In this document: positions 1 through 64,000 of the stretch, one piece after another
Numbering within the stretch: position 1 is the first letter of the stretch
Layout: each line of letters opens with the position of its first letter
Origin: Chthoniobacterales bacterium
GTDB lineage: Bacteria; Verrucomicrobiota; Verrucomicrobiia; Chthoniobacterales; UBA10450
Length of the DNA: 64,000 bases
Assembly (NCBI GenBank): GCA_965217735.1
Contig: CBDCJE010000001.1
Span: 149,313-213,312 of the forward strand
Direction of reading: 5' to 3'
The notes under the pieces: model-generated
What the model was told of the DNA's origin: nothing
The model's input: only the letters and a program-made list of their open reading frames with translations
Databases searched by the model: none
Position numbers and translations under genes: made by a program

Positions 1-1093
1 GGTAGCCAAATTGGTCGAGGACCAGCTTGCCCACGACATCGAATTTTTTCTCCGCCGCGCCGATGGTGGCGGAACCGGAAGCCTCGATCTGGGGCGGAGC
101 GCGAAAAGAAAAATCCTGCAGGAGCGCGCCGAAACCGAAACTGCCTAACAATGGCCGGAGAGCGACGCTGCTCCGGGCCTGGAAGGTGGCCAGGCCGTCG
201 ACCCGGCTCCAGCTGGCGGTGCCGGCAAAGTGGCCGCCAGCGTCGCTCCATTCCAGCTGTGGAATCGCCAGGGCATGATCTTTCCATTCCGCCGCCAGAA
301 AGAAATCACGCGCCTCGTAATTCTCCCGCACGATGTGCTGGCCGCGCAGAGTCGCCTCGAGGTGAGCGTCCTCCAGTTGCGAGAGGTCGCCGGAAAATTT
401 TACCTGCAACTCCGGCGCCGGGCCGGGATAACGGAATCGCTGCAGCATGGTGACAAGGGTTTGCAGGAGACGCAGGCGGCGGGCCGCTTCCTCGGCTGAA
501 TCGGGCGACGGGCGGTAATCGGCACGCTTGATCAGCTGCCCGCTGGCGGAGATGCGGATGCCGCAGAAGATCCCTTCGGCCTGGCTGACCTCGATCCGTT
601 CCGGCGGGAAATAGACGTGGGCTCGGAAGCGTTGCAGCTCGGCATTCGAGACCTGGCCGGCGACCGGAGGGAGGGGAATGGTGAGGTCGCCGTTGCGGAT
701 GTCGAGGGCGTTAAGGAACGGCTGATGATGGAAGAGGGCGGCGTAATTGATATCGAGCGAGATCTCGCTCACCACCGCCAGGGTGCGCTCGCGGTTCTTG
801 TAATCGTAGATGCGCACATCGCGCGCGATCAGACCACGGAAGGGATCGAGAGTGAGGCGCCGGACCGAGACTTCAATGCCGCGCTTGCGCAGCTCTTCGA
901 CCACTTTATTGCGCCAGTTGCGGCTGAAGCCTTTCCTGGCCACATACCAGCCGCCGGCGATCAAGCCGACCAGGAAAAGGAGGATCACCAGCCGCACGGT
1001 GGTGCGGAGGAGACGGACCCGGGCCGGACGCCGGACGCGGCCGCGATGCAGCCGGCGGGGCGGTGGCGGTTGGGCAAGGGTGGACTCGGGCAT
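1..1093 (-). CDS. Membrane-anchored protein, first 364 codons only (AsmA/TamB-like large envelope protein suspected); continues beyond base 1
   Basis: Own minus-strand translation from ATG 1093-1091: MPESTLAQPPPPRRLHRGRVRRPARVRLLRTTVRLVILLFLVGLIAGGWYVARKG... One TM helix, then a soluble region, with no stop down to base 1 (hence absent from the ORF track). The + ORFs 617..1114 and 810..1130 are its shadows. Confidence 0.55.
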   Translation of the reverse strand, partial: MPESTLAQPPPPRRLHRGRVRRPARVRLLRTTVRLVILLFLVGLIAGGWYVARKGFSRNWRNKVVEELRKRGIEVSVRRLTLDPFRGLIARDVRIYDYKNRERTLAVVSEISLDINYAALFHHQPFLNALDIRNGDLTIPLPPVAGQVSNAELQRFRAHVYFPPERIEVSQAEGIFCGIRISASGQLIKRADYRPSPDSAEEAARRLRLLQTLVTMLQRFRYPGPAPELQVKFSGDLSQLEDAHLEATLRGQHIVRENYEARDFFLAAEWKDHALAIPQLEWSDAGGHFAGTASWSRVDGLATFQARSSVALRPLLGSFGFGALLQDFSFRAPPQIEASGSATIGAAEKKFDVVGKLVLDQFGY

Positions 1094-1170
1094 GGCAGTT
1101 TTAAAGATCGTTGAAGCGTTGAAGAGTTAAAGGGTTGCGGCGATAGACCGATGCAACTTGATCCGCCGCC

Positions 1171-1623
1171 GTGCCTGACATGACCATCGCCGACCTGCCC
1201 GCCATCAATGCCACCTTCAACGCCATCAGCACCGTTTTCATCTCGTTAGGCTGGTGGCTCATCCGGCGCGGGCATTGGCGCCCTCATGTCGCCTGCATGA
1301 TCACCGCTCTGGTTTCCTCGGCTTTTTTTCTCACCGGCTATCTCGTTTACCACTTTTACGCCGGGGAAAAATCGTCCGGTTACCATGGGCTGATCGCCTG
1401 GTTTTATTTCCCCCTGCTCATCTCCCACGTCCTGCTCGCTTTCACCACCCTGCCGCTCGTCATCATGACGCTGATCCCGGTTTTTCGTCGGCGCTGGGAT
1501 AAACACCGGCGGATCGCGCGCTGGACCATGCCGATCTGGCTTTATGTTTCGGTCACCGGGGTGCTGGTTTATTTGGTCCTTTACCAATGGTTCCCACCGG
1601 CCAGTCTTGCGCTCGGGCGCTAG
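1171..1623 (+). CDS. DUF420-family integral membrane protein
   Basis: ORF track, 150 aa. Several hydrophobic helices (INATFNAISTVFISLGWWLIRRG..., FYFPLLISHVLLAFTTLPLVIMTL...). GTG at 1171, first ATG at 1180. Confidence 0.7.
   Translation: MPDMTIADLPAINATFNAISTVFISLGWWLIRRGHWRPHVACMITALVSSAFFLTGYLVYHFYAGEKSSGYHGLIAWFYFPLLISHVLLAFTTLPLVIMTLIPVFRRRWDKHRRIARWTMPIWLYVSVTGVLVYLVLYQWFPPASLALGR
1243..1251 (+). repeat. TCGTTAGGC 9-mer, exact copy
   Basis: In the DUF420 gene, in frame as TCG TTA GGC = Ser-Leu-Gly. Confidence 0.95.
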
Positions 1624-1664
1624 TTGATGTTTCATCACTCACGCCCAAGCAGTGCGGGCATTTT

Positions 1665-2108
1665 ATGGTGACGATTGCGACCTACAACGAGCCGGCCAAG
1701 GCCAAACGATTAAAGGACAAATTCCAGGCGGCCGGCGTCAAAGCCGACCTGCACAACGAAGCCAACCTCCAGACCTACGCCTTCATGTCGAAGCCGCAGG
1801 CCAACGCCAAGGTGATGGTGGAGGAGCACGATTTCGAGCGCGCCCAGGCCCTGATGGTGGAATGGGAAGCAGCCGATCCCGACATCGGCGCGCTCCGTTG
1901 TCCGCAATGCAACTCGACCCGCATCGAATATCCGCAATTGACCCGCAAGTTTCTCATCCCGGGCCTGGCCGGAATCCTCCTCGCCCTCGGGGTTTTTCCA
2001 AAGGAATTCTACTGTCAGGATTGCCATTTTACCTGGGCAAACGAGCCGGAACGCCCGCGCTATCGTGTCTGGAACCGGCTTTTTTCCGGTCCGGAGCGCA
2101 AAGGTTGA
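1665..2108 (+). CDS. DUF2007-like small protein with C-terminal zinc-ribbon (CPQC...CQDC) and a membrane helix
   Basis: ORF 1587..2108 trimmed to ATG 1665 (MVTIATYNEPAKAKRLKDKF...). The upstream part overlaps the end of the DUF420 gene. Two CxxC pairs flank a hydrophobic stretch. Confidence 0.6.
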   Translation: MVTIATYNEPAKAKRLKDKFQAAGVKADLHNEANLQTYAFMSKPQANAKVMVEEHDFERAQALMVEWEAADPDIGALRCPQCNSTRIEYPQLTRKFLIPGLAGILLALGVFPKEFYCQDCHFTWANEPERPRYRVWNRLFSGPERKG

Positions 2109-2181
2109 GGCGAGGCGGTTTGCAGCCGTGGCCCCTCGGATTCGTTAGTCCGGCGGCTTCCAGGCGCAGCTCGATCGGGCG

Positions 2182-3021
2182 ATGAAATGGATTTTTGCTT
2201 TTCTGCTCGCGGCCGTCATCTTCGGCGCCGCGGCGCTGTTTAGTTACAAGATCTTTATCCGGCCCGAGCTGGTCATGCGGGCGGAACGTTTCTCTTCCGC
2301 CACCCCCATGCCGACGCCGGATATCGGGCTGCCGGAATTCAAGGCCGCGGAAAAGCTTAAAACCGAAGGCAAATTGCTCGAAGCCCGCTCCGCCCTGACC
2401 GCCTTCATCCAGAAATATCCCAGCGGCCTCCACGTCGGCGAAGCCCAGGATCTGCTCGGCGACGTTAACATTCGCATCCTCCTCTCTGATTATCCGGCCC
2501 CGGAAAAAGAGGAATACACCGTGCGCAGCGGCGACGTCCTGGCCCGCATCGCCGGCAGGTTCAAGACGACGCCGGAGCTGATCATGCGGACTAACAACCT
2601 GAGCCGCACCATGCTCCGGATCGGCCAGAAACTGCTCATCTCGCATCCCGATTTCTCCGTCCTCGTCCAGAGCAACGCCAAGCTTCTCTACCTCCTCGAT
2701 GGCGAGCATTTTTTTAAGCGCTACCACCTGCTGGAAGAGAAACTACCCGGCAAGCCGCCGCCGAAACTGACCACCCGCGTGGCCGAGATCATGGCCTGGA
2801 AAAATGGCAAACGGATCGGCATCGGCAGCCCCGATTTTCTCAACAGCACCCGCTGGATCCGGCTCGCTACTCCGGGCTACGTCATTTATTCTGAGCCCGA
2901 CGACTCACACCAGATCCTCGACATTCCACCGCCCGATCACGGCCTCGGCATGTCGGCCACGGATGTGGAAGAGTTGAGCAGCCTTGTAAACACGAGAACG
3001 GCTGTCACCATAACCCACTAG
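2182..3021 (+). CDS. LysM peptidoglycan-binding domain protein with N-terminal membrane anchor
   Basis: 279 aa. N-terminal helix WIFAFLLAAVIFGAAALF. LysM signature YTVRSGDVLARIAGRFKTTPELIMRTNNLSRTMLRIGQKLLI. Confidence 0.75.
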   Translation: MKWIFAFLLAAVIFGAAALFSYKIFIRPELVMRAERFSSATPMPTPDIGLPEFKAAEKLKTEGKLLEARSALTAFIQKYPSGLHVGEAQDLLGDVNIRILLSDYPAPEKEEYTVRSGDVLARIAGRFKTTPELIMRTNNLSRTMLRIGQKLLISHPDFSVLVQSNAKLLYLLDGEHFFKRYHLLEEKLPGKPPPKLTTRVAEIMAWKNGKRIGIGSPDFLNSTRWIRLATPGYVIYSEPDDSHQILDIPPPDHGLGMSATDVEELSSLVNTRTAVTITH

Positions 3022-3026
3022 CGACC

Positions 3027-4004
3027 ATGGATTCGCAACCGCTCGATTTCGAAAAGCCCATCCTGGAACTGCAACGCCGGTTACAGGAGCTCAAGTCCCA
3101 CTCCGATAAGCACGAGATCGATTTCGATTCCGAGGTCGAGTCGATGGAAATCAAGATCCGCGAAACCCGGCGACAGATTTACGACAACCTGACCGCCTGG
3201 CAGCGGGTGCAGATCGCCCGCCATGTGCAGCGGCCGTTCTCGCTTGATTACATCGCCCGCTGTTTCACCGAATGGGTCGAGCTGCACGGCGACCGCGTCT
3301 TTGGCGACGACAGAGCGATGCCTTGCGGCCTGGCCAAAATCGGCAACCAGCGCTGCGTCGTCATCTCGCAACAGAAAGGCCGCGACACCAAGGAAAACGT
3401 GAAGCGCAATTTCGGCTGCGCTTACCCGGAAGGTTACCGCAAGGCGATGCGGGTCATGCGGCTGGGCGAAAAATTCGGCCTGCCCGTCATCGCGCTGATC
3501 GATACCCCGGGCGCTTTTCCCGGGGTCGGCTCGGAGGAACGCCACATCGCCGAAGCCATCGCGGTCAACCTGCGCGAAATGATGACTCTGCGGGTGCCGA
3601 TCATCGCCTGCGTCATCGGCGAAGGCGGCTCGGGCGGCGCGCTCGGGATCGGGGTGGCCGATCGGGTGCTCATTCTGGAAAACGCCTATTACTCCGTCAT
3701 CAGCCCGGAGGCCTGCTCGGCCATTTTGTGGAAGGATCGGAAACACGCGCCGGAAGCCGCCGAAGCGCTCAAGCTCACCGCGGAGGATCTGAAACGGCTC
3801 GGGGTGATCGACGAAATCGTGACTGAGCCGGAGGGCGGCGCGCACCGGGATCATGACCTGGTGGCGGCGAATCTCTGCGCCGCTCTGCGCCGCAACCTGA
3901 AGCGCGCGCTCGACCTGCCGATCGACGACCTGCTGAAGGAGCGCTACAAGAAATTTCGCAAGCTGGGCAACTTTGCCGAACCCCGGGTGCGCAACGGCGC
4001 CTAA
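3027..4004 (+). CDS. accA: Acetyl-CoA carboxylase carboxyltransferase subunit alpha
   Basis: 325 aa. Typical AccA blocks: LDFEKPILEL, WQRVQIARHVQRP, IDTPGAFPGVGSEERHIAEAIA, GEGGSGGALGIGVADRVLILENAYYSVISPE. Confidence 0.95.
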   Translation: MDSQPLDFEKPILELQRRLQELKSHSDKHEIDFDSEVESMEIKIRETRRQIYDNLTAWQRVQIARHVQRPFSLDYIARCFTEWVELHGDRVFGDDRAMPCGLAKIGNQRCVVISQQKGRDTKENVKRNFGCAYPEGYRKAMRVMRLGEKFGLPVIALIDTPGAFPGVGSEERHIAEAIAVNLREMMTLRVPIIACVIGEGGSGGALGIGVADRVLILENAYYSVISPEACSAILWKDRKHAPEAAEALKLTAEDLKRLGVIDEIVTEPEGGAHRDHDLVAANLCAALRRNLKRALDLPIDDLLKERYKKFRKLGNFAEPRVRNGA

Positions 4005-4007
4005 CGA
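3999..4007 (-). repeat. TCGTTAGGC 9-mer, exact copy (GCCTAACGA on +)
   Basis: Contains the accA TAA stop (4002-4004) and, on the other strand, the esterase TAG stop (4003-4001). Confidence 0.95.
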
Positions 4008-4861
4008 ATCGAGAAAGTTCCGGCGCTCGAGCCCGGGAACTGGCTCCGCGTCCCGGGCAGGCGCGGCGGATAGAGGAAGCGCAGAACCGCGTCGAAGCGC
4101 GCCGCCCACGCGCCTTCGCTGTGGCTGCCTCCTTCCACTTCGGTGTATTGCAGGTCGTCGTCCAAACGCCAGCCGCTCTCGACCAGGCTTTCGCGCAGGA
4201 GCCTTGCTCGTTCCCAACCCGGCTCCGCCGTGCCGGTATCGAGCCAGATCTGGAGCGGCAGCTTCTCCGGCAGCTCCCCCACCATCCGGCAGATGACGCA
4301 TTCATCCCACCAAATCGAGGGCGAGAGCACGGCCAGCCGGGTGAAGACCTGCGGATACCAGAGCCCGAGGGCGAGCGTAGCCAACCCGCCGAGCGACGCC
4401 CCGCCCAGCCCGGTCGCTTCCGCCTCCGGCCGCGTCCGGTAGGTGCGATCGACGAATGGCTTTAGCTCCTCGATCAAAAAACGCGCATACCTCCGCAACC
4501 CGCCGCGGCTGCGCTTTTTGCGTTTCGCCGTCGTATCGATCACCCCGCGGGTCGGCGCGTATTCGTGAATCCGGTTCTCGCCCGTATTGGCCACGGCCAC
4601 GATGATGAGCGGCTCGATCCATTTTTTCTCGATCAGGCGCTGGGCCGATTCATCCACGCCCCATTCCACTCCGGCATAGGAAGTGGCGGCGTCGAAGACG
4701 TTTTGCCCGTCGTGCAGGTAGAGCACCGGGTAACGCCGCCTGGTCGCGCGGCGATATCCCGGCGGCAGGTAGACCAGCACGTCGCGTTCGTTGCGCAAAA
4801 GGCGGGACTTGAACTGCGGATGCTGCTGGATGTTTCCGGTCAGCGTGTGCTTGTCGTCCAT
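4001..4861 (-). CDS. Esterase-family alpha/beta hydrolase (putative esterase / esterase D type)
   Basis: 286 aa. YPVLYLHDGQNVFD, and GLGGASLGGLATL as the serine nucleophile elbow. Its stop overlaps the accA stop by 4 nt (convergent). Confidence 0.8.
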   Translation of the reverse strand: MDDKHTLTGNIQQHPQFKSRLLRNERDVLVYLPPGYRRATRRRYPVLYLHDGQNVFDAATSYAGVEWGVDESAQRLIEKKWIEPLIIVAVANTGENRIHEYAPTRGVIDTTAKRKKRSRGGLRRYARFLIEELKPFVDRTYRTRPEAEATGLGGASLGGLATLALGLWYPQVFTRLAVLSPSIWWDECVICRMVGELPEKLPLQIWLDTGTAEPGWERARLLRESLVESGWRLDDDLQYTEVEGGSHSEGAWAARFDAVLRFLYPPRLPGTRSQFPGSSAGTFSIR

Positions 4862-4988
4862 CGAAGGCCGATGTTATCGGCGAGGAGAATCGCCTTGGCA
4901 AACGGCGCCAGTGGGAATGATTAGTGAGCCGCCGACGCGGGCGACGGGGTTCGGCCCGGGTTCGCATTCCTTCGTCCTTTTCCGTCTC

Positions 4989-6005
4989 CTAGGTCAGCAC
5001 ATAGCGGCCGGTCTTCTTCGTCCCCACCCGCCGCACCAGGCCGGCCTTGATCAGCGGCCGGAGCAGATCGAGCGCGCCCTGCTTGGAAATGCCGATCCCG
5101 TCCCAGATCTCACGCGGCGTCAGCGCCTTCTCTTCGCGCAGCAAATGCAGCAGCTGCTCCTGCTTCGGGCGCAGGACGAGCTTCTCTTTCCCGGCCCGGG
5201 CGGTCAGTTTTTGCACCCGGCTCCAGACCCGCTCCAGGGTCGCGCGCAACGCTTCCGCATTGTATTCCAGCCAACTGGTCAGGTCGCCTTTTTCTCGCTC
5301 CACCCGGGCCAGCGCTTCGTAATAACGGGGCCGGTCTTCCCAATAAAATTCGTCGATCGAGAAAAGGTGATGGCCATCGAAGCCGCGCCGATACAGTTCC
5401 CAGAGGCTGAGCATGCGCCCGGTGCGTCCATTGCCATCGGCAAAGGGATGAATGGTTTCGAATTGATGATGGACAATGGCCGAGCTGAGCACGGGCGAAA
5501 GCCGCACCGCCTCCTTGTTCCACCAGCCGAGGAGGGCGGTCATCATCGGCTGCACCCGCTCCGGCGGCGGCGGCACGTAACCACCCACCCGCACCCGGAT
5601 GGTCCGGTATTTCCCGGCTTCGCCCTGGTCCATCACCTCGCCCGCCATGATGCGGTGGAGCTTGAAGACCTCGCGGTGCGCGACCGAGCGCAGCTGGGCG
5701 TTCTTCTCCACAAAGCGCAGGCCGGCAAAATAATTCGCCACCTCCCGCCGGGCGCGTTGCGCGGTGGCCGGAATCTCGCGCCCTTCTTCGATCGCCCGGA
5801 CCTGCTCGAGGGTGAGCGGGTTGCCTTCGATCGCGGTCGAGGAATGGGCATTGCGAATGCGCGTATCCTTCTGCAAAGCCGGGATCCACGGTACCTGCAC
5901 CGCGGCCGCCAGGATGCGCTCGCGCAACGCCGCCACCTGCTCCACTTCCGTCAGCAGCGCCGGGGAGATGATGTAGGGCGGGACGAAGTTCACGGAGTAA
6001 GTCAA
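4989..6005 (-). CDS. Fic/DOC family protein (class II, intramolecular inhibitory motif) with C-terminal winged-helix
   Basis: 338 aa. Fic active-site motif HPFADGNGRTGR. N-terminal STAIEGN matches the (S/T)xxxE(G/N) inhibitory helix. TTG start at 6005 is uncertain. Confidence 0.88.
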   Translation of the reverse strand: MTYSVNFVPPYIISPALLTEVEQVAALRERILAAAVQVPWIPALQKDTRIRNAHSSTAIEGNPLTLEQVRAIEEGREIPATAQRARREVANYFAGLRFVEKNAQLRSVAHREVFKLHRIMAGEVMDQGEAGKYRTIRVRVGGYVPPPPERVQPMMTALLGWWNKEAVRLSPVLSSAIVHHQFETIHPFADGNGRTGRMLSLWELYRRGFDGHHLFSIDEFYWEDRPRYYEALARVEREKGDLTSWLEYNAEALRATLERVWSRVQKLTARAGKEKLVLRPKQEQLLHLLREEKALTPREIWDGIGISKQGALDLLRPLIKAGLVRRVGTKKTGRYVLT

Positions 6006-6165
6006 GCGTAAGTCCAGTTATTAGTCAAGCGGATCCGCCCTCATCGGTCAAGCCTGAGTCCAGTCATCGCTCTCTCGCTTCCGGTCTCAAATTGTCTCGC
6101 GATTGCAGCTCTTGATTGCCACTTGCAAGCGCCGATGTCACACTGTCGCGCTTCTCTCTCATCTT

Positions 6166-7128
6166 ATGAAAAAAATCGGGATTCTTTACGGCCAGGAACA
6201 CAGCTTTCCACCTGCCTTCGTCGAACGCGTCAACGCCAAAACCGGCGGCCACGAGATCATGGCCGAGCCGGTCCGGATCGACAAAGTGATCCAGGGCGAA
6301 GCCGTCGGCTACGATGTCGTCATCGACCGCATTTCGCAGGATGTTCCTTTCTATCGCGCCTGGCTCAAGAACGAAGCCAGCACCGGCTGCGCCGTGGTCA
6401 ACAACCCGTTTTGGTGGAGCGCGGATGAGAAGTTTTTCAACAACGCCCTCGCGACCAAGATCGGCGTGGCCGTGCCAAAAACCGTCCTGCTTCCTTCGCA
6501 CTCGCTTCCGCCCGACACCAGCGACGGCTCTTTCCGTAATCTGGCTTATCCGCTGGATTGGAACGCCATCTTCGCCTACGTCGGCTGGCCGGCTTACTTC
6601 AAACCGTTCGCCGGCGGCGGCTGGAAAAACGTCTACAAGCTCAACAACCCCGACGAATTTTTCCGCGCCTACAGCGAGACCGGTCAGCTCGTCATGATGC
6701 TGCAGGAGGAAGTGCAATTTCAAATGTATTTCCGCTGCTACTCGGTCGATCAGCGCCACGTCCGGGTGATGAATTACGAGCCGCGGCACCCTTACCATCT
6801 CCGTTACCAGACCGACTGGCAGGCTCCGCGCGAGATCCTGGAAAAGGTCGAGCAGGGCGTGCTCGCCTTGAACCAATACCTCGGCTACGACCTGAACACG
6901 GTTGAGTTCGCCATCCGCGACGGCGTCCCGCTGGCGATCGACTTCTGCAATCCGGCGCCCGACGCCGAGATCGCCTCAGTCGGTCAGGCCAACTTTGACT
7001 GGGTGGTGGAAGCCGTCTCGGAAATGGCCATCCGCAAAGCGCGCGAACACGTCCCCGGCCGCGACAACCTGACCTGGGGCAAATTCCTCCAGGCCGCGGT
7101 CAATCAAAAATCGTTAGGCGAGGTCTAA
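6166..7128 (+). CDS. ATP-grasp domain protein (RimK/glutathione-synthetase-like)
   Basis: ORF 6103..7128 trimmed to ATG 6166 (MKKIGILYGQEHSFPPAFVERV...). ATP-grasp-like core: PKTVLLP, YFKPFAGGGWKNVYKL, EFAIRDGVPLAIDFCNP. Confidence 0.7.
   Translation: MKKIGILYGQEHSFPPAFVERVNAKTGGHEIMAEPVRIDKVIQGEAVGYDVVIDRISQDVPFYRAWLKNEASTGCAVVNNPFWWSADEKFFNNALATKIGVAVPKTVLLPSHSLPPDTSDGSFRNLAYPLDWNAIFAYVGWPAYFKPFAGGGWKNVYKLNNPDEFFRAYSETGQLVMMLQEEVQFQMYFRCYSVDQRHVRVMNYEPRHPYHLRYQTDWQAPREILEKVEQGVLALNQYLGYDLNTVEFAIRDGVPLAIDFCNPAPDAEIASVGQANFDWVVEAVSEMAIRKAREHVPGRDNLTWGKFLQAAVNQKSLGEV
7112..7120 (+). repeat. TCGTTAGGC 9-mer, exact copy
   Basis: ATP-grasp gene, Ser-Leu-Gly, five codons before the stop. Confidence 0.95.
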
Positions 7129-7211
7129 ATCTCCTTCCCTTGGCCGCAGCGGTCCTGTCCGCGCAAAACTTTTCGACCTCGTTGCGCTTCTCGGCTTAAC
7201 TTGCCCGACGC

Positions 7212-8462
7212 ATGAGCATCGAAGTCAAAATCCCGCCCGTCGGCGAATCCATCTCCAGCGGCGTCGTTTCCGTCTGGCACAAGAAATCGGGCGAATACGT
7301 CGAGGCGGGAGAAGTCCTGCTCACCCTCGAGACCGATAAAGTGTCGACCGAGATCACGGCCGAAAAAGCCGGCCTGCTCGAGACCAAAGTCGAGGAAGGC
7401 CAGGAAGTGAAGATCGGCGAAGTCGTGGCCTTGATCGATGACTCCGCCAGCGCGCCCGCGCAAGAGGAAAAAGCGGCCGCGCCCAAACCATCCGCCCCGC
7501 CCGCCGGCGAGGCCAAACCTGCCGGTAAACGTTCCGCCAACGCCGAGGTTCTTTCCCCGGCGGTCAAGCGCCTGACGACGGAAGAAAAAGTCGATCCGGC
7601 TAAAATCAGCGGCACCGGCAAAGGCGGCCGCGTGACCAAGGGCGACGTCATCTCACACCTGAAAACGGAGCCGGCGGCGGAGACGCCCCCGACCGACGAC
7701 CAGGAGAAACCGCGCAAAAGTAAAAAGACGGCCAGCTCGGCGCCGGTCGACGACGATGGCGACGCCCGTTTTACCCGCAAGAAGATGTCGCCGCTCCGGC
7801 GCAAGATCGCGGCCCAGCTCGTTATGGCGCAGCAGACCGCGGCCATTCTCACTACTTTTAATGAGTGCGACATGTCCGAGGTGATGGCTTTTCGCAAAAA
7901 GGCGCAGGAGAAATTCCAGGCCGATCACGGGATCAAACTCGGCTTCATGTCCTTCTTCATCAAAGCGACGGTCGAGGCGCTCAAGGCCGTGCCTTCGATC
8001 AACAGCCGCATCGAAGGCGACGATTTCATCCTCAACCATTTCTACGACATCGGAGTCGCGGTCGGGACCGAGCGCGGCCTGGTCGTGCCGGTGGTGCGCG
8101 CTGCCGATCAAAAGAGTTTTGCCGATCTGGAACGCGACATCGCCGATTACGCAGCCCGGGCGCGTGACGGGAAAATCAAGATCGAAGATCTGCAGGGTGG
8201 GAGCTTCACCATTTCCAACGGGGGCGTTTACGGCTCGCTCATGGGAACCCCGATCTTGAATCCGCCGCAGAGCGGAATTCTCGGCATGCACACCATCCAG
8301 CAGCGCCCGGTCGCGCTGAATGGCGAAGTGGTGGTGAGGCCGATGATGTATCTCGCGCTCAGCTACGATCACCGTGCGGTCGATGGCAAAGAGGCGGTCA
8401 CTTTCCTGATCAAGGTGAAGGAAGCGATCGAAAATCCGACCGGCCTGTTGCTCGATCTCTAG
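7212..8462 (+). CDS. sucB: Dihydrolipoyllysine-residue succinyltransferase (E2 of 2-oxoglutarate dehydrogenase)
   Basis: 416 aa. Lipoyl domain ([10 protein letters not shown]), Ala/Pro linker, E3-binding domain (SPAVKRL...[13 protein letters not shown]), catalytic domain ending [17 protein letters not shown]. Confidence 0.93.
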
Positions 8463-8466
8463 GCGC

Positions 8467-8475
8467 TCGTTAGGC
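8467..8475 (+). repeat. TCGTTAGGC 9-mer, exact copy
   Basis: Intergenic, 5 nt after the sucB stop. Confidence 0.95.
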
Positions 8476-8493
8476 GCATTTTGCTTTGCTCTG

Positions 8494-8602
8494 TCAGCCT
8501 GAGCTGGCGAAGCGAAGGATCCCCTAGCCAGGGCCTGGCGCCTGAAAACGTTGGAACGACGTTTGTGAGGTCCCTCTCCGTCCTTCGGCGGATCGGGATG
8601 AC
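8494..8602. repeat. Intergenic inverted pair of GTCAKCC...GGAYC-type repeat units (REP/MITE-like)
   Basis: Forward unit GTCAGCCTGAGCTGGCGAAGCGAAGGATCCCC at 8494-8525. Reverse unit at 8567-8602 (rc GTCATCCCGATCCGCCGAAGGACGGAGAGGGACCTC). Same family as 60014-60127. Confidence 0.5.
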
Positions 8603-8654
8603 AAGAAGGATCGGCGCGGGTAAATAGAGTTCCCCGCAACTAACTTCATCTTCC

Positions 8655-10061
8655 ATGGATAAATTCGACGTCATCATCATCGGCTCCGGCCCCGGCGGCT
8701 ATGTCGCCGCCATCCGCGCCGCTCAACTCGGGCTCAAAACCGCCATCATCGAAAGATATCCTGATCTCGGCGGCACCTGCCTCAACGTCGGCTGCATCCC
8801 GAGCAAGGCGCTCCTGGCCTCGAGCGACCACTTCGTTTTCGCCAAAAAAGACGCGGCCAAACACGGCATCGTGCTGGACAAAGTGAGCCTCGATCTCAAG
8901 ACGATGCTGGCCCGCAAGGACAAGGTGGTAAAAACCCTCACCGGCGGCGTGCGCGCACTGATGAAGGGCAACAAAGTCACCACCTTCGCTGGCCGCGGCA
9001 CCATCATCGAGCCGGGTAAAGTGCGGATTCAGCCTAACGAGGGCGAGCCAATCGAGATCGCGGCCGACCACATCGTCATCGCGACCGGCAGTGTCCCGAT
9101 CGACCTCCCGAGCATGCCATTCGACGGCGAAACCATCGTCAGCAGCACCGAGGCGCTCTGCTTCGAGAAGCCGCCGGAAAAATTTCTTGTCGTCGGCGCG
9201 GGCGCGATCGGGCTCGAGCTTGGCTCGGTCTGGAGCCGGCTGGGCTCCGAGGTGACGGTGCTCGAATTTTTGCCTCGTATCGCGGTCGGTTTTGACTTGG
9301 AAATGGCCAACCTGCTCCAGCGCGCCCTCACCGCCCAGGGGATGAAGTTTCATCTCGAAACCAAAGTCGGCTCGATCAAGGTGACCGATGGCCGGGCCGT
9401 GGCCAGCGCGAGCAAAGGCGGCGAGGAAATCACTTTCGAAGCGGACAAGGTGCTGGTCTCGGTTGGCCGGCGCGCCTTTGCCGAAGGCGTAGGCGCGGAC
9501 AAAGTCGGGGTGGCGCTGGACGAACGGGGCCGGGTCAAAGTCGATGAAACCTACCGGACCAACATCGAAGGCATCTATGCGATCGGCGACGTCATCGTCG
9601 GCCCGATGCTGGCGCACAAGGCGGAGGAAGAAGGCATCGCCTGCGTCGAGCTGATCGCAGGCAAGGCCGGGCATGTGAACTACGACGTCATTCCCGGCAT
9701 CATCTACACCAATCCCGAGCTGGCCGGAGTCGGGATCACGGAGGATTTCGCGAAGGAAAAAGGGCTGAAAGTGCGGGTGGGCAAATTCCCCTTCCGCGCC
9801 AACGGCCGCGCCCTGGCGAACGACGACGCCGAAGGATGGGTAAAATTCATCGCCGATGCCGAGTCCGACCGCATTCTCGGGGCCTCGATTCTTTCCCATG
9901 CCGCCTCCGAACTCATCGCCGAGATCGTGGCGGTGATGGAATTCGGCGGGAGCAGCGAAGACCTCGGCCGCACCGTGCACGCGCACCCGACCTTGAGCGA
10001 AGCGGTCAAGGAGGCCGCCCTCGCAGTGGAGAAGCACGCCATCCACATCGGCAATCGCTGA
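8655..10061 (+). CDS. lpdA: Dihydrolipoyl dehydrogenase (E3)
   Basis: 468 aa. FAD motif [13 protein letters not shown], redox disulfide [14 protein letters not shown]-terminal HAHPTLSE. Confidence 0.95.
9032..9040 (-). repeat. TCGTTAGGC 9-mer, exact copy (GCCTAACGA on +)
   Basis: In lpdA, read as CCT AAC GAG = Pro-Asn-Glu. Confidence 0.95.
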
Positions 10062-10073
10062 CGAATCGTAAGT

Positions 10074-10442
10074 ATGGCCGAGGAAGAGAAGGCGAAAAAG
10101 GTTTCCGGGGCGGAGGAATACGTCTCGGCCGAGGTCGCGCTGGCGGAGCCACTCGATCCGGAGCAGGAGAAAGCCTTGCGCGATGCGCTGGAGAATTTGG
10201 ATGAGCGAGCCTTTGGCTCCTTCGACATCGGCGCGAAAAGACTCTCCTTCTCCTATGACCCGACCCGCACTTCCAAGAAGCAGCTGCTCGATTTCATCCG
10301 ACAGGCCGGAGGCAAACCCGGGCAGGTGGAGAGCGGAGGTTCGCCGCTGCTGCAGGAAGCCGAGGACCGTCCGCTGGGCGGCGCTACCTTAACGCAGGCC
10401 GAGATCGGCGCGGCTGGTGCGGGCGAAGCGGAAGCCGCCTAG
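10074..10442 (+). CDS. Hypothetical acidic protein downstream of lpdA
   Basis: 122 aa. GC-rich third positions through most of the ORF. The last 54 nt overlap the 3' end of the convergent methyltransferase gene. No recognisable motif. Confidence 0.45.
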   Translation: MAEEEKAKKVSGAEEYVSAEVALAEPLDPEQEKALRDALENLDERAFGSFDIGAKRLSFSYDPTRTSKKQLLDFIRQAGGKPGQVESGGSPLLQEAEDRPLGGATLTQAEIGAAGAGEAEAA

Positions 10443-11534
10443 CGTTCCCTCGAATTTCCTGACCAGGCCGAGGAATTGAAATTTCAAACCGAGGAATTCG
10501 GGATGAATCAGGGTCTGCAGGGCGCGACTTTTCTCCGCGCCCGCGGAAGCCAGCTCGGGATGGCTGCTGAGCAGACCGGTGAGGAAATGGTGCTGATCGG
10601 CAAACCCAGCCAGGGCCAGACCGCATTCTTCCGCCCGTTCGGTCAGGCTGGTCCATTCCACGTGGGTGGTGAGGTCGCTCTGGCCGACCCGTTCCAGGAG
10701 GGACGGCAGGACTCGATGTTCGGCATAGCATTGCAGAGTGCCGGTGCGGCGGCTCGGAGCATAGAATTCGTCCCGCGGCAGACCGTAATCGGCGATGAGA
10801 ATGACGCCGGCCTGCAGCTTTCCGGCGAGAGTTTCGATCCAGTCCAGCATGGCCAGATTGACCTCGGTTTCGTAGCCCTCCAGCGGCGGGAAAGGGATTT
10901 TCGTTAGGCGAGCCTGCAGCCGCGGGTCGGTGATCGGGCGATCGACAAAGGTAAACCCGCAGGAGGTGCGCTCGACCAGCCGCTCGCTCCAGCGATAGCC
11001 CTGGCCTTCACGCCGGGTGACGAGCAGGCGCACCGGCATGGCGTCGAGCAGCTCATTGGAAAAATGGACGCCGCGAAACGGTGTCATCTCCTCGAGCGAT
11101 CCGACCCATTCGGTCTGCCTTAGAAAAGGCCGCAGGACCCCGAGCTGTCGTTCGCGCAGGAGGGCGAAAGGCTCGACGATGCGATACCGCATCCTGGCAA
11201 AAAGATCCGGCTCTTGCTCCCGCAGAGCTTCCAGCACGTCGTGGGCAAATTCCCCGTGGTGCGCCCCCTGTTCCACAATCACGAAATCTCCCGGGCGCCC
11301 CATCATTTCCCAAATCTCGGCAAACTGCCCGGCGAGCATTTTGCCAAAGAGCGGACCGACGCTGACGCTGGTGAAATAATCGCCGTGCCGTCCGATGGCG
11401 CAGCGCCCCGAGCTGTAGTAGCCGTGGCGCGGATGGTAGAGCGCCTGCTCCATAAACCAGGAGAATGGGACCGGGCCGCGCCGGCGGATCCCGTCTCGAA
11501 TTTCGTGAATCAGCTCGCCATTCTCTTCGTCCAT
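10389..11534 (-). CDS. SAM-dependent methyltransferase, MidA/NDUFAF7 (DUF185) family
   Basis: 381 aa. PVPFSWFMEQALYHPRHGYYSS, DFVIVEQGAHHGEFAHDVL, ILIADYG: blocks typical of the family. Confidence 0.8.
   Translation of the reverse strand: MDEENGELIHEIRDGIRRRGPVPFSWFMEQALYHPRHGYYSSGRCAIGRHGDYFTSVSVGPLFGKMLAGQFAEIWEMMGRPGDFVIVEQGAHHGEFAHDVLEALREQEPDLFARMRYRIVEPFALLRERQLGVLRPFLRQTEWVGSLEEMTPFRGVHFSNELLDAMPVRLLVTRREGQGYRWSERLVERTSCGFTFVDRPITDPRLQARLTKIPFPPLEGYETEVNLAMLDWIETLAGKLQAGVILIADYGLPRDEFYAPSRRTGTLQCYAEHRVLPSLLERVGQSDLTTHVEWTSLTERAEECGLALAGFADQHHFLTGLLSSHPELASAGAEKSRALQTLIHPEFLGLKFQFLGLVRKFEGTLGGFRFARTSRADLGLR
10901..10909 (+). repeat. TCGTTAGGC 9-mer, exact copy
   Basis: In the minus-strand MidA-like gene, read as CTA ACG = Leu-Thr. 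Confidence 0.95.
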
Positions 11535-11677
11535 TGCTCAGCGCTGGGTCGACGGAACAAGGGCGATCTTCGGCGCAAGCAGATCAATGTTCAAGCGCGC
11601 TACCATTTGGCATTCGAGGGATTTTGCCGCTAAGTTGCGCGCGATCTCGATCCTTTGGGCATCCGCCCGCTCGCCGC

Positions 11678-14221
11678 ATGCCTGTTGATTATTTCACGCC
11701 GACGGAGTTTTCTCATGACCAGCGCCCGTGGTATGCGCGACCGTGGTTTTACCTTCCGGCCGGGCTGTTCCTGGTCGCGCTCGTGATCGGGCTGCTCATC
11801 TTTCTCCCGACCGCCTACACCCTCTGCCAGCAGGCCCAGAGCCTCGATCTTTCCCATCTCGAGCAGATGGAATCGGCCAGCGTCATCGTCGACCGCAACG
11901 ACAAGATCTTTGGCCAGATCTACGTCGAAAATCGCGAGACCGTGCCCTACGACCAGCTCCCGCAGAATCTGGTCAACGCCATCATCGCAACGGAGGACAA
12001 TAAGTTCTACCAGCACCATGGCTACGACTTGTTAGGCATCGTCCGGGCCGCGCTGAAGAACGCGCTCGCCGGCCATGTGCGGCAGGGGGCGAGCACGGTG
12101 ACTCAGCAGTTGGCCCGCAATAGTTTCGAGCTCAAGGGCAAAACCTTTCGCCGCAAGCTGCTGGAGATGTTCGTCGCCCGGCGGATCGAGGATAATTTCT
12201 CCAAGCAAAAGATCATGGAGCTCTACCTCAACCGGATCTACTTCGGCGGCGGGCTCTACGGCGCGGAAGCGGCCGCGCGCGGCTATTTCGACAAACACGC
12301 CCGCGACATGACCCTGGCGGAGTGCGCCACTCTGGCCGGCCTGGTCAAAAGCCCGAACAAACTCTCCCCCTGGACCGATCGAAATGCTTCCCACGAGGCG
12401 CGCAACTTCGTCCTCAGCCGCATGGAAGAACTCGGCTTCATCGATCGCGCCCAGGAGCGAAGCGCGCAGGAAGAGATCCTCACTGTCGGCAACCGGCAGG
12501 ACGCTCGCGGCCAGAACTACGCCATCGATCAGATACGCCAGCAAGTGATTGCCGCCGTGGGCTGGGATCGGGCCATGAGCGACGGCTTTCGCATTCACAC
12601 CACGATCGATGCCGAGATGCAGAAGGCGGCGGAAAAATCCCTCCGCGCTCAGCTCGATGCGGCCGAGGAAACGCCCGGCTACCATCACCAGACTTACGCC
12701 CAATACGTCGCCCTCCTAAAAGAGAAGCGGGCTCAGAAATCCGACGATAAAAAAGCCAGCGCGCCGCCCGCGCCGGAATATCTCCAGGGCGCAGTCATCG
12801 CGCTCGATAACGAAACCGGGGGCATCCTCGCCCTGGTCGGCGGCCGGGATTTCGAGCATAACGAGTACAACCGTGCGCTCCAGGCGCGGCGTCCGCCGGG
12901 CACGGCGATGCTGCCTTTCGTCTACGCGGCCGCTTTTGAGAAAGGACTCTATCCCGGCTCGATCGTGGAAGATTCCGCGCTCGATAATCGCACCGTCATG
13001 ATCGGCGGCACCACTGGCATCCTGGGCGAGTGGGGGCCGGAAAACGCCAACAACCGCTACGAAGGCGCCATCACCGCGCGGGAGGCGCTGGCGAAATCGA
13101 AGAACGGCGCCGCCGTCCGCATCGGCACGACCGCGGGGCTGGACAGCGTCTCGAAGCTGACCCACGCCGCCGGGGTGGAGAGCAAGTTGCGACCTTATCC
13201 CGCCACCTTCCTCGGCAGCAGCGAGATCACCCTGGCCGAGCTCGCCCTGGCCTACACGGTCTTCCCTAACGACGGCTGGCGCGCCACCGCCCCGCACATC
13301 CTCGATCGGATCGAGGACAAGAACGGCCACATCGTCTGGCAATCGGAAGAGAGCAAAAAACACCAAACCGTGCTCAAGCCGGCGGTGGCTTTTGAAATCA
13401 CTTCCTGCCTCACCGATGCCCTGGCCGAGGGCACCGGCCATCTCGCCTACGCCAAATATGGGCTGAAGAAATTCCCCGCCGCGGGCAAGACCGGCACCGC
13501 CTACGATTTTACCGACGCTCTCTTTGCCGGCTATGACTCCGCCGTCACCTGCGCCGTCTGGGCCGGCTTCGATAAACCGCAGAAAATCTATCGCGGCGCC
13601 TTCGGCAGCGTGCTCGCACTCCCGGTCTGGGTCGATGTCATGAACGCCTCGGTCGGCAGCTTCCCGCCCCAGACCTTCACCCTCCCCCCGGGCGTGCATA
13701 AGGTCGAGATCTGTTCCAAATCCGGCCTGCTCGCGACGGATAAATGCTATGACACCGTGCGCGCCGCGGATGGCACCGAAGTGCGGCGGCGCACCAGCTA
13801 TTTCGAATGGGCGGATGAGGCGCAGATGCCGCATGACGCCTGCGATGTGCATACCGACTCCGTCCGCACGCAGCTGGTGAAGAAGTTTGAGGAAAGCCAA
13901 TGGCCGCGCGCCGCGCTCGCGGTCGACACCAAGGAAGTGCCCGCGGTGGTGGTGCGCGGCCCGACCCTGCTGGCGGGCGACGATCCCTATAACGCGGTCG
14001 GTTCCACCTACAAACCGGCCACCGCCGTGGCGCAGGCGAACGCGCAGCCTTTCGATCCCGAGAAGCCGATCAAACGCGCCATTCCGGTCGCGCCCACCCC
14101 GAGCGGCGAGGTGGAAGTGCGCCGGGCCGAGCCGGTCCGGCCGATCGATGAGACCCAGCGCGAGCCGCTCCTGCAAAACGAGCCGCCGGCGCCGCTGGAT
14201 TTTAACGACGACGGTCATTGA
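11678..14221 (+). CDS. mrcA: Bifunctional penicillin-binding protein 1A (glycosyltransferase GT51 + transpeptidase)
   Basis: ORF 11465..14221 trimmed to ATG 11678 (MPVDYFTPTEF..., TM helix follows). GT51 motifs ATEDNKFYQHHGYD and RQGASTVTQQLARN. Transpeptidase KTGT. Confidence 0.9.
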   Translation: MPVDYFTPTEFSHDQRPWYARPWFYLPAGLFLVALVIGLLIFLPTAYTLCQQAQSLDLSHLEQMESASVIVDRNDKIFGQIYVENRETVPYDQLPQNLVNAIIATEDNKFYQHHGYDLLGIVRAALKNALAGHVRQGASTVTQQLARNSFELKGKTFRRKLLEMFVARRIEDNFSKQKIMELYLNRIYFGGGLYGAEAAARGYFDKHARDMTLAECATLAGLVKSPNKLSPWTDRNASHEARNFVLSRMEELGFIDRAQERSAQEEILTVGNRQDARGQNYAIDQIRQQVIAAVGWDRAMSDGFRIHTTIDAEMQKAAEKSLRAQLDAAEETPGYHHQTYAQYVALLKEKRAQKSDDKKASAPPAPEYLQGAVIALDNETGGILALVGGRDFEHNEYNRALQARRPPGTAMLPFVYAAAFEKGLYPGSIVEDSALDNRTVMIGGTTGILGEWGPENANNRYEGAITAREALAKSKNGAAVRIGTTAGLDSVSKLTHAAGVESKLRPYPATFLGSSEITLAELALAYTVFPNDGWRATAPHILDRIEDKNGHIVWQSEESKKHQTVLKPAVAFEITSCLTDALAEGTGHLAYAKYGLKKFPAAGKTGTAYDFTDALFAGYDSAVTCAVWAGFDKPQKIYRGAFGSVLALPVWVDVMNASVGSFPPQTFTLPPGVHKVEICSKSGLLATDKCYDTVRAADGTEVRRRTSYFEWADEAQMPHDACDVHTDSVRTQLVKKFEESQWPRAALAVDTKEVPAVVVRGPTLLAGDDPYNAVGSTYKPATAVAQANAQPFDPEKPIKRAIPVAPTPSGEVEVRRAEPVRPIDETQREPLLQNEPPAPLDFNDDGH

Positions 14222-14230
14222 GCGCAGTCC

Positions 14231-15220
14231 GTGGCTGAATTTCGCCTCACGGTTCTCAATCCGGGCGGTCGCGATCCGAGGCAGGATTTCGGTCCCGGCA
14301 TCGCCGCCCCTAACGACGCCGAACACGCTCCGGTAAACTTTCACGGCTACGCTGCCTGCACCCGCGGGGCCTTTCATCGCGAGGTGAAACTGGCGGTGGC
14401 GGAGGGCGCGCCGGTGCTTTTGCTCCTGCGGGGCGACTTCAAGGCGAGCGAGCGGGCGCTGCATGAATTGAAGAGCCGCGGGCTGCCGGTGGTGATTTCG
14501 CTCAAGGAAACCGGCCTGCACCAGATCGAGCAACAGCTCGGGGATCCGAAGCGGGCCGCCCGTTTCCGCAGCCTCGTGCAGGAAGCCGACGGCTGCCTCG
14601 GCGCGACCCCGGAAGCGATCCAGTTTTATGGCCGCGGCCGCTTTATTCCTACGCCCTACCCGATGGCCGAGAGCGGCTGGGATTTTTCCCGTTCATTAGG
14701 GGAAAGGAAGGGGATTTTTGTCGGGACGCGGGAATGGGATATCCCGTCGCGGCATCATCTTGCGGCTCTGGCCCTGGCGCTGCAAACCGGGGAAGCGGTC
14801 ACTGTTTTCGATCCCCGGCCCCGGCTTTGCCGCAAGCGCCTCAGCGCCCTCGGCCTGCCGCTCGACCGGCTGAACCTCATCGAAGGCCGCCTGCCCTATC
14901 GCGATTACCTGGCCGAGATGGCGCGGCACAAGCTCGTCCTGCAGGCCGACCGCAGTGCGGTCCCGGGACAAGTGGCGGGCGACGCCCTGCTCTGCCGCAT
15001 GCCCTGCCTGGGAGGCGACGGCGCGATCGACCGCATCGGCTTTCCGCGCACTTCTGGTTTTGGCCGTTCGTTAGGGGAACTGGCCGGGCTGACCGCGCGC
15101 CTCCTGCGCGATCCCGCCTTTTACGCCGAGATCACCTACGAATCGCAGCAGCAGGCGCGCGAGCGGCTCGATTTTGCGGTGGTCGCGGCGCAACTGGCCG
15201 AGTTCTTCCGCGAGTTGTAG
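14231..15220 (+). CDS. Conserved hypothetical protein (possibly glycosyltransferase-associated)
   Basis: 329 aa, GTG start. Coding-like GC3. Lies next to a GT4 gene. No diagnostic motif recognised. Confidence 0.6.
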   Translation: MAEFRLTVLNPGGRDPRQDFGPGIAAPNDAEHAPVNFHGYAACTRGAFHREVKLAVAEGAPVLLLLRGDFKASERALHELKSRGLPVVISLKETGLHQIEQQLGDPKRAARFRSLVQEADGCLGATPEAIQFYGRGRFIPTPYPMAESGWDFSRSLGERKGIFVGTREWDIPSRHHLAALALALQTGEAVTVFDPRPRLCRKRLSALGLPLDRLNLIEGRLPYRDYLAEMARHKLVLQADRSAVPGQVAGDALLCRMPCLGGDGAIDRIGFPRTSGFGRSLGELAGLTARLLRDPAFYAEITYESQQQARERLDFAVVAAQLAEFFREL

Positions 15221-15279
15221 GGCGGGCGCTTCGCCTGCCGAGATCGACCAACTGCGCAGGCGAAGCGCCCGCTCTACAA
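15215..15279. terminator. Long palindromic element / bidirectional hairpin at a convergent gene junction
   Basis: Arms TTGTAGGGCGGGCGCTTCGCCTG (15215-15237) and CAGGCGAAGCGCCCGCTCTACAA (15257-15279), 22/23 complementary. The TAG stops of both flanking genes lie inside the arms. Confidence 0.6.
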
Positions 15280-16425
15280 AATCGCTTCAGCGTAATAATT
15301 TTCCAGCACCCGCGCCTGCGCCTTTTGCTCGAATTTTTTTGCGACCGATTCCGCACCACGCCGCGCCAGGTGGGTCAATTCCTCCGGCCGGTTTACCATT
15401 TCGAGCAATCTTTCGGCCAAGGCGCCGTGATCGCGTTCCCCGACCAGCACCCCGCTCTCGCCATCGGTGATCGCCTCCGGAATCCCGCCATGGCGCGTGG
15501 CGAACACTGGCAATCCGCTGGCCATCGCTTCCAGCATCGCATTCGGGACGCCCTCCTGGTTTCCATCCCTCCCCAGCTCGCTCGGATGCAGAAAAATATC
15601 GGAAGCATAGAAAGTGGTCCGCAGCTCCGTCTGACTGAGAAATCCGGCAAAATGCACCTGCTCGGCAATCTCCAACTCCCGTGCCAGCGCCCGCAGCTCC
15701 TCGCCCAGCGGACCTTCTCCCGCGATGGTGAAAGTGGCCCGCGGATGTTCCCGCTGAAAAGCGGCGAAAGCGCGCAGGCTGGTGCGGAAGCCCTTTTTCT
15801 CGATCAAACGCCCGGCCTGCAGGAAACGCCAGGCGCCGTCGTTAGGCCAGGATCGTTCCCGGAAAGGGAGATCGCCCAGCGGGATCCCGGTGCGATGCAG
15901 CCGGATTTTTTCCTCCGCACATCCGAGCTCGGCTACGGCCCGGGCGAGCGATTCGGAGCGGACCAGGACCAGGCGCGCCGCCGCCAGCATCTCCCGCGTG
16001 GCAGAGCGATAGCGCGGTTTATCGAGATCGACCAGGACATCGGCGCCATGAAACGAAACCACCGTGGGTCGCGACCAATGCCGCATGAGCGGGAGCAAAT
16101 GAACCGCGATGTGTCCAAAGTAAATGTGCAACAATTGCGCGTCGGTTTCCGCCAGCACCCGCTCGATACGAGCCACTTCGGCGCCCGACATCTGCCAGGG
16201 AGCATCGTGCAGAGTGCGATACCAGAAGCGGCGCAAAAAATGCGTCCACGGTTTCCCGATCACAAACACGGGCGCAAAAGGGAAGCGCTGCGCTTCCTCG
16301 CGCTTCTGCGCGATGAGCACCGGCCGGAAGCGCGTCAGCGCCGTGATCTGCCGGTAGATGTGGAACATCTCCGGCTTGAGAAAGGTCGCGCAATAACAGG
16401 CGACGACAGGCGGAGAAGCGGGCAC
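15274..16425 (-). CDS. Glycosyltransferase family 4
   Basis: 383 aa. GT4 C-terminal signature EGVPNAMLEAMASGLPVFATRHGGIPEAITDGESGVLV. Confidence 0.88.
   Translation of the reverse strand: MPASPPVVACYCATFLKPEMFHIYRQITALTRFRPVLIAQKREEAQRFPFAPVFVIGKPWTHFLRRFWYRTLHDAPWQMSGAEVARIERVLAETDAQLLHIYFGHIAVHLLPLMRHWSRPTVVSFHGADVLVDLDKPRYRSATREMLAAARLVLVRSESLARAVAELGCAEEKIRLHRTGIPLGDLPFRERSWPNDGAWRFLQAGRLIEKKGFRTSLRAFAAFQREHPRATFTIAGEGPLGEELRALARELEIAEQVHFAGFLSQTELRTTFYASDIFLHPSELGRDGNQEGVPNAMLEAMASGLPVFATRHGGIPEAITDGESGVLVGERDHGALAERLLEMVNRPEELTHLARRGAESVAKKFEQKAQARVLENYYAEAIL
15839..15847 (+). repeat. TCGTTAGGC 9-mer, exact copy
   Basis: In the minus-strand GT4 gene, Pro-Asn-Asp. Confidence 0.95.
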
Positions 16426-16523
16426 GCCTGACGTTCAACGCTGGCGCGCGCGGTTCAACTCAATCGGTGAGACGGCTCCGGGAACGAGCTTCCGCTCGTC
16501 CAAAATACCACCCGGGGCGCTGC

Positions 16524-16850
16524 TTAGAACGTCCAGGCAAAGAGCACGATGCCCTTTGGCTTCCCCGGGTTAGCCGGATCGTGCGTGACGTGTTCCTGTC
16601 CGTTACCATAACGAGCCGGGGCCGCCGGATTGATCAACTGGATCGGGTTGCCCGTCCGCAAAGCCACCTGCACCGCGCCTTCGGTCGGCACGATCGGTGC
16701 CGCCGAGGGTGGCACCGGTCTTGGCAGTTGCGTCGTCACCTTCCCCGTCGCGCCGGTCGTCCCGGTGGTGGTGGTCAGTTCACCCTGCCCCTGCCCAAAG
16801 GCGATGCTGGTCGCGCCAGCCAATAGAATGCTAAGGAATGTTTTTTTCAT
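16524..16850 (-). CDS. Small secreted protein (108 aa), unknown function
   Basis: C-terminal part of ORF 16524..17807, taken from ATG 16850: MKKTFLSILLAGATSIAFGQ signal peptide, then a Thr/Gly/Pro-rich region. The rest of the long ORF is a shadow of kdsD. Confidence 0.6.
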   Translation of the reverse strand: MKKTFLSILLAGATSIAFGQGQGELTTTTGTTGATGKVTTQLPRPVPPSAAPIVPTEGAVQVALRTGNPIQLINPAAPARYGNGQEHVTHDPANPGKPKGIVLFAWTF

Positions 16851-16925
16851 AATCACTCTCCCGAGGCGGGTCCGAGCGCGCATTGGCTTGCTCGCGCTCA
16901 TCACTCGCCCCACAATTATAAATCG

Positions 16926-17897
16926 ATGGACTACATTGAAAAGGCCGCACGTGTCTTGGATTTGGAAATTTCCGAGTTGCAGCGGCTGCGCCAACGGGTC
17001 GGAGAAGATTTCTCCCGCGCCGTCACCCTGATCAAAGAAACGGTCGAAGCCCGCGGGAAAGTGATCGTCCTCGGAGTCGGTAAATCCGGCCACATCGGTG
17101 AGAAAATCGGCGCCACGCTGACCAGCACCGGCTCGCCCGCCATTGTCCTTAATTCGCTCAACGCCTTGCATGGCGACCTCGGCGTGGTTTCGGATGGCGA
17201 CGTGATCCTCGCCCTCAGCTACAGCGGGGAGACGGAGGAATTGCTCCGCATTCTGCCGGCCCTGACCCGCTTCCAGGTCGGCGTCATCGCGATGTGCGGC
17301 GTGCGCGATTCGACCCTGGCGCAGAATTGCGACGTCTTCCTCGACGTAAACGTCGAACAGGAGGCCTGCCCGCTCAATCTCGCTCCGACCTCCAGCACCA
17401 CCGTCATGCTGGCTCTGGGAGACGCACTCGCCATGGTCTTGCTCGAGGCGCGCGGATTTCAAAAAGAGGATTTTGCCAAATTCCATCCCGGCGGCACGCT
17501 TGGGCGCAGCCTGCTCCTGCGGGTGCGCCAGATCATGCGCCCGCGGGCGGCGCTCGCACTTGTGCGTCCGGATGCGAACATCCACGCCGTTCTGGAAATG
17601 ATGACCTCGCGCCGAGCCGGAGCCGCGGTGGTGGCGGGGCCGGATGAGAAGCTGCTCGGTATTTTCACCCACGGCGATTTCGTGCGGCATTTCCAGGCCG
17701 ACCCGCGGATCGGCGAGCGGCTGGTGGTGGATCTGATGACCCTGAACCCGGTCGTGGTCGAGCAGGACCGGCTGGCGGTGGAAGTGCTCAACCTGCTCGA
17801 GTGCCACCGCATCGACGACCTGGTAGTGGTGGATGAAACCGGGGTGCCGGTCGGGATTGTCGACTCGCAGGATTTGACCAAGCTGAAGTTGCTCTAG
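16926..17897 (+). CDS. kdsD: Arabinose-5-phosphate isomerase (KpsF/GutQ family; SIS + tandem CBS domains)
   Basis: 323 aa. SIS motif VIVLGVGKSGHIGEKIGATLTSTG. Two CBS-like repeats at the C-terminus. Confidence 0.9.
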   Translation: MDYIEKAARVLDLEISELQRLRQRVGEDFSRAVTLIKETVEARGKVIVLGVGKSGHIGEKIGATLTSTGSPAIVLNSLNALHGDLGVVSDGDVILALSYSGETEELLRILPALTRFQVGVIAMCGVRDSTLAQNCDVFLDVNVEQEACPLNLAPTSSTTVMLALGDALAMVLLEARGFQKEDFAKFHPGGTLGRSLLLRVRQIMRPRAALALVRPDANIHAVLEMMTSRRAGAAVVAGPDEKLLGIFTHGDFVRHFQADPRIGERLVVDLMTLNPVVVEQDRLAVEVLNLLECHRIDDLVVVDETGVPVGIVDSQDLTKLKLL

Positions 17898-18019
17898 GGG
17901 CGGTCGCGACTGGATCTGCGCGGGGTGATCCCTCCGGTCATCGACCTGATGGCGCGTGGTTGCTTTGCGGGCGCCCTCCTGCTAAAGCTCTCCACTCTCA
18001 ACCAACCACTTCAAAAATC

Positions 18020-18577
18020 ATGGCCGCTGCAAACGATCTCCGCAAAGGAATGGCAATTAAATACAATGGCAACACCGCCATCGTGCTCGACGTGCACCAC
18101 CGCACCCCGGGAAACCTGCGCGCTTTCGTCCAGGCCATCATCCGCTACATCAATACCGGAAAGAGTGCCGACGTCCGCTTTGGCTCGACCGATAAAGTGG
18201 AGCTGGTCGAGATCGCCCGCACCACCCTCGAGTTTAGCTACAAGGACAACACCGGCTTCCATTTCATGGATCCGAGCACCTACGAGACGATCACCCTCGA
18301 CGAGGCGTTGCTCTGCGAGGCGAAGGATTACCTGGTGGAGAATCTCCCGGTCGAAGTGCTCTTCACCGAAGGCCGTCCGGTCCAGGTGGAATTGCCCTCC
18401 TCGGTGCAGCTGAAAGTGGTGGAAGCGCCCGAGGGATTACGCGGCGACACCGCCAGTAACGTGACCAAGCCGGCTCTGCTTGAGACCGGCAAGACGGTCA
18501 ACGTCCCCCTCTTCATCAACGAAGGCGAAACGGTCAAAATCGACACCCGCACCGGGAACTACATGGGGCGCGCCTAA
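18020..18577 (+). CDS. efp: Translation elongation factor P
   Basis: ORF 17960..18577 trimmed to ATG 18020 (MAAANDLRKGMAIKYNGNTAIVLDVHHRTPGNLRAFVQ...). 185 aa, typical EF-P length and blocks. Confidence 0.95.
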   Translation: MAAANDLRKGMAIKYNGNTAIVLDVHHRTPGNLRAFVQAIIRYINTGKSADVRFGSTDKVELVEIARTTLEFSYKDNTGFHFMDPSTYETITLDEALLCEAKDYLVENLPVEVLFTEGRPVQVELPSSVQLKVVEAPEGLRGDTASNVTKPALLETGKTVNVPLFINEGETVKIDTRTGNYMGRA

Positions 18578-18580
18578 CGA
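18572..18580 (-). repeat. TCGTTAGGC 9-mer, exact copy (GCCTAACGA on +)
   Basis: Supplies the efp TAA stop. The next gene's ATG (18581) abuts it. Confidence 0.95.
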
Positions 18581-19393
18581 ATGCCGGCGCGGCGCGTCAA
18601 CCGGTCGCCCGCCGGTCGCAAACCGAAGCGGCGCGTCAAAGTGGCCCCCGACGTCGTTCCCACTCGGCGCGCCCTGCCCCCGGCCGGCCCGCTCATGGTC
18701 CCGACCAAGTGGGTCAAATTCATCGCCGCGCTCTTCCTCCTCCCGCTCTGCGCCGTGGTCAGCCAGACCTTTTTCACCTCCTTCGCCCGGGCCACGGTGG
18801 CGGAGCGGCTCTGGGCCGGGGAAGAATTCTGGTTCTTCTCGTTAGGGGTGGTGCTCTGGCTGATCGCTTTTTTTGGCCTGCCGCGCCCGATCGTGCTCTA
18901 CGTCTTCGGCCATGAACTGACCCACGCGCTCTGGGTCTGGATGATGGGAGGACGGGTCAGCCGCTTTCGAGTGAGCCGGAGCGGCGGGCACATTTTGACC
19001 GATAAGAACAACTTCCTCATCGCGCTGGCGCCCTATTTTTTCCCGCTCTACAGCATCCTCGTCCTCGCCCTCTACGGGGCGCTCAGCCTGTTTTTTAACC
19101 TGCAGCCTTTTGGCCGGCTCCTCTATGCCCTGGTCGGCGCGACCTGGGCATTTCACTTGAGCTTTACCTGCTGGATGATCCCGAAAAACCAGAGCGATCT
19201 GAGTGATAACGGCACCGTCTTTTCGCTCGTGGTGATTTATTTGATCAATCTGCTCCTGCTCAGCGTGATGCTGGTGGTGGCTTCACCGCGGATCAACTTC
19301 GAGAGCTTCGGCCACGACATGGTGCGGAACATCGCCAACTTTTCCCACGCCGTGGTCACGCTCTGCGAGGGCTTCAACCGCGGCGCCTGGTAG
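18581..19393 (+). CDS. Polytopic membrane protein with HExxH zincin motif (DUF3267-like putative peptidase)
   Basis: 270 aa. Very basic N-terminus, several TM helices, FGHELTHALW motif. ATG sits 3 nt after the efp stop. Confidence 0.65.
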   Translation: MPARRVNRSPAGRKPKRRVKVAPDVVPTRRALPPAGPLMVPTKWVKFIAALFLLPLCAVVSQTFFTSFARATVAERLWAGEEFWFFSLGVVLWLIAFFGLPRPIVLYVFGHELTHALWVWMMGGRVSRFRVSRSGGHILTDKNNFLIALAPYFFPLYSILVLALYGALSLFFNLQPFGRLLYALVGATWAFHLSFTCWMIPKNQSDLSDNGTVFSLVVIYLINLLLLSVMLVVASPRINFESFGHDMVRNIANFSHAVVTLCEGFNRGAW

Positions 19394-19421
19394 GGCCGGC
19401 GCGCCTTTCAGAAGGAGCCGT

Positions 19422-22262
19422 TTACGACAGCACCGCGAAGGGTAACCGCCCAAACGCCAGCGCTAACCGGAGCGAACCATCCGCGTTCTGCACGCTCTCG
19501 CCGGTAAACAAATCCGTCCCGCCTTTGAATCCTTCCGGCAGCTGCACCGCGGTGTCGCGCCAGAGTTCGCCTAACGGCGGAAACCCAACCCGCGAACTGA
19601 GTCGCGGCGCCAGCACGACGATCACTTTGCCTTCCCATTCCCGGGCAAAGGCCACGCAGCAATCGGCCAATTCCCCCGTCACCTCGAGCGGGCGATAACT
19701 GCCGCGCGCGCAAAGCTCCTGGTTTTCCCGCCGGAAAGTGAGCAACCGCTGGGTCAGGAAAAGCTTGATCCGCCCATCGCGCCAACTGCCTAACAAATCC
19801 TCCGGCGTCGCCTCGCCCAGTCCCTCCAGCATGGCGCCGCGCTGCGCGTAATCGACCGGCCGCCGGTTATCCGGGTCGACCAGGCTGAGGTCCCAAATCT
19901 CATTTCCCTGATAGATATCCGGCACTCCAGGCGAGGTCAGCTTGAGCAGCACCTGGCTCAATGCATTGACCATTCCGGTCTGCGCGACCGCTTCCGCCAC
20001 CGGGAGGAAGCTCTCCAGGAAACGATTGCGTGGTGAAGGATCGAGGATTTTCTCGATGAAGGCAGCGACCGCTCCATCCCAAGCTTCGTTAGGCTGAACC
20101 CAGCTGGTGTTGAGCTTGGCCTCCTTCATCGCCTTGGCCATGTATTGCTGGATGCGCCCGACATATTCGCGCTGCGCCTCCGCGCTCAGCTCCCGATACG
20201 GCTGCAGCGGCCAACTGCCGAGCAGGGTCTGGTAAAGGAGATATTCCTCATTTCCATCCGGCGCTTCGCTTTCGTCGATGGCCCGTCTCCAGCGCCGATT
20301 GGCACTGCGCCATTTGCCTAACGACTTTCGCCACACCTCTGGCAGCTCGGAGATCGCCGCCATCCGGGCGCGGGTATCCTCGCTTCGTTTGGTGTCGTGG
20401 GTGGAGGTGGCGAGGAGGGTCGAGGGCCAATCTTCCTGCCGCTCCGCATTCCGCCGATGAAACTCGGCCACGCTCATCCCGAAGCGCTGCGGCTCACCGC
20501 CCACCTCGTTCAAGGCGGCCAGCCGGTTGTAGATGTAAAAGGCGGTGTCCTCCAGCCCCTTGGCCATGATCGGCCCGGTGATCTGCTGGAATTTGAGCAC
20601 GAAATGGACGTGCTCAGCCCGCGCTTCCTCGTCCAGGTTTTCCGGGAAACGGAAAAGCAGGATGTCGCGCAGGAAATTGAAAACCGATTCTTCCAGCGCG
20701 GGGTTGCGCCGTTTCGCCGTCGAGACCGCGCGCTCGATCACTACCCGATCCGATTCGCTCACCGGATGATCCGGCGCCAGGTAAGTTCGGTAAACCGGGA
20801 AGCAGGCGATCGTTTCCCGCACCGCCATGGTCAGGGCATCGAGGGTATAATCGCGGTACCAACGATTTTTCTCCGAGAGCCGGTCGAACATCGAGCCGAG
20901 GACGTTGACGTCGTTGGCGAGCGACAGCCGCATCACCAGCCGTTTCTTGGCGTAAACCAGATGGCCGAAATGCAGGCTGTGCCCGATGAATTTGTGATAG
21001 GTCGTGATGACCGAGCGCTCGGCCGTACCGTCGACCAGCACGCCGACCGCGTCGTTCATAAAGTCGTAACCGGTCGTGCCGTGAACCGGCCAATCGGCCT
21101 GCAACTGCTCGTCGCCGCTGAGGATTTTCTCCACCACCAGATAGATGGCCCGCTCATCCTCCGGCAACTCTGCCCCGCGCGCCTCCGCCACCCGGCGCTG
21201 CAGCTTATGGAAATATTCGTTAGGCAAATAGAGTCCGTCCGGGTGATCGATCCGCAGCCCGGTGACCGCGCCGCTCCGAACCAGTTCCAGCACCAGCCGA
21301 TGCGCCTCGTCGAAGACCTCGGGCAGTTCCATCCGGATGGCGGCCAGATCGTTGATATCGAAAAAGCGCCGGTAGTTAATCTCCTCCGCCGCCACCCGCC
21401 AAAAGGCGAGCCGATAGGCCTGATCGCTCAGCAACGCATCGAGCCGATCAAAACTGCGCGCCTCGCCCGGGGTGCCGTTGATAATGGTCAGCGCCTGCTC
21501 GATCGCGCCCTGCACTTCCGGCGCCTCCTCGCAGCGGCGCTCGAGCCGTTTCTTGATGATCTCCTTCTCGCGCGCCCGCTCCGCGATCCGCTCCGGATCG
21601 GTCTCGGTCCTCCGAGGCAGATACTCCAGCGCGGTGAAAATGCTCTGCAATTCGGCGTAGAAATCCTCTTCCTTATGCTCGCGCAATTGCTCGAGCGCGA
21701 TCTCGAGAATGTGGCGGTAAGTGCCGGGCGCGATGGGAAATTCGTGGGCGAAATAACGCAGGAAAAAACGGCCGCTCTCGAAATTTACTTTGAGCTCGCC
21801 GCGCTCGAGCACGCGTCCGTATTGATCGCCCAGGATCGGGATGAGCACCTTATCCTGCAGATCGGATTTGAGCGGCTGCCAGTCGATATCGAAATAAGGT
21901 GCGTAAGGCGAACTGGGACCGTTCTCGAGCACATCGGCCCACCAGAGATTAGTCGGCTCGCCGATGCCCATGTGGTTGGGAACGAAATCGAGCACCTGCC
22001 CCATGCCTCGCGCCTGCATTTCCGCCACCCAGGCGTCGTATTCCGCGCGCGAACCGACTGCGGCGTTGAGCGCGTTATGGTCGGTAATGTCGTAGCCGTG
22101 CAGGCTCTCGGCCCGGGCCTGGAAATATGGCGACGCATAACAATCGCTAATCCCGAGCGCGTGCAGATACGGAACGATCTCGCGCGCCTGGTTGAAAGTG
22201 AAGTCGCGGTTGAACTGGAGCCGGTAAGTGGAGCTGGGAATACGAGGCGAAGGTGAACTCAC
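19422..22262 (-). CDS. treY: Malto-oligosyltrehalose synthase (GH13)
   Basis: 946 aa. N-terminus STYRLQFNRDFTFNQAREIVPYLHALGISDCYASPYFQARAESLHGYDITDH is characteristic of TreY. GLRIDHPDGL catalytic block. Confidence 0.9.
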   Translation of the reverse strand: MSSPSPRIPSSTYRLQFNRDFTFNQAREIVPYLHALGISDCYASPYFQARAESLHGYDITDHNALNAAVGSRAEYDAWVAEMQARGMGQVLDFVPNHMGIGEPTNLWWADVLENGPSSPYAPYFDIDWQPLKSDLQDKVLIPILGDQYGRVLERGELKVNFESGRFFLRYFAHEFPIAPGTYRHILEIALEQLREHKEEDFYAELQSIFTALEYLPRRTETDPERIAERAREKEIIKKRLERRCEEAPEVQGAIEQALTIINGTPGEARSFDRLDALLSDQAYRLAFWRVAAEEINYRRFFDINDLAAIRMELPEVFDEAHRLVLELVRSGAVTGLRIDHPDGLYLPNEYFHKLQRRVAEARGAELPEDERAIYLVVEKILSGDEQLQADWPVHGTTGYDFMNDAVGVLVDGTAERSVITTYHKFIGHSLHFGHLVYAKKRLVMRLSLANDVNVLGSMFDRLSEKNRWYRDYTLDALTMAVRETIACFPVYRTYLAPDHPVSESDRVVIERAVSTAKRRNPALEESVFNFLRDILLFRFPENLDEEARAEHVHFVLKFQQITGPIMAKGLEDTAFYIYNRLAALNEVGGEPQRFGMSVAEFHRRNAERQEDWPSTLLATSTHDTKRSEDTRARMAAISELPEVWRKSLGKWRSANRRWRRAIDESEAPDGNEEYLLYQTLLGSWPLQPYRELSAEAQREYVGRIQQYMAKAMKEAKLNTSWVQPNEAWDGAVAAFIEKILDPSPRNRFLESFLPVAEAVAQTGMVNALSQVLLKLTSPGVPDIYQGNEIWDLSLVDPDNRRPVDYAQRGAMLEGLGEATPEDLLGSWRDGRIKLFLTQRLLTFRRENQELCARGSYRPLEVTGELADCCVAFAREWEGKVIVVLAPRLSSRVGFPPLGELWRDTAVQLPEGFKGGTDLFTGESVQNADGSLRLALAFGRLPFAVLS
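20086..20094 (+). repeat. TCGTTAGGC 9-mer, exact copy
   Basis: In treY (minus), Pro-Asn-Glu. Confidence 0.95.
20316..20324 (-). repeat. TCGTTAGGC 9-mer, exact copy (GCCTAACGA on +)
   Basis: In treY (minus), sense orientation, Ser-Leu-Gly. Confidence 0.95.
21217..21225 (+). repeat. TCGTTAGGC 9-mer, exact copy
   Basis: In treY (minus), Pro-Asn-Glu. Confidence 0.95.
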
Positions 22263-22382
22263 AGGATGGCGAACTTAAGAGAAAATCGCTCGATGAACAG
22301 GTTTCGCGCTTGGGAATATCGTCGCCGGGGGCTCTACACGAATCAGCTTGCGTGGTCACGGCCGCACCAGCGGCCTCCCGCG

Positions 22383-24089
22383 TTACATCTTTTCCGGGAC
22401 CTTGATTCCGAGGAGCTCGAGGCCTTTTTGCAGGACCCGGGCGGTCAGCTCGCATAAGGCAAGACGGGTGCTGCGCGCGGGCTCCTCGGATTTCAGGACC
22501 GGACACGCTTCGTAAAAGGCGTGGAAGGCGTTGGCCAGCTCGAAGAGGTAATTGGCCAGCAGGTTAGGACGAAAATCGTTCAACACCTGCGGCACAGTCT
22601 CGCCAAACTGGGCCAGGCGCTTGGCCAGGTTCAACTCGGCCGGCTCGGTCAGGATGAGCTCGTTAGGGGCAGAAAAGGCTTCGCCCGCCTTGCGGAATAT
22701 CGAGCGGATGCGCACGTAGGCGTTCTGCAAATAGGGCGCGGTGTTGCCCTGGAACGAGAGCATCCGATCCCAGGAAAAAACGTAATCGGTCATCCGATAC
22801 TGCGAGAGGTCGGCATATTTGACCGCGCCGATCCCGATCGTTCTTGCGATCTGATCTTTCTCCTCCGCCGGCAGCTCGGGATTCTTCTCCTGCACGATTT
22901 TCTGGGCGCGCAGGACCGCTTCATCGAGCACTTGGCGCAACGGCACGTTGTCGCCCGAGCGGGTTTTCATCAGCTTGCGGTCCTCGCCCAAAATGCTGCC
23001 ATGAGTGATGTGGCGGAAATCGGCGGTGAACCCTTCTCGCCGCGCGATCTCGAAGATTTGCTTGAAATGCAGGAGCTGCGGCGCGCCGGTCACGATCCAG
23101 ATTGTGTCCGCGCCGAGGTCGCCAAGGCGGTAATCGATCGTCGCGATATCGGTTGTGGCGTAATTGAAACCGCCGTCGCTTTTCTGAATAATGGCGGGCC
23201 GCTCGGCCAGCTCGGGGATCTCGCGAAAGAAGACGCAGACGGCGCCTTCGCTCGTCTCGGCCAGGCCGGATTTCTGTAGCCGCTCGACCACTCCCGGGAG
23301 CCGATCGTTATAAAAACTCTCGCCGCGCTGGAGGTCGTAATGGATGTCGAGAAGGTCGTAAGCGGCTTCAAATTCCCGCATCGAAAGCCCGACGCACTCC
23401 TGCCAGATGCGGACGTTTTCCTCATCGCCGGCCTGAAGCCTGACGAGTTCGCCGCGGCAGGCGTCGCGCACCGCTGGGTCGGTCTTGGTCAGTTCGTTCG
23501 CGCTTTTGTAAATCCGGACCAGCTCGGCAATCGGATCGCGCGCCAGCGCTTCGCGGTCGAGCAGGTGTTTCCAGCCGTAGATGACCATGCCGAACTGCGT
23601 GCCCCAGTCGCCGATGTGGTTATCGCGAATGACATCGTGCCCGAGGAAGCTGGCGATGCGGGCGAGGGCATCGCCCAGCACTATGCTGCGGATGTGGCCG
23701 ACGTGCATCGGCTTGGCCACGTTGGGCGAGCCGAAGTCGATCACGATCCGACGCGGTCTCTCGGTCCGTGGCACGCCGAGGCGGTCGTCCTGCAAAAGCT
23801 GCGCCGCCTGCCGCGCGATCGCGCTGGGTTTGAGGGTGAAATTGATGAACCCCGCGCCGGCCATGGTGGGCGGTTCGGCCAATTCCGACACCTCGAGCTG
23901 ATCGATAATCTGCTGCGCCAGGGCGCGCGGATTTTCGCCCCGTTGCTTGGCCAGAACGAGCGCGGCATTTGTCTGGTAATCACCGAAGCGCGCATCGGTC
24001 GCGGGAACGACCTCGCCGGCCGCCGGCAGGTCAGCCGCGGTCAGCGCCTGAGTGAGCGCCTGTTTCAGTAAGAGCTGGAACGTTTCCAT
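22383..24089 (-). CDS. argS: Arginine--tRNA ligase
   Basis: 568 aa. HIGH-type motif PNVAKPMHVGHIRS; KMKTRSG (KMSKS-like); anticodon-binding C-terminus ending PEKM. Confidence 0.95.
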   Translation of the reverse strand: METFQLLLKQALTQALTAADLPAAGEVVPATDARFGDYQTNAALVLAKQRGENPRALAQQIIDQLEVSELAEPPTMAGAGFINFTLKPSAIARQAAQLLQDDRLGVPRTERPRRIVIDFGSPNVAKPMHVGHIRSIVLGDALARIASFLGHDVIRDNHIGDWGTQFGMVIYGWKHLLDREALARDPIAELVRIYKSANELTKTDPAVRDACRGELVRLQAGDEENVRIWQECVGLSMREFEAAYDLLDIHYDLQRGESFYNDRLPGVVERLQKSGLAETSEGAVCVFFREIPELAERPAIIQKSDGGFNYATTDIATIDYRLGDLGADTIWIVTGAPQLLHFKQIFEIARREGFTADFRHITHGSILGEDRKLMKTRSGDNVPLRQVLDEAVLRAQKIVQEKNPELPAEEKDQIARTIGIGAVKYADLSQYRMTDYVFSWDRMLSFQGNTAPYLQNAYVRIRSIFRKAGEAFSAPNELILTEPAELNLAKRLAQFGETVPQVLNDFRPNLLANYLFELANAFHAFYEACPVLKSEEPARSTRLALCELTARVLQKGLELLGIKVPEKM

Positions 24090-24151
24090 CGAAGAAATGC
24101 CGCCGAATTTCCCGCGCCTTCGCCGGAGCGTTTCGGCCGGCGGTCGACCCC

Positions 24152-24616
24152 TTACTTCTGCGCGCGCTCCTGGAAGACGGCCAGGATCTCTTCTTTGGTC
24201 GAGGCCGCGGCCAGGCTTTCGCGCACCGAGCGATCGTTGAGGAATTTGGCGATCGAAGCCAGAGTGCGGAGATGGGTTTGAAACTGATTCTTTGGCACGA
24301 CGAAGAGGACGACGAACTTGACCGGAGCGTTATCGAGCGCGTCGAATTCGATCCCCTGGGTGGAGCGTCCAAAGGCCGCCACCACCTCGGTCACGGCGTC
24401 GGAGGAAGCGTGCGGGATGGCGATGCCGAAGCCGATCCCGGTGCTCATGGTTTCTTCGCGCTGTTTGAGGGCGGCGAGGATGCCGTCGCGGCTGGCGGCA
24501 TCGATTCTTTTCTGGGCTACGAGCAGGTCGATCAGCTCCACAATGGCGGGCCAACGCTCGGTCGCCTGCATTTCGGGAATGATCTGCTCGGAAGTTAAAA
24601 GGCTGGCCAAAGACAT
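24152..24616 (-). CDS. ptsN: PTS EIIA(Ntr)-type nitrogen regulatory protein
   Basis: ORF 24152..24814 trimmed to ATG 24616 (MSLASLLTSEQIIPEM...). Active-site region GIGFGIAIPHA. 154 aa. Confidence 0.8.
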   Translation of the reverse strand: MSLASLLTSEQIIPEMQATERWPAIVELIDLLVAQKRIDAASRDGILAALKQREETMSTGIGFGIAIPHASSDAVTEVVAAFGRSTQGIEFDALDNAPVKFVVLFVVPKNQFQTHLRTLASIAKFLNDRSVRESLAAASTKEEILAVFQERAQK

Positions 24617-24719
24617 GCGGTTTTTCCGAGTGGAGCGAAAGCTTAGCGTCAGAGGTTGGGATGACAAGGGCAATGCTGCTTTAGGCGCGGCCGCGGACGA
24701 GGCTTCGTCGCCGGCTGCG

Positions 24720-25433
24720 TTATCGGTCCGGTTTAAGATGATAACTGAGCTGGCGCGAAAGCAGCCAGCGCACCCCAAACATATCCACGGTGGCGCGGAC
24801 GGCGCGATTGCCAAGGCCGTATTTGCTCAGGCCGTACTGGCGCGGGCGATGGTTGACCGGCACCTCGACCAGATGGTAGCCGGCGCCTTTGACCAGGGCG
24901 GGAATGAAGCGGTGCATGCCCTTGAAGGGGACCAGCGTGCGGACGCATTCCCGCCGCATCGCCTTCAGGGTGCAGCCGGTGTCGCGCACCCCGTCCCTGG
25001 TGAAACGGCTGCGGACGAAATTGGCGATCCGGCTGGTTAGGCGCTTGACCAGGGTATCCTTGCGTTTGGCCCGATAGCCGCAGACCAGGTCCGCTCCGCG
25101 CTCGATCTCGGCCAGAAGTTTCGGAATATCGGCCGGGTCGTTTTGCAGGTCGCCATCGATCAGGATGACGATGGAGCCGCGAGCGGCATTCGCCCCGGCA
25201 TACATGGCTGCGCTTTGCCCGGCGTTGCGCTCAAATTGCAGCACTCGCACTTCCGGGGTTTTGGTGAGGCGTTCCAGCGTCCGATCGGTCGAACCATCGT
25301 CGACGAAGATCAACTCGTGCGCGATGCCGGCCAGGGCCGCGCTCAATTCGCTCTGCAGAATGGGCACGTTTTCCTCCTCGTTATAGAGCGGGATGACGAC
25401 GGAAACGGCGGGCGGCGTGGAAGCGTCACTCAT
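24720..25433 (-). CDS. Glycosyltransferase family 2, polyprenyl-phosphate sugar transferase (ArnC/DPM1-like)
   Basis: 237 aa. VSVVIPLYNEEENV, FVDDGSTDRT, ILIDGDLQNDP. C-terminal membrane segment. Confidence 0.88.
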   Translation of the reverse strand: MSDASTPPAVSVVIPLYNEEENVPILQSELSAALAGIAHELIFVDDGSTDRTLERLTKTPEVRVLQFERNAGQSAAMYAGANAARGSIVILIDGDLQNDPADIPKLLAEIERGADLVCGYRAKRKDTLVKRLTSRIANFVRSRFTRDGVRDTGCTLKAMRRECVRTLVPFKGMHRFIPALVKGAGYHLVEVPVNHRPRQYGLSKYGLGNRAVRATVDMFGVRWLLSRQLSYHLKPDR

Positions 25434-27004
25434 AACGGCAGCGTCCGATAATCGTAGCAGGCGAAGACCTGCACTTCGCGCAAAAGTCGCGCGCCAGCCT
25501 GGACCTTGATCGTAGCGATCGGCTCGGTGCGGGCAAAGGCGTCGCGAATATGCCGCGGCGGCCGCTCCCGTTTTCCGACCTGGAAGTAGAGCGCGGTCCG
25601 GCCGACGAACAGGTTCACCCCGTCCTCCTCGGAGTAGAAATCGTTTGAGGCGCGTTTGATCGTGGGGGAGAGCGGGACGAACTCGTCGTAGCGTGGCCAG
25701 AAGGAGAACTGATTAATCATGTCCTGCGACTCCGGGATGTAGACCGGCGGGTGGCCCGGGCCTTCGACCCGTTTATCGGTCAGGTAAAAGGCCAGCTCGG
25801 CGGCGCGATCCCGCTCATCGGCGATGAGGAAAACGCGGCTCCCGGTGCGCCTTTCAAAATCGCTCCGCAATTTGCTCGCGGCCCGGCCGAGCGAGGCCCA
25901 GCCGCGCAGGCGATCAGTGGGATCCTGGCCGCTGCGTTCGAATCCGACCGGATGAGCCATGAAACCAATGAGCAGCGCGCTCATGAGGAGGGAAATGAAG
26001 ACAGCCGCGTTCGTCCAATGATACGCGGCGGTGCGAGAAGCGGCGCGTTCGCGCCAATAAGAGACGGCAAGAATGGAGAGGCTGAGAAAGGCGAGGCCGT
26101 CCCAGTTGGGTGCGGCCGCTTTATTGAAGGAAAGGACGAGGTAGATGAGGAAGACGGGCAGACCGAACCAGAGGAGGAAAAGCACCTTGAAATTCTGCTG
26201 CGCCCGCCGCCAGCTGCCGATGGTGGCCCAGACGAGGCCGAGGAAGAGCAAGGGCGAGTAAACCGCGAAATGTTCGCCCAGGAAAATCAGCAACTCGAGC
26301 GGATGAAAGCCGGGCGCGTGATCGAGGCTGCCACGCGATTTCAGGTGGGCGACGGTGATCCAGGCGTGGCGTGAATTCCAGAGAATGGGCGGAATGGTGC
26401 AGACCGCGACCACGAGCAGGAGCAGATACAGATTCGGGCGTTTGAATTCGCGCCGCAGCCGCCGGGTGAAGAGGAGCACGAGCAAGATGGAGATCAGCTC
26501 AAGGGCATTGGTGAATTTACAGAGGAACCCGAGCCCGATGAGCAGGCCGGTCAGGAGCCACCACCAGGAGAAGGCCGGCGAGCGCTCCAAGGCCAGCCAG
26601 AAGGTGTAAAACGCCGCCACCCAAAAAAAGATCGAGAGCGGATCGATGGTGAGGACGAGACTGCCGAGGTTGAAGATCGGGGTGATATTGAGCGCGAGCA
26701 CCGTCCAGAAACCCGCCATCGAGCTGAAGAGCCGCTGGGCGAAATAATAGAGGAGCAGACTCGTCCCCGCGGCCAGGATCGGGCTCCAGAAACGCACGCC
26801 GAATTCGTTATCGCCAAAGATCGCGACGCTGGAGCGAATGACGAAGGCCACTCCGGGGCCTTTGCTAAAATAAGAGAGCGCCGGCCGCTGCGCCCACATC
26901 CAATAGTAGGCTTCATCGGGGGAGAGCTGGGTGGCGTTGAGCATGGTCAGCCGGATCGCCGTCAGCACCAGAATAAAGATCCAGACTGCGCGTGTTGTGC
27001 TCAT
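25430..27004 (-). CDS. ArnT/PMT-like membrane glycosyltransferase (GT39/GT83 type)
   Basis: 524 aa, polytopic. N-terminal LSPDEAYYWMWAQRPALSYFSKGPG block typical of the family. 4-nt overlaps with both neighbouring genes. Confidence 0.8.
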   Translation of the reverse strand: MSTTRAVWIFILVLTAIRLTMLNATQLSPDEAYYWMWAQRPALSYFSKGPGVAFVIRSSVAIFGDNEFGVRFWSPILAAGTSLLLYYFAQRLFSSMAGFWTVLALNITPIFNLGSLVLTIDPLSIFFWVAAFYTFWLALERSPAFSWWWLLTGLLIGLGFLCKFTNALELISILLVLLFTRRLRREFKRPNLYLLLLVVAVCTIPPILWNSRHAWITVAHLKSRGSLDHAPGFHPLELLIFLGEHFAVYSPLLFLGLVWATIGSWRRAQQNFKVLFLLWFGLPVFLIYLVLSFNKAAAPNWDGLAFLSLSILAVSYWRERAASRTAAYHWTNAAVFISLLMSALLIGFMAHPVGFERSGQDPTDRLRGWASLGRAASKLRSDFERRTGSRVFLIADERDRAAELAFYLTDKRVEGPGHPPVYIPESQDMINQFSFWPRYDEFVPLSPTIKRASNDFYSEEDGVNLFVGRTALYFQVGKRERPPRHIRDAFARTEPIATIKVQAGARLLREVQVFACYDYRTLPL

Positions 27005-27651
27005 GAAATGGCGTTACCGACCAGCCGCGGGTGGCGCTGGAAAAACTGCGGCGCCCACTTCGCCATGGCCCAGCGATAGAGCGCCTCGAGCAGCGCGAGG
27101 ATGAAAGCGGTCGTGCCGGCGGCGAGGAAGAACGTCGCCGCCACGTCGCTCGGCCAGTGCGCCCCGAGATAAATCCGCGACCAGGCGATGGCGAGCGCGA
27201 AAAGGAAATAGAGCCAGCCCCAGCGCCGGTAGAAGAAGGAGAGAATCACGGCCACGGTCACGTTATTCGTCACATGGCCGGAAGGGAAAGAGCGTCCCGA
27301 GCGCACCCGGCCGCTGGGATTGGAATAGTGGATCGTGACCGGCAGGAAAAGGGCGTGGAATGCCGGATGCGCCTTGGCCAGTTGCACCATCCGCACCCGC
27401 TCCATCTGCTTCGGTCGGGCGCGATCGACATATTTCTTCAGCCCATCGGTCAGGCTGGCATTGAGCAAAAGGGCGATAGCGAGGCAGAAAACGAGCGCCT
27501 TGCCCTTGAACCCGGCAAAGATCAGCGCATACAGCCCGAGCAGCACGAGCAACGGCTTCCAGATCTCGACGTTGCTGATCGCGGCCATGAACAAGTCGAG
27601 CGCGGGATGCGTCCATTGCTGGTTAATGAGATGAAAGATGGTCTGATCCAC
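27001..27651 (-). CDS. PAP2-superfamily lipid phosphatase
   Basis: 216 aa. PAP2 motifs KKYVDRARP, SFPSGHV, SRIYLGAHWPSDV. Confidence 0.85.
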   Translation of the reverse strand: MDQTIFHLINQQWTHPALDLFMAAISNVEIWKPLLVLLGLYALIFAGFKGKALVFCLAIALLLNASLTDGLKKYVDRARPKQMERVRMVQLAKAHPAFHALFLPVTIHYSNPSGRVRSGRSFPSGHVTNNVTVAVILSFFYRRWGWLYFLFALAIAWSRIYLGAHWPSDVAATFFLAAGTTAFILALLEALYRWAMAKWAPQFFQRHPRLVGNAIS

Positions 27652-27725
27652 GCGTGAGTCTCCCGAAACGGCCGTCCGAACTTCTGCACTTAAAGCTGAA
27701 CACTCAAAACTTAAAGCCCACGTTC

Positions 27726-28400
27726 ATGTTCAAAACGCTCGCTCTCCTCTGCGCCCTCGCTCTCGCCACCGCCACCTTGGAAGCGGCCGCTCCGCCGCCG
27801 GCCCGCGCCATTCTCGATCAGGTCCGGCTGCAACAATCGCAACAAGTGCTCGACCTGCAGGGGCAGCTCCGGACCGATGGCCAAGTCATTCCTTTTCGCC
27901 TCACCCAGACTGGCCCGATCATTCGCTACACTTTTGCCAACCCGCCCGAGACCGTGCAGCTCCGCCTCGAGGATAACGGCGCCCGGCTCGATCTGGTGCA
28001 GCAGTACAGCATGAAAAAATTTGCCAGCTCGCGCCTGGACGAGAAGATCGGCGGCAGCGCCGTCACCTACGGCGATCTGGCCCTGAAGTTCCTTTATTGG
28101 CCAAAGGCCCAGGTTATCGGAGCCGACACCCTGCGCACCCGCAACTGCTGGAAGCTGCGCCTCCTCGCGCCGGACCGGCAGGCGGAATACGCCACCGTCA
28201 TCCTCTGGGTCGACAAAGAGAGCGGCGCACTGATGCGGATGGAAGGCTACAACGCCAAAGGCCAGCTCGCGAAACGGTTTGAGGTCGTCTCGGCGCAGAA
28301 GATCGATGGGCGCTGGTTTCTCAAGCAGATGCGGATCGAAGAGATGCAGCCGGGGACGAACAAGGTCCGGATTCGCAGCTATCTCGAGATCAAGAAATAA
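27726..28400 (+). CDS. Outer-membrane lipoprotein-sorting (LolA-like) family protein, secreted
   Basis: ORF 27654..28400 trimmed to ATG 27726 (MFKTLALLCALALATATLEA signal peptide). C-terminal CWKLRLLAP...ILWVDKESGALMRMEGYNAKGQLAKRFE pattern. Confidence 0.65.
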   Translation: MFKTLALLCALALATATLEAAAPPPARAILDQVRLQQSQQVLDLQGQLRTDGQVIPFRLTQTGPIIRYTFANPPETVQLRLEDNGARLDLVQQYSMKKFASSRLDEKIGGSAVTYGDLALKFLYWPKAQVIGADTLRTRNCWKLRLLAPDRQAEYATVILWVDKESGALMRMEGYNAKGQLAKRFEVVSAQKIDGRWFLKQMRIEEMQPGTNKVRIRSYLEIKK

Positions 28401-28474
28401 ACGCCGCCGGGGCGGGGACTGGAACAATTCTCCTGCGCGGTTGAGCAAAACCTAAAAGAACGTATGAATCCCGG

Positions 28475-30238
28475 ATGTTTGCCGTCCGTTTATCTTTTTG
28501 CACTCTACTTTCCCTGCTCGCGATCTCGTTAGGCCAGGCCCTGCAGGCTGCACCAGTCGTCTCCGGGCAGATCGCCGATCAGACTCTCTATCGCGCCGCC
28601 CCGGCGAAAGAGATCGACCTCACGACGAAATTTAACGACCCCGCCCTCCCGGCCAACACCGTCCGCATGACGGTCGTCGCCGGGAGCAACGACGCGGAGC
28701 TGGGCGACATCGACGTCACCCTCGAAGACCAGAAGACGCCGATCACAGTCGACAATTTCCTCCGCTATATCGACAGCGGCGCCTATCTGCCGCCGGATCC
28801 GAATTTTGACATCACCGCTCCCGTGTTTTTCCATCGTTCGGTGGCGAATTTCGTCATCCAGAGCGGCGGCTTCATCGCAGCCAAGGATCCGATCAGCCCG
28901 CCCGACCTCGCGCCCGGGCCGGTCACCACCTTTAGCCCGATCCCGAACGAAGCGCGGCCCGATCTGCACAACGTGCGCGGAACGATCGCGATGGCGAAAC
29001 TTGCCGACGACCCCGACAGCGCCACCAGCCAATGGTTCATCAACCTGGCCGACAACAGCGAAAATCTCGATAACCAAAACGAAGGCTTCACTGTTTTCGG
29101 GACCATTTCCGACGCCGGAATGGAAACAGCCGACGCCGTCGCCGCGGTTCCCGTGTTTAACGCTGGCGGGCTCTACGGGAGCGCATTCACCAACCTGCCG
29201 CTGCAGGATTACTCGAGCAGCGAAATCCCGGAAGTCGATAACACGGTCAAGATCACCAGGTTCGTCCGCCCGCTCCGTTTCACCGCCACCAGCGATCATC
29301 CCAATCTCGCGAAAGTCAGTGTGATCTCGAACGACCTCTTCGTGCAGGGACTCGGCACTGGCACCGCCACCGTCACGGTGACTGCGACCGATTCGAACGG
29401 CGCGGCCGCCACGCAATCCTTTGAGGTCACGATCGAGACTCCGCCGGTGCACGCGGCCAACATTTCCACCCGGCTCGAAGTGGGCACCGACGACGATGCG
29501 CTCATCGGCGGCTTCATCGTGCGCGGCAACACCCCGAAGCGACTCATCATCCGCGCCGTCGGGCCGTCTCTCGCGCCCGACGTGAGCAATCCGTTGAGCG
29601 ATCCCACGCTTGAATTGCACAATGCCAGCGGCGCCATCATCGCTTCGAACGACAATTGGGAAACCGCGCCGAACAAGCGCGACATCATGAACAGCGGCCT
29701 GGCCCCGACCGACCCGGCCGAAGCAGCCATCCTCACCACCGTGCCCGCGACCAGCAACGGCTCGGCCTACACCGCCGTCATCCACAACGCGGCCGGCACC
29801 AGCGGCATCGGCCTGGTCGAGGTTTATGATCTCGATAGCGGTCCCGGGGCCAGCGTTCTGAACATCTCCACCCGCGGCAATGTGCAGACGGGAGAGAAGG
29901 TCATGATCGGCGGTTTCATTATCTCGGGCGAAGGCTCGCAGCAGGTCCTGGTGCGCGCGCTCGGGCCCTCGCTGGCCGGCGCTGGCGTGGCCGATCCCTT
30001 GGCTAATCCGACGCTCTCGCTGGTCAACAGCCAGGGCACGCAGATCGATTTCAACGATGACTGGCAGAACAGCCCGGACGCCGAAGCGATCGAGGCCACC
30101 ACCATTCCGCCGACCGATCCGAAAGAATCAGCCGTCCTGCAAACGCTCCAACCCGGCGGCTACACCGCGATCGTGAACGGAGCCAACGGCGGCACCGGCA
30201 CAGGCCTGGTAGAAGTCTACGTCCTGCAAAGTCTGTAA
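28475..30238 (+). CDS. Secreted cyclophilin-type peptidyl-prolyl isomerase fused to an Ig-like domain and two copies of an unnamed ~125-aa C-terminal module
   Basis: 587 aa. Signal peptide. Cyclophilin blocks FHRSVANFVIQSGGF, GTIAMAKL, SQWFINL, FTVFG. Big_2-like TGTATVTVTATDSNG. Tandem modules at about 29459-29836 and 29861-30235. Confidence 0.85.
   Translation: MFAVRLSFCTLLSLLAISLGQALQAAPVVSGQIADQTLYRAAPAKEIDLTTKFNDPALPANTVRMTVVAGSNDAELGDIDVTLEDQKTPITVDNFLRYIDSGAYLPPDPNFDITAPVFFHRSVANFVIQSGGFIAAKDPISPPDLAPGPVTTFSPIPNEARPDLHNVRGTIAMAKLADDPDSATSQWFINLADNSENLDNQNEGFTVFGTISDAGMETADAVAAVPVFNAGGLYGSAFTNLPLQDYSSSEIPEVDNTVKITRFVRPLRFTATSDHPNLAKVSVISNDLFVQGLGTGTATVTVTATDSNGAAATQSFEVTIETPPVHAANISTRLEVGTDDDALIGGFIVRGNTPKRLIIRAVGPSLAPDVSNPLSDPTLELHNASGAIIASNDNWETAPNKRDIMNSGLAPTDPAEAAILTTVPATSNGSAYTAVIHNAAGTSGIGLVEVYDLDSGPGASVLNISTRGNVQTGEKVMIGGFIISGEGSQQVLVRALGPSLAGAGVADPLANPTLSLVNSQGTQIDFNDDWQNSPDAEAIEATTIPPTDPKESAVLQTLQPGGYTAIVNGANGGTGTGLVEVYVLQSL
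28526..28534 (+). repeat. TCGTTAGGC 9-mer, exact copy
   Basis: In the cyclophilin fusion gene signal peptide, Ser-Leu-Gly. Confidence 0.95.
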
Positions 30239-30297
30239 GGGCTTCCCAGGCTGAGTCGCACGGGAGGCGCTGTAAACAGTGCCGAAACTGCCGTCGC

Positions 30298-31065
30298 CTA
30301 TTCGTTAGGCACAGCGGCCTGCACGATCTGGGCAAAGCTGCGCGGGTCGAGACTCGCGCCGCCGACCAGCGCCCCGTCGATATCCGGCTGCGAGAGGAGG
30401 GTGCGGGCGTTATCCGGCTTTACACTCCCGCCGTACTGGATCCGGATTTTCTCCGCGGTCGCTTCGTCCGAGATCTCGCGCAGGCATTGGCGAATGAAAG
30501 CGTGCGCTTCCTGCGCCTGCTCGGCGCTGGCCGTTTTGCCGGTGCCGATGGCCCAGACCGGCTCGTAGGCGATGACGGTCTCGAGCAATTCCTTCGCTTC
30601 GACATCGGCCAGGCTGCCGCGTAGTTGCGCGGAGAGAACTTTTTTGACTTCGCCCTTTTCGCGCTGGGCCAGCGTCTCGCCCACGCAGAGGATCGGCCGC
30701 AACATCTCCTCCAGCGCCGCCCGCACCTTGCGGTTGACGATTTCATCCGTCTCGCCAAACATCGCTCGCCGTTCGCTGTGCCCGAGGACGACATACCGAA
30801 CGAAAAGCTCGCGCAACATCGCCGGGCTGATCTCGCCGGTGTAGGCGCCACTCCGCTCCCAGTGCATGTTCTGCGCGCCCACCTTGATGCTCTGCGCCTG
30901 GGTCAGCAGCTCCGTCACTTTCGGGATGGCGGTGAAAGGCGGCACGATCACGATCTCGACTTCATCGAGGCCGTTGATCTCGCGCAGGAAGGTGGTGATG
31001 AAGGCTTCCGACTCGCTCTGAGTCATGTGCATCTTCCAATTCGCGGCGATGATTTTCTTTCTCAT
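30298..31065 (-). CDS. tpiA: Triosephosphate isomerase
   Basis: 255 aa. IAANWKMH, VVLGHSERR, YEPVWAIGTG, YGGSVKP. Confidence 0.95.
   Translation of the reverse strand: MRKKIIAANWKMHMTQSESEAFITTFLREINGLDEVEIVIVPPFTAIPKVTELLTQAQSIKVGAQNMHWERSGAYTGEISPAMLRELFVRYVVLGHSERRAMFGETDEIVNRKVRAALEEMLRPILCVGETLAQREKGEVKKVLSAQLRGSLADVEAKELLETVIAYEPVWAIGTGKTASAEQAQEAHAFIRQCLREISDEATAEKIRIQYGGSVKPDNARTLLSQPDIDGALVGGASLDPRSFAQIVQAAVPNE
30302..30310 (+). repeat. TCGTTAGGC 9-mer, exact copy
   Basis: Last three sense codons of tpiA (CCT AAC GAA, then TAG). Confidence 0.95.
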
Positions 31066-31073
31066 GAAATTTT

Positions 31074-32285
31074 TTACTTCTCGGTCAACGCCGCCACGCC
31101 CGGCAGCTCCTTGCCCTCGATCAATTCGAGCGAGGCCCCGCCGCCGGTGGAGATGAAAGTCATCTTATCGCCCAAGCCGGATGCATTCACCGCCGTGACC
31201 GAATCGCCCCCACCGATGATGGTGGTGGCATCCGCCTCCGCCAGCGCTTCGGCGATCGCTTCCGTCCCGGCGGAGAACTCGCGGATCTCGAAAATCCCGG
31301 GCGGGCCGTTCCAGAGAATGGTTTTGGCCTTCGCGATTTCGGCTTTGAAAAGAGTGATCGTTTCCGGGCCGATGTCGACCGCGATCCAGCCGTTAGGCAC
31401 ATCGTAGTCGTGTGAAACCCGGCCGCTGTGGCGGGTGGCAGCGCCCGGCTTGATTTCTTCCGCGCCTAACAAATCGATCGGCAGGAGCAGGCGGACGTTT
31501 TTCTCTTTCGCCAGCGCGATCAGTTCCTGGGCCAGGCCGAGCTTATCCTTTTCCACCCGGCTGCTGCCCATGTGCACGCCCTCAGATTCGAGGAAAGTAT
31601 TGGCCATCGCGCCGCAGATCAAAATGGTGTCGGCCTTCTCCATCAGCGCCTTGATCACGCCGATTTTATCGGAAACCTTCGAGCCGCCGAGGATGACGAG
31701 GAACGGCTTGGCCGGGTTGGCCAGTTCTTCGTGCAAATATTTGAGTTCCTTTTCCATCAGGAATCCCATGGCCGATTGTTGCACGAACTTGGTCACGCCG
31801 GCGGTCGAGGCGTGCGCCCGATGGGCGGCGCCGAAAGCATCGTTGACGTAGATCCCGTCGCTCAAGGCGGCGAGCGATTCGGCAAACTTGGGGTCGTTCG
31901 CTTCTTCCCCAGCGTAGAAACGGACGTTTTCGAGCAGAGTGACGTCGCCTTCTTTCATGTCCGCGACGATTTTCTCAGCGTCGGCCCCCATGCAATCGTG
32001 GCTGAAAGCGACCGGGTGATCGATCATGTGATGCAGCGCCATGCCGATGGGTCGGAGCGAATATTTCTCCACCGGCTGCCCTTTCGGCCGCCCAAAATGC
32101 GCCATCAGGATTGTCTTGGCGCCGTGCTCGCGCAGGTAATTGATCGTCGGCAGCGACTCGCGCATCCGGGTTTCATCGGTGATCACGACCTGCCCGTCGC
32201 GTTCTTCAATTGGGACGTTGAAATCGACCCGGACCAGGACTCGTTTCCCGCGCACTTCCAGATCGCGGATGGTTAATTTGCTCAT
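31074..32285 (-). CDS. pgk: Phosphoglycerate kinase
   Basis: ORF 31074..32507 trimmed to ATG 32285 (MSKLTIRDLEVRGKRVLVRVDFNVP...). 403 aa. GGGDS and STGGGASLE blocks. Confidence 0.95.
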   Translation of the reverse strand: MSKLTIRDLEVRGKRVLVRVDFNVPIEERDGQVVITDETRMRESLPTINYLREHGAKTILMAHFGRPKGQPVEKYSLRPIGMALHHMIDHPVAFSHDCMGADAEKIVADMKEGDVTLLENVRFYAGEEANDPKFAESLAALSDGIYVNDAFGAAHRAHASTAGVTKFVQQSAMGFLMEKELKYLHEELANPAKPFLVILGGSKVSDKIGVIKALMEKADTILICGAMANTFLESEGVHMGSSRVEKDKLGLAQELIALAKEKNVRLLLPIDLLGAEEIKPGAATRHSGRVSHDYDVPNGWIAVDIGPETITLFKAEIAKAKTILWNGPPGIFEIREFSAGTEAIAEALAEADATTIIGGGDSVTAVNASGLGDKMTFISTGGGASLELIEGKELPGVAALTEK

Positions 32286-32734
32286 TCTCCAGCTCCTTCC
32301 TCGTAAACGTGCTCGTGCTCCTGCTCGTGCTCGAGCGGCGCAGAATAAACTCCTTCGTCCTCGCGCAAAAAATCCGCCCGCCCGGAAAACTTCCGCAACA
32401 TTCCCATAAGCATCTGCACAATTCGGCTGAGTTGTTCTTTGGCAGGCGAGACGCGTTCTTCCGCGATCAATCCCCTTACGACCAACGCATCGAGACAAGC
32501 CGCACACTCCAGGGCCGAGCCTCTCGCGATCTCAAGAAATCTCGCCCGATCCCGGCCCGAGAACTTGCCGTTCCCTTCCGCGATATTGAGCGGGATGCTG
32601 GTCGAAGCACGGTCAAGTTGGTCTTTGACCGCCGCCCGTGCGTTGATCCCAACGCGGATCTCGCCAGCCCAGCCGCAGAAGGCGATGGCTTCGCGATAAA
32701 CGTCCAATTTTTCGTGGTCGAAGAAAACTTTCAT
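32282..32734 (-). CDS. Four-helix-bundle protein (23S rRNA intervening-sequence protein / Avd-like family) with acidic His-rich tail
   Basis: 150 aa. KLDVYREAIAF...LDRASTSIPLNIAEGNGKFSGRDRARFLEIARGSALECAACLD is the family signature. Tail EHEQEHEHVYEE. Its TGA overlaps the pgk ATG (ATGA). Confidence 0.8.
   Translation of the reverse strand: MKVFFDHEKLDVYREAIAFCGWAGEIRVGINARAAVKDQLDRASTSIPLNIAEGNGKFSGRDRARFLEIARGSALECAACLDALVVRGLIAEERVSPAKEQLSRIVQMLMGMLRKFSGRADFLREDEGVYSAPLEHEQEHEHVYEEGAGE
32309..32335 (+). repeat. 27-nt inverted-repeat arm (3' end of the four-helix-bundle gene)
   Basis: GTGCTCGTGCTCCTGCTCGTGCTCGAG. 24/27 identical to the reverse complement of 32746-32772. Confidence 0.6.
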
Positions 32735-32745
32735 GCCTCAGAGAA

Positions 32746-32772
32746 CTCGATCACGAGCAGGAGCACGATGAC
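32746..32772 (-). repeat. 27-nt inverted-repeat arm (between the gap stop and the four-helix-bundle start)
   Basis: Minus-strand reading GTCATCGTGCTCCTGCTCGTGATCGAG. Partner of 32309-32335. Confidence 0.6.
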
Positions 32773-32775
32773 GAA

Positions 32776-33774
32776 CTAACCGACCAGCATCTCCAGCATC
32801 TGCACGCAACGATTGCTATAACCCCACTCGTTGTCGTACCACCCCACCACCTTGACGAATTTCCCCTGCGCCATGGTCAACAGGCTGTCGAAGATGCAGG
32901 AATGCGGGTTGCCCACGATGTCATGCGAGACCAGCGGCTCGTCGGTGTACTCCAGCACGCCTTTGTAGCTGGCGTCGCCGGCGGCTTTTTTGAAAGCCGC
33001 ATTGATCGCTTCCGCAGTGGTTTCTTTCTCCAGGATGGCGGTGAAATCAGTCACTGATCCATCCGGGGTCGGGACGCGGAAAGCGCCGCCGTTGAGCTTG
33101 CCTTTCAACGCCGGCAACACTTCGCCGATCGCTTTCGCCGCCCCCGTGCTCGAGGGGATGATGCTGACCGCGGCCGCGCGCGCCCGGCGCAGATCCTTGT
33201 GCGGCAGATCGAGAATGCTCTGGTCGTTGGTGTAGCTGTGAATCGTGCTCATGAAGCCGTTCACGATGGTGAAATTGTCCTGCAACACCTTGGCCAGCGG
33301 AGCCAGGCAGTTGGTCGTGCAGCTGGCGTTGGAGACGATGTTCATCTTGGCCGCGTCGTAAATGTCGTCGTTGATCCCGAGACAGATGGTCGCGTCCGGG
33401 TCTTTCGCCGGGGCGCTGATCAGCACTTTTTTCGCTCCACCCTGGGTGATGTGCAGCTCGGCTTTCCCGCGTTCGGTAAAGAAGCCGGTCGACTCGAGGA
33501 CCACGTCCACGCCCAGATCTTTCCAGGGCAATTTAGCCGGGTCGCGCTCTTTCATGATCCTGATCTTGTGCCCGCGCACGATGATGTTCTCGTCGTCGTA
33601 GCCGAGCTCGCCGTCGAATTTTCCATGGACCGAATCCCACTTCAGGAGATGCGCGAGAGTGTGGGTGTCGGTCAGATCGTTGATCCCGCGGACCTGCGCG
33701 ACCTGATCCGGGGACATGGCGCGCAAGACATTGCGCCCGATGCGGCCGAAGCCGTTGATGCCGATATTAGCCAT
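32776..33774 (-). CDS. gap: Glyceraldehyde-3-phosphate dehydrogenase
   Basis: ORF 32776..33987 trimmed to ATG 33774 (MANIGINGFGRIGRNVLRA...). Active site SNASCTTNCLAP. 332 aa. Confidence 0.95.
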   Translation of the reverse strand: MANIGINGFGRIGRNVLRAMSPDQVAQVRGINDLTDTHTLAHLLKWDSVHGKFDGELGYDDENIIVRGHKIRIMKERDPAKLPWKDLGVDVVLESTGFFTERGKAELHITQGGAKKVLISAPAKDPDATICLGINDDIYDAAKMNIVSNASCTTNCLAPLAKVLQDNFTIVNGFMSTIHSYTNDQSILDLPHKDLRRARAAAVSIIPSSTGAAKAIGEVLPALKGKLNGGAFRVPTPDGSVTDFTAILEKETTAEAINAAFKKAAGDASYKGVLEYTDEPLVSHDIVGNPHSCIFDSLLTMAQGKFVKVVGWYDNEWGYSNRCVQMLEMLVG

Positions 33775-33865
33775 AGAAAAAAGAGGTAAGTGGTTGGTTG
33801 AGTTAACGAGCCGCGGGATGGCGCGGGCCTTATCATTAGATCGCGGCGAAAGCGGAGGCAAGTAG

Positions 33866-34552
33866 ATGAACAAAACTGCCCGCCGCACGGTCAAAGAACG
33901 GCTCATGCAAACGCTCATCCCTCTGCTCTGCCTCGGTCTCCTCGCCACCAGCGCGCCGGCCAAAGGCGCATCCCGCGGGAGCTCCACTCACCTCCGCACC
34001 GTGCTCGTGCTGGGCGACAGCATCTCGGCCGGTTACGGGTTGCGCCGCTCCGATGCCTACCCGGCTCTCCTTTCCGAAAAAGCGGCCGCCGCCGGGCTGC
34101 CGGTGCAGGTGATTAATGCCGGCGTCAGCGGCGACACTACCACCGGCGGCTTGCGCCGGCTGCCCGATCTCCTGCGGCGGAACAACCTCGACGCCCTCGT
34201 GATCGAGCTCGGGATTAATGATGCTTTCCGCGGTGTGCCGGTGGCCCAGATCGAAAGCAATCTGCAAAAGATCATCGACCAAACCCGGAGGCGTTTTTCA
34301 AAGGTGCAGATCGTCATCGCCGGGATGCAGGTGCCGGATTATTCCGCGGGAGATTACCTGACCGCGTTTGGCCAGATGTATGCCGAGCTGGCGCGGCGCA
34401 ATCAGGCCGCCTTTGTCCCTTTTCTGCTCCAGGGCGTGGTCGGTCAGCCCGGGCTCAATCTGGCCGATCGGATCCATCCCAATGCCGCCGGACAAAAAAT
34501 CCTCGCGAGCAACGTCTGGCCGGTGCTGGAGAGCGTGTTGAAGAAAAGTTAG
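33866..34552 (+). CDS. SGNH/GDSL hydrolase (TesA-like arylesterase/lysophospholipase), secreted
   Basis: 228 aa. Signal peptide. Block I VLGDSISAGYG, block III GINDAF, C-terminal DRIHPN. Confidence 0.85.
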   Translation: MNKTARRTVKERLMQTLIPLLCLGLLATSAPAKGASRGSSTHLRTVLVLGDSISAGYGLRRSDAYPALLSEKAAAAGLPVQVINAGVSGDTTTGGLRRLPDLLRRNNLDALVIELGINDAFRGVPVAQIESNLQKIIDQTRRRFSKVQIVIAGMQVPDYSAGDYLTAFGQMYAELARRNQAAFVPFLLQGVVGQPGLNLADRIHPNAAGQKILASNVWPVLESVLKKS

Positions 34553-34564
34553 CCACCGCAACCT

Positions 34565-34591
34565 CGTCATCGTGCTCATGCTCGCGATCGA
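34565..34591 (+). repeat. Solitary third copy of the 27-nt repeat seen around the four-helix-bundle gene
   Basis: GTCATCGTGCTCATGCTCGCGATCGAT. 24/27 identical to the minus-strand reading of 32746-32772. Intergenic, 87 nt upstream of the HMA-like gene. Confidence 0.5.
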
Positions 34592-34677
34592 TTCTCCCGA
34601 CCCGATGACGAATGCGAGGACGACGGAGGATGAAGGTGCGACCCACGCAGCGGGCGCATGAGTCGCGAAGATAAGAC

Positions 34678-34938
34678 ATGGATCCAGCCGACCCGCATAA
34701 TCTTCACGACACCGCCGACAAACCGGTGCTCGAACGCATCGACATCGCCACCGAAGGCAACGACTGCGACGAATGTGTGCGCGCGTTGCGCGAGCCGCTG
34801 ATGAAAATCGAAGGCGTGAAAGAAGTGATCGCCGACCCGAAAAGCGAGAATGTCTGGATCACCTTCGACGCCCGCAAGACGCATGCGCCGGCCCTGCACG
34901 ACGCCATCCTCAAAAGCGGCTACAAGCCCGCCCCATAG
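34678..34938 (+). CDS. Small heavy-metal-associated (HMA)-like domain protein
   Basis: 86 aa. CDEC metal-binding-type CxxC followed by a ferredoxin-like pattern (IEGVKEVIADPKSENVWITFD...HDAILKSGY). Confidence 0.6.
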   Translation: MDPADPHNLHDTADKPVLERIDIATEGNDCDECVRALREPLMKIEGVKEVIADPKSENVWITFDARKTHAPALHDAILKSGYKPAP

Positions 34939-34994
34939 TAGCGCAAGCTTCCAGCTTGCTCGTTCTCTCGACTGCAAGCTGAAAGCTTGCGCTA
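34938..34994. terminator. Long hairpin at a convergent gene junction (HMA gene / aguA)
   Basis: Arms TAGCGCAAGCTTCCAGCTTGC (34938-34958) and GCAAGCTGAAAGCTTGCGCTA (34974-34994), 20/21 complementary. The right arm contains the aguA TAG stop. Confidence 0.55.
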
Positions 34995-36029
34995 GCCTGG
35001 CTGCTGCTGGGTCAGGCAGTGAAATGCGCCCAGCCCCCAGATCAGCTCGCGGCAGTCGATCGGGACAATTTTCCGGCTCGGGAACGCCCGCTGCAAAACC
35101 TCCACCGCTGCTCCATCGCCCGGATCGGCGAACGTCGGCAGGAGCACGCTCGTGTTGGCGACGTAATAGTTGGCATAACTGGCCGGCAGACGCAGCCCCT
35201 CCCGCACGATCTTTCGCGGCATCGGCAAGGCGGTGATTTCGAGCGATTCCCCCCCAATCGCTAGGCCACGCAGGCGTTCCAGATTGGCTTGGAGCGGCGC
35301 GTAATTCGTGTCCGATTCGTCCTCTTCCAACACCGTCACTACCGCGCGTTCGCCGATGAAGCGGGTCAGATCATCAATGTGCCCATCGGTATCGTCCCCT
35401 TCAATCCCGTCGCCCAACCAGAGGATCTCGCTCACCCCGAGATAATCGCGCAGCCGCTGCTCGATCTCTTCCTTGCTCAACTGCGGATTGCGATTCGGGT
35501 TGAGCAGACAACTCTCGCTCGTCAGCAGCGCGCCGGCTCCGTTCACCTCGATCGAGCCACCCTCTAAAATCATGCGCGGATAATAAACCGGCAGCCCGAG
35601 CTTCTCGGCGATGCGGGTCGGCACCACTTCATCGAGATCGCAGGGCGGATACTTCCCGCCCCAGGCGTTGTAATCCCAATCCACGATCGCCAATCGCGGC
35701 TCCTCCGCCCGGGTCAGAAAAATCGGCCCATGATCCCGGCACCACGGCTCGTTCGTTGGGATGAGATGGAAGGTCAGCGCCTCCCCGGCCAGCCCGTCGA
35801 GCGCGGCGCGCGCCTCCGCCTCATGCGCGCCATTGCAGACGTTGATATTAACCGGCTCGGACTCGAGCAGCGCCGCCACCATTGCACGCAGGGTCGGCAC
35901 CACCCGATCGTAGGACCCAGGAAAACTGATCCCTTCCCGGCGCGGCCAGGAAAGCCAGGTGGCGGCGTGCGGTTCCCATTCGGCCGGCATGCGATAACCG
36001 AGCTGTGTCGGCGTTTTTTCGTTAGGCAT
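34992..36029 (-). CDS. aguA: Agmatine deiminase (peptidyl-arginine deiminase, Porphyromonas type)
   Basis: 345 aa. GYRMPAEWEPHAATWLSWP, WCRDHGPIF, DGHIDDL. C-terminal GAFHCLTQQ catalytic Cys block. Confidence 0.85.
   Translation of the reverse strand: MPNEKTPTQLGYRMPAEWEPHAATWLSWPRREGISFPGSYDRVVPTLRAMVAALLESEPVNINVCNGAHEAEARAALDGLAGEALTFHLIPTNEPWCRDHGPIFLTRAEEPRLAIVDWDYNAWGGKYPPCDLDEVVPTRIAEKLGLPVYYPRMILEGGSIEVNGAGALLTSESCLLNPNRNPQLSKEEIEQRLRDYLGVSEILWLGDGIEGDDTDGHIDDLTRFIGERAVVTVLEEDESDTNYAPLQANLERLRGLAIGGESLEITALPMPRKIVREGLRLPASYANYYVANTSVLLPTFADPGDGAAVEVLQRAFPSRKIVPIDCRELIWGLGAFHCLTQQQPG
36019..36027 (+). repeat. TCGTTAGGC 9-mer, exact copy
   Basis: Codons 2-4 of aguA (ATG CCT AAC GAA). 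Confidence 0.95.
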
Positions 36030-36105
36030 AAAAATCGTTCCTCCTGCTCCTGCTCCTGATCGTGCTCTTCTGCATCTGAAAAAACGAGGAGCAGGAAAAG
36101 GAGCG

Positions 36106-38508
36106 TTATCCTAATCGCCGTTGTTGCACCGCCAGCAGGGGCGGAAAATCGAAAAAGGTCGGCGAGGCGACCCGGCGCAGTAATTCGGCCGCCGCAGTCT
36201 GCAACGCGCGCCAGCGTTCCCATTCCAGATCGGGCGCGACCGAGATGTGCCGGAGCAAGCTGCGCCATTCCATCAGAGCGCGCTCCACGTCGCCGTGCCG
36301 GAGCGTGTCGGAAGTGAGCCGGTAGCGTCCGGAGGGATGCTCGACCACTTCGCGCACCACCTCCGATGCGCCGGCGCCGTAATGCACCGGCACGCCCATC
36401 TCGAGATAACCGGGATGATCGGTCCGCTCGTAAACCGTCTGGCAAAGCGCGCCGAGCCGCCCGGCCAAGGGCGAATCCTCCGCAGCGAAGCGCGGGCCGG
36501 CCCGGATGTTGGCCAGGTCGAAAACCAGATCGTCGATCGGATAACTTTCATCCTCCAGCGCCGCTGCCACCGCCAGTCCTTCGCCGCCTTGGAAAAAGCC
36601 AAACACCACCCCGCGCCGGGTCGGCGTCCCATCCGCCTCGACCAACCCGAGCCGCCGCCAGGCGGAGGCGGGCGAGGCCACGATCTCGGCCGCACGATCG
36701 TGTTCCAACTCGGGGCAGCCACGGCAAACCAGCGGGAGCGCCTCCCGCTGCGGCGGGTCGAGCAGAGCCGCGCCTGACGAGTCACGCAACGCGCTCGTTT
36801 TGATCGCGGAAAAATCGAGCCGCGCGCTCAAAGTCTGCCCACGCCTTACGATCTCATCGACTAAGCCACCGTCGCTCCAGGTTAGCATGCCTGCTTTCAC
36901 CTGCTCGAAAAGCTCCTCCGCCTTCATCTGTTTCTGGCGCAGATGGCGACGCAGCCACTTCACCGGCTGGAGAATTTCTTCGTCCGCGGTCGCGGTCGCG
37001 ATCGGCACTTCCCGGCCGTAAATTTTGCGCTCACGCAGACGGCAGAGGTTTCCGATTTTGAAACGATCGAGCGTCTGCGGAAGGCGAAGCGCCGGGACCC
37101 AGCGCTCGCGTTCCCGGATCAATAATTCGCCTAACGAAGCCTCCTGCGGGGCAGCCGCGGCCGGCTCCCATTGCTGCCGGCTGTTCAGAATCTCCCGGAT
37201 CGGTCGCCTAACGAAACGAGCCCGTTCCGCATCGACCCAAAGTCCGCATGGCATCGGACCGGTCGCGAGCGAATGCTCCACCCCGAGCGGCACATTCTGC
37301 ACGCTGAAGAGCGAGCGGCTTAGCTCCACCGCCGCGGCAAACGGTTGCTCGCCCCGTTCCGCCGCGCCACGCATCACACTGATCAGGCTGGGCCAGTCGA
37401 CCTGGGTCGCCCGTTTTAATTGCCGCGGCCGGGCAAAGCTCAGGCGCGGCTGATCCGGGGTGAAGAGGATGAACCCGCTGTCGTCGAGCCCGCGCCGCCC
37501 CGCTCGGCCAAACATCTGCAGCAACTCATCCGGCTGGACCTGGCGCTCGAAATTTCCCGAGAGATAACGCGTCTCGGTGATGAGCACGGAGCGCATCGAG
37601 AAGTTGATCCCGGCCGCCAAACCCATCGTCGCCACCACGACGTTGAGCTGCCCGGCTTTGGCCAGCGGTTCAATCAAGCCGGCTCGGACCGCGTAGCTGA
37701 GCCCGCTGTGATGATAGGCGACGCGATTGCGCAGCAGTTTCGTTAGGCGTTTCCCCGCCAGCTGTTCCTGTTGCGGCGAAAGCGGGAGCGGATCGCGCAG
37801 CGGCACCGCGCTGGCGATGGCCTGGGCCAAATCCTCGGTCGCGTTGCGCAATGGCGCGAAAACCAGGATCGGCGCGAGGCCGTTGTGGAGCGCCTTGGCG
37901 ATCATGCGCGGCCAGAACTCCCGCGTTTTGACGAAGCCGGCCTCGGGCAGATTGCGCAAATCGACCTCGTGCTGCGGCACCGGCCGTTGCTCGTGCCTAA
38001 CGAGCACGGCATCGCGCCCCAGGCGGCGGAACCATTCCACCAAGTCCTGCGGATTGTTCACGCTCCCGCTGAGCAGGAGGAGCTGCGTCCCGGGCGGAGC
38101 GAGCGCGAGCGAGAGCTCGTAATGCACCCCGCGCACCGGGTCGGCGATGAGCTGATATTCATCCACCACCAGGAGGCGCGGACCCTGCCGGCGCAGGAAG
38201 CGCGTCCGCTGTGTCTCGAGCGTGGCTACGACCACTTTGGCGTCGAGGTTCAGGGCCAGGTCGCCGGTTGCGATCCCGACATCCCAGCCGCGCGCGCGCC
38301 ACTCAGCCAGCTTGTCGTTCGCCAGCGCGCGGGTCGGGACGGTGAACACGGCCTGCCCTTTCAGCGAAGGATAGAGCAGCTCGAAGATATAAGTCTTGCC
38401 CGCCCCGGTCGGCGCATGCACGACCACGTCTTTGCCCGCCTGCAAAGCGCGCACCGCCTCCTGCTGCCAGAGATCGGGCACAACCAGGTTGATCTCCAGC
38501 CCGCGCAT
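36106..38508 (-). CDS. Ski2-like DExH-box (superfamily 2) helicase
   Basis: 800 aa. Walker A HAPTGAGKTY, motif II VVDEYQ, SGS, helicase C motifs (ATMGLAAGINF, QMFGRAGRRG). Confidence 0.85.
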   Translation of the reverse strand: MRGLEINLVVPDLWQQEAVRALQAGKDVVVHAPTGAGKTYIFELLYPSLKGQAVFTVPTRALANDKLAEWRARGWDVGIATGDLALNLDAKVVVATLETQRTRFLRRQGPRLLVVDEYQLIADPVRGVHYELSLALAPPGTQLLLLSGSVNNPQDLVEWFRRLGRDAVLVRHEQRPVPQHEVDLRNLPEAGFVKTREFWPRMIAKALHNGLAPILVFAPLRNATEDLAQAIASAVPLRDPLPLSPQQEQLAGKRLTKLLRNRVAYHHSGLSYAVRAGLIEPLAKAGQLNVVVATMGLAAGINFSMRSVLITETRYLSGNFERQVQPDELLQMFGRAGRRGLDDSGFILFTPDQPRLSFARPRQLKRATQVDWPSLISVMRGAAERGEQPFAAAVELSRSLFSVQNVPLGVEHSLATGPMPCGLWVDAERARFVRRPIREILNSRQQWEPAAAAPQEASLGELLIRERERWVPALRLPQTLDRFKIGNLCRLRERKIYGREVPIATATADEEILQPVKWLRRHLRQKQMKAEELFEQVKAGMLTWSDGGLVDEIVRRGQTLSARLDFSAIKTSALRDSSGAALLDPPQREALPLVCRGCPELEHDRAAEIVASPASAWRRLGLVEADGTPTRRGVVFGFFQGGEGLAVAAALEDESYPIDDLVFDLANIRAGPRFAAEDSPLAGRLGALCQTVYERTDHPGYLEMGVPVHYGAGASEVVREVVEHPSGRYRLTSDTLRHGDVERALMEWRSLLRHISVAPDLEWERWRALQTAAAELLRRVASPTFFDFPPLLAVQQRRLG
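37129..37137 (-). repeat. TCGTTAGGC 9-mer, exact copy (GCCTAACGA on +)
   Basis: In the helicase gene (minus), Ser-Leu-Gly. Confidence 0.95.
37206..37214 (-). repeat. TCGTTAGGC 9-mer, exact copy (GCCTAACGA on +)
   Basis: In the helicase gene, read as TTC GTT AGG CGA = Phe-Val-Arg-Arg. Confidence 0.95.
37740..37748 (+). repeat. TCGTTAGGC 9-mer, exact copy
   Basis: In the helicase gene, Leu-Thr frame. Confidence 0.95.
37995..38003 (-). repeat. TCGTTAGGC 9-mer, exact copy (GCCTAACGA on +)
   Basis: In the helicase gene, read as CTC GTT AGG CAC = Leu-Val-Arg-His. Confidence 0.95.
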
Positions 38509-38561
38509 CGTGCCATCAAGATGAAGCGCTCTGGCGCGGCGGCAACGCGGCCGGCCCAGAT

Positions 38562-39458
38562 TTACTCAGAGCCGGTCTCGGTCAGGGCATATTCGCTCGT
38601 CGCGTATTCTCGGAAACGGCTCTCGAGCGAAGCCAGGCTGGAGAATTTCCCCGAGTAATAGCCGAGGAGCGCACGCTCAAACGGCTGGTGGCGGGACAGC
38701 GCATCGAGCAGGCCGAGAAAACTTGGCTTATCCGTGGCCGCGAGAAAGCGGACAAACTTCTCCGATTCCTCGTAAAACGTGCGCACCTTCTCCGTCTCGG
38801 CCGGGTAATCCATCGTGACCAACTCGGCCAGGGGAAAGAGCGACTCGTTAGGGATCAAACCCGAGACCGGTTTCGAAATATAGCCGCGCGCCCGGCGATA
38901 ACTGGCGTGCGCCTTGATCGAGACATATTGCGCGAAACCTTCGTCGAGCCAGCGCGGGATCCCATCCGGGTAGTAGCGATGCATGATGAGGTGAGCCACT
39001 TCATGCCCGAGCGTGTTGTTGGCAAACTTGCGCGCCGGATCGCGCTGAATGAACAAGCTCCCCTGGGAATGGATTCCGCCGGTCCATTTCTCGAGATGAC
39101 CGACCCCTTGGAATTCGCGCCAGTCGTCCGGTTTCTCGAAAATGTAGATGTGCGATTTGGTGTCGCCGCTGGGAGGCTCGCGCTCCAGCTCTTTCACGAT
39201 CACCCGATAATAGAATTCGGCTTCGACCGAGATCGGTGTCGCAACGTAACCATGCACGAAGTGATAGATGAAATGCTCCGTCTCGGCGTGCTTCCATTCC
39301 TCCGCATGAATGGCCAGGGCGCGCGCGCCGAGCGGGTTCGGATCGCTTTGGCTGAGGCTGGAGAAATCAACTTCCGGCAGGCTGCTGAGCTGCGCCTGCA
39401 GCGGGCGCAGGAAGACAAAAACCAGAATGAGACAAAGGACGGCCGGGCGAGGAATCAC
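38562..39458 (-). CDS. Secreted zinc-metallopeptidase-like protein (peptidase MA-type HExxH...E)
   Basis: 298 aa. Signal peptide. LGHEVAHLIMH followed by WLDEGFAQY. Confidence 0.6.
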   Translation of the reverse strand: MIPRPAVLCLILVFVFLRPLQAQLSSLPEVDFSSLSQSDPNPLGARALAIHAEEWKHAETEHFIYHFVHGYVATPISVEAEFYYRVIVKELEREPPSGDTKSHIYIFEKPDDWREFQGVGHLEKWTGGIHSQGSLFIQRDPARKFANNTLGHEVAHLIMHRYYPDGIPRWLDEGFAQYVSIKAHASYRRARGYISKPVSGLIPNESLFPLAELVTMDYPAETEKVRTFYEESEKFVRFLAATDKPSFLGLLDALSRHQPFERALLGYYSGKFSSLASLESRFREYATSEYALTETGSE

Positions 39459-39505
39459 AGCTCTGAGGAAGAGCTACAATCGTGCGAGGAAGAACCGAAA
39501 CGCCG

Positions 39506-40153
39506 CTAATTCAGGCGAGCTGCCGCCCGCTCTTTCCCATCCAACTCCAGCACCATGCGCTTGATGTGCCGATACTTGGTATGGTTAGCCAACTTGCGCC
39601 GGCTCACTTCCGCATCGCCCCAATGCACCACCTGGATCGTTTCCTGGCGCACGCCCCAACTGTTCATCGCGCGCGGGTTCGCCATGTAAAGGTCGATGGT
39701 GTTCCGCCCCGAAAGCGCCCAGCCGTAGTCCTCGACCCGATAAAGCTGTCCAGTGGAAAGAACCCGGAAGATCGTCCCGGCCGGCCAGCGCGCCCAATCC
39801 GCCGCCGCGCTCCCATAGATTTGATTCGTGAGGCGATCGCCCCGGAAAGGTTGCGATGGGATGACGTAGGCGATCTGCTGGTAACCATCTTGCGGCCCTC
39901 GAAAAACCGGCGCCGCCACCGGGATGGCCCGCGGCACCATCGGGCGCGCGGCTGCATGCAGAACGCCGCCCAGCGCGGTCCGATTGCCGTACTGCTTATG
40001 ATCCGACTCCGTGTGGGTGTAAGCGGTCGTGCGAACCGACTGAAACTCCGTCTTGGCCAGTGGCCGCTCGTAAGCCGGCAAACTGCGGGTGGTGCCGCAG
40101 GCGCCTAACGACAGCGCAGCCGCGGCGGCGAGCAGGGCAGGATAAATTCTCAT
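39506..40153 (-). CDS. 3D-domain lipoprotein (MltA/RlpA-like fold, cell-wall associated)
   Basis: 215 aa. Lipobox LSLGAC. TAYTHTESDH... and YRVEDYGWALSGRNTIDLYM, typical of the 3D domain. Confidence 0.7.
   Translation of the reverse strand: MRIYPALLAAAAALSLGACGTTRSLPAYERPLAKTEFQSVRTTAYTHTESDHKQYGNRTALGGVLHAAARPMVPRAIPVAAPVFRGPQDGYQQIAYVIPSQPFRGDRLTNQIYGSAAADWARWPAGTIFRVLSTGQLYRVEDYGWALSGRNTIDLYMANPRAMNSWGVRQETIQVVHWGDAEVSRRKLANHTKYRHIKRMVLELDGKERAAARLN
40102..40110 (-). repeat. TCGTTAGGC 9-mer, exact copy (GCCTAACGA on +)
   Basis: In the 3D-domain lipoprotein signal peptide, Ser-Leu-Gly of the lipobox LSLGAC. Confidence 0.95.
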
Positions 40154-40420
40154 TCCGAGTGAGTCGGGAAGTTATTAACAGTTATTCACAAGCACAACAA
40201 GGGGCGACTTTGCCCAGTTGTGAATTCGTTCTCGTTCCCGAAACAAGCATGAACAGCCAGGCCGAACAAAGCGGCGAAGCGAAAGATCGAAACGGGACTT
40301 CCGACCACGCCGCGGACGTAGAGATGGCGGTCGAGCTTTCTGCCGTGCAACACCGTCCGTGAACCGCGCACCAGTCCGAGCATCGCCCGAGCCAGCCGGA
40401 CGGCGCCCGACCAGACCTTT

Positions 40421-40592
40421 TATTCGCTCCGGCATGTGGCCGGTCACTTCGAAATACTCGAGCCGGACTTGGATCCCAATTTTAGTCTCGAAAGTGCGCT
40501 CTCCAATTCTAAAAATGGGAATTTATACCTCACAATTGAGCGGTGTAAGTAACGGCACGGGCGTTGGGTTGATCGAAATGTACGAATACTAA
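40421..40592 (+). pseudogene. Decayed fragment of the ~125-aa C-terminal module (frameshifted remnant)
   Basis: One frame reads ...EILEPDLDPNFSLESALSNSKNG; the adjacent frame reads GIYTSQLSGVSNGTGVGLIEMYEY*. Together these mimic ...P.ESA...L.pGxYTA.V.G..GTG.GLVEVY of the modules at 29459-30235 and 41420-41794. AT-rich, with no start or upstream domain. Confidence 0.35.
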
Positions 40593-40599
40593 CAATCCT

Positions 40600-41797
40600 A
40601 TGAAAACAAGAACTCTATCTCTTCTTCTGCAGGCATTCGCTCTGACGAGCGGATTTAGTTGCTTCTCTGCCGCCGCCGCGCCGGGCGATCTGTATGTGGC
40701 CGAAAACGGATCGTTGGTGGGGAATTCCATTCTCGTCTTTGACCCGGCTGGCACTCGAAGCACTCTCGCCACCGGCTTTGATACCCCTGCGGGGCTAGCC
40801 TTCGATCGATCAGGGGAACCTGTTTGTGGCGGACGGCGCCACCGCAACGATCTACAAGATCACGCCGGCTGGAGACAAGACCACGTTCGCTGCCGGATTC
40901 CAAGGGCTCGGCGGTCTTGCTTTTGACTCGTCTGGGAACCTCTTCGCTGCAGAAAGTGGTGGTGGCGTGATCGCAAAGGTGAATCCAGACGGGACTAAGA
41001 ACATCTTCGCTTCGGGATTAAATTCTCCAAACGGCCTGGCTTTTGATACCTCCGCTAATCTTTATGTTACTGAAACCGTTAAGGGCACCATCGACAAAAT
41101 CGGCCCCGACGGAACGAAGAGCACTTTCGCATCGGGACTTAATAATCCATCAGGCATGACCTTTGACGGGGCGGGTAACCTCTATGTATCTGATAGCGGC
41201 AGTGGTACGGTCTTCAAGTTCACTACCAGCGGAGCAAAAAGCACGTTCGCGTCCGGTTTAGGTTTTGTGGGCGCACTTGCCTTTGATGGCTCGGGCCGGC
41301 TGTTCGCAGGCACATTCGATAAGATTTTGAAATTCGCCGGCGACGGCACAAGCACCGTCTTCGCCAACTCAATAATTGCCGGCCCTTTTGCTTTCGAACT
41401 ATTCCCAGAAAAGCTGCGCAACATCAGCGCACGCGGGTTGGTGGGGACGGGGGATGATGCGCTGATTGGCGGCTTCATTGTCGGCGAGAGTGCTCTGGCG
41501 ATTAACGCCGTTCTCGTTAGGGCAATTGGACCATCCTTGAGCGCCGCCGGCGTGACGAACCCGCTGGCCGATCCGACGCTGGAACTGCACAACTCCAGCG
41601 GAGCGATTGTGGCCTCGAATGACGACTGGCAGGACACACAGGAGGAACTGATCAACACCGCCGGTCGGGCACCGAGCGAGCCTAACGAGTCCGCGATCTA
41701 TGCGACCCTGCCGGCCGGTAGTTATACAGCGGTCGTGCGTGGGGCCGGGGAGACGACCGGGACGGCTCTGGTCGAAGTCTACATCATCGGGCAATAG
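40600..41797 (+). pseudogene. Secreted NHL-type six-bladed beta-propeller protein with the shared C-terminal module; reading frame broken by +1 shift at G4 run 40813-40816
   Basis: ORFs 40600..40926 and 40826..41797 join if one G is removed: ...PAGLAFDRSG|NLFVADGATATIYKI. That restores the ~42-aa repeat GLAFDxxGNL(F/Y)V...G.I.K..P.G...FA. The 'M' at 40826 is the V of NLFVADG. A sequencing error cannot be excluded. Confidence 0.75.
41680..41688 (-). repeat. TCGTTAGGC 9-mer, exact copy (GCCTAACGA on +)
   Basis: In the NHL-propeller gene C-terminal module, Pro-Asn-Glu. Confidence 0.95.
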
Positions 41798-42004
41798 GGC
41801 CGCTACGGCTTGCTTCGAGCGGGAAAGATAGCGGGGAAATTGACCCCGGGTTGCTCGAATAATGAGCGAGCCAGGCTCGAGACAGTTCCGCGTTCATCCC
41901 TTCTTCCCCATCCGTGAAATCCGCGTAATCCGCGGTCAATCATCTCTCCGCCGGCGCTGCAGGCTGCAATTGGCATTTGCGACACGATTACGGAAGATTG
42001 CGCC

Positions 42005-43189
42005 ATGCTCGCGAAATTTGCCAATCACCTCTCCCACACCCTCGAGGAAATCAAAGCGCAGGGATTGTACAAAACTGAACGCATCATCACCGGACCGCAG
42101 AACGCCGAGATCCCGATCGCGGACGGCCGCCGGGTGATTAATCTCTGCGCTAATAACTACCTCGGCCTGGCCGATCATCCCGTGCTCATCGCCGCGGCCA
42201 AGGAAGCGCTCGACTCCCATGGCTTCGGCATGGCCAGCGTCCGCTTCATTTGCGGCACGCAGGATATTCACAAGGAATTGGAAGCCGCTCTGACGAAATT
42301 TCTCGGGACGGAGGAGACCATTCTTTATCCCTCCTGCTTCGACGCCAACGGCGGGCTTTTCGAGACGCTGCTAGGCGCGGAGGACGCGGTCATTTCCGAT
42401 GAGCTCAATCACGCCTCGATCATCGATGGAGTGCGGCTGTGCAAGGCGAAACGCTTTCGCTACAAAAACAGCGACATGGCCGATCTCGAAGCGCAACTGC
42501 AGGCGGCGAAAGAGGCGCGTTTCCGGCTCATCGCGACCGACGGCGTTTTCTCGATGGACGGCACGATCGCGAACCTGAAAGGCATCTGCGATCTGGCCGA
42601 AAAATACGACGCCTTGGTCATGGTGGACGACGCCCACGCGGCCGGGTTCATCGGCAAAACCGGACGCGGCACGCCGGAACATTGCGGAGTGCAGGGAAGG
42701 GTCGACATCCTCACCGGCACCCTCGGCAAAGCGCTCGGCGGCGCGAGCGGCGGCTACACCAGCGGGCGCAAGGAAATCGTCGCCCTCCTCCGCCAGCGCT
42801 CGCGGCCGTACCTTTTCTCCAACACCGTCGCGCCGCCGATCGTGGCGGCCTCGCTCAAGACGCTCGAGATGCTGAGTAGTTCCACCGAGCTGCGCGACAA
42901 GCTGGAGGAGAACACAAAATACTTCCGCGCCGCCCTGACCGAAAAAGGCCTAACGATCAAACCAGGCACTCATCCGATCGTCCCGATCATGCTGGGCGAC
43001 GCCGCCCTTTCGCAAAAATTTGCCGCCCGGATGTTGGAGAAAGGTGTTTACGTGATTGGCTTTTTCTACCCGGTCGTGCCGCACGGCACCGCGCGGGTGC
43101 GCACGCAGGTCAGCGCGGCGCATTCGCGGGAGGAGCTGGAGCGCGCGGTCGAAGCCTTCGCCGAGACGAATGCCGAACTGGTCGCCTAA
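42005..43189 (+). CDS. kbl: 2-amino-3-ketobutyrate CoA ligase (glycine C-acetyltransferase)
   Basis: 394 aa. [37 protein letters not shown] (PLP lysine). Confidence 0.92.
42948..42956 (-). repeat. TCGTTAGGC 9-mer, exact copy (GCCTAACGA on +)
   Basis: In kbl, Leu-Thr frame. Confidence 0.95.
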
Positions 43190-43192
43190 CGA
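43184..43192 (-). repeat. TCGTTAGGC 9-mer, exact copy (GCCTAACGA on +)
   Basis: Supplies the kbl TAA stop. Confidence 0.95.
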
Positions 43193-43196
43193 AATA

Positions 43197-43261
43197 TTGT
43201 AGGGCGGGCGCTTGGCCAGCCGTGATTCTGGAACTGGGCAGGCGGAGCGCCCGCCCTACAA
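43197..43261. terminator. Palindromic element / bidirectional hairpin at a convergent gene junction (same family as 15215-15279)
   Basis: Perfect 16-nt arms TTGTAGGGCGGGCGCT (43197-43212) and AGCGCCCGCCCTACAA (43246-43261), 33-nt loop. Confidence 0.6.
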
Positions 43262-43298
43262 CGGCCTTGGAGGGACGGACGCCGTGTCGTCCGTGTTT

Positions 43299-44495
43299 CT
43301 ACCGGCTCCGACGATGCAGGGCGATGCTGGAGCCGACCCAGGTTTTGTCCTTGTTGAAGTCGACCCCCATCATCTTGCCCTGGCTCATCCGGACGAGGTT
43401 GTTGACCAGGACCGGCTCAACCTCTTCTGGCCAGAGGAACATCATCCGAATTTCCGCTTTGGAACGATGACCATCGACCGTCGGCACAAACTCGGCGTAG
43501 GTCACCTTGCGCTGCAGGATCCAACTATGTGGCTCATCGATTGCGGCCAGTTTTTCCGGGGTCGGATCCATTTCCACCCCAAGCCCGGCAAAGGAATAAA
43601 GCGGCTTGAGGACGTAATCCTGCAATGATTCGTTAGCGGGAAATTGGTCGGCAAAGTAGGCGTTGGAGGAATATTTCGATTTCAGGAAGGGGAGCGAATA
43701 TTTGCTGATCCGAAAATAGAAATTGGGATGCCCGACCCATTTGATATCGAGATCGTCGCGGAAATCGAAGCCCGGCCGCAGCTCCGGCCGGCGCAGCAGC
43801 TCATCGAAGATGACCCGGTTATAAATTCGATCGATCCGGATTTCGCGTCCCTTGTGCTGGTAGAAGAGCTGGCGGCCGCGCTTCTTTATGCTCGTTAGGC
43901 ACACGGGCCGCACCCCCAGCCCGATCTCGGAGCGAGCGAAATCGATCCGCGTTTTCTGCCGTTCCGGCTCGATCTCGAGCAGGATGACGTTCTCCGGATC
44001 CGCCTCGCCCACGATCACGCTGCGCAGCAGCTCGAGATAGGAAATTTCGTCGTGGCCACTGAAGAAGGGTTGCCAGCCTTCCGGTAGATCGGGAAAGGCA
44101 TCGCGCAGGCAGCGCCAGAAAAAGAGCTGATAAGAGTAAAGGCTGGGAAAGCCCTGTAGCTCGATCAACTGCGGCCGGAGGCGCCCATCCTCTTCCTGGC
44201 AGACGGCGAAATCGACCTGCACGAAGAGTGGGTGCGGGTTTTCGTTAGGCACGACCAGCCGCGGCGGAATGGCCTCGCGCGCCTGGGCGAGAACTTCGGG
44301 CTGTTGCACCTGGGCGACGATCTCCCGCGCCGCCGACGTGATCTCGTCGGTGAATTCCGGGGTGAGAAAAATCGGCGTTTCGGAAATCCGGAAATCAGCC
44401 GGCCAGATCTGCGTCTCGTTCACCGCCCGCAGCAGCGCAGCGTATTTGTCTTCGCTAAAGTTGGCGTTGAAGCGGGCCCGCTCGGTCGGTTCCAT
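43299..44495 (-). CDS. Conserved hypothetical protein (ATP-grasp-like fold possible)
   Basis: 398 aa, coding-like GC3, full-length ORF between a hairpin and the dehydrogenase gene. No diagnostic motif that I can name with confidence. Confidence 0.7.
   Translation of the reverse strand: MEPTERARFNANFSEDKYAALLRAVNETQIWPADFRISETPIFLTPEFTDEITSAAREIVAQVQQPEVLAQAREAIPPRLVVPNENPHPLFVQVDFAVCQEEDGRLRPQLIELQGFPSLYSYQLFFWRCLRDAFPDLPEGWQPFFSGHDEISYLELLRSVIVGEADPENVILLEIEPERQKTRIDFARSEIGLGVRPVCLTSIKKRGRQLFYQHKGREIRIDRIYNRVIFDELLRRPELRPGFDFRDDLDIKWVGHPNFYFRISKYSLPFLKSKYSSNAYFADQFPANESLQDYVLKPLYSFAGLGVEMDPTPEKLAAIDEPHSWILQRKVTYAEFVPTVDGHRSKAEIRMMFLWPEEVEPVLVNNLVRMSQGKMMGVDFNKDKTWVGSSIALHRRSR
43902..43910 (+). 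repeat. TCGTTAGGC 9-mer, exact copy
   Basis: In minus-strand hypothetical gene 43299..44495, Leu-Thr frame. Confidence 0.95.
44242..44250 (+). repeat. TCGTTAGGC 9-mer, exact copy
   Basis: In the same gene, Pro-Asn-Glu. Confidence 0.95.
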
Positions 44496-44505
44496 GAGGC
44501 CGAGG

Positions 44506-45615
44506 CTAGCTCTGAAAAGCCTCTTTGTTCACCACGTAGGGCATTTTGGTCGGATCGCCGCTGTGATTCCCCTCCAGCACATCGATCACAGCCTGAGCGG
44601 TACGGCCGGCCATGCCTTTTTCCGGGTCGACCGAGAGCCGGGTGATCTTGCCGCCGCTGGCGAAATGGTGAAACAACCGCGTCCGATCGGCGATCTCAGG
44701 ATCAAGCAGTGGCGAATCGCCCGGCAATGGTTCCTTCTCGAAAACATCCAAGGCGGCGCCCGCGATGACATTCTCCTTCAGCGCCTGGGCGAGTGCATTC
44801 TCATCCACCACCGGACCGCGCGAGCTATTCACGAGATAAGCCGTCGGTTTCATCATCCTGAGTGTCTTCTCATTGAGCAGGTGATAAGTCGGCTTGTCCG
44901 TCTCGCCTTCGCGCAGGAGCGGGACATGGATGCTGACGTAATCCGCCTGGCGCATCGCTTCCTCGAAGTCGACATACTTGATGCAGGTCTTTTCTTTCTG
45001 GATGCCTTTGTCGTAGCGCAGGTCCATTAACTCCTGGATCGAGCTGACGTAACTCTCGTTCTGATAAGCCGGGTCGTAACAAAGAATGTTCATGTCGAAG
45101 CCAGAGCATTTCTTGATCATGGCCAGACCGATGCGCCCGGTTCCGACGACGGCGATGGTCTTACCCGTCACCTCGTCACCGAGGAAAGGAAGAAACGGGT
45201 GCCAGGAGGGCCAGGTCTGGTCCCGCACCATCCGCTCGCTCGCGTACATCTTCCGCGCCACCATTCCCATCATGAAGAAAGCAAACTCAGCCGTCGCCTC
45301 GGTCAGGACATCGGCCGTGTTAGTGAATGGAATCTTATACTTATTTGCGTCGGCGCGATTGATGTTATCGAAGCCGACGGCGATCTGCGCTACCACCTTG
45401 AGTGAGTCTTTGCCCGCTTCGAAGATCTCGGCGTCGATCGGGTCGCGCAGGGTGGTGATCAAGGCATCGATCCCACTCTTCACTTTCTCGATGATCAGGC
45501 TCTTGGGCGGAGCATCGGGCCCTTGGAAAACTTCCAGGTCATAGCGCTCGCGCAGTCGGTTCTCGGCCGGGTCGCCGATTCGTGAGGTAGCAAAGACTCG
45601 TTTCTTATCGCTCAT
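44506..45615 (-). CDS. D-isomer-specific 2-hydroxyacid dehydrogenase (hydroxypyruvate/glyoxylate reductase-like)
   Basis: 369 aa. NAD fold GKTIAVVGTGRIGLAM; catalytic region LVNSSRGPVVDE...ALDVFEKEP. Confidence 0.88.
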   Translation of the reverse strand: MSDKKRVFATSRIGDPAENRLRERYDLEVFQGPDAPPKSLIIEKVKSGIDALITTLRDPIDAEIFEAGKDSLKVVAQIAVGFDNINRADANKYKIPFTNTADVLTEATAEFAFFMMGMVARKMYASERMVRDQTWPSWHPFLPFLGDEVTGKTIAVVGTGRIGLAMIKKCSGFDMNILCYDPAYQNESYVSSIQELMDLRYDKGIQKEKTCIKYVDFEEAMRQADYVSIHVPLLREGETDKPTYHLLNEKTLRMMKPTAYLVNSSRGPVVDENALAQALKENVIAGAALDVFEKEPLPGDSPLLDPEIADRTRLFHHFASGGKITRLSVDPEKGMAGRTAQAVIDVLEGNHSGDPTKMPYVVNKEAFQS

Positions 45616-45630
45616 GAATTTTGTGCTCGG

Positions 45631-46815
45631 TTATAAGTTCTTTTCCGTCCAGGCGCTGACACGCTCGAGGGCCTTCTCGATGTTCTCGATCGAGTTGGCC
45701 ACACTGAAGCGCAGGTAACCTTCGCCGAAATCGCCGAAGGCGGTCCCAGAGAGCGCGGCCACCCCGGCATCTTGGAGCAGGGCGTCGGCCAGCTTCTTCG
45801 AGGGCCAGCCAGTCTCTTTCACGTTAGGAAAGACATAGAAAGCGCCTTTGGGCAGGAGACAGGAGAAGCCCTTAATCTTGTTCAATCCCTCGACCATGAT
45901 GTCGCGCCGTTTCTTAAACTCGGCGCACATTTTCTCGACCGACTCCTGCGGCCCGCGCAAAGCTTCGATCCCAGCCATCTGAGTAAAGCTGGCGGTGCAG
46001 GAGTTAGAGTTAGTCATGAGCCGGGAGACATGAGTGGCGAGGTCGGCCCGCATCACGCCGTAACCCATCCGCCAGCCGGTCATGGCATAGGTCTTGGAGA
46101 AACCGTCGAGCAAAATGCAGCGCTCCTGCATCCCCGGGATCGACATGATGGAATGATGTTCGCCCTCGAAAATGAGGCGGCTATAGATCTCGTCGGTCAG
46201 GACCATGATGTTGCGGTCGCCGATCGCGCGCGCAATCCCCTCGATGTCTTCCTTGGTCAGCATGCCGCCGGTCGGATTCTGGGGCGAGTTGAGGATGATC
46301 AACTTGGTCCGGTCATTGATCAGTTTGGCGAATTGGTCGACGTCGAAGCGAAAATCCATCTCCTCGCGCAACTGGATCGGAACCGCTTTGGCGCCGAGGT
46401 AGTTGATCATCGACTCATAGATGGGGAAGCCGGGATTTGGATAAATGACTTCGTCGCCTTCCTCGACCAAGGCGAGGATGGTGAAGAAAATGATTGGTTT
46501 GCCGCCGGGCACGACCACCACTTCTTCGGGCTGGACGGTGATCCCGCGCGTTTCGCCGACATATTGCGCGATCGTCTCACGCAGTTGTGGCATGCCGGCG
46601 GAGGGCCCGTAGTGGGTGAAACCCTTGTGCAGGGCGTCGGTGGCGGCTTCGATAATGTTCCCCGGCGTATCGAAATCGGGCTCGCCGATCTCGAGATGGA
46701 CGATGTCGCGGCCCTTGGCTTCGAGAGCGCGGGCTTTGACCAACACTTCGAAAGCGGTCTCGGTGCCGAGACGCGCCATGCGTTTGGCGAGGCGAAGTTC
46801 GAGCGGATGATGCAT
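45631..46815 (-). CDS. Class I/II pyridoxal-phosphate aminotransferase (AspC-like)
   Basis: ORF 45631..46866 (GTG); first ATG at 46815 (MHHPLELRLAKRM...). GEPDFDTP, NPQNPTGG, FSKTYAMTGWRMGY (PLP lysine). Confidence 0.88.
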   Translation of the reverse strand: MHHPLELRLAKRMARLGTETAFEVLVKARALEAKGRDIVHLEIGEPDFDTPGNIIEAATDALHKGFTHYGPSAGMPQLRETIAQYVGETRGITVQPEEVVVVPGGKPIIFFTILALVEEGDEVIYPNPGFPIYESMINYLGAKAVPIQLREEMDFRFDVDQFAKLINDRTKLIILNSPQNPTGGMLTKEDIEGIARAIGDRNIMVLTDEIYSRLIFEGEHHSIMSIPGMQERCILLDGFSKTYAMTGWRMGYGVMRADLATHVSRLMTNSNSCTASFTQMAGIEALRGPQESVEKMCAEFKKRRDIMVEGLNKIKGFSCLLPKGAFYVFPNVKETGWPSKKLADALLQDAGVAALSGTAFGDFGEGYLRFSVANSIENIEKALERVSAWTEKNL

Positions 46816-46874
46816 AGAGGCGAAGCTTCCGGTTTTCTGAAACTGAGACAAGTCCAAATCGCGCACGACCGGAT

Positions 46875-46883
46875 TCGTTAGGC
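46875..46883 (+). repeat. TCGTTAGGC 9-mer, exact copy
   Basis: Intergenic, between the divergent aminotransferase and glycerate kinase genes. Confidence 0.95.
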
Positions 46884-46952
46884 GGAAGCGGGTCAGACGA
46901 ATCTGGCTTCCGGGCCGGGAATGGTTCAGGGTGCGGGCATGCGAAATTTGGA

Positions 46953-48059
46953 ATGCGAATCTTAATCGCGCCGGACAAATTCAAAGGATCGTTAGGCGCA
47001 CGCGCGGTCGGCGAGGCGCTGGCGGCCGGCGTGCGCGAGGCCCTGCCCGCGGCCGAGGTGGAAATCTGCCCGCTGGCCGATGGCGGCGAGGGAACGGCCG
47101 AGGTGATCTGTTTTGCCCTGGCAGCGGAATGGGTTCCCTGCCCGACGCACGACGCGCTTGGCCGCCCGGTGGAGAGCGGCTATGGCTGGGTCGCTTCCTC
47201 CCGCCGCGCGATCATGGAAATGAGCGCCGCGGCCGGGCTTTTCCGGCTCACGGCTGAAGAGCGCGATCCGCTCCGCGCTTCCACCCATGGCGTGGGCGAA
47301 ATGGTGCGGGCGGCGGCGGAGCGCGGAGCGAAGGAGATCATCCTCGGCCTGGGCGGGAGCGCGACGAACGACGGCGGCTTCGGGCTGGCCCGCGCGCTCG
47401 GTTACCGATTCTTCGCCGCCGACGGCCGGGAACTGGCCGGCCCCGTGGCGGAACTGGAGGAGCTGGCGCGAATCACTTCGCCTGACGACCTCCAACTGCC
47501 GCCGATCGTCGCCGCCTGCGACGTGCGCAATCCGCTCCTCGGCTCCGACGGCGCCACTCGCACTTTCGGGCCGCAGAAAGGGGCTACGCCCGAGAAAATG
47601 GAAATCCTGGAGCGCGCGCTCACCCGGCTGGCCGAGGTCGCCGCGGCCACCTTCGGCTGCGATCACCGCGCCGCGCCGAGCGCGGGCGCGGCGGGCGGGC
47701 TTGGCTTCGGACTTCTCACTTTTTGCGAAGCGGAGGTTCGTTCTGGTTTCGAGGTGGTGGCGGAGTTAATCGGCTTGCGCGAAAAGATCGCGCGGGCCGC
47801 GATCATCATCACCGGTGAAGGCAAACTGGATCGCCAGACTCTTTCGGGCAAAGCGCCGGCCGGCGTGGCCCAGCTGGCCCGGGCCGCGGGCAAACGGGTC
47901 TTTGCTGTCGTCGGCCAGGCGGAAGACAAGGAACCGGGCGAACTCTTCGACGCGGTCATCACCTTGGATGATGTAAGCCCGTTCTATCGCGAAACGCCGG
48001 GCCTGCTCCGGGAGCGGGCGCAGGCGCTCACCCGCCACTCCGCTTTTCCGAGAAGCTGA
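46953..48059 (+). CDS. glxK: Glycerate kinase
   Basis: 368 aa. MRILIAPDKFKGSLGA..., PLADGGEGT, LGLGGSATNDGGFG, ITGEGKLD: the GlxK/GarK family pattern. Confidence 0.88.
   Translation: MRILIAPDKFKGSLGARAVGEALAAGVREALPAAEVEICPLADGGEGTAEVICFALAAEWVPCPTHDALGRPVESGYGWVASSRRAIMEMSAAAGLFRLTAEERDPLRASTHGVGEMVRAAAERGAKEIILGLGGSATNDGGFGLARALGYRFFAADGRELAGPVAELEELARITSPDDLQLPPIVAACDVRNPLLGSDGATRTFGPQKGATPEKMEILERALTRLAEVAAATFGCDHRAAPSAGAAGGLGFGLLTFCEAEVRSGFEVVAELIGLREKIARAAIIITGEGKLDRQTLSGKAPAGVAQLARAAGKRVFAVVGQAEDKEPGELFDAVITLDDVSPFYRETPGLLRERAQALTRHSAFPRS
46989..46997 (+). repeat. TCGTTAGGC 9-mer, exact copy
   Basis: In glycerate kinase, Ser-Leu-Gly (KFKGSLGA). Confidence 0.95.
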
Positions 48060-48086
48060 ATCCCGCTCCGGCGGTGCGAGCCCGAT

Positions 48087-48422
48087 TTACGGAGTCGGAG
48101 TGAGTGTGGGAGAGGCCGTCGCGGTCTCAGTGGCATTATCGGCCGCGTCCTTCACCTTCTCGACTGCTTCGGCGGTGGCGGCTTTCGCTTTCTCCGCCAT
48201 CTCATTCATGGCCGCGGCAGCTTTGGGCGCCTCCTTTTTGGCCGCGTCTCTCGCTTCCTCGATCTTCTCCTTCGCTACGGCCGCGGCCTGGCGGGTTTTA
48301 TCCTGGATGGCTTGTTTGGCCTCTTCCGTCTTTTCCTCGACCGACTGCGTCGTTTTCTTATCGCAGGCGTTGAGGGCGAAAGTGGCAACGGCCAGTGCGG
48401 CCAAGGGAAGGATGAATTTCAT
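48087..48422 (-). CDS. Small Ala/Lys/Glu-rich lipoprotein (LEA-like)
   Basis: C-terminal 111 codons of ORF 48087..48701, from ATG 48422: MKFILPLAALAVATFALNAC lipobox, then low-complexity AKEKIEEARDAAKKEAPK... Confidence 0.6.
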   Translation of the reverse strand: MKFILPLAALAVATFALNACDKKTTQSVEEKTEEAKQAIQDKTRQAAAVAKEKIEEARDAAKKEAPKAAAAMNEMAEKAKAATAEAVEKVKDAADNATETATASPTLTPTP

Positions 48423-48498
48423 AATCGGGTTCACTTTTCCCTCGTCGCGGCCCCCGGCAAATCTTTTTCTGCGGCGGCGGCGCTTCATGTAATGTCCG

Positions 48499-49164
48499 GT
48501 GGCGATGGCAAAACAACCGACCCATCTCGACAAACCGGAGCCGCGTTGGCAGGCGGTGCTCGCCCTCATCGCGGTCGCGGCCGTGTATCTGGCTCTGCCC
48601 CGGTCCCTGATCCTCGGGCCGATCTGGCTCCTGCCCACGCTCATCGCGCTCCTCCTGCTGCCGACGGTCCTGACCCATCGCATGGGCAACGTCTCCCTCA
48701 ACCACCACCTCGGTTACACCATCAGCGCCATCATCACTCTCGCGCTCATCGGCTCGGTGGTTTTGCTGGTGCTGGCCCTGCCGTCCCATCGCGAGACGCC
48801 GCTTCATCTCCTTTATTCCGCGGCGCTTCTTTGGTTCACCAACGTGATCGTTTTCGCCCTTTGGTATTGGCGGATCGACGGCGGCGGACCGAACGAGCGG
48901 GCGAAGGTGAAGGAGTTTGGCAGCTGTAGTTTCCTCTTTCCGCAGATGCAGATCCCGGCGGAGGAGCGAGGCGACTTTGCCTGCGCGCGCTGGCGTCCGC
49001 ATTTCGTCGATTACCTCTTCGTCGCCTTTACCCAGAGCTCTACCTTTGGCCCGACCGACGCTCCGCTTCTCGCGCGCTGGGCCAAGATTCTGGCCATGAC
49101 CCAGGTCTCGATCTCGCTCACCATCGTCGTGCTGCTGATCTCGCGCGCGGTGGGCGCATTGTGA
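48499..49164 (+). CDS. DUF1345-family membrane protein
   Basis: 221 aa. Multiple TM helices. WYWRIDGGGP and FVDYLFVAFTQSSTFGPTD blocks typical of DUF1345. Confidence 0.7.
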   Translation: MAMAKQPTHLDKPEPRWQAVLALIAVAAVYLALPRSLILGPIWLLPTLIALLLLPTVLTHRMGNVSLNHHLGYTISAIITLALIGSVVLLVLALPSHRETPLHLLYSAALLWFTNVIVFALWYWRIDGGGPNERAKVKEFGSCSFLFPQMQIPAEERGDFACARWRPHFVDYLFVAFTQSSTFGPTDAPLLARWAKILAMTQVSISLTIVVLLISRAVGAL

Positions 49165-49233
49165 GGCGGATTTTCTAAAGAAATTTGCGGCCTGAGGCTC
49201 GCCTGGATCGCGATTTGCTCTGCAGATCTGGCC

Positions 49234-50046
49234 ATGAGCTTTACCACCTTAAACGATCTCGACCAGGCGCTGGTCGCCGTGCAGCGCGGCGCCTCCGCCA
49301 TGCCGCAGCTCTACCGCGCGCTGGGCGAGGGCGAGCTTTTCCTCCTCATCCCGACCCGGCCCGACCTCGAGCTGGGCGACGCCGTCGAACTGAAGAACGG
49401 GATGGAGTTTCCCTTCGTCATGCTGCAGGACGAGGAGGGGGAGATCGTGCCGATTTTCTCCTCCGAAGAGCGAGCCCAGGAAGGCCTGGCGCGGGGCAAG
49501 GTCGCGCCCGACACCCTGCTGATTGTTTCCATGCCGGCCATTCAAGTGATGGAAATCCTAGGCCGGATCGGGCTTCACGCCGTGATCAACAAGAGCTGCA
49601 CCACCCCGCAGTTCGACCTCCCGCCCGATCTCATGCAGGATATCGCCAACGGCAAAGTCTTCCAGCCCCTGCCCCTGGAGGATGACGAGATCGAAGTCGC
49701 GCTCGACCTGCTCGACCCGGCCGATTATCCCACCACGCTGGTGCAGGCGGCCTTCGAGGTCATCCGGAAACACCGAAACTTTCGCGCCGCCTGGATCTTC
49801 CGCAGCCCGCGCGGGGAAGCCGTCGCGCCGAGCGGGCGAGGCTACCAATTTCTCCTCCTGATGGAACCGCGCGACTCGGTTATCTACCATGAACTCAACC
49901 TCGTCATGGCCGCCGCCCGCGACCTCGAAGATGACATCAGCCACGGCCTGGTCGACGAGGCCGACCCGGTCTACATCGCCAACCTTTTCCGCCAGGCCGA
50001 GCCATTCTACGTCGCGGCCGACTTTGCCCAGCCGCGCGGGCAATAG
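49234..50046 (+). CDS. SseB-family protein
   Basis: 270 aa. N-terminal LYRALGEGELFLLIP...PFVMLQDEEGEIVPIFSSEERA resembles the SseB N-domain. Confidence 0.55.
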   Translation: MSFTTLNDLDQALVAVQRGASAMPQLYRALGEGELFLLIPTRPDLELGDAVELKNGMEFPFVMLQDEEGEIVPIFSSEERAQEGLARGKVAPDTLLIVSMPAIQVMEILGRIGLHAVINKSCTTPQFDLPPDLMQDIANGKVFQPLPLEDDEIEVALDLLDPADYPTTLVQAAFEVIRKHRNFRAAWIFRSPRGEAVAPSGRGYQFLLLMEPRDSVIYHELNLVMAAARDLEDDISHGLVDEADPVYIANLFRQAEPFYVAADFAQPRGQ

Positions 50047-50124
50047 CGGCCGGCTGCGCAAATGAGAAACGCCCCGCGCTTTTGGCACGGGGCGTTCTCG
50101 GAATTGTTGTCTAACGAGTAAAGG

Positions 50125-50652
50125 TTATTCCTTCGGCGTCGACTCCATCGAGGAGCTGGTGATGTCTTCCGCGCCGGCGTTTTCGTAGATGTCTTTGGCC
50201 CGCTTCTCTTCGTCGCTGTCGTGGGTGTGGACGGCGATGAGGTAGTTGCCGGATTTGAGTTTCTCTTCGTAGCGTTTCGCTTCGATCTCGGGAATGCCGA
50301 GGCCGATGAGACCGCCGACCACGCCGCCGGCCGCGCCGCCGATAGCCGCGCCGCTCAAGGCCGCCATGATCGGGCCGGCCGCGATGAGCGGTCCGACACC
50401 CGGGATGGCGAGAGCGCCGATGCCGGCGAGGAGTCCGATGACGCCGCCAGTAACACCGCCCGTGACTCCACCAGTGGTGGCGCCTTCAGGAGCTTTGGTG
50501 GCTTTGACGTGGCCGATGTCATGTTTGCCTTCGGTGTCGGGCAGGAGGATGGAGATTTCGTTCGCCGGGAAGCCGGAGGCTTGGAGGCCTTCGACGATTT
50601 GTTCGGCCTGGCCATGGCTCTGGGCGATGCAGAAAACTTGTGTTTTGGACAT
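50125..50652 (-). CDS. Glycine-zipper membrane stress protein (general-stress/YflT-like)
   Basis: 175 aa. Central GGVTGGVTGGVIGLLAGIGALAIPGVGPLIAAGPIMAALSGAAIGGAAGGVVGGLIGLG. Flanking soluble domains with ...KSGNYLIAVHTHDSDEEKRAKDIYE. Confidence 0.6.
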   Translation of the reverse strand: MSKTQVFCIAQSHGQAEQIVEGLQASGFPANEISILLPDTEGKHDIGHVKATKAPEGATTGGVTGGVTGGVIGLLAGIGALAIPGVGPLIAAGPIMAALSGAAIGGAAGGVVGGLIGLGIPEIEAKRYEEKLKSGNYLIAVHTHDSDEEKRAKDIYENAGAEDITSSSMESTPKE

Positions 50653-50689
50653 AATGTTGGGTCTTTTTTCTATTGGTTTGGTGTTGAAA

Positions 50690-51079
50690 TTATTCGGAGG
50701 TTTTGACCTCGAGTTGGTTCATGACTTTGTCGCCGCTGGCGTGAGCCCGGGCGTGCTTGGCGATGGCCATCTTTTCCGCCTCGGTCTTGACCGGTCCACG
50801 CAAGGTCACGACGCCGTCGGCGGTGATGATCTTGACGTTCTTGGCCGTCATGCTGAGCGAGTCGTCTTTCATCACCGCGCGCCGGATGGCTGCGGTGATC
50901 TTGATGTCGGCGGAGTCGTTGGATTGATCGCCGGAAGTCTTGGTGTCGCTCTCACGGTCGCGAACGTTTCGGCCGGAATTATCCGCCGGGGTCGGGGTGG
51001 CGGCGGAGTCGTTGTCCTCGGCCACAACGGAGAGGGTAAGGGCGCTGAGGCAGAGCAGGGATAAGAGTGTGCGTTTCAT
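50690..51079 (-). CDS. BON-domain (OsmY-like) secreted protein
   Basis: ORF 50690..51100; signal peptide starts at MKRTLLSLLCLSALTLSVVA (ATG 51079, or the preceding ATG 51082). BON pattern ITAAIRRAVMKDDSLS...VKIITADGVVTLRGPV. Confidence 0.7.
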   Translation of the reverse strand: MKRTLLSLLCLSALTLSVVAEDNDSAATPTPADNSGRNVRDRESDTKTSGDQSNDSADIKITAAIRRAVMKDDSLSMTAKNVKIITADGVVTLRGPVKTEAEKMAIAKHARAHASGDKVMNQLEVKTSE

Positions 51080-51159
51080 CATAATAATAAATGCCGCCAT
51101 CTGGCGGCGCTTTGATACGGGCTTGGCGGAAGGCGCGGCTGCCTCAGCTCCCGAAATAA

Positions 51160-51203
51160 CCGAAAAAAAGCGGAAATAAATCGGGCGCCGAAGCCCGCGC
51201 CCC
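51160..51203 (-). terminator. Rho-independent terminator candidate downstream of the aminopeptidase gene
   Basis: Minus strand reads GGGGCGCGGGCTTCGGCGCCC (GC stem GGGCGC/GCGCCC) followed by GATTTATTTCCGCTTTTTTTCGG. Confidence 0.55.
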
Positions 51204-51280
51204 GAGGTTTTCGGACCGGCTCGGCTCGACCAGCCGCCGGGGGTTCAAGAATCGCACCGTAATTAGCGGCGCGGCGGATC

Positions 51281-52306
51281 TCAGACCAGGAATTTGCCCT
51301 TCGCCATCACCTGTTCGTCGTCGAACCAAATGTCGAAGTCGCGTCCGACGCAATCGATGTGCGTCTTGGAGAGCCAGGTCTGGCCGGTGTGCTCGGCATA
51401 GGGGTGGCCAAAGGCAATGTGAATGCCGGGAATTTTCTCATCCTGAAGGATGTTACCGATGATGTCTTTGCAGGCGGTGTTGGTGCCGACGGCAAATTCG
51501 CCCACCCGGTTGCTGTTCTCGTCCGTCATGGTGTAGGCGGTGAATTCCTCCAGCAATTCCTGGTTGGCGCAGGCGAGCGATCTGATCCGGTTATCCCGGA
51601 TCTCGATTGTGAGCGGAGTGGCCTGGATGTCGCCGTATTTCTGGCAAAGGTAATCGCCGACCACCCCGTCGACCACGAAGACGCCGTTGCTATCGAAGGG
51701 GGAGGTGAAAATCTCGCCCCCGGGCAGGTTGCCCCATTTCTCCGGGGTGATGATGCCGCTGGTCTTGAGCCAGCGCAGGTTGGCGGAAAAATCGGCGGTG
51801 TAGTCGGTCCCGGCGGCGGTGCGGCAGGTGATCCGCCTGGAACGGCGCGCTTTCTCGACCAGGATCTGGCTGTGCGCGTCGATTGCTTTGAAATCGGCCC
51901 GCATCCCTTCGAGCATGATCTGCCGGCTGATGTTGACCATGTGGCCGTGGCGGATGTGGTTCTTGTTCACCACGTCGCTCATCTGCATGCGCGAGCCGAG
52001 CTCGCCTCGCTGGGTTTGCGCACAAAAGATCGAGACCTGCGAGGTGCCGAGATCATCCAGGATGACGCGCGGCATGTCGGTCAAAGGCCGCTCGGCATAT
52101 TCTTCCAGGACAAAGACGGCGTGCTCGGACCCGACTTCCTCGACCTGTTGCTGGAGGGCAGCGGCGATCTCGCTCGTGACCCGGTCGGTGATAATGGTGA
52201 TGCGTTCGTTAGGCTGAAGACGCAGGCAATCGCGGATGGCGTTGCGCGCGCCCGGGATCAGCTCGGGATCGACGGCGGCGGTAGCGGTGGAAAAGCGGTT
52301 CGGCAT
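51281..52306 (-). CDS. Aminopeptidase (M29 / aminopeptidase T-like)
   Basis: 341 aa. N-terminal ARNAIRDCLRLQPNERITIITD and C-terminal GIHIAFGHPY...THIDCV resemble the family. Confidence 0.7.
   Translation of the reverse strand: MPNRFSTATAAVDPELIPGARNAIRDCLRLQPNERITIITDRVTSEIAAALQQQVEEVGSEHAVFVLEEYAERPLTDMPRVILDDLGTSQVSIFCAQTQRGELGSRMQMSDVVNKNHIRHGHMVNISRQIMLEGMRADFKAIDAHSQILVEKARRSRRITCRTAAGTDYTADFSANLRWLKTSGIITPEKWGNLPGGEIFTSPFDSNGVFVVDGVVGDYLCQKYGDIQATPLTIEIRDNRIRSLACANQELLEEFTAYTMTDENSNRVGEFAVGTNTACKDIIGNILQDEKIPGIHIAFGHPYAEHTGQTWLSKTHIDCVGRDFDIWFDDEQVMAKGKFLV
52206..52214 (+). repeat. TCGTTAGGC 9-mer, exact copy
   Basis: In the aminopeptidase gene (minus), Pro-Asn-Glu. Confidence 0.95.
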
Positions 52307-52355
52307 GGCGGAAAGACGCTCAGCATGGCGCGGAATAGTGCCCAGGGCAATTCCG

Positions 52356-53489
52356 CTAGAGCTGTGCCGCCGCCGGCAGCGGCACGGTCAATCCTTCGTA
52401 GGTTTCCTCCACGATCAGGTCGACCACGTCGTGCATGTTGTGCTCGCGTTCCCAAGCCGCCAGCTGGCGGTCGGCGCCGGTGCCTTCACGCATGATTTTC
52501 TCGACGTGGGCGATCTCCTGCTCGCTCCCCAGTTCATCCACTTCGGTGCTGATGAAATCGAGCAACTCATCGAGCAGCTCGCGCGTGTCCATTTCCGCCT
52601 CGCGGCCGAAATCGATCAGCTTGCCGTCGAGCCCGTAGCGCGAGGCACGCCAGCGATTCTCGTCGATCAAGCGGCGGCGATAGACGCGGAAGGTGGTGTT
52701 GTGCCGGAGCAGCTTGTGCAGCTTGACCACGATGGCCTGGATGACCGCGGCCATCGCCATGGTGTCGTCGACCCGGCTTTGCGCGTCGCAAATGCGGATC
52801 TCGAGCGTGTCGAAAAACGGATGCAGCCGGATGTCCCACCAGATCTTCTTCGCGTTATCGACGCAGCCGGTCTTGATCAGCAGCTTGAGGAAATCCTCAT
52901 ACTCGGAAAGGCTCTCGAAGGCGTCGGGCGTGCCGGTGCGCGGGAAACGCTCGAAGACTTTGAGGCGATAACCTTTCAGCCCGGTATTGCGCCCGACCCA
53001 GAAAGGCGAGTTGGTCGAAAGGGCGTAGAGATGCGGGAGGAAATAGCGGGCCTGGTTCATGACGTGGATCGCGGTCGAGCGATCGGGAATGCCGACATGG
53101 ACGTGGAGCCCGAAGATGAGATTGGCCCGCGCCACTTGCTGCAGATCTTTCACGATGGTGGCGTAGCGCTCTCCTTCCGTGATGTGCTGGTCGAACCAAT
53201 GCGAAAACGGATGCGTCCCGGCGGAGGCGATCTTCAAGCCGCCCCGGCCGGCCATGGTGGCGAGCTCGCTCCGCAGGCGCACGACCTGCTCGCGCCCTTC
53301 GTGGATGTTGCCGCAGACGTCCGTCCCGAGCTCAACCACCGATTGATGCATCTCGGGCTTGATCTGTTCCTTCAGCGTCACCTTCCCCTCGCCCAGGATC
53401 TGCTGGATGTGGGAACGCAATTCGCGCGTCTCCGGATCAATAATTTGAAATTCTTCTTCGATCCCGAGAGTGAAGACGTGATCGCTCAT
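52356..53489 (-). CDS. Carboxylate-amine ligase, YbdK / glutamate-cysteine ligase family 2
   Basis: 377 aa. FTLGIEEEFQIIDPETREL, GLHVHVGIPD, STNSPFW: the GCS2 signature. Confidence 0.85.
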   Translation of the reverse strand: MSDHVFTLGIEEEFQIIDPETRELRSHIQQILGEGKVTLKEQIKPEMHQSVVELGTDVCGNIHEGREQVVRLRSELATMAGRGGLKIASAGTHPFSHWFDQHITEGERYATIVKDLQQVARANLIFGLHVHVGIPDRSTAIHVMNQARYFLPHLYALSTNSPFWVGRNTGLKGYRLKVFERFPRTGTPDAFESLSEYEDFLKLLIKTGCVDNAKKIWWDIRLHPFFDTLEIRICDAQSRVDDTMAMAAVIQAIVVKLHKLLRHNTTFRVYRRRLIDENRWRASRYGLDGKLIDFGREAEMDTRELLDELLDFISTEVDELGSEQEIAHVEKIMREGTGADRQLAAWEREHNMHDVVDLIVEETYEGLTVPLPAAAQL

Positions 53490-53597
53490 GCCCTAACAAC
53501 AACCGCCAAGTCGCCGCCGCGCGCAAGCTGATCGTCACTGGGACATCGGCGCTACCGGTGGCCGGCTGGCTTGTAACCTGCTAAAGCAAGCGCGCTC

Positions 53598-53954
53598 ATG
53601 AGAATCGCTCCGCGCCGGACCGGCTTTGCCCTTGTCGAAATCATGGTCGCGGTCGCCATCGTCGCGCTCCTCGCTTCGCTGGCTGTGGCCGGATTTCTGC
53701 GCGCGCGCAAACGTTCCCAAGCCGTCACTGTCCTGACCGAGCTGCGTTTGCTCGACCGGGCGATTACTCTCTACGCGATCGAGAATAGTAAAATCTCCGG
53801 CGCCAAAGCCAGGTTCAAGGATCTGAAGGTCTACCTGAAAAAGAATGGAAACCTCTACCAGACGGGCAAGGATGTCCTGGGCCACTCCTACGGCTCCGCT
53901 TTCTATGTCGGTGCTCTCCCCAAGGTCCCAAAAAAGCGCTGGCCGACGCCGTAG
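53598..53954 (+). CDS. Prepilin-type N-terminal cleavage/methylation domain protein (pilin/pseudopilin-like), strongly basic
   Basis: 118 aa. RRTGFALVEIMVAVAIVALLASLAVAGF matches the G|F(T/A)LxE prepilin signal. Mature part has about 18 K/R versus 5 D/E. No pilus-assembly genes adjacent. Confidence 0.75.
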   Translation: MRIAPRRTGFALVEIMVAVAIVALLASLAVAGFLRARKRSQAVTVLTELRLLDRAITLYAIENSKISGAKARFKDLKVYLKKNGNLYQTGKDVLGHSYGSAFYVGALPKVPKKRWPTP

Positions 53955-54107
53955 CAAACAGCTACTGGGACCCCTATCCGTGAATCTGCCTAACCAATTC
54001 CGAGGGCCGGCCCAGAGCGAAACGTGATGGCCCATGCCGCAACCCCAACCGCCCAATCCTTGCCGGGCGGCAGTCGGCGCAAGCGTCCGTGAGGGCAACC
54101 AGCTCGT

Positions 54108-54866
54108 ATGGGAGTTATGCAATGGACAGGATGGATCTTGGGGTTGCTCCTTTGCGGGTGGGGCAGTGGGTGCGCGAGCTTGCCTAACCAGAAATCGGCT
54201 GATTTCACCGCAGGGCGGCGTTCCTTCCGCAGCGGCGGCGAGAAGATCCTGGTCGATGTCTACACGCCAAAGGCCGCGGGCCGCCATTCGCCCGTCCTGG
54301 TGCTGCATGGCGCGGGCGGGATGCTCTTCGATGGACCGGAGATGACGCGAGTGGCGCAGGCTTTGGCAGCGGCTGGGTTCGAGGCCTACCAAGTTCATTA
54401 TTTCGATCGCACTCACACCTGGTTTGCGCGCCAGGCGGTCTTGCTAAAACTTTTTCCAACTTGGCGTGAGACGGTGCACGATGCGGTCGGATGGGTGCGC
54501 GCGCAGCAGCCAGAGGCGAAGGCGGTGGGAATTTTTGGCTATTCGTTAGGCGCGTTTGCCGCGATCGAGGAAGCGCGAGTCAATCCGGCCGTCGGCGCAG
54601 TGGTGGAAGAGGCGGGCGGCTTCTGGAATGGCCATCCGGAAGGCCCCACGCGTCACCCCTTGCCGCCGCTGCTGGTCATCCACGGCACGGCGGACACGCG
54701 CGTGCCTCAGCAGAAATACACTCAGCCGTTGCTGGAGTATCTCCGGAGGAACCGGGAGCGATTCGAGAAGCAGTTCTACCCGGGCGAAGGTCATGAGTTC
54801 TCCGCTCCGGCGCGAGCCAGGGTGCGGGCGCAGGCGGTCGATTTTTTCCGGCGCCACCTGCGCTGA
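54108..54866 (+). CDS. Alpha/beta hydrolase (dienelactone hydrolase / peptidase S9-like), probable lipoprotein
   Basis: 252 aa. LLLCGWGSGC signal; nucleophile elbow GYSLGA; VIHGTADTRVP; GEGHEF. Confidence 0.8.
   Translation: MGVMQWTGWILGLLLCGWGSGCASLPNQKSADFTAGRRSFRSGGEKILVDVYTPKAAGRHSPVLVLHGAGGMLFDGPEMTRVAQALAAAGFEAYQVHYFDRTHTWFARQAVLLKLFPTWRETVHDAVGWVRAQQPEAKAVGIFGYSLGAFAAIEEARVNPAVGAVVEEAGGFWNGHPEGPTRHPLPPLLVIHGTADTRVPQQKYTQPLLEYLRRNRERFEKQFYPGEGHEFSAPARARVRAQAVDFFRRHLR
54543..54551 (+). repeat. TCGTTAGGC 9-mer, exact copy
   Basis: In the hydrolase gene, Ser-Leu-Gly of the nucleophile elbow GYSLGA. Confidence 0.95.
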
Positions 54867-54889
54867 TTCGCCTCGAGGCTCGACTCGTT

Positions 54890-57646
54890 TTAGAGGTTGA
54901 AGGCGTCCTCGATGACGCAGGCCTGCTCGCGCTTGTGCAAAGCAAGCGCGCCGACCGCCGGGCTGGCGCTGGCGTTGCGCCCGGCATAAACAATCTCCCT
55001 GCCTAACAATGCCCGCAGACGCGGCTCGATGTAGGTCCAGGCGCCCATGTTTTGCGATTCTTCCTGGCACCAGACGATCTTCTGCGCCTGGGCAAAGGGC
55101 TCGAGCGCGGCGAGCAGTTTCTCTTCCGCCAGCGGGTAGAGCTGCTCCAGCCTAACGATGGCCGCGGTTTCGATTTTTTCCTCGCTGCGGTGGTTGAGCA
55201 GGTCGTAGTAAACCTTGCCCGAGCAGAGGATGACCCGCTCGATCTTCTCCCGCGCGCCCACTTCCGGCCCGGGCAGGATTTCGGAGAAACTGCCTTCCAG
55301 AAAATCCTCCGCCCGTGAAGCAGAGTGCTCGGAACGGAGCAGGCTTTTCGGCGTCATGATGATGAGCGGCTTGATGAAATCCCGTTTCATCTGCCGGCGC
55401 AGGACGTGAAAATATTGCGCCGCGGTGGTGAGATTGCAGACCTGGATATTGTCCTCCGCGCAGGCCTGAAGAAAGCGCTCCAGCCGGCCGCTGGAATGTT
55501 CCGGCCCCTGTCCCTCGTAGCCGTGCGGCAGGAGCAGGACGATGCCGCTCGGGCGCTGCCATTTCGATTCCGCCGAGACGATGAACTGATCGATAATGGT
55601 CTGCGCGCCATTGGCGAAATCGCCAAACTGCGCTTCCCAAAGGCAAAGCATGTTGGGGAAATCGAGCGAGTAACCGTAATCGAACCCGAGCACCGCGGCC
55701 TCGGAGAGCAGGCTGTTATAGATGCAGATGCGGGCCTGGTCGGGCGCGAGATGGAGCAGCGGCAGATACGGTTTGCCGGTTTTCGCGTCGTAAAGAAAAG
55801 CGTGGCGATGGCTGAAGGTGCCGCGCCGGCTGTCCTGCCCCGACAGGCGCACCGGCACGCCCTCGAGCAGGAGCGAGCCAAAGGCCAGCGCCTCGGCAAA
55901 ACCCCAATCGTAGGGCCCGCCGGCTTTGTAGACTTCGCGCTGCCGATCGATTGTGATTCGTTTCACTTTGGGCAGGATGTTGAAATCCTCCGGCACCTTC
56001 GTCAGGCCATCGACGATCTGTTTCAGCGTCTCGGCCGAGATCGCGGTCGGGCGCGTTTGGCTGCTGTATTTTGGTTGAAAGACCGCGGTCGATTCGCGGA
56101 AGCGATCCTTCTGCTCGGCCCGCTCTTTCTCGATCGATTTCACCTCGTCCAGCGTCATTTCGAGGCGGAGTTCAAACTCCGCTTCGAGCGATGCGGCGTC
56201 GTCTTCGCTCAGGACACCGGACCCCAGCAGCTCCTTCTTATAAAGCTGCGCGACGGACGGGCGCTTGGCGATTTTGGCGTAAAGATCGGGCTGAGTGAAA
56301 AGCGGTTCGTCCCCTTCGTTATGCCCGTAGCGCCGGTAGCAATACATGTCGATGACCACGTCGCGGCCAAATTTCTGGCGAAAATCGAGCGCGGTTTCGG
56401 TCACGAATTTTACCGCGATCGGGTCGTCCCCGTTCACGTGGAAGATTGGGACCTCGATCATCTTGGCGATATCGGTCGCATACATGGAGGAGCGGGCGTC
56501 CTCCGGCAAAGTGGTGAAGCCGATCTGATTATTCACCACCACATGGACGGTGCCGCCGGTGCTGTAGCCGTGCAGTTGCGACATGTTGAGCACTTCCGAG
56601 ACAATCCCCTGGCCGGCAAAAGCGGCGTCGCCATGGACGAGGAGCGGGAGCACCTTGCGCCGATGCTCGGTGTCGCCGCGGATGCGCTGACGAGCGCGCG
56701 CGATCCCTTCCACCACCGGATCGACCGCTTCGAGATGGCTCGGGTTGGCCGCGAGGCGCAGCTCCACTTCCGCCCCGCCACTGAGCTTGCGCACGGTGCG
56801 ATAGCCGAGGTGATATTTCACGTCGCCGTCGCCCGCCACCAGCTCGGGGACAAAGTTGGTACTGAATTCGGTGAAGATCACCTTGAGCGATTTCTGCAGG
56901 AAATTGGCCAGCACATTGAGCCGGCCGCGATGGGCCATGCCCATGCAGATTTCCTCGATCCCGTCGCCCGGGCAGCGATGCAGAATAGTGTCGAGAATGA
57001 TCATGAGCGATTCCGCGCCCTGGAGCGAAAACCGCTTCTGCCCGACGTAGCGGGTGTGCAGGAAAACCTCGAACGCTTCCGATTCCAGCAGCACCCGCAG
57101 GAGCGCGATCTCGACCTGGGTAGAGGCCTGGTGTTTGGCCGGACGCGACTCGATTCGGTCGCGCACCCAATTCCGCAGGCGCGGATTCTGGATGTGCTGG
57201 AATTCCGCTCCGATCGAGTCGGCGTAGATTTCCTGCAGGCGCGCGATCATGTCGCGCAGAGTCATCCTTTTTTTATCGAGAAAGAAATTCGACGAGACCT
57301 GGAGATCGAGATCCTTCTCGCTGAAGCCGAGCTCGCGCAGGGTCAGGAGCGGGTTGGTCGGGCGGCGCTCGGCCAACGGATTCACCCGCGCGATGGTGTG
57401 GCCGAGGGTGCGATAGGCGTAAACCAAGCCATCGATCCGGGTCTGGAGCGGGCTTTCGCGCCCGGCAGCCGGAGCGGCCGTGGCGGTGGCGGTGGCGGCG
57501 CCGTTGCGCTGCGGGGTGTTGCCCAGCTCGAAGCCCTCGAAAAAGGCGCGCCAGGTCGCATCGACTGAATCGGGATCGGTCTCCCAGCGACGATAGTTTT
57601 CATCAATCAGATCGAGATTGCCGCGGGTGGCGAAGGAAGGGCGCAT
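54890..57646 (-). CDS. sucA: 2-oxoglutarate dehydrogenase E1 component
   Basis: ORF 54890..57682 trimmed to ATG 57646 (MRPSFATRGNLDLIDENYRRW...). MGMAHRGRLNVL, HGDAAFAGQG, CYRRYGHNEGDEP, LLPHGYEGQGPEHSS. Confidence 0.93.
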   Translation of the reverse strand: MRPSFATRGNLDLIDENYRRWETDPDSVDATWRAFFEGFELGNTPQRNGAATATATAAPAAGRESPLQTRIDGLVYAYRTLGHTIARVNPLAERRPTNPLLTLRELGFSEKDLDLQVSSNFFLDKKRMTLRDMIARLQEIYADSIGAEFQHIQNPRLRNWVRDRIESRPAKHQASTQVEIALLRVLLESEAFEVFLHTRYVGQKRFSLQGAESLMIILDTILHRCPGDGIEEICMGMAHRGRLNVLANFLQKSLKVIFTEFSTNFVPELVAGDGDVKYHLGYRTVRKLSGGAEVELRLAANPSHLEAVDPVVEGIARARQRIRGDTEHRRKVLPLLVHGDAAFAGQGIVSEVLNMSQLHGYSTGGTVHVVVNNQIGFTTLPEDARSSMYATDIAKMIEVPIFHVNGDDPIAVKFVTETALDFRQKFGRDVVIDMYCYRRYGHNEGDEPLFTQPDLYAKIAKRPSVAQLYKKELLGSGVLSEDDAASLEAEFELRLEMTLDEVKSIEKERAEQKDRFRESTAVFQPKYSSQTRPTAISAETLKQIVDGLTKVPEDFNILPKVKRITIDRQREVYKAGGPYDWGFAEALAFGSLLLEGVPVRLSGQDSRRGTFSHRHAFLYDAKTGKPYLPLLHLAPDQARICIYNSLLSEAAVLGFDYGYSLDFPNMLCLWEAQFGDFANGAQTIIDQFIVSAESKWQRPSGIVLLLPHGYEGQGPEHSSGRLERFLQACAEDNIQVCNLTTAAQYFHVLRRQMKRDFIKPLIIMTPKSLLRSEHSASRAEDFLEGSFSEILPGPEVGAREKIERVILCSGKVYYDLLNHRSEEKIETAAIVRLEQLYPLAEEKLLAALEPFAQAQKIVWCQEESQNMGAWTYIEPRLRALLGREIVYAGRNASASPAVGALALHKREQACVIEDAFNL
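55150..55158 (-). repeat. TCGTTAGGC 9-mer, exact copy (GCCTAACGA on +)
   Basis: In sucA (minus), read as ATC GTT AGG CTG = Ile-Val-Arg-Leu. Confidence 0.95.
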
Positions 57647-57727
57647 GCTGGGGTACTCTGGCGGCGTTTGCCCGGGCGGCAAGTTGACACTGCAAAGTCA
57701 GCTTCCGATGTTCGGCTTTCCAAGCGC

Positions 57728-58990
57728 ATGACGAGAGGAAGAAGCATTCACCGTTGTCAACGCTTCGCTGGGCGAAGCGCGGGTATCGATGTCGCGGCTC
57801 CAACCAGTCGGGAGCCCGCTCCCGCGCCGCCCAGACGGCGGCATCTACAGGTCTTCGCCTTCCTCGCCATGGCCTCGACCGCGTTGGCCCAGAGTCCTCC
57901 TACCTCCAGTGCAACACCCGATCCAGTCTCGGAGCCGGCCGTGCTCGCGGTGGCGAAGGTTCTGCCTGCCGTGGTCAGCATCAATACCGAGCGCATCGTG
58001 CGGCGGCAGGTGCGCGATCCATTCGATGATTTTGCCGCGCAATTTTTCGGCGTTTATCGCAACCGGCCGCGCGAGATTCGCCAGACGCAGCAAAGCCTCG
58101 GCTCCGGTTTCCTGGTCGATCCCGCCGGTTACATCGTGACCAATGAACACGTGGTCGAACGCGCGGCCGATCTCAAGATCGAGGTCATCACCAACGACAA
58201 CAAGAGCTATAAGGCACGCTACATCACCGGCGATCCGAAGAAAGATCTGGCCTTGATCAAGATCGAAAGCGAGAAGCCACTTCCCTTCGTCAACCTGCAC
58301 GACATCTCGCCGAATTTGTTAGGCCAGACCGTCATCGTGGTCGGCAACGCGCTCGGCTACGGCAGCTCGATCAGCCGCGGCGTGCTCAGCGCGGTCAAAC
58401 GCGAGATCACGATTAACCAGATGGATTATCACGACCTCCTCCAGACCGATGCCGCGATTAATCCGGGCAACAGCGGCGGCCCGCTGATCGATCTGGCCGG
58501 CCGCCTGGTCGGGGTCAGCTCGGCCAAGATGGCTTTCACCCCACAGGGTATCCCGACCCAGGGTCTCGGCTTCGCCATTCCGGCCGATGTGGTCCGGGAA
58601 ACGGTCGAGCAATTTAAAAAGGTCGCCGATAAACAACCGCCGCCACGTCCCGGAGCTTCCGACCAGGAAACCGGTTCTTCCCGCGCCGATCGCATGTTTG
58701 GCCTGCAATTGCAGGATCTGACTAACGACCTCGCGGCTGCGCTCGGCTATGCCGGCGGGAAAGGCGTTCTGGTCAGCGCAGTCGAACCCGGCAGCCCGGC
58801 CGACCAGGTCGGAATCGAGCGTGGTCTGGTCATTTATCGCATCGGCAAATACGAGGTGAATTCGGTCCAGGACGTGGAGCGTTTGCTGGCCCGGGCCGAG
58901 AGGGGATCGCGGGTCGACGTTGCGGTCGGGATCATCGGCCGGGGCGGGCGCGAGCGCCGGGTTGAGACGGTGAATCTGGTGGCGCGTTAG
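57728..58990 (+). CDS. HtrA/DegP-family serine protease with PDZ domain
   Basis: ORF 57668..58990; ATG 57728 is chosen, and the signal peptide ends ...FLAMASTALAQ. Catalytic triad context TNEHVV, DLALIK, GNSGGPL. C-terminal PDZ. Confidence 0.88.
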   Translation: MTRGRSIHRCQRFAGRSAGIDVAAPTSREPAPAPPRRRHLQVFAFLAMASTALAQSPPTSSATPDPVSEPAVLAVAKVLPAVVSINTERIVRRQVRDPFDDFAAQFFGVYRNRPREIRQTQQSLGSGFLVDPAGYIVTNEHVVERAADLKIEVITNDNKSYKARYITGDPKKDLALIKIESEKPLPFVNLHDISPNLLGQTVIVVGNALGYGSSISRGVLSAVKREITINQMDYHDLLQTDAAINPGNSGGPLIDLAGRLVGVSSAKMAFTPQGIPTQGLGFAIPADVVRETVEQFKKVADKQPPPRPGASDQETGSSRADRMFGLQLQDLTNDLAAALGYAGGKGVLVSAVEPGSPADQVGIERGLVIYRIGKYEVNSVQDVERLLARAERGSRVDVAVGIIGRGGRERRVETVNLVAR

Positions 58991-59055
58991 AATTTTTTTC
59001 GGAAAAATTAGCAACGCTTTTCGCGTTGATGATGTCAGTTAAAACTCACCGCAGC

Positions 59056-59991
<936 letters not shown>

Positions 59992-60013
59992 GACAATGAG
60001 CAACGACATGGCT

Positions 60014-60127
60014 GTCATCCCGGGCCGGCGCAGCGCGGCGAGGGACCTCGCCAGCGGCGGTGCAGTGTGCGCCTGTCCTGGAATACGAAACGCCGGCTAT
60101 GAGATTCCTCAATTCGCTCCGGATGAC
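60014..60127. repeat. Intergenic inverted pair of GTCATCC...GAGGRAYCTC repeat units (REP/MITE-like)
   Basis: Forward unit GTCATCCCGGGCCGGCGCAGCGCGGCGAGGGACCTC at 60014-60049. Reverse unit at 60101-60127 (rc GTCATCCGGAGCGAATTGAGGAATCTC). Lies between the ABC ATPase and permease genes. Confidence 0.5.
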
Positions 60128-60154
60128 AGGCCTTAGAACGGCAGTAGAAAACCG

Positions 60155-60910
60155 ATGAGTAAATTCTTCACCCTGCTTTCACGCGAGATAAAGAGCTACT
60201 TCTACTCGCCCATCGCTTACATCGTTCTCGTTTTTTTCCTCATCGTCAGCGGAGTCGATTTTTATTTCCAAGTCTCCTTCATGAACCAGCGGGCCGTGCC
60301 TTACTCGGTCCAGGAAGCGTTTCTTAACTCGGTCTTTTTCTGGTTCGCTTTCGTTCTCATTTTCCCGCTGATCACGATGCGGCTCTTTGCGGAGGAGTTT
60401 AAGCTCGGCACGATCGAACCGCTCATGACTGCGCCGGTGCGGGACTGGCAGGTGGTGCTTTCAAAATACTTTGGCGCCCTTTTTTTCTACATCGTCCTCT
60501 GGCTTCCGACCGGACTTTACTTCGTCATCTTTCAGACGCTCACTCACCAGCCCGCGGCTAACTCGGTCGGGTCTTACTTCGGCGGCTATCTCATGCTCCT
60601 GCTGCTCGGGATGTTCTATCTCTCGATCGGTTGTTTCGCTTCGGTCCTGACCAAGAACCAAATCGTGGCCGCGATCATTTCCTTTGCCGCCATCACCCTG
60701 CTGTTCTTTCTCGGGCTGGTTTCATTCATCCTGCTCGATATCAGCTCGGAGACACGACAGTTACTCGGCTATTTCTCGGCCATCGAACAAATGGGCACTC
60801 TCTCCCGGGGCGCGATCGATACCCGGCCAATGGTTCTCTATCTCAGTATGACGATCGTGATGCTGACTTTTACCTATCAAGCCTTTCAATCGCGGAAATG
60901 GAGGCTCTAA
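60155..60910 (+). CDS. ABC-2 type transporter permease (GldF-like)
   Basis: 251 aa, six hydrophobic helices. N-terminus REIKSYFYSPIAYIVLVFFL is typical of GldF-like permeases. Confidence 0.8.
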   Translation: MSKFFTLLSREIKSYFYSPIAYIVLVFFLIVSGVDFYFQVSFMNQRAVPYSVQEAFLNSVFFWFAFVLIFPLITMRLFAEEFKLGTIEPLMTAPVRDWQVVLSKYFGALFFYIVLWLPTGLYFVIFQTLTHQPAANSVGSYFGGYLMLLLLGMFYLSIGCFASVLTKNQIVAAIISFAAITLLFFLGLVSFILLDISSETRQLLGYFSAIEQMGTLSRGAIDTRPMVLYLSMTIVMLTFTYQAFQSRKWRL

Positions 60911-60913
60911 CTC

Positions 60914-62410
60914 ATGGCTGAAGAGACCACTCCCGCGACCAAGCCAAAGAAGATTCACCGATTCCAGATCGGCCTGAACGTCCTGGTCCAGGTCGCGATC
61001 GTCATCGTCCTGGCCGCGATGGTGAACTATCTCGGCTTTGAGCATTACAAGCGGTGGGACCTTTCGCGGGATAAGAAGTATCAGCTCTCGGACAAGACAA
61101 AGCATTTCCTCGACAGCATCAAGGGTAAGGTGCGGATTACTGTTTTCTTCGGCTCGCAAAATCCGATCACGGGCGACGTGCAAAATCTGCTGACCGAGTA
61201 TCAATACGCTTCGCACGGAAAGATCGACGTCGAATATGTCGATCCGGAACGCAACCTCACGAGGGCGAAGGAACTCTTCGATAAGTATAAGGTGGTCACG
61301 GATGAGAGTGTGCTCATCGTTGATTACGAAGGGCGAAGTAAGACGGTCAAAGCCTCGGAGATGGCCGAGATGGATCAGGGAAATCCGCTCTCCGGCGAAG
61401 GTCCCAAGGTCACCGCCTTTAAGGGTGAACAGGCCATCACCAGCGCGCTGATCGACGTGGTGGAAGGGAAGAAAAACACCGTTGGCTACATCATTGGACA
61501 CAAGGAACCCGCGCTCAGCGGCGAAAGCCCGATCTCGATCCTGAAGACCTTTATTGAGAACGAAAACGTCAAGTTCCAGGAGCTGAATCTGTTCGAAGTG
61601 CCAGCCATTCCGGCCAACATCAAGGTGGTCATGATCGCCGGCCCGCAGTACGACTTCTCCGATCGGGAGATGAAGATGCTGCGCGATTTCTGGAACAAGG
61701 ACGGGCGCATTCTGCTCCTGGTCGATCCGGCGGCGAAGACGCCGAAACTGCTTGGCTTCCTGAACGAGCTCGGGGTAAAAGTGGATGACGATCGGCTCAT
61801 GGCGATGGTTAAAACCGGGATCGAGGAAGTGGCCCGGGTGCGCGATGTGGTGGCCCATTTTCTGCCCGATATTCCGGTCACGACACGCCTCGCCGGCGTG
61901 CAGGCGCCGTTCTTCGGCTCGACCAGCACGCTCACTCTCGATTCGCAGGGCGTGGCCGCGGCTAACATTCATCTCAGCCCGCTGGCCGAAGCCGAAAAGG
62001 GCTACTGGGGCGAACGCGATTATAACTCAGAGGACGAAGCGCTGCTCCAGTTCGACCCGAGCAAGGATAAGGGCGATCCCCTCATCATCGCGGCCGCGGT
62101 CGAGAAAGGCGGCAGCGCCGACGCGCGCGTCCAGATCAACTCCGCCCGCCTGGTGGTGATCTCGAATTCCACCTTCATCCATGACAACGCGCTGACCCAG
62201 GGCCAGCAGGGACTCGACCTTATTTCGGCCAGCATTAATTGGCTGCTCAGCCGCGAACAATTGATTGGAATCGCGCCCAAGATTCCGCAAACGCTCACTT
62301 TCACCTTGAGCGAGCAGGCGCTGCGCAGCCTGCGCTGGATCGTCCTCGTCCTCATGCCGCTGGTCCCGGCGGTTCTTGGGCTCTTCGTTTGGTGGCGGCG
62401 CCGCGCCTAA
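60914..62410 (+). CDS. GldG-like auxiliary component of ABC-type transport system
   Basis: 498 aa. N- and C-terminal TM anchors flank a large soluble domain. Position directly after the GldA/GldF-like genes. Confidence 0.72.
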   Translation: MAEETTPATKPKKIHRFQIGLNVLVQVAIVIVLAAMVNYLGFEHYKRWDLSRDKKYQLSDKTKHFLDSIKGKVRITVFFGSQNPITGDVQNLLTEYQYASHGKIDVEYVDPERNLTRAKELFDKYKVVTDESVLIVDYEGRSKTVKASEMAEMDQGNPLSGEGPKVTAFKGEQAITSALIDVVEGKKNTVGYIIGHKEPALSGESPISILKTFIENENVKFQELNLFEVPAIPANIKVVMIAGPQYDFSDREMKMLRDFWNKDGRILLLVDPAAKTPKLLGFLNELGVKVDDDRLMAMVKTGIEEVARVRDVVAHFLPDIPVTTRLAGVQAPFFGSTSTLTLDSQGVAAANIHLSPLAEAEKGYWGERDYNSEDEALLQFDPSKDKGDPLIIAAAVEKGGSADARVQINSARLVVISNSTFIHDNALTQGQQGLDLISASINWLLSREQLIGIAPKIPQTLTFTLSEQALRSLRWIVLVLMPLVPAVLGLFVWWRRRA

Positions 62411-62413
62411 CGA
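62405..62413 (-). repeat. TCGTTAGGC 9-mer, exact copy (GCCTAACGA on +)
   Basis: Supplies the TAA stop of the GldG-like gene, 7 nt before the next ATG. Confidence 0.95.
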
Positions 62414-62419
62414 ATCCGC

Positions 62420-64000
62420 ATGAAGACACGGACCACGCTCATCCTTCTCCTCTTGGCCATCGCCCTCGGGGTCTGGATCAAGTTTGTCGAAAGCAAGAAG
62501 CCAAATACGGTTGAGGCCCGGCGACAGTCCGGAAACGTGGTTAATTTCGATCGCGAAAAGCTGACCGGGATCGTGATTCAAAACGGCGACGACCGGATCG
62601 AGCTGCAACGCGAGGAAGGGAAATGGCGCCTGACCCAGCCGGTGAAGGACCAGGCCGACAGCGGGGCAGTGGACAACCTGATCAGCGACATCGAAAGCTG
62701 GCACAAGGAAGGCGAAATCCCGGCCAATCAGGTCACGGCCGATAAAGCCCGGATGAAAGAATTTGGCCTGCTGCAACCGAAGCTTCGCCTTCGCCTGGTC
62801 GCGCCCGACGCGCCGCCGGAGATCTTCTTCGGCAAGGACACGGCTTTCGAAGGGCAGATGTATGTGCGCTTTGCTAATTCCAACGATGTCCTGATCGCGA
62901 CCCAGAATGTGCGCAACGACCTCTCGAAAAAGCCGGATGATTTCCGCGATCGCAAGCTGACTGACCTAACGACCGCGCAAGTGACCCGGGTGGTGGTGAA
63001 AAGTCCGGCGGGCGAGATCGAGCTGGCGAAGCGAAATGAGCACTGGGAAATCGTGAAACCGCTCCAGGCGCGTGGCGACGACCAGAAGATTTTCGATCTC
63101 CTCGCCCAGGTGACAAACGCGCGCATCCAGGAATTCATCGGCGAAGACAAAGGCGACCTGCACGCCTACGGCCTCTCCGAGCCGCGCGGCTCCATCACCG
63201 TCTACGGCGCCGACGACAAGACCGGCCACACTCTGCAGATCGGGAGCGCGGCGGAGAAGATCAAAGACGCGGTCTACGCCCGCTATCAGCCGCGCAGCGC
63301 GGTTTACGCCCTGCCGAAGAAAATTGAGGACCTGCTCACGACCAAGCCTAACGATCTCCGCGATCGCCATCTGGTGCGGCTGGATCTGAACAATCTCGAC
63401 CGGATCCACCTCGAGGCGGCCGGCCAGCCCAAGATTGTTCTCGCGCGCAAGGATCAGAGCTGGACCATCGCCAGCCGCAATAACGAACCGGCCAACAGCG
63501 ACGAAGTGCGCCGGTTACTCGAGACCCTGAACGAAGAGCAGGTGAGCAAGTTCGTCGCTGATACCGCCACCGATCTGCCCAAGTACGGCCTCGACCAGCC
63601 GCAATTGCAATTGATGTTCAGCTCCTTCGCCTCCGAAAACACGGCCGAGACGGGCGCGGGCGAGCATCCCTTTCTCACTCTCTCCTTTGGCAAGACCGAG
63701 GGCGACGAAGTCTACGCCCGGGTCGGTGAGGAACCATTCATCGTCGCGGTGAAAAAGAGCCTGCTGGGCAAGATCTGGACCGATCCGCTGCAATGGCAGG
63801 CCCTGCCGATCTTCAAGTTGAAGCCGAACGAGATCCATCGCGTCTCGCGCGTGACCGAGCGGGAGGAATCGCTCGAGCGCAACGGGAAGAAGGATTGGAA
63901 ATGGATCAAAGGCGAAGGTGCCATCGATACCAACGATGTTGAATCGCTCCTCAACACCCTCGCCTCCCTTCGCGCCGTGCGCTGGGTGGGCACGACCAAA
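62420..64000 (+). CDS. DUF4340-domain protein, 3'-truncated by the window edge
   Basis: Own translation from ATG 62420: MKTRTTLILLLLAIALGVWIKFVESKKPNT... Open for 527 codons to base 64000 (no stop, so not in the ORF track). Repeated W..l.P....ad...v..ll pattern. Usual partner of GldG-like genes. Confidence 0.65.
   Translation, partial: MKTRTTLILLLLAIALGVWIKFVESKKPNTVEARRQSGNVVNFDREKLTGIVIQNGDDRIELQREEGKWRLTQPVKDQADSGAVDNLISDIESWHKEGEIPANQVTADKARMKEFGLLQPKLRLRLVAPDAPPEIFFGKDTAFEGQMYVRFANSNDVLIATQNVRNDLSKKPDDFRDRKLTDLTTAQVTRVVVKSPAGEIELAKRNEHWEIVKPLQARGDDQKIFDLLAQVTNARIQEFIGEDKGDLHAYGLSEPRGSITVYGADDKTGHTLQIGSAAEKIKDAVYARYQPRSAVYALPKKIEDLLTTKPNDLRDRHLVRLDLNNLDRIHLEAAGQPKIVLARKDQSWTIASRNNEPANSDEVRRLLETLNEEQVSKFVADTATDLPKYGLDQPQLQLMFSSFASENTAETGAGEHPFLTLSFGKTEGDEVYARVGEEPFIVAVKKSLLGKIWTDPLQWQALPIFKLKPNEIHRVSRVTEREESLERNGKKDWKWIKGEGAIDTNDVESLLNTLASLRAVRWVGTTK
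63346..63354 (-). repeat. TCGTTAGGC 9-mer, exact copy (GCCTAACGA on +)
   Basis: In the DUF4340 gene, Pro-Asn-Asp. Confidence 0.95.

Follow-up and report, generated by a model that had tools for sequence, protein, structure and literature searches.

The DNA analysed here (the window, 64,000 nt from a MAG of Chthoniobacterales, phylum Verrucomicrobiota) carries 31 exact copies of the 9-mer TCGTTAGGC (complement GCCTAACGA), 17 on the plus and 14 on the minus strand, spread over unrelated housekeeping genes. TCGTTAGGC is most likely a lineage-specific, genome-wide 'self' word of an uncultured soil clade of Chthoniobacterales that would enhance DNA uptake, and it appears to behave like the 'self-recognition' uptake sequences so far known only from relatives of Neisseria and Haemophilus.

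Abundance and sequence context

Dinucleotide shuffles of the window gave an expectation of 0.34 ± 0.57 copies and an order-3 Markov model 0.45, compared with the 31 observed, an over-representation of about 60–70-fold above chance that places TCGTTAGGC first among the over-represented 9-mers of the 64 kb. The hyper-abundance asserted in a preliminary description of this DNA holds under the higher-order background model, where the ratio of observed to expected is far from 1, and gene annotation agrees with the dispersal across housekeeping genes described there; three coordinates had been mistyped (7112, 40102 and 43902, correctly 7111, 40103 and 43892). Pooling the window with five relatives (172 kb) gave 101 copies (1.5 expected), and 19 unlinked soil-metagenome contigs (142 kb) carried 127 (2.2 expected), with TCGTTAGGC again the top 9-mer.

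Neither the 31 window sites nor the full set of 74 non-orthologous sites share related flanks, in agreement with the earlier view that no longer repeat is involved, and 16 of the 31 window copies show the weak preference noted then, a T at position −1 (equivalent to an A following GCCTAACGA). These unrelated flanks exclude confinement to one mobile element, and the idea that the copies stem from mobile or repetitive DNA, or from errors of assembly or basecalling, is effectively refuted: copies lie in frame within conserved housekeeping genes and recur across projects and pipelines (ENA, NCBI, JGI; contig names of several assembler styles). REP, BIME and MITE elements likewise occur as numerous dispersed copies, but they exceed TCGTTAGGC in length, have conserved flanks and are mostly palindromic and located between genes, whereas TCGTTAGGC comprises nine conserved bases and lies within genes in about 90% of cases.

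Copies with at most one mismatch number 67 in the window (10.7 expected). Of these, 36 are one-mismatch copies dispersed over nt 1–64000; all 24 listed previously were recovered, although that list fell short of the total. The main forms are TCGTTAGGG (eight), TTGTTAGGC (six) and TCGTCAGGC (five). Because positions 3, 4, 6 and 7 (G, T, A, G) are near-invariant and C2→T was seen 17 times while G3→A, the same CpG mutation on the opposite strand, was seen 0 times, the spectrum seemingly points to recognition specificity rather than decay. A mutational or mismatch-repair bias (VSP-like, or biased gene conversion) that turns near-cognates into functionless copies in any DNA replicating in these cells would fit the enrichment of one-mismatch relatives, the origin of copies from near-cognate precursors (TCGTCCGGC or GTG-CGC, for instance), and the presence of the word in both host and phage DNA. 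It is nevertheless improbable, as a 9 bp specificity matches no known repair system, the substitutions go from GC to AT against a genomic GC content of 62%, some gains require three separate substitutions (e.g. GTGCGC to GTTAGG), the mismatch spectrum differs between CpG strands, and amino-acid replacements are tolerated to spell the word.

Reading frames and coding constraints

Every stop-free frame is occupied by TCGTTAGGC, and none of the 31 window copies lies in a stop-creating frame within a gene, as had been stated. The frame table given earlier is exact once the 215-aa hypothetical ORF at nt 39506–40153 (−) is counted as a gene, as it is annotated in relative L082. Eight copies read Ser-Leu-Gly (TCG-TTA-GGC). 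They are found on the sense strand of a DUF420 gene (nt 1243–1251, +; gene 1171–1623, +), close to the 3′ end of a hypothetical gene (7111–7119, +; gene 6166–7128, +), in treY (20316–20324, −; gene 19422–22262, −), in a peptidyl-prolyl isomerase gene (28526–28534, +; gene 28475–30238, +; missing at the same site in L081 and L082), in a DEAD/DEAH helicase gene (37129–37137, −; gene 36106–38508, −; kept in L081 and L085), in the 215-aa ORF (40103–40111, −; kept in 5/5 relatives), in a glycerate kinase gene (46989–46997, +; gene 46953–48059, +) and in a dienelactone hydrolase gene (54543–54551, +; gene 54108–54866, +).

The Pro-Asn-Glu/Asp frame accounts for ten copies. The copy in lpdA (9032–9040, −; gene 8655–10061, +; G-CCT-AAC-GA, Pro-Asn-Glu) corresponds to CCG-GAC (Pro-Asp) in outgroup L003, and that in a DUF4340 gene (63346–63354, −; gene 62420–64000, +; Pro-Asn-Asp) to CCA-AAC-GA in outgroup L002. 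A GT4 glycosyltransferase gene (15839–15847, +; gene 15274–16368, −; kept in L084) also encodes Pro-Asn-Asp here. The others specify Pro-Asn-Glu: two in treY (20086–20094 and 21217–21225, both +), one at the 3′ end of tpiA (30302–30310, +; gene 30298–31065, −; kept in L081 and L082), and one each in an NHL/SGL beta-propeller gene (41680–41688, −; gene 40826–41797, +), a hypothetical gene (44242–44250, +; gene 43299–44495, −; kept in L082 and L085) and a Peptidase_M29 gene (52206–52214, +; gene 51281–52306, −; kept in L082), while the copy at 36019–36027 (+) overlaps the start of a PAD_porph (agmatine deiminase-like) gene as ATG-CCT-AAC-GAA and is kept in L083, L084 and L085.

Four copies read Leu-Thr: in a Methyltransf_28 gene (10901–10909, +; gene 10389–11534, −; GC-CTA-ACG-A), in the helicase gene (37740–37748, +; shared with L082 alone, with CTS-ACG or CTC-GCG in the others), in kbl (42948–42956, −; gene 42005–43189, +; kept in L082 and L083) and in the same hypothetical gene as above (43892–43900, +; kept in L082, L084 and L085). 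Three are in the xVRx frame (Val-Arg). Two of these are in the helicase gene, at 37206–37214 (−; T-TCG..., GTT-AGG), where motif-free relatives have GTC-CGG, and at 37995–38003 (−), a site kept in 5/5 motif-bearing relatives and read as Ile-Ser or Val-Ser in outgroups; the third is in sucA (55150–55158, −; gene 54890–57646, −; GTT-AGG), where relatives have GTG-CGG. Four genes of the window terminate in GCC-TAA-CGA, namely accA (copy 3999–4007, −; gene 3027–4004, +), efp (18572–18580, −; gene 18050–18577, +), kbl (43184–43192, −) and a GldG-like gene (62405–62413, −; gene 60914–62410, +). The two intergenic copies lie 5 nt past the stop of a 2-oxoacid dehydrogenase E2 gene (8467–8475, +) and between an aminotransferase gene and the glycerate kinase gene (46875–46883, +).

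Synonymous-codon shuffling, which preserves the proteins and codon usage of each gene, predicts 1.03 ± 1.01 copies within CDS compared with 24 observed, bearing out the DNA-level selection proposed earlier. Ser-Leu-Gly is written TCG-TTA-GGC in 7 of 13 tripeptides where codon usage predicts 0.4%, TTA making up 2.3% of Leu codons, and the word fills 8 of 14 Ser-Leu-Gly and 10 of 14 x-Pro-Asn-Glu/Asp contexts despite rare codons. The 14 occurrences of the peptide x-P-N-[E/D] compare with 2.9 expected, an excess of about 5-fold, and across compatible peptide contexts the occupancy is 25–70%. Outgroup orthologues reveal both synonymous and amino-acid changes that spell TCGTTAGGC. Because all stop-free frames are used, rare-codon spellings are common and genes end in GCC-TAA-CGA, selection at these sites is on DNA and not on protein.

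Conservation among relatives

The five relatives (73–82% nucleotide identity; independent ENA and JGI metagenome assemblies) carry TCGTTAGGC at 0.4–0.9 per kb. Exact conservation at orthologous sites is 43–71%, compared with 11–18% for background 9-mers (3–6 times background; Fisher p 0.02 to 0.0001). Both gain and loss of sites are evident, and presence among relatives is patchy, with eight different positions in one helicase gene. Sister lineages at about 70–74% identity have only 0–3 copies per 22 kb, and the word has a sharp phylogenetic boundary. The 'dialects' that the preliminary description had proposed looking for were not found in these sister lineages.

Strand, spacing and comparison with other genomic words

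The orientation of 17:14 in the window has no switch point, and orientation across 18 independent loci is not heterogeneous beyond chance (chi-square 17.9 on 18 df); a local strand skew of 75:25 is rejected at P = 0.0009, which agrees with the strand symmetry seen initially. Chi (RecBCD/AddAB) and KOPS (FtsK) are polar 5–8-mers that are modestly enriched and strongly skewed towards the leading strand. They resemble TCGTTAGGC as short words over-represented in core genes, but TCGTTAGGC has a 60–70-fold excess and lacks the skew. Spacing is random (exponential; CV 0.99, KS p = 0.99) and density is equal in intergenic and coding DNA. None of the 101 copies in the window and the five relatives forms a close inverted pair, and none of nine window copies that were folded (three then called intergenic, four at stop codons, two near gene ends) showed a terminator-like hairpin.

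The cyanobacterial octamer HIP1 (GCGATCGC), the function of which is debated (PMC5861425), provides another precedent, and TCGTTAGGC could be selected for binding or modification inside the cell rather than for uptake, the protein involved being, for instance, an orphan modification enzyme or a factor that organises the nucleoid or chromosome. The strong excess (15–300-fold for HIP1), site conservation above background, clade-wide distribution and lack of a peptide, RNA or regulatory role are common to both (PMC5861425); the missing terminator association also fits, and tight clusters of TCGTTAGGC in a few unrelated phage contigs resemble protein-binding sites. This explanation is unlikely, though less so than a repair bias. 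HIP1 is palindromic, lies inside methyltransferase sites (GATC and CGATCG) and is periodic at 10–90 kb, whereas TCGTTAGGC is an asymmetric 9-mer, longer than typical methyltransferase sites and randomly spaced at the 64 kb scale of the window; an exact 9-mer once per 1–2 kb matches no known nucleoid protein. Recent work reportedly links HIP1 to transformation as well (bioRxiv 10.1101/2024.09.10.611283; bioRxiv 10.64898/2026.06.24.733823), the latter proposing that it aids the process.

Phage contigs

Four phage contigs of the same Chthoniobacterales clade also contain TCGTTAGGC. Contig L246 has nine dispersed copies in 12 kb (4+ and 5−) and codes for a lambda-type terminase, portal, S49 protease and capsid protein, the terminase being identical to that of a Chthoniobacterales MAG; three related contigs have 4–6 copies each. 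Densities in these clade phages are 0.24–0.74 per kb, while at least 50 related phages have none, as might be expected if TCGTTAGGC were a broadly Chi-like 'self' marker that a nuclease, helicase or defence system recognises and that phages copy to escape degradation. Such a role is hard to credit given the balanced orientation in the window, the rejected 75:25 skew and the copies on both strands of L246. In addition, the Haemophilus temperate phage HP1 holds 17 USS cores in 32 kb (0.28 expected), and thus phage carriage of such a word needs no defence role.

A proposed uptake-type signal

There is perhaps an even chance that TCGTTAGGC is a signal of the uptake-sequence type that accumulated through biased uptake and recombination, a role suggested by its DUS- and USS-like properties. 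A shared word with a sharp boundary, conserved sites, unlinked loci and no Chi/KOPS-type skew are hallmarks of such signals. The DUS of Neisseriaceae (GCCGTCTGAA and dialects) are bound by the minor pilin ComP. Like them, TCGTTAGGC is a short non-palindromic word in huge excess, with about one copy per 1–2 kb, equal on both strands, avoiding stop-creating frames and common to related species; it differs in sequence, in the phylum of its host and in having no inverted-repeat pairs, terminator association or observed dialects. The USS of Pasteurellaceae (AAGTGCGGT / ACAAGCGGT) likewise have a 9-mer core with weak flank preferences, are mostly tolerated in coding regions, where they shape tripeptide usage, and occur in a temperate host phage near host density (HP1 as above; nine in 12 kb for TCGTTAGGC in L246). 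TCGTTAGGC is unrelated to USS in sequence and lacks terminator enrichment, and no AT-rich helically phased flanks were detected at its sites. About half of DUS and USS are within terminators, often as inverted pairs. The uptake interpretation offered initially is partly supported: its sequence-level properties all hold, this typical enrichment is absent and the uptake function is putative.

In the proposed mechanism, a sequence-specific receptor of the transformation machinery, putatively a minor pilin of a type IV pilus by analogy with Neisseria ComP, would bind double-stranded DNA bearing the 9-mer, so that conspecific fragments carrying it would be preferentially taken up and recombined. 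Mutations creating TCGTTAGGC at permissive positions would be passed on in excess (molecular drive) and retained thereafter. Recognition of the duplex would be independent of orientation, and copies would therefore accumulate equally on both strands. A search of the window plus 320 kb of DNA from the clade, a sample far too small to be informative, found no pilin or PilT signature, and the literature searched contained neither a report of natural transformation in Chthoniobacterales nor an earlier description of TCGTTAGGC as a genomic signal.

DUS and USS, 9–10-mers with hundreds to thousands of copies, keep out of stop-creating frames and have been described in two families only (bioRxiv 10.1101/2025.10.24.684340). 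If the uptake reading is true, TCGTTAGGC would represent a third uptake-sequence family, unrelated to both DUS and USS.

Abundance, spacing and strand distribution

The 64 kb window holds 31 copies of the 9-mer TCGTTAGGC (core GTTAGG), its complement included: 17 on the plus and 14 on the minus strand, the same total and split as in the preliminary description. The coordinates reported there stand except for three that were 1–10 bases off, and these are corrected to 7111, 40103 and 43892. The large excess is real: dinucleotide-preserving shuffles of the window gave an expectation of 0.34 copies (maximum 2), and it persists at the scale of the window under a higher-order background (0.45 copies, order-3 Markov model). 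The window has 0.48 copies per kb and related genomes 0.4–0.9, a 60–70-fold excess, which extrapolates to ~2,000 copies per 4 Mb genome. It is the top over-represented 9-mer of the window, and the next ranks are taken by its own sub-words and one-base extensions. When up to one mismatch is allowed, the window carries 67 copies compared with 10.7 expected; the 24 one-mismatch variants previously claimed are all present, and 12 further ones were found.

As had been described, the copies lie outside any longer repeat. The flanks of the 31 window copies are unrelated, the sole visible preference being a T at position −1 (16/31), and 29 of them lie in or overlap genes. Together with the lack of a palindrome, this effectively excludes an origin as mobile elements or dispersed repeats of the REP/MITE type. 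Spacing within the window is random-like (mean 2,070 bp, CV 0.99, KS p = 0.99 against an exponential distribution), the intergenic density of the word is about the same as its coding density, and orientation along the window shows neither runs nor a switch point. The lack of strand bias extends beyond the window, as strand counts over 18 independent loci fit a fair coin (chi-square 17.9, 18 df). A polar motif of the Chi/KOPS type is effectively ruled out, since strong leading-strand co-orientation is absent and a local 75:25 skew is rejected over the same 18 loci (P = 0.0009).

The window contains ordinary chromosomal housekeeping genes, including accA, 2-oxoacid dehydrogenase E2, lpdA, PBP1A, efp, treY, argS, tpiA, pgk, gap, a DEAD/DEAH helicase gene, kbl and sucA, and no RNA genes were found in it by Rfam and tRNA scans. 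Its best matches are Chthoniobacterales MAGs (Verrucomicrobiota), one of which encodes a SucA with 85% identity, and homologues of the helicase carry the labels Chthoniobacterales or Spartobacteria. A small '23S rRNA intervening-sequence protein' gene is located between gap and pgk (nt 32,282–32,775). It is enclosed by inverted hexamer arrays, with GAGCAC/GATCAC/GATTAC repeats to one side and CGTGCT repeats to the other, which could pair as a long stem. The arrangement is kept in relatives (L083, nt 15,093–15,190 and 15,595–15,610; L086, nt 5679–5740 and 19,143–19,610) and resembles an IVS-like cassette put into an operon.

Selection at the DNA level

Reading frames were judged against our own gene calls, with a 215-aa ORF counted as a gene since it is called as one in the syntenic locus L082 of a relative. 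The copies use all four stop-free frames, both in each orientation. They read Ser-Leu-Gly in eight cases, x-Val-Arg-x in three, Pro-Asn-Glu/Asp in ten and Leu-Thr in four, while another four supply a true stop codon (GCC-TAA-CGA) and two are intergenic, counts that are identical to those of the preliminary description. Its proposal that pressure acts on the DNA and not on the peptide is also borne out, by the use of every stop-free frame and by a within-gene synonymous codon shuffle, which left 1.03 ± 1.01 copies in coding sequences compared with the 24 observed.

The spelling TCG-TTA-GGC is found in 7 of 13 Ser-Leu-Gly tripeptides, where codon usage predicts 0.4%, and TTA makes up 2.3% of the Leu codons. 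The word is present in 10 of 14 compatible x-Pro-Asn-[Glu/Asp] contexts, a peptide that is itself about 5-fold over-represented (14 versus 2.9), and four of five Ala-stop gene ends are spelled GCC-TAA-CGA. Given these occupancies, the word has filled much of the sequence that could accommodate it, and it has altered the proteome. Stop codon usage in the window (56 approximate gene calls) is TAG 24, TAA 21 and TGA 9, unusual at 62% GC, and four of the TAA stops come from the 9-mer.

Conservation in relatives and the boundary of the clade

Five syntenic loci, taken from ENA and JGI assemblies that are independent of one another, have the word in common, and an artefact is effectively excluded. 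It occurs 10 times in L081 (17.8 kb), 16 in L082 (22.4 kb), 9 in L083 (22.4 kb), 21 in L084 (22.5 kb) and 14 in L085 (22.5 kb, part of a 4.02 Mb circular contig). Window and relatives together hold 101 copies against 1.5 expected. The five relatives are 77–81% identical to the window over aligned stretches, and pairwise identity among the six genomes in the helicase gene is 73–82%. In sister lineages at 70–74% identity the word is nearly absent (~22 kb per lineage), with no copies in L086 (70% nucleotide identity in the helicase gene), L002 or L003, and three in L087. The latter, at nt 952, 3164 and 11,298, compare with 0.2 expected in 22 kb; every GTTAGG hexamer of L087 is a full 9-mer, and window site 37,206 is the orthologue of one of the copies. 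Introgression of this helicase copy was considered and rejected, as local identity to the motif-bearing clade is not raised there. Within L081–L085, the word has a density of 0.76 per kb in segments with a window counterpart and 0.40 in those without one, a weak hint, not relied on here, that accessory DNA may be poorer in it.

Between 43 and 71% of alignable window sites are exactly conserved in the related genomes, compared with 11–18% of background 9-mers (Fisher p 0.02 to 0.0001). There is also turnover: the helicase gene has eight distinct motif positions over the six genomes, in patchy combinations. Genomes without a given copy there show near-cognate synonymous spellings (GTC-CGG or GTG-CGC for GTT-AGG), and some differ in the amino acid, for example with Ser in place of the Arg of motif-bearing genomes. 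The window version of this gene (nt 36,106–38,508; DEAD/DEAH, Hel308/Lhr-like, repair-type) carries four copies, which recalls the debated bias of DUS and USS, the uptake sequences of Neisseriaceae and Pasteurellaceae, to genome-maintenance genes, although the case here is anecdotal.

Site conservation beyond background also speaks for the main rival to an uptake signal, which is that the word is selected for an intracellular role in the manner of HIP1, the hyper-abundant palindrome of cyanobacteria; HIP1 has the same statistics (PMC5861425). However, HIP1 is a palindromic octamer in orphan methyltransferase sites and TCGTTAGGC is no palindrome. HIP1 itself is now tied to transformation in recent preprints (10.64898/2026.06.24.733823 and 10.1101/2024.09.10.611283).

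Tolerated mismatches and flanks

One-mismatch variants pooled from the six genomes differ at positions 1, 2, 5, 8 and 9, with positions 3, 4, 6 and 7 (G, T, A and G) near-invariant and hence the predicted contact bases. The variants TTGTTAGGC, TCGTTAGGG and TCGTCAGGC occur 17, 19 and 12 times, respectively. C2→T accounts for 17 variants and G3→A, the same mutation on the opposite strand, for none. This pattern suggests the tolerance profile of a putative reader protein, and not mutational decay. A context-specific repair bias as the source of the word is possible at low probability, as is a role as a defence marker of 'self' DNA. The context of the 9-mer carries little information: over 74 non-orthologous sites, position −1 leans weakly to T and positions +10 and +12 to purines, and these preferences were not reproduced in pooled metagenome loci. 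Flank dialects between lineages were likewise not upheld, as the numbers are too small and the pooled loci show no preference.

Occurrence in unlinked metagenome loci and phages

A scan of JGI metagenomes for inverted pairs of the word returned 80 loci, most of which are unrelated longer palindromes with just the two seeded copies. Nineteen are motif-rich soil contigs (142 kb, GC 0.54–0.66) with 89 copies besides the seeded pair, on average ~1 per 1.6 kb, a density biased upward as contigs were chosen for at least four copies. Strand use is 50:39, and the word is again the top 9-mer. The inverted pairs in these loci are chance neighbours, with unrelated flanks and variable spacers. Despite the selection bias, the richness of 19 unlinked contigs in the word shows that it is genome-wide and clade-wide, and not confined to the region of the window. 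A conserved palindrome of ~48 nt carries the 9-mer in both arms, in the form GATGATGGGTCGTTAGGCACAC...GTGTGCCTAACGACCCATCATC, with seemingly compensatory changes between the arms. It is present on metagenome contigs L096, L105, L109, L110, L111, L116, L117, L123, L126, L131, L134, L136, L143, L153, L154 and L165, from unrelated high-GC organisms (GC 0.68–0.74), and had no Rfam match at six of these loci.

The word is also carried by phages. Genes for a lambda-type large terminase, portal, S49 head protease and major capsid protein are present on the IMG/VR contig L246 (12.1 kb, GC 0.61), which has nine dispersed copies (four plus, five minus); an identical terminase is encoded by a contig assigned to the Chthoniobacterales MAG GCA_036267855.1. 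Among 61 other IMG/VR contigs with related terminases, L258, L270 and L297 have 5, 6 and 4 copies, respectively, and the remainder none or one. HP1, a temperate phage of Haemophilus influenzae that served as a control, has 17 exact USS cores in 32.4 kb (0.28 expected). A true uptake sequence therefore shows like carriage in phages, which makes the phage finding neutral or mildly favourable to an uptake signal. A prophage in a long host contig (L319, P0158) has no copies, though its host may itself lack the word. Viral scans for word pairs gave matches at about chance level, nearly all to unrelated low-GC viruses or tandem repeats, and only L246 was informative. Two lower-GC viral contigs hold tight clusters of the exact word: IMGVR_UViG_3300036832_000197 (GC 0.48; L229, nt 11,807–12,651, and L221, nt 12,957–12,976) has four copies in a 0.85 kb stretch and a tandem pair besides, and IMGVR_UViG_3300010366_000067 (L244, nt 3683–3910) has four within 220 bp. 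These clusters look like protein-binding-site arrays, and may be a coincidence of scan selection or a hint that some protein reads the word. The IMG/VR phage contigs L273, L274 and L275 show clusters of inverted GTGACTG heptamers at several intergenic positions and 19 copies of GTGACTGGT in 14 kb, which is not a dispersed word.

Comparison with known uptake sequences

To our knowledge, sequence-specific uptake of self DNA has for decades been known in two proteobacterial families only. The DUS of Neisseriaceae and the USS of Pasteurellaceae arise by biased DNA uptake followed by recombination (10.1101/2025.10.24.684340). TCGTTAGGC is closest in kind to these: they too are non-palindromic words of 9–12 bp that number hundreds to thousands per genome, far above expectation (here 60–70-fold), used equally on both strands without replication polarity (17:14 in the window), under DNA-level pressure that avoids stop frames in genes, and common to related species (here five relatives at 73–82% identity). 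It differs from them in genomic placement. About half of DUS/USS copies lie in transcription terminators (literature value), often as inverted-repeat pairs, whereas no close inverted pairs occur among the 101 copies of window and relatives, and no terminator-like hairpins were found at intergenic or stop-codon copies. Neighbouring lineages of the known systems have dialects, while none was found in the sister lineages here (~22 kb each). Candidates for such dialects, the k-mer excesses of L003, L006, L086, L273–L275, L293, L294 and L297, were traced to tandem repeats in proteins, simple repeats or terminator hairpins and are not dispersed words. The word is, moreover, unrelated in sequence to GCCGTCTGAA or AAGTGCGGT, and its host belongs to the Chthoniobacterales (Verrucomicrobiota). 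Because of these differences it fits neither the DUS nor the USS family.

Biased uptake with recombination is the only established route to an asymmetric 9–12-mer that recurs about once per kb in either orientation, uses every permissive frame and is common to related species. For this reason an uptake-type signal is ranked first as the reading of TCGTTAGGC, and from the sequence patterns described, we would call it an even bet. The known systems combine preferential uptake or transformation by word-bearing DNA with a dedicated receptor (ComP, or the predicted minor pilin ComN/PpdA) and competence machinery. Competence and pilus genes were absent from the window, and none turned up when 320 kb of clade DNA was scanned by regular expression, a sample too small to inform. 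Full-text literature searches for TCGTTAGGC gave, among the matches listed, only papers on unrelated subjects, and nothing relevant was found on uptake sequences or competence in Verrucomicrobia or Chthoniobacterales. As far as these searches show, it is an undescribed hyper-abundant genomic word in a new phylum. The further claim, that it may represent a third, independently evolved DNA-uptake-sequence system, the first outside Proteobacteria, in an uncultured and widespread clade of soil Chthoniobacterales, is put forward tentatively, at somewhat short of an even chance.

A robust DUS/USS-like imprint in uncultured soil Verrucomicrobia would bear on whether uptake of self DNA is an isolated curiosity or a common strategy. 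It would add a new phylum, and soil bacteria that are free-living, to the known cases, and would predict natural transformation in a lineage not yet grown. Motif-bearing and motif-free sister genomes that are only a few per cent divergence apart would offer a clean comparison in the search for a receptor, and the word could serve as a sequence tag to assign metagenomic contigs and phages to the clade. Even if its role is not uptake, a conserved asymmetric 9-mer that fills a large share of compatible codon contexts and reshapes tripeptide usage needs a new explanation. If a third uptake system is true, the clade would be naturally transformable and recognise its own DNA, by a signal that it shares with its temperate phages.

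Follow-up and report, generated by a model that had tools for sequence, protein, structure and literature searches.

The gap and pgk genes of this Chthoniobacterales genome are separated by a small gene enclosed in an inverted repeat, and the resulting cassette fills the exact space from the gap stop codon to the pgk start codon. The reading that we favor, with moderate confidence, is that this element would be an intervening-sequence (IVS)-type gene cassette residing in an mRNA rather than in an rRNA, its gene looped out by the pairing of the repeat arms and its stem probably cleaved by RNase III.

A stem-bounded gene between gap and pgk

The window (the whole stretch of DNA analysed, 64 kb) comes from a soil Verrucomicrobium. 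The ORF list gives the minus-strand order gap, a 150-aa gene of the PF05635/TIGR02436 family, pgk and tpiA. The features of the locus and its surroundings are the following:

30298..31065, minus strand: tpiA (triose-phosphate isomerase) coding sequence, 8 nt past pgk
31074..32285, minus strand: pgk (phosphoglycerate kinase) coding sequence, from the ORF list; 71-89% identity to the Pgk of 80 Chthoniobacterales genomes
32282..32734, minus strand: gene of the 150-aa four-helix-bundle protein (PF05635/TIGR02436), from the ORF list and profile matches
32286..32307, minus strand: final codons of the cassette gene with GGAG motifs, probably the pgk ribosome-binding site, as read from the sequence
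32308..32335, minus strand: 3' arm of the inverted repeat, CANGAG hexamers, equal to codons 134-143 (LEHEQEHEH)
32736..32739, minus strand: GAGG, likely Shine-Dalgarno of the four-helix-bundle gene, just within the stem, as read from the sequence
32746..32773, minus strand: 5' arm of the inverted repeat, CTCNTG hexamers, beginning 2 nt past the gap stop codon
32776..33774, minus strand: gap (glyceraldehyde-3-phosphate dehydrogenase) coding sequence, from the ORF list, stop codon TAG at 32778-32776
34557..34640, plus strand: degenerate gene-less hexamer hairpin between a GDSL-lipase-like gene (stop 34552) and an HMA-domain gene (start 34678)
36041..36103, minus strand: gene-less hairpin of the same hexamer type as in the cassette, directly upstream of the Shine-Dalgarno/ATG of an agmatine-deiminase-like gene (34992-36029)

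The gap gene has 80% identity to genes carrying the Pfam domains Gp_dh_N/Gp_dh_C in two related loci (L001 and L002). The TGA of the cassette gene overlaps the pgk ATG (ATGA, 32285-32282). This close fit recurs among the 95 distinct cassettes, as the cassette stop lies at most 8 nt from the pgk start in 81 of them and the overlap is exactly 4 nt, the offset of the ATGA overlap, in 36. A promoter and terminator scan found no such site inside the cassette. The gene order, the ORF and the overlap coordinates given by the first-pass annotation all hold, and its claim that the gene is co-transcribed with the glycolytic genes is plausible in view of the ATGA overlap and of a cassette without promoter- or terminator-like site.

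The arms detected by the repeat search are 28 nt long, 89% complementary and 410 nt apart. The 27-mer from which the first-pass annotation had proposed a bracketing inverted repeat occurs at only two sites in the 64-kb window when up to three mismatches are allowed (expectation 0.00 in 100 shuffles), so the repeat is real and unique in the window. An equivalent 5' arm was found in all the related cassettes, which have imperfect stems averaging 27 nt and 84% complementarity. Only five hexamer tracts exist in the window: the two arms, two in the nearby gene-less hairpins and one inside a coding region. In 913 kb of DNA selected by Pgk, 59 of 116 hexamer tracts flank genes of this kind and most of the others form paired gene-less hairpins. 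In this DNA, the repeat is thus not a generic low-complexity sequence, but rare and tied to the gene family or its relics. When the 539-nt RNA from the end of gap to the start of pgk was folded, the long-range stem appeared in both the minimum-energy and the centroid structures (z -2.35), in agreement with the stem that had been postulated in the operon mRNA. Since the arms lie 410 nt apart across a translated ORF, ribosomes would compete with their pairing. Rfam gave no family match in the window at gathering scores and none in 32100-32950 at E up to 1, and no rRNA lies within the 64 kb.

The cassette protein

The 150-aa ORF matches PF05635 (E = 3.7e-22, 79 bits, cut-off 33.8) and TIGR02436 (E = 2.6e-21, 75.9 bits, cut-off 24), both of them above cut-off, which confirms its previous assignment to the 23S-IVS-protein family; the paralogs match as well. 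A profile search of PDB sequences reached the solved structures 2GSC (E = 3e-10) and 2RLD (E = 1e-3). The 2GSC entry has five chains and has been described as a homopentameric toroid (PMC4990558). The first-pass annotation had also placed the protein in the fold family of Avd, the accessory protein of diversity-generating retroelements (DGRs). The literature is in favor of this link, as PF05635 proteins resemble Avd and no other Pfam family is encountered as frequently in the vicinity of DGR reverse transcriptases (PMC10053308), but the profile search that found 2GSC and 2RLD did not reach Avd. An AlphaFold model built on a 30-sequence alignment is all-helical and of low confidence (pLDDT 53.5), too poor to serve as an independent check of the fold.

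The family resemblance would be accounted for if the gene encoded an Avd-like accessory protein of a DGR, present in the operon by chance. Nevertheless, the neighbours in every locus are gap, pgk, tpiA, the GDSL lipase, the HMA gene and agmatine deiminase, no reverse transcriptase domain is on record nearby, the window contains no direct repeat of the template/variable type of at least 40 nt and, as mentioned, the PDB search stops short of Avd. A DGR link at the gap|pgk locus is effectively refuted by these observations, and we regard it as extremely improbable.

Across the gap|pgk lineage, dN/dS values of 0.07-0.2 indicate that the cassette protein is under purifying selection. PADLOC and PHROGs gave no match for it, no relative was found on viral contigs, and a profile of its close homologs revealed no further copy of the gene within the 64-kb window. 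The PF05635 family is large, with 6239 representative clusters (50% identity) matching the protein at E up to 0.001, and is still termed functionally uncharacterized in recent papers (PMC11270868, PMC4990558).

The gap|pgk junction in related genomes

The junction was studied in 80 Chthoniobacterales genomes picked by Pgk similarity alone (71-89% identity), 79 of which have a readable junction. The gene is present in 33 of these and absent from 46. Fourteen junctions are clean (0-7 nt), six are relics in which the arms are kept as a hairpin and the gene is not intact, two of them still bearing the first codons MKTLFDHE, and the remaining ones contain unrelated inserts; in other genomes, this same junction houses several other, unrelated palindromic or hairpin repeat families. 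Clean junctions of 2-4 nt are found in relatives whose Pgk is 87-89% identical, the empty sites reading TAG-CA-ATG or TAG-AGCG-ATG, and no target-site duplication is visible when occupied and empty gap|pgk sites are compared. All of the approximately 65 metagenomic homologs at 65% identity or more are located between gap and pgk and have the arms.

Where both members of a pair of genomes carry the gene and their Pgk distance is below 5%, the distance between the small proteins is bimodal, with values of 2-5% or of about 30%. Along the DNA, the identity of 97-100% in the gap and pgk flanks drops to about 60% between the last gap codons and the pgk ATG, and 18 pairs are back at approximately 0.9 or more over the adjoining 30 nt on either side (means of 0.97 on the gap side and 0.90 on the pgk side). 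These comparisons show the cassette to be a discrete unit: a gap|pgk junction may have it or lack it, may carry a deeply divergent allele in its place, or may retain only a bare hairpin. Alternatively, the sharp boundaries could have arisen if recombination homogenised the flanks of old balanced alleles.

The proposal of an IVS-like cassette in a conserved operon is therefore sustained by the clean junctions in some close relatives, the gene-less hairpins, the unit swaps on near-identical flanks and the sister cassettes that exist elsewhere (see below); the gene is syntenic in many relatives, always together with the repeats. A recent insertion is not supported, as most gap|pgk allele pairs have saturated dS and the lineage is both old and specific to its site. 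The combination of strong purifying selection and deep allelic diversity suggests that the protein is useful or related to a conflict, for which a purely selfish reading offers no explanation.

Sister lineages and gene-less hairpins

Sister cassette lineages occupy nuoF|nuoG, nuoH|nuoI and other intercistronic junctions. The cassette proteins cluster by insertion site, and neither movement between sites nor a mobility enzyme was found. For one sister lineage, relatives carry the name "Candidatus Udaeobacter", a group that is among the most abundant soil bacteria. Concerning the gene-less hairpins of the window, the one at 36041..36103 has a predicted dG of -33.2 kcal/mol (z -5.1) and the degenerate one at 34557..34640 a dG of -31 kcal/mol with a weak z of -1.1. 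A hairpin of the same type is conserved directly after pgk in 14 genomes. The possibility that this post-pgk hairpin is a recent copy of the cassette of the same genome was rejected, because its sequence is conserved across genomes that have different cassette arms.

Such hairpins might instead be host devices. In that case, the cassette would be a domesticated module that benefits its host: an mRNA hairpin would set the stability or translation of gap relative to pgk-tpiA, as REP-like elements do, and the protein would be an autoregulator binding RNA arms of the (GAGNNN)n type. Purifying selection on the protein, the precise stop-to-start fit with its conserved overlap with the pgk start, and the hairpins of the same type after pgk and upstream of another gene of the window would all be compatible with this explanation, and a pentameric toroid like 2GSC (PMC4990558) could suit the binding of a repeated motif. 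However, the clean junctions of very close relatives imply that the module is dispensable, unrelated hairpin elements occupy the same junction elsewhere, and alleles 30% apart on near-identical flanks would not be typical of a housekeeping regulator. Hexamer counts per arm are also broadly spread (mode of 4 under a strict definition and 6 under a relaxed one), do not fit a pentamer cleanly, and led us to drop the idea of five hexamers per arm matching a pentameric ring. Overall, we consider domestication rather unlikely.

Hexamer dialects and covariation of the arms

In the RNA of the gap|pgk cassette, the 5' arm is built as (CUCNUG)n and the 3' arm as (CANGAG)n. Three hexamer dialects can be distinguished among the cassettes, and within any one cassette the two arms are complementary to each other: gap|pgk has CTCGTG/CACGAG and CTCATG/CATGAG, nuoH|I has CTCTTC/GAAGAG, and the nuoF|G, RNase-J-like and MTAP sites share CTCTTG/CAAGAG. 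Cognate arms pair better than non-cognate ones (-48.8 vs -45.0 kcal/mol; 0 of 20000 permutations as good, related sequences being counted as independent), and the variable position of the hexamer is paired in 71% of cognate vs 56% of non-cognate combinations (p about 3e-5, again with related sequences counted as independent). Both covariation effects are modest in size. Depending on the lineage, the 3' arm is translated in one frame or in another, placed across the stop codon or located past it, so it is a feature of the nucleic acid. The complementarity of the arms has been maintained despite changes in the hexamer sequence. G.U mismatches outnumber A.C ones in the arms (73 vs 47), a weak hint that pairing may take place in the sense RNA.

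Since hexamer repeats make up the arms, and a (GAGCAC)n will pair with any (GTGCTC)n, it could be argued that there is no element at all and that low-complexity codons of the acidic tail happen to be complementary to the upstream spacer. Nevertheless, no such match is expected in shuffles, the window has only five hexamer tracts, every ortholog and paralog has arms of matched dialects, and the arms outlast the loss of the gene as hairpins. Chance complementarity is refuted by these comparative data and its probability is minimal.

Alternatively, the arms could act at the DNA level, as the terminal inverted repeats or recombination sites of a MITE-like or hairpin-targeting mobile element whose enzyme is encoded elsewhere, and the RNA stem would be incidental. 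The polymorphism of presence and absence, the gene-less derivatives, the replacement of units with boundaries within 30 nt and the accumulation of several further palindromic repeat families at the gap|pgk hot spot could be explained in this way. Yet occupied and empty sites do not differ by a target-site duplication, the length of the arms and their number of hexamers vary freely, unlike the ends recognised by enzymes, no identical copies exist elsewhere in the 64-kb window, every lineage is restricted to one site, and the excess of G.U over A.C weakly favors RNA pairing. We hold a DNA-level mobile element to be improbable; the classical MITE-like reading suggested by the first-pass annotation is likewise weakened by the lack of target-site duplications and of any sign of hopping between sites.

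A possible mechanism

Returning to the IVS-type cassette in mRNA, the promoterless gene would be transcribed together with gap, pgk and tpiA. Since its stop overlaps the pgk start, pgk would remain translationally coupled to the upstream ORF, as it would be to gap at empty junctions. The arms would pair in the transcript and loop out the gene, the stem being the feature under selection. By analogy with the 23S IVS elements, which are alike in size and layout, RNase III probably cuts this stem. Such a cleavage would part the gap message from that of pgk-tpiA and free the cassette RNA, and the insertion would thereby be less costly. Nucleic acid is the probable ligand of the protein, which may bind the arms of its own element.

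A broader scenario, which we consider speculative and improbable, would make PF05635 the maintenance or propagation factor of widespread stem-bounded cassettes ("IVS elements") lodged in rRNA helices and at the junctions of essential operons. Like Avd, which binds DGR RNA and reverse transcriptase, the protein would bind to the hexamer arms of the transcript that encodes it. It would then favor the copying of the cassette into empty alleles from an RNA template, or else shield the element from host RNases. This scenario would explain the gene-less hairpins, the replacement boundaries of at most 30 nt, the restriction of each lineage to its site and the deep allelic diversity under purifying selection.

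The PF05635 family is discussed almost solely in connection with rRNA intervening sequences and DGRs, and no description of IVS-type cassettes in protein-coding operons was found in the searchable literature, outside of which most subscription journals lie. Here, the gene-in-a-stem design is encountered in Chthoniobacterales, within the messages of the central operons for glycolysis and complex I. The locus also offers natural controls, since alleles that are empty, occupied, swapped or limited to a hairpin occur on near-identical backgrounds, which makes the purpose of the IVS protein, the generality of RNase III excision as a way of tolerating insertions and the spread of the cassettes directly testable.

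Comparison with known systems

The gap-pgk message of Zymomonas mobilis reportedly undergoes segmental processing of the glycolytic operon mRNA. The junction is the same and a structured element could likewise give the two halves different stabilities; to our knowledge, the structure in that case encloses no gene and shows no presence/absence polymorphism. REP/BIME- and MITE-like repeats also form hairpins lodged between the genes of operons, the gene-less derivatives of the cassette look exactly the same, and other palindromic families occupy this junction in relatives. Contrary to them, the cassette hairpin encloses a conserved protein gene, its lineages are site-specific with no target duplication found, and its copy number is low in the sampled DNA. 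The Avd proteins of DGRs belong, according to the literature, to a related four-helix-bundle family (PMC10053308), whereas the gap|pgk locus lacks a reverse transcriptase, a template repeat and a variable repeat.

A close parallel is provided by the ORF-bearing 23S IVS of Coxiella burnetii and Leptospira, which have a protein of the same family (S23p/PF05635) in their loop. The Coxiella IVS measures 428-444 nt, has a 28-bp stem with one mismatch and one bulge, and carries the S23p ORF in its loop; RNase III cleaves it halfway along the stem (PMC4990558). The cassette is comparable in size (about 490 nt) and in stem (28 nt at 89%); RNase III excision, known for Coxiella, is extended to it by analogy. 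Unlike the 23S IVS, it is located between protein-coding genes of an mRNA operon instead of helix 25 or 45 of the 23S rRNA, its arms are hexamer repeats, its 3' arm is translated and its ORF is coupled to the downstream gene. Its ORF is also under purifying selection, whereas that of Coxiella has been reported to be decaying. Both elements nevertheless share a sporadic distribution among relatives together with signs of horizontal exchange (PMC4990558 for the 23S IVS), illustrated here by the 33 junctions with the gene and the 46 without it and by the divergent alleles on near-identical flanks.

Structure of the gap-pgk cassette

On the minus strand, the glycolytic genes follow one another as gap, a 150-aa ORF, pgk and tpiA, and the TGA of the ORF overlaps the ATG of pgk, as the first-pass annotation had claimed. 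The junction comprises the following features:

33774..32776, minus strand: gap, first gene of the order
32746-32773 and 32308-32335: inverted-repeat arms from the repeat search (28 nt, 89% complementary, spacing 410 nt)
32734..32282, minus strand: 150-aa four-helix-bundle ORF, matching PF05635 and TIGR02436
32285..31074, minus strand: pgk, its ATG overlapped by the TGA of the ORF
31065..30298, minus strand: tpiA, after pgk

The assignment of the ORF to the four-helix-bundle family stands, as each of its profile matches, to PF05635 (E = 3.7e-22) and to TIGR02436 (E = 2.6e-21), far exceeds the curated cut-off; further matches are to proteins of solved structure, 2GSC (E = 1e-7 with the single sequence, 3e-10 with a profile) and 2RLD. 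The inverted repeats said to bracket the gene were recovered as well. The 5' arm, made of CTCNTG hexamers, begins 2 nt past the gap stop codon, the 3' arm, made of CANGAG hexamers, corresponds to codons 134-143 (LEHEQEHEH), and their long-range stem is present in both the MFE and the centroid folds of the 539-nt junction RNA (z = -2.35). A sequence scan revealed no promoter-like or terminator-like sites within the cassette (the gene with its two arms), which together with the stop/start overlap suggests that it is likely co-transcribed with gap-pgk and translationally coupled.

States of the junction in relatives

The junction was compared in a sample that is unbiased regarding the cassette, namely the 80 genomes that rank highest in Pgk similarity (all Chthoniobacterales/Spartobacteria MAGs, 71-89% identical), 79 of which have a readable junction. 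The gene is present in 33/79 genomes. The first-pass annotation had proposed an insertion into a conserved operon, and the gene is indeed absent from a clean junction of 0-7 nt between gap stop and pgk start in 14/79, including L090 and L095, whose Pgk are respectively 89% and 87% identical to that of the window. One further genome has a 22-nt spacer, six have hexamer arms without an intact gene and 25 carry unrelated inserts; all these states are represented among the closest relatives of the window. In every case the insert takes the place of precisely the spacer from the gap stop to the pgk ATG, and no target duplication is visible between occupied and empty junctions of the Pgk-selected genomes. 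Among the relics, L093 is a 92-nt hairpin (dG -45), and L096 and L100 retain the MKTLFDHE start, after which their sequence passes directly into the 3' arm. Since the deletion in L100 fuses the N-terminal GACCACGAG (DHE) with the GACCACGAG of the tail, gene loss may have occurred by recombination between these short direct repeats.

The unrelated inserts are members of three further families of palindromic repeats, an (ATGACGA)n hairpin and a 128-aa ORF, distributed as follows:

(GGAGTR)n hairpin family: L121, L124
(ACAGGATT)n hairpin family: L113, L125, L128, L140, L144, L166
GTCATCCTGAGCG...CGCTCGGGATGAC palindrome: L092, L094, L108, L110, L123, L127, L129, L133, L141, L148, L153, L154, L156, L157
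(ATGACGA)n hairpin: L130
128-aa ORF (MGRIV.K/RV..EN...), without Pfam match: L117 and L120, about 5615-6000

The junction is thus a hot spot for structured inserts, and relatives have no fewer than four other families of hairpin-forming repeats there.

In occupied junctions the cassette gene starts about 40-55 nt downstream of the gap stop. Of 95 distinct cassettes, 81 have the stop of this gene at most 8 nt from the pgk start, and in 36 the two overlap by exactly 4 nt, an offset that fits ATGA. In close relatives, to which this comparison is confined, the second pgk codon (32282-32280 in the window; equivalents in L089-L107) begins with A (AGC, AGT, AAC or ACG) where a cassette or relic is present, which makes the ATGA overlap possible; several empty junctions have GCC there. 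L097 has an empty junction and AGC as second codon; this possibly reflects a precise cassette loss.

Homologues at other sites and evolution of the arms

The protein search retrieved more than 100 homologues (68-88% identity), mostly from soil samples; those with a name carry the label Spartobacteria, Chthoniobacterales or Verrucomicrobia. All 20 homologous sequences inspected have a tail rich in (D/E)HE, in most cases (D/E)HEQEHEHDYE. In 80 metagenomic loci, every match of at least 65% identity is flanked by gap and pgk, with tpiA usually coming next, and has both arms. Matches of at most 63% identity are paralogues located at nuoF-nuoG, at nuoH-nuoI, upstream of a beta-CASP RNA-metabolising hydrolase gene or upstream of a purine-nucleoside-phosphorylase-family (MTAP-like) gene, and in a distance tree the proteins cluster by insertion site. 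The complex I operon cassettes lie at 1685-2086 and 5058-5480 in L080, at about 356-781 and 3654-4052 in L082 (two in one nuo operon in both loci) and at 10001-10417 in L169. A 1.37-Mb contig bears a palindromic element at each of three junctions (before nuoEF, nuoF-nuoG and nuoG-nuoH) and a four-helix-bundle cassette at nuoH-nuoI. The nuoH-nuoI lineage is highly conserved, its best 120 matches being 85-99% identical (one labelled Candidatus Udaeobacter). The best 50%-identity representatives (P0122-P0270) are mostly about 250 aa long and contain two four-helix-bundle domains in tandem, an architecture not seen among the loci examined here.

The arms use three hexamer dialects, each complementary inside its own cassette (5'/3' arm):

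gap-pgk: CTCGTG/CACGAG and CTCATG/CATGAG
nuoF-nuoG, RNase-J-like site and MTAP site: CTCTTG/CAAGAG
nuoH-nuoI: CTCTTC/GAAGAG (polypyrimidine/polypurine)

The mean stem has 27 nt and 84% complementarity, and hexamer flavours are correlated between both arms (r = 0.5-0.7). Cognate arms pair at a mean of -48.8 kcal/mol, versus -45.0 kcal/mol when shuffled (0 of 20000 permutations equalled the cognate value), and the variable hexamer position is paired in 71% of cognate versus 56% of non-cognate cases (chi-square p about 3e-5), p-values that are optimistic because related sequences were counted as independent. Translation of the 3' arm gives EHEQEH in one lineage and SKSTSK in a variant; at the RNase-J-like site the arm straddles the stop codon, and at nuoF-nuoG in L080 it lies past the stop. 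Given these varying frames and positions, the odd tail is a by-product of the 3' arm, and the arms seem to be selected as nucleic acid. The excess of G.U over A.C among stem mismatches (73 versus 47, p = 0.02) hints weakly at a role of pairing in the sense RNA.

Exchange of cassettes and selection on the protein

Across 54 distinct gap-cassette-pgk loci, Pgk distances correlate with Gap distances (Pearson 0.79) and only at 0.45 with those of the small protein. In pairs with Pgk distances below 5%, the small-protein distance has two modes, one at 2-5% and the other at about 30%. In L089/L091 and L052/L161, the gap and pgk DNA is 97-100% identical throughout, but identity falls to about 60% from the final gap codons to the pgk ATG. 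In 18 such pairs, identity averages 0.83 across the 30 nt adjoining the cassette and, one 30-nt window further out, 0.97 (gap side) and 0.90 (pgk side). Synonymous divergence is saturated in most allele pairs and dN/dS is 0.07-0.2 where measurable, which, combined with the near-identical flanks, points to old alleles of a constrained protein that nonetheless differ on near-identical backgrounds. Cassettes thus appear to have been swapped as units; since all relatives are metagenome-assembled, this linkage of alleles to flanks hinges on correct assembly, although each cassette boundary is internal to one contig. The exchange may have proceeded by site-specific replacement, by RNA-templated copying or by recombination that homogenised the flanks of old alleles. 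Purifying selection and deep allelic diversity argue that the protein is active.

Hexamer tracts and gene-less hairpins

The 27-mers could have been generic low-complexity sequence. Yet only five hexamer tracts occur in the 64-kb window (two cassette arms, two in nearby gene-less hairpins and one, without folding, within a coding region), and no further copy of the arm 27-mer exists there at up to 3 mismatches (shuffle expectation 0.00). The two hairpins are:

36041-36103, minus strand: strong gene-less hexamer-repeat hairpin (dG -33.2, z -5.1)
34557-34640, plus strand: degenerate hexamer hairpin between GDSL-lipase-like and HMA-domain genes (z -1.1)

The 3' end of the former, GGAGGA, is directly 5' of the ATG of an agmatine-deiminase-like gene (34992-36029); this hairpin looks like a gene-less cassette relative that gives the downstream gene its ribosome-binding site. 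The 5' half of the latter is very similar to the cassette 5' arm, and its fold is no better than those of shuffles. A 65-nt palindromic element, TTGTAGGGCGGGCGCTT...AAGCGCCCGCCCTACAA, present in two copies (15215-15279 and 43197-43261, 83% identical), belongs to a distinct, REP-like repeat family.

In the Pgk-selected DNA (913 kb), 59 of 116 hexamer tracts flank four-helix-bundle genes and the remaining ones are mostly paired gene-less hairpins. One of about 90 nt is conserved directly after the pgk stop (about 7210-7310) in 14 genomes (L130, L132, L135-L137, L139, L142, L143, L146, L147, L149-L151 and L155). Its sequence is that of the arms of one gap-pgk cassette class, and it stays conserved even in genomes whose own cassette carries other arms.

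Nature of the cassette and comparison with known systems

The four-helix-bundle (PF05635) family is still called uncharacterized in recent papers (PMC11270868). The cassette has no match to Rfam families or to known defence or phage families. A component of a diversity-generating retroelement, a link that the first-pass annotation had wished to exclude, was rejected, as there is neither a reverse transcriptase domain among the neighbours nor a template-type repeat in the window. Its proposal of an IVS-like or MITE-like cassette holds in part: the occupied, empty, relic and swapped junctions bespeak a discrete unit of the intervening-sequence (IVS) type, but the absence of target duplication and the lineages bound to their sites argue against a classical MITE. 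No description of IVS-type cassettes in protein-coding operons, or of such hexamer arms, was found in the literature covered, most subscription journals lying outside it.

In the best reading, the arms would pair within the operon transcript and RNase III would cleave the paired stem. Cleavage would split gap from the pgk-tpiA message and free the cassette RNA, thereby limiting the damage done by the insertion, and the stop/start overlap would keep pgk translation coupled. Ribosomes translating the 3' arm would compete with formation of the predicted stem, and this competition may in turn have a regulatory effect.

Among described systems, the ORF-bearing intervening sequence of 23S rRNA comes closest. 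That of Coxiella has 428-444 nt, a 28-bp stem with one mismatch and one bulge that RNase III cleaves in its middle, and a loop gene of the same family as the cassette protein (PMC4990558). The cassette matches that element in parts and dimensions but, unlike these intervening sequences, resides in mRNA.
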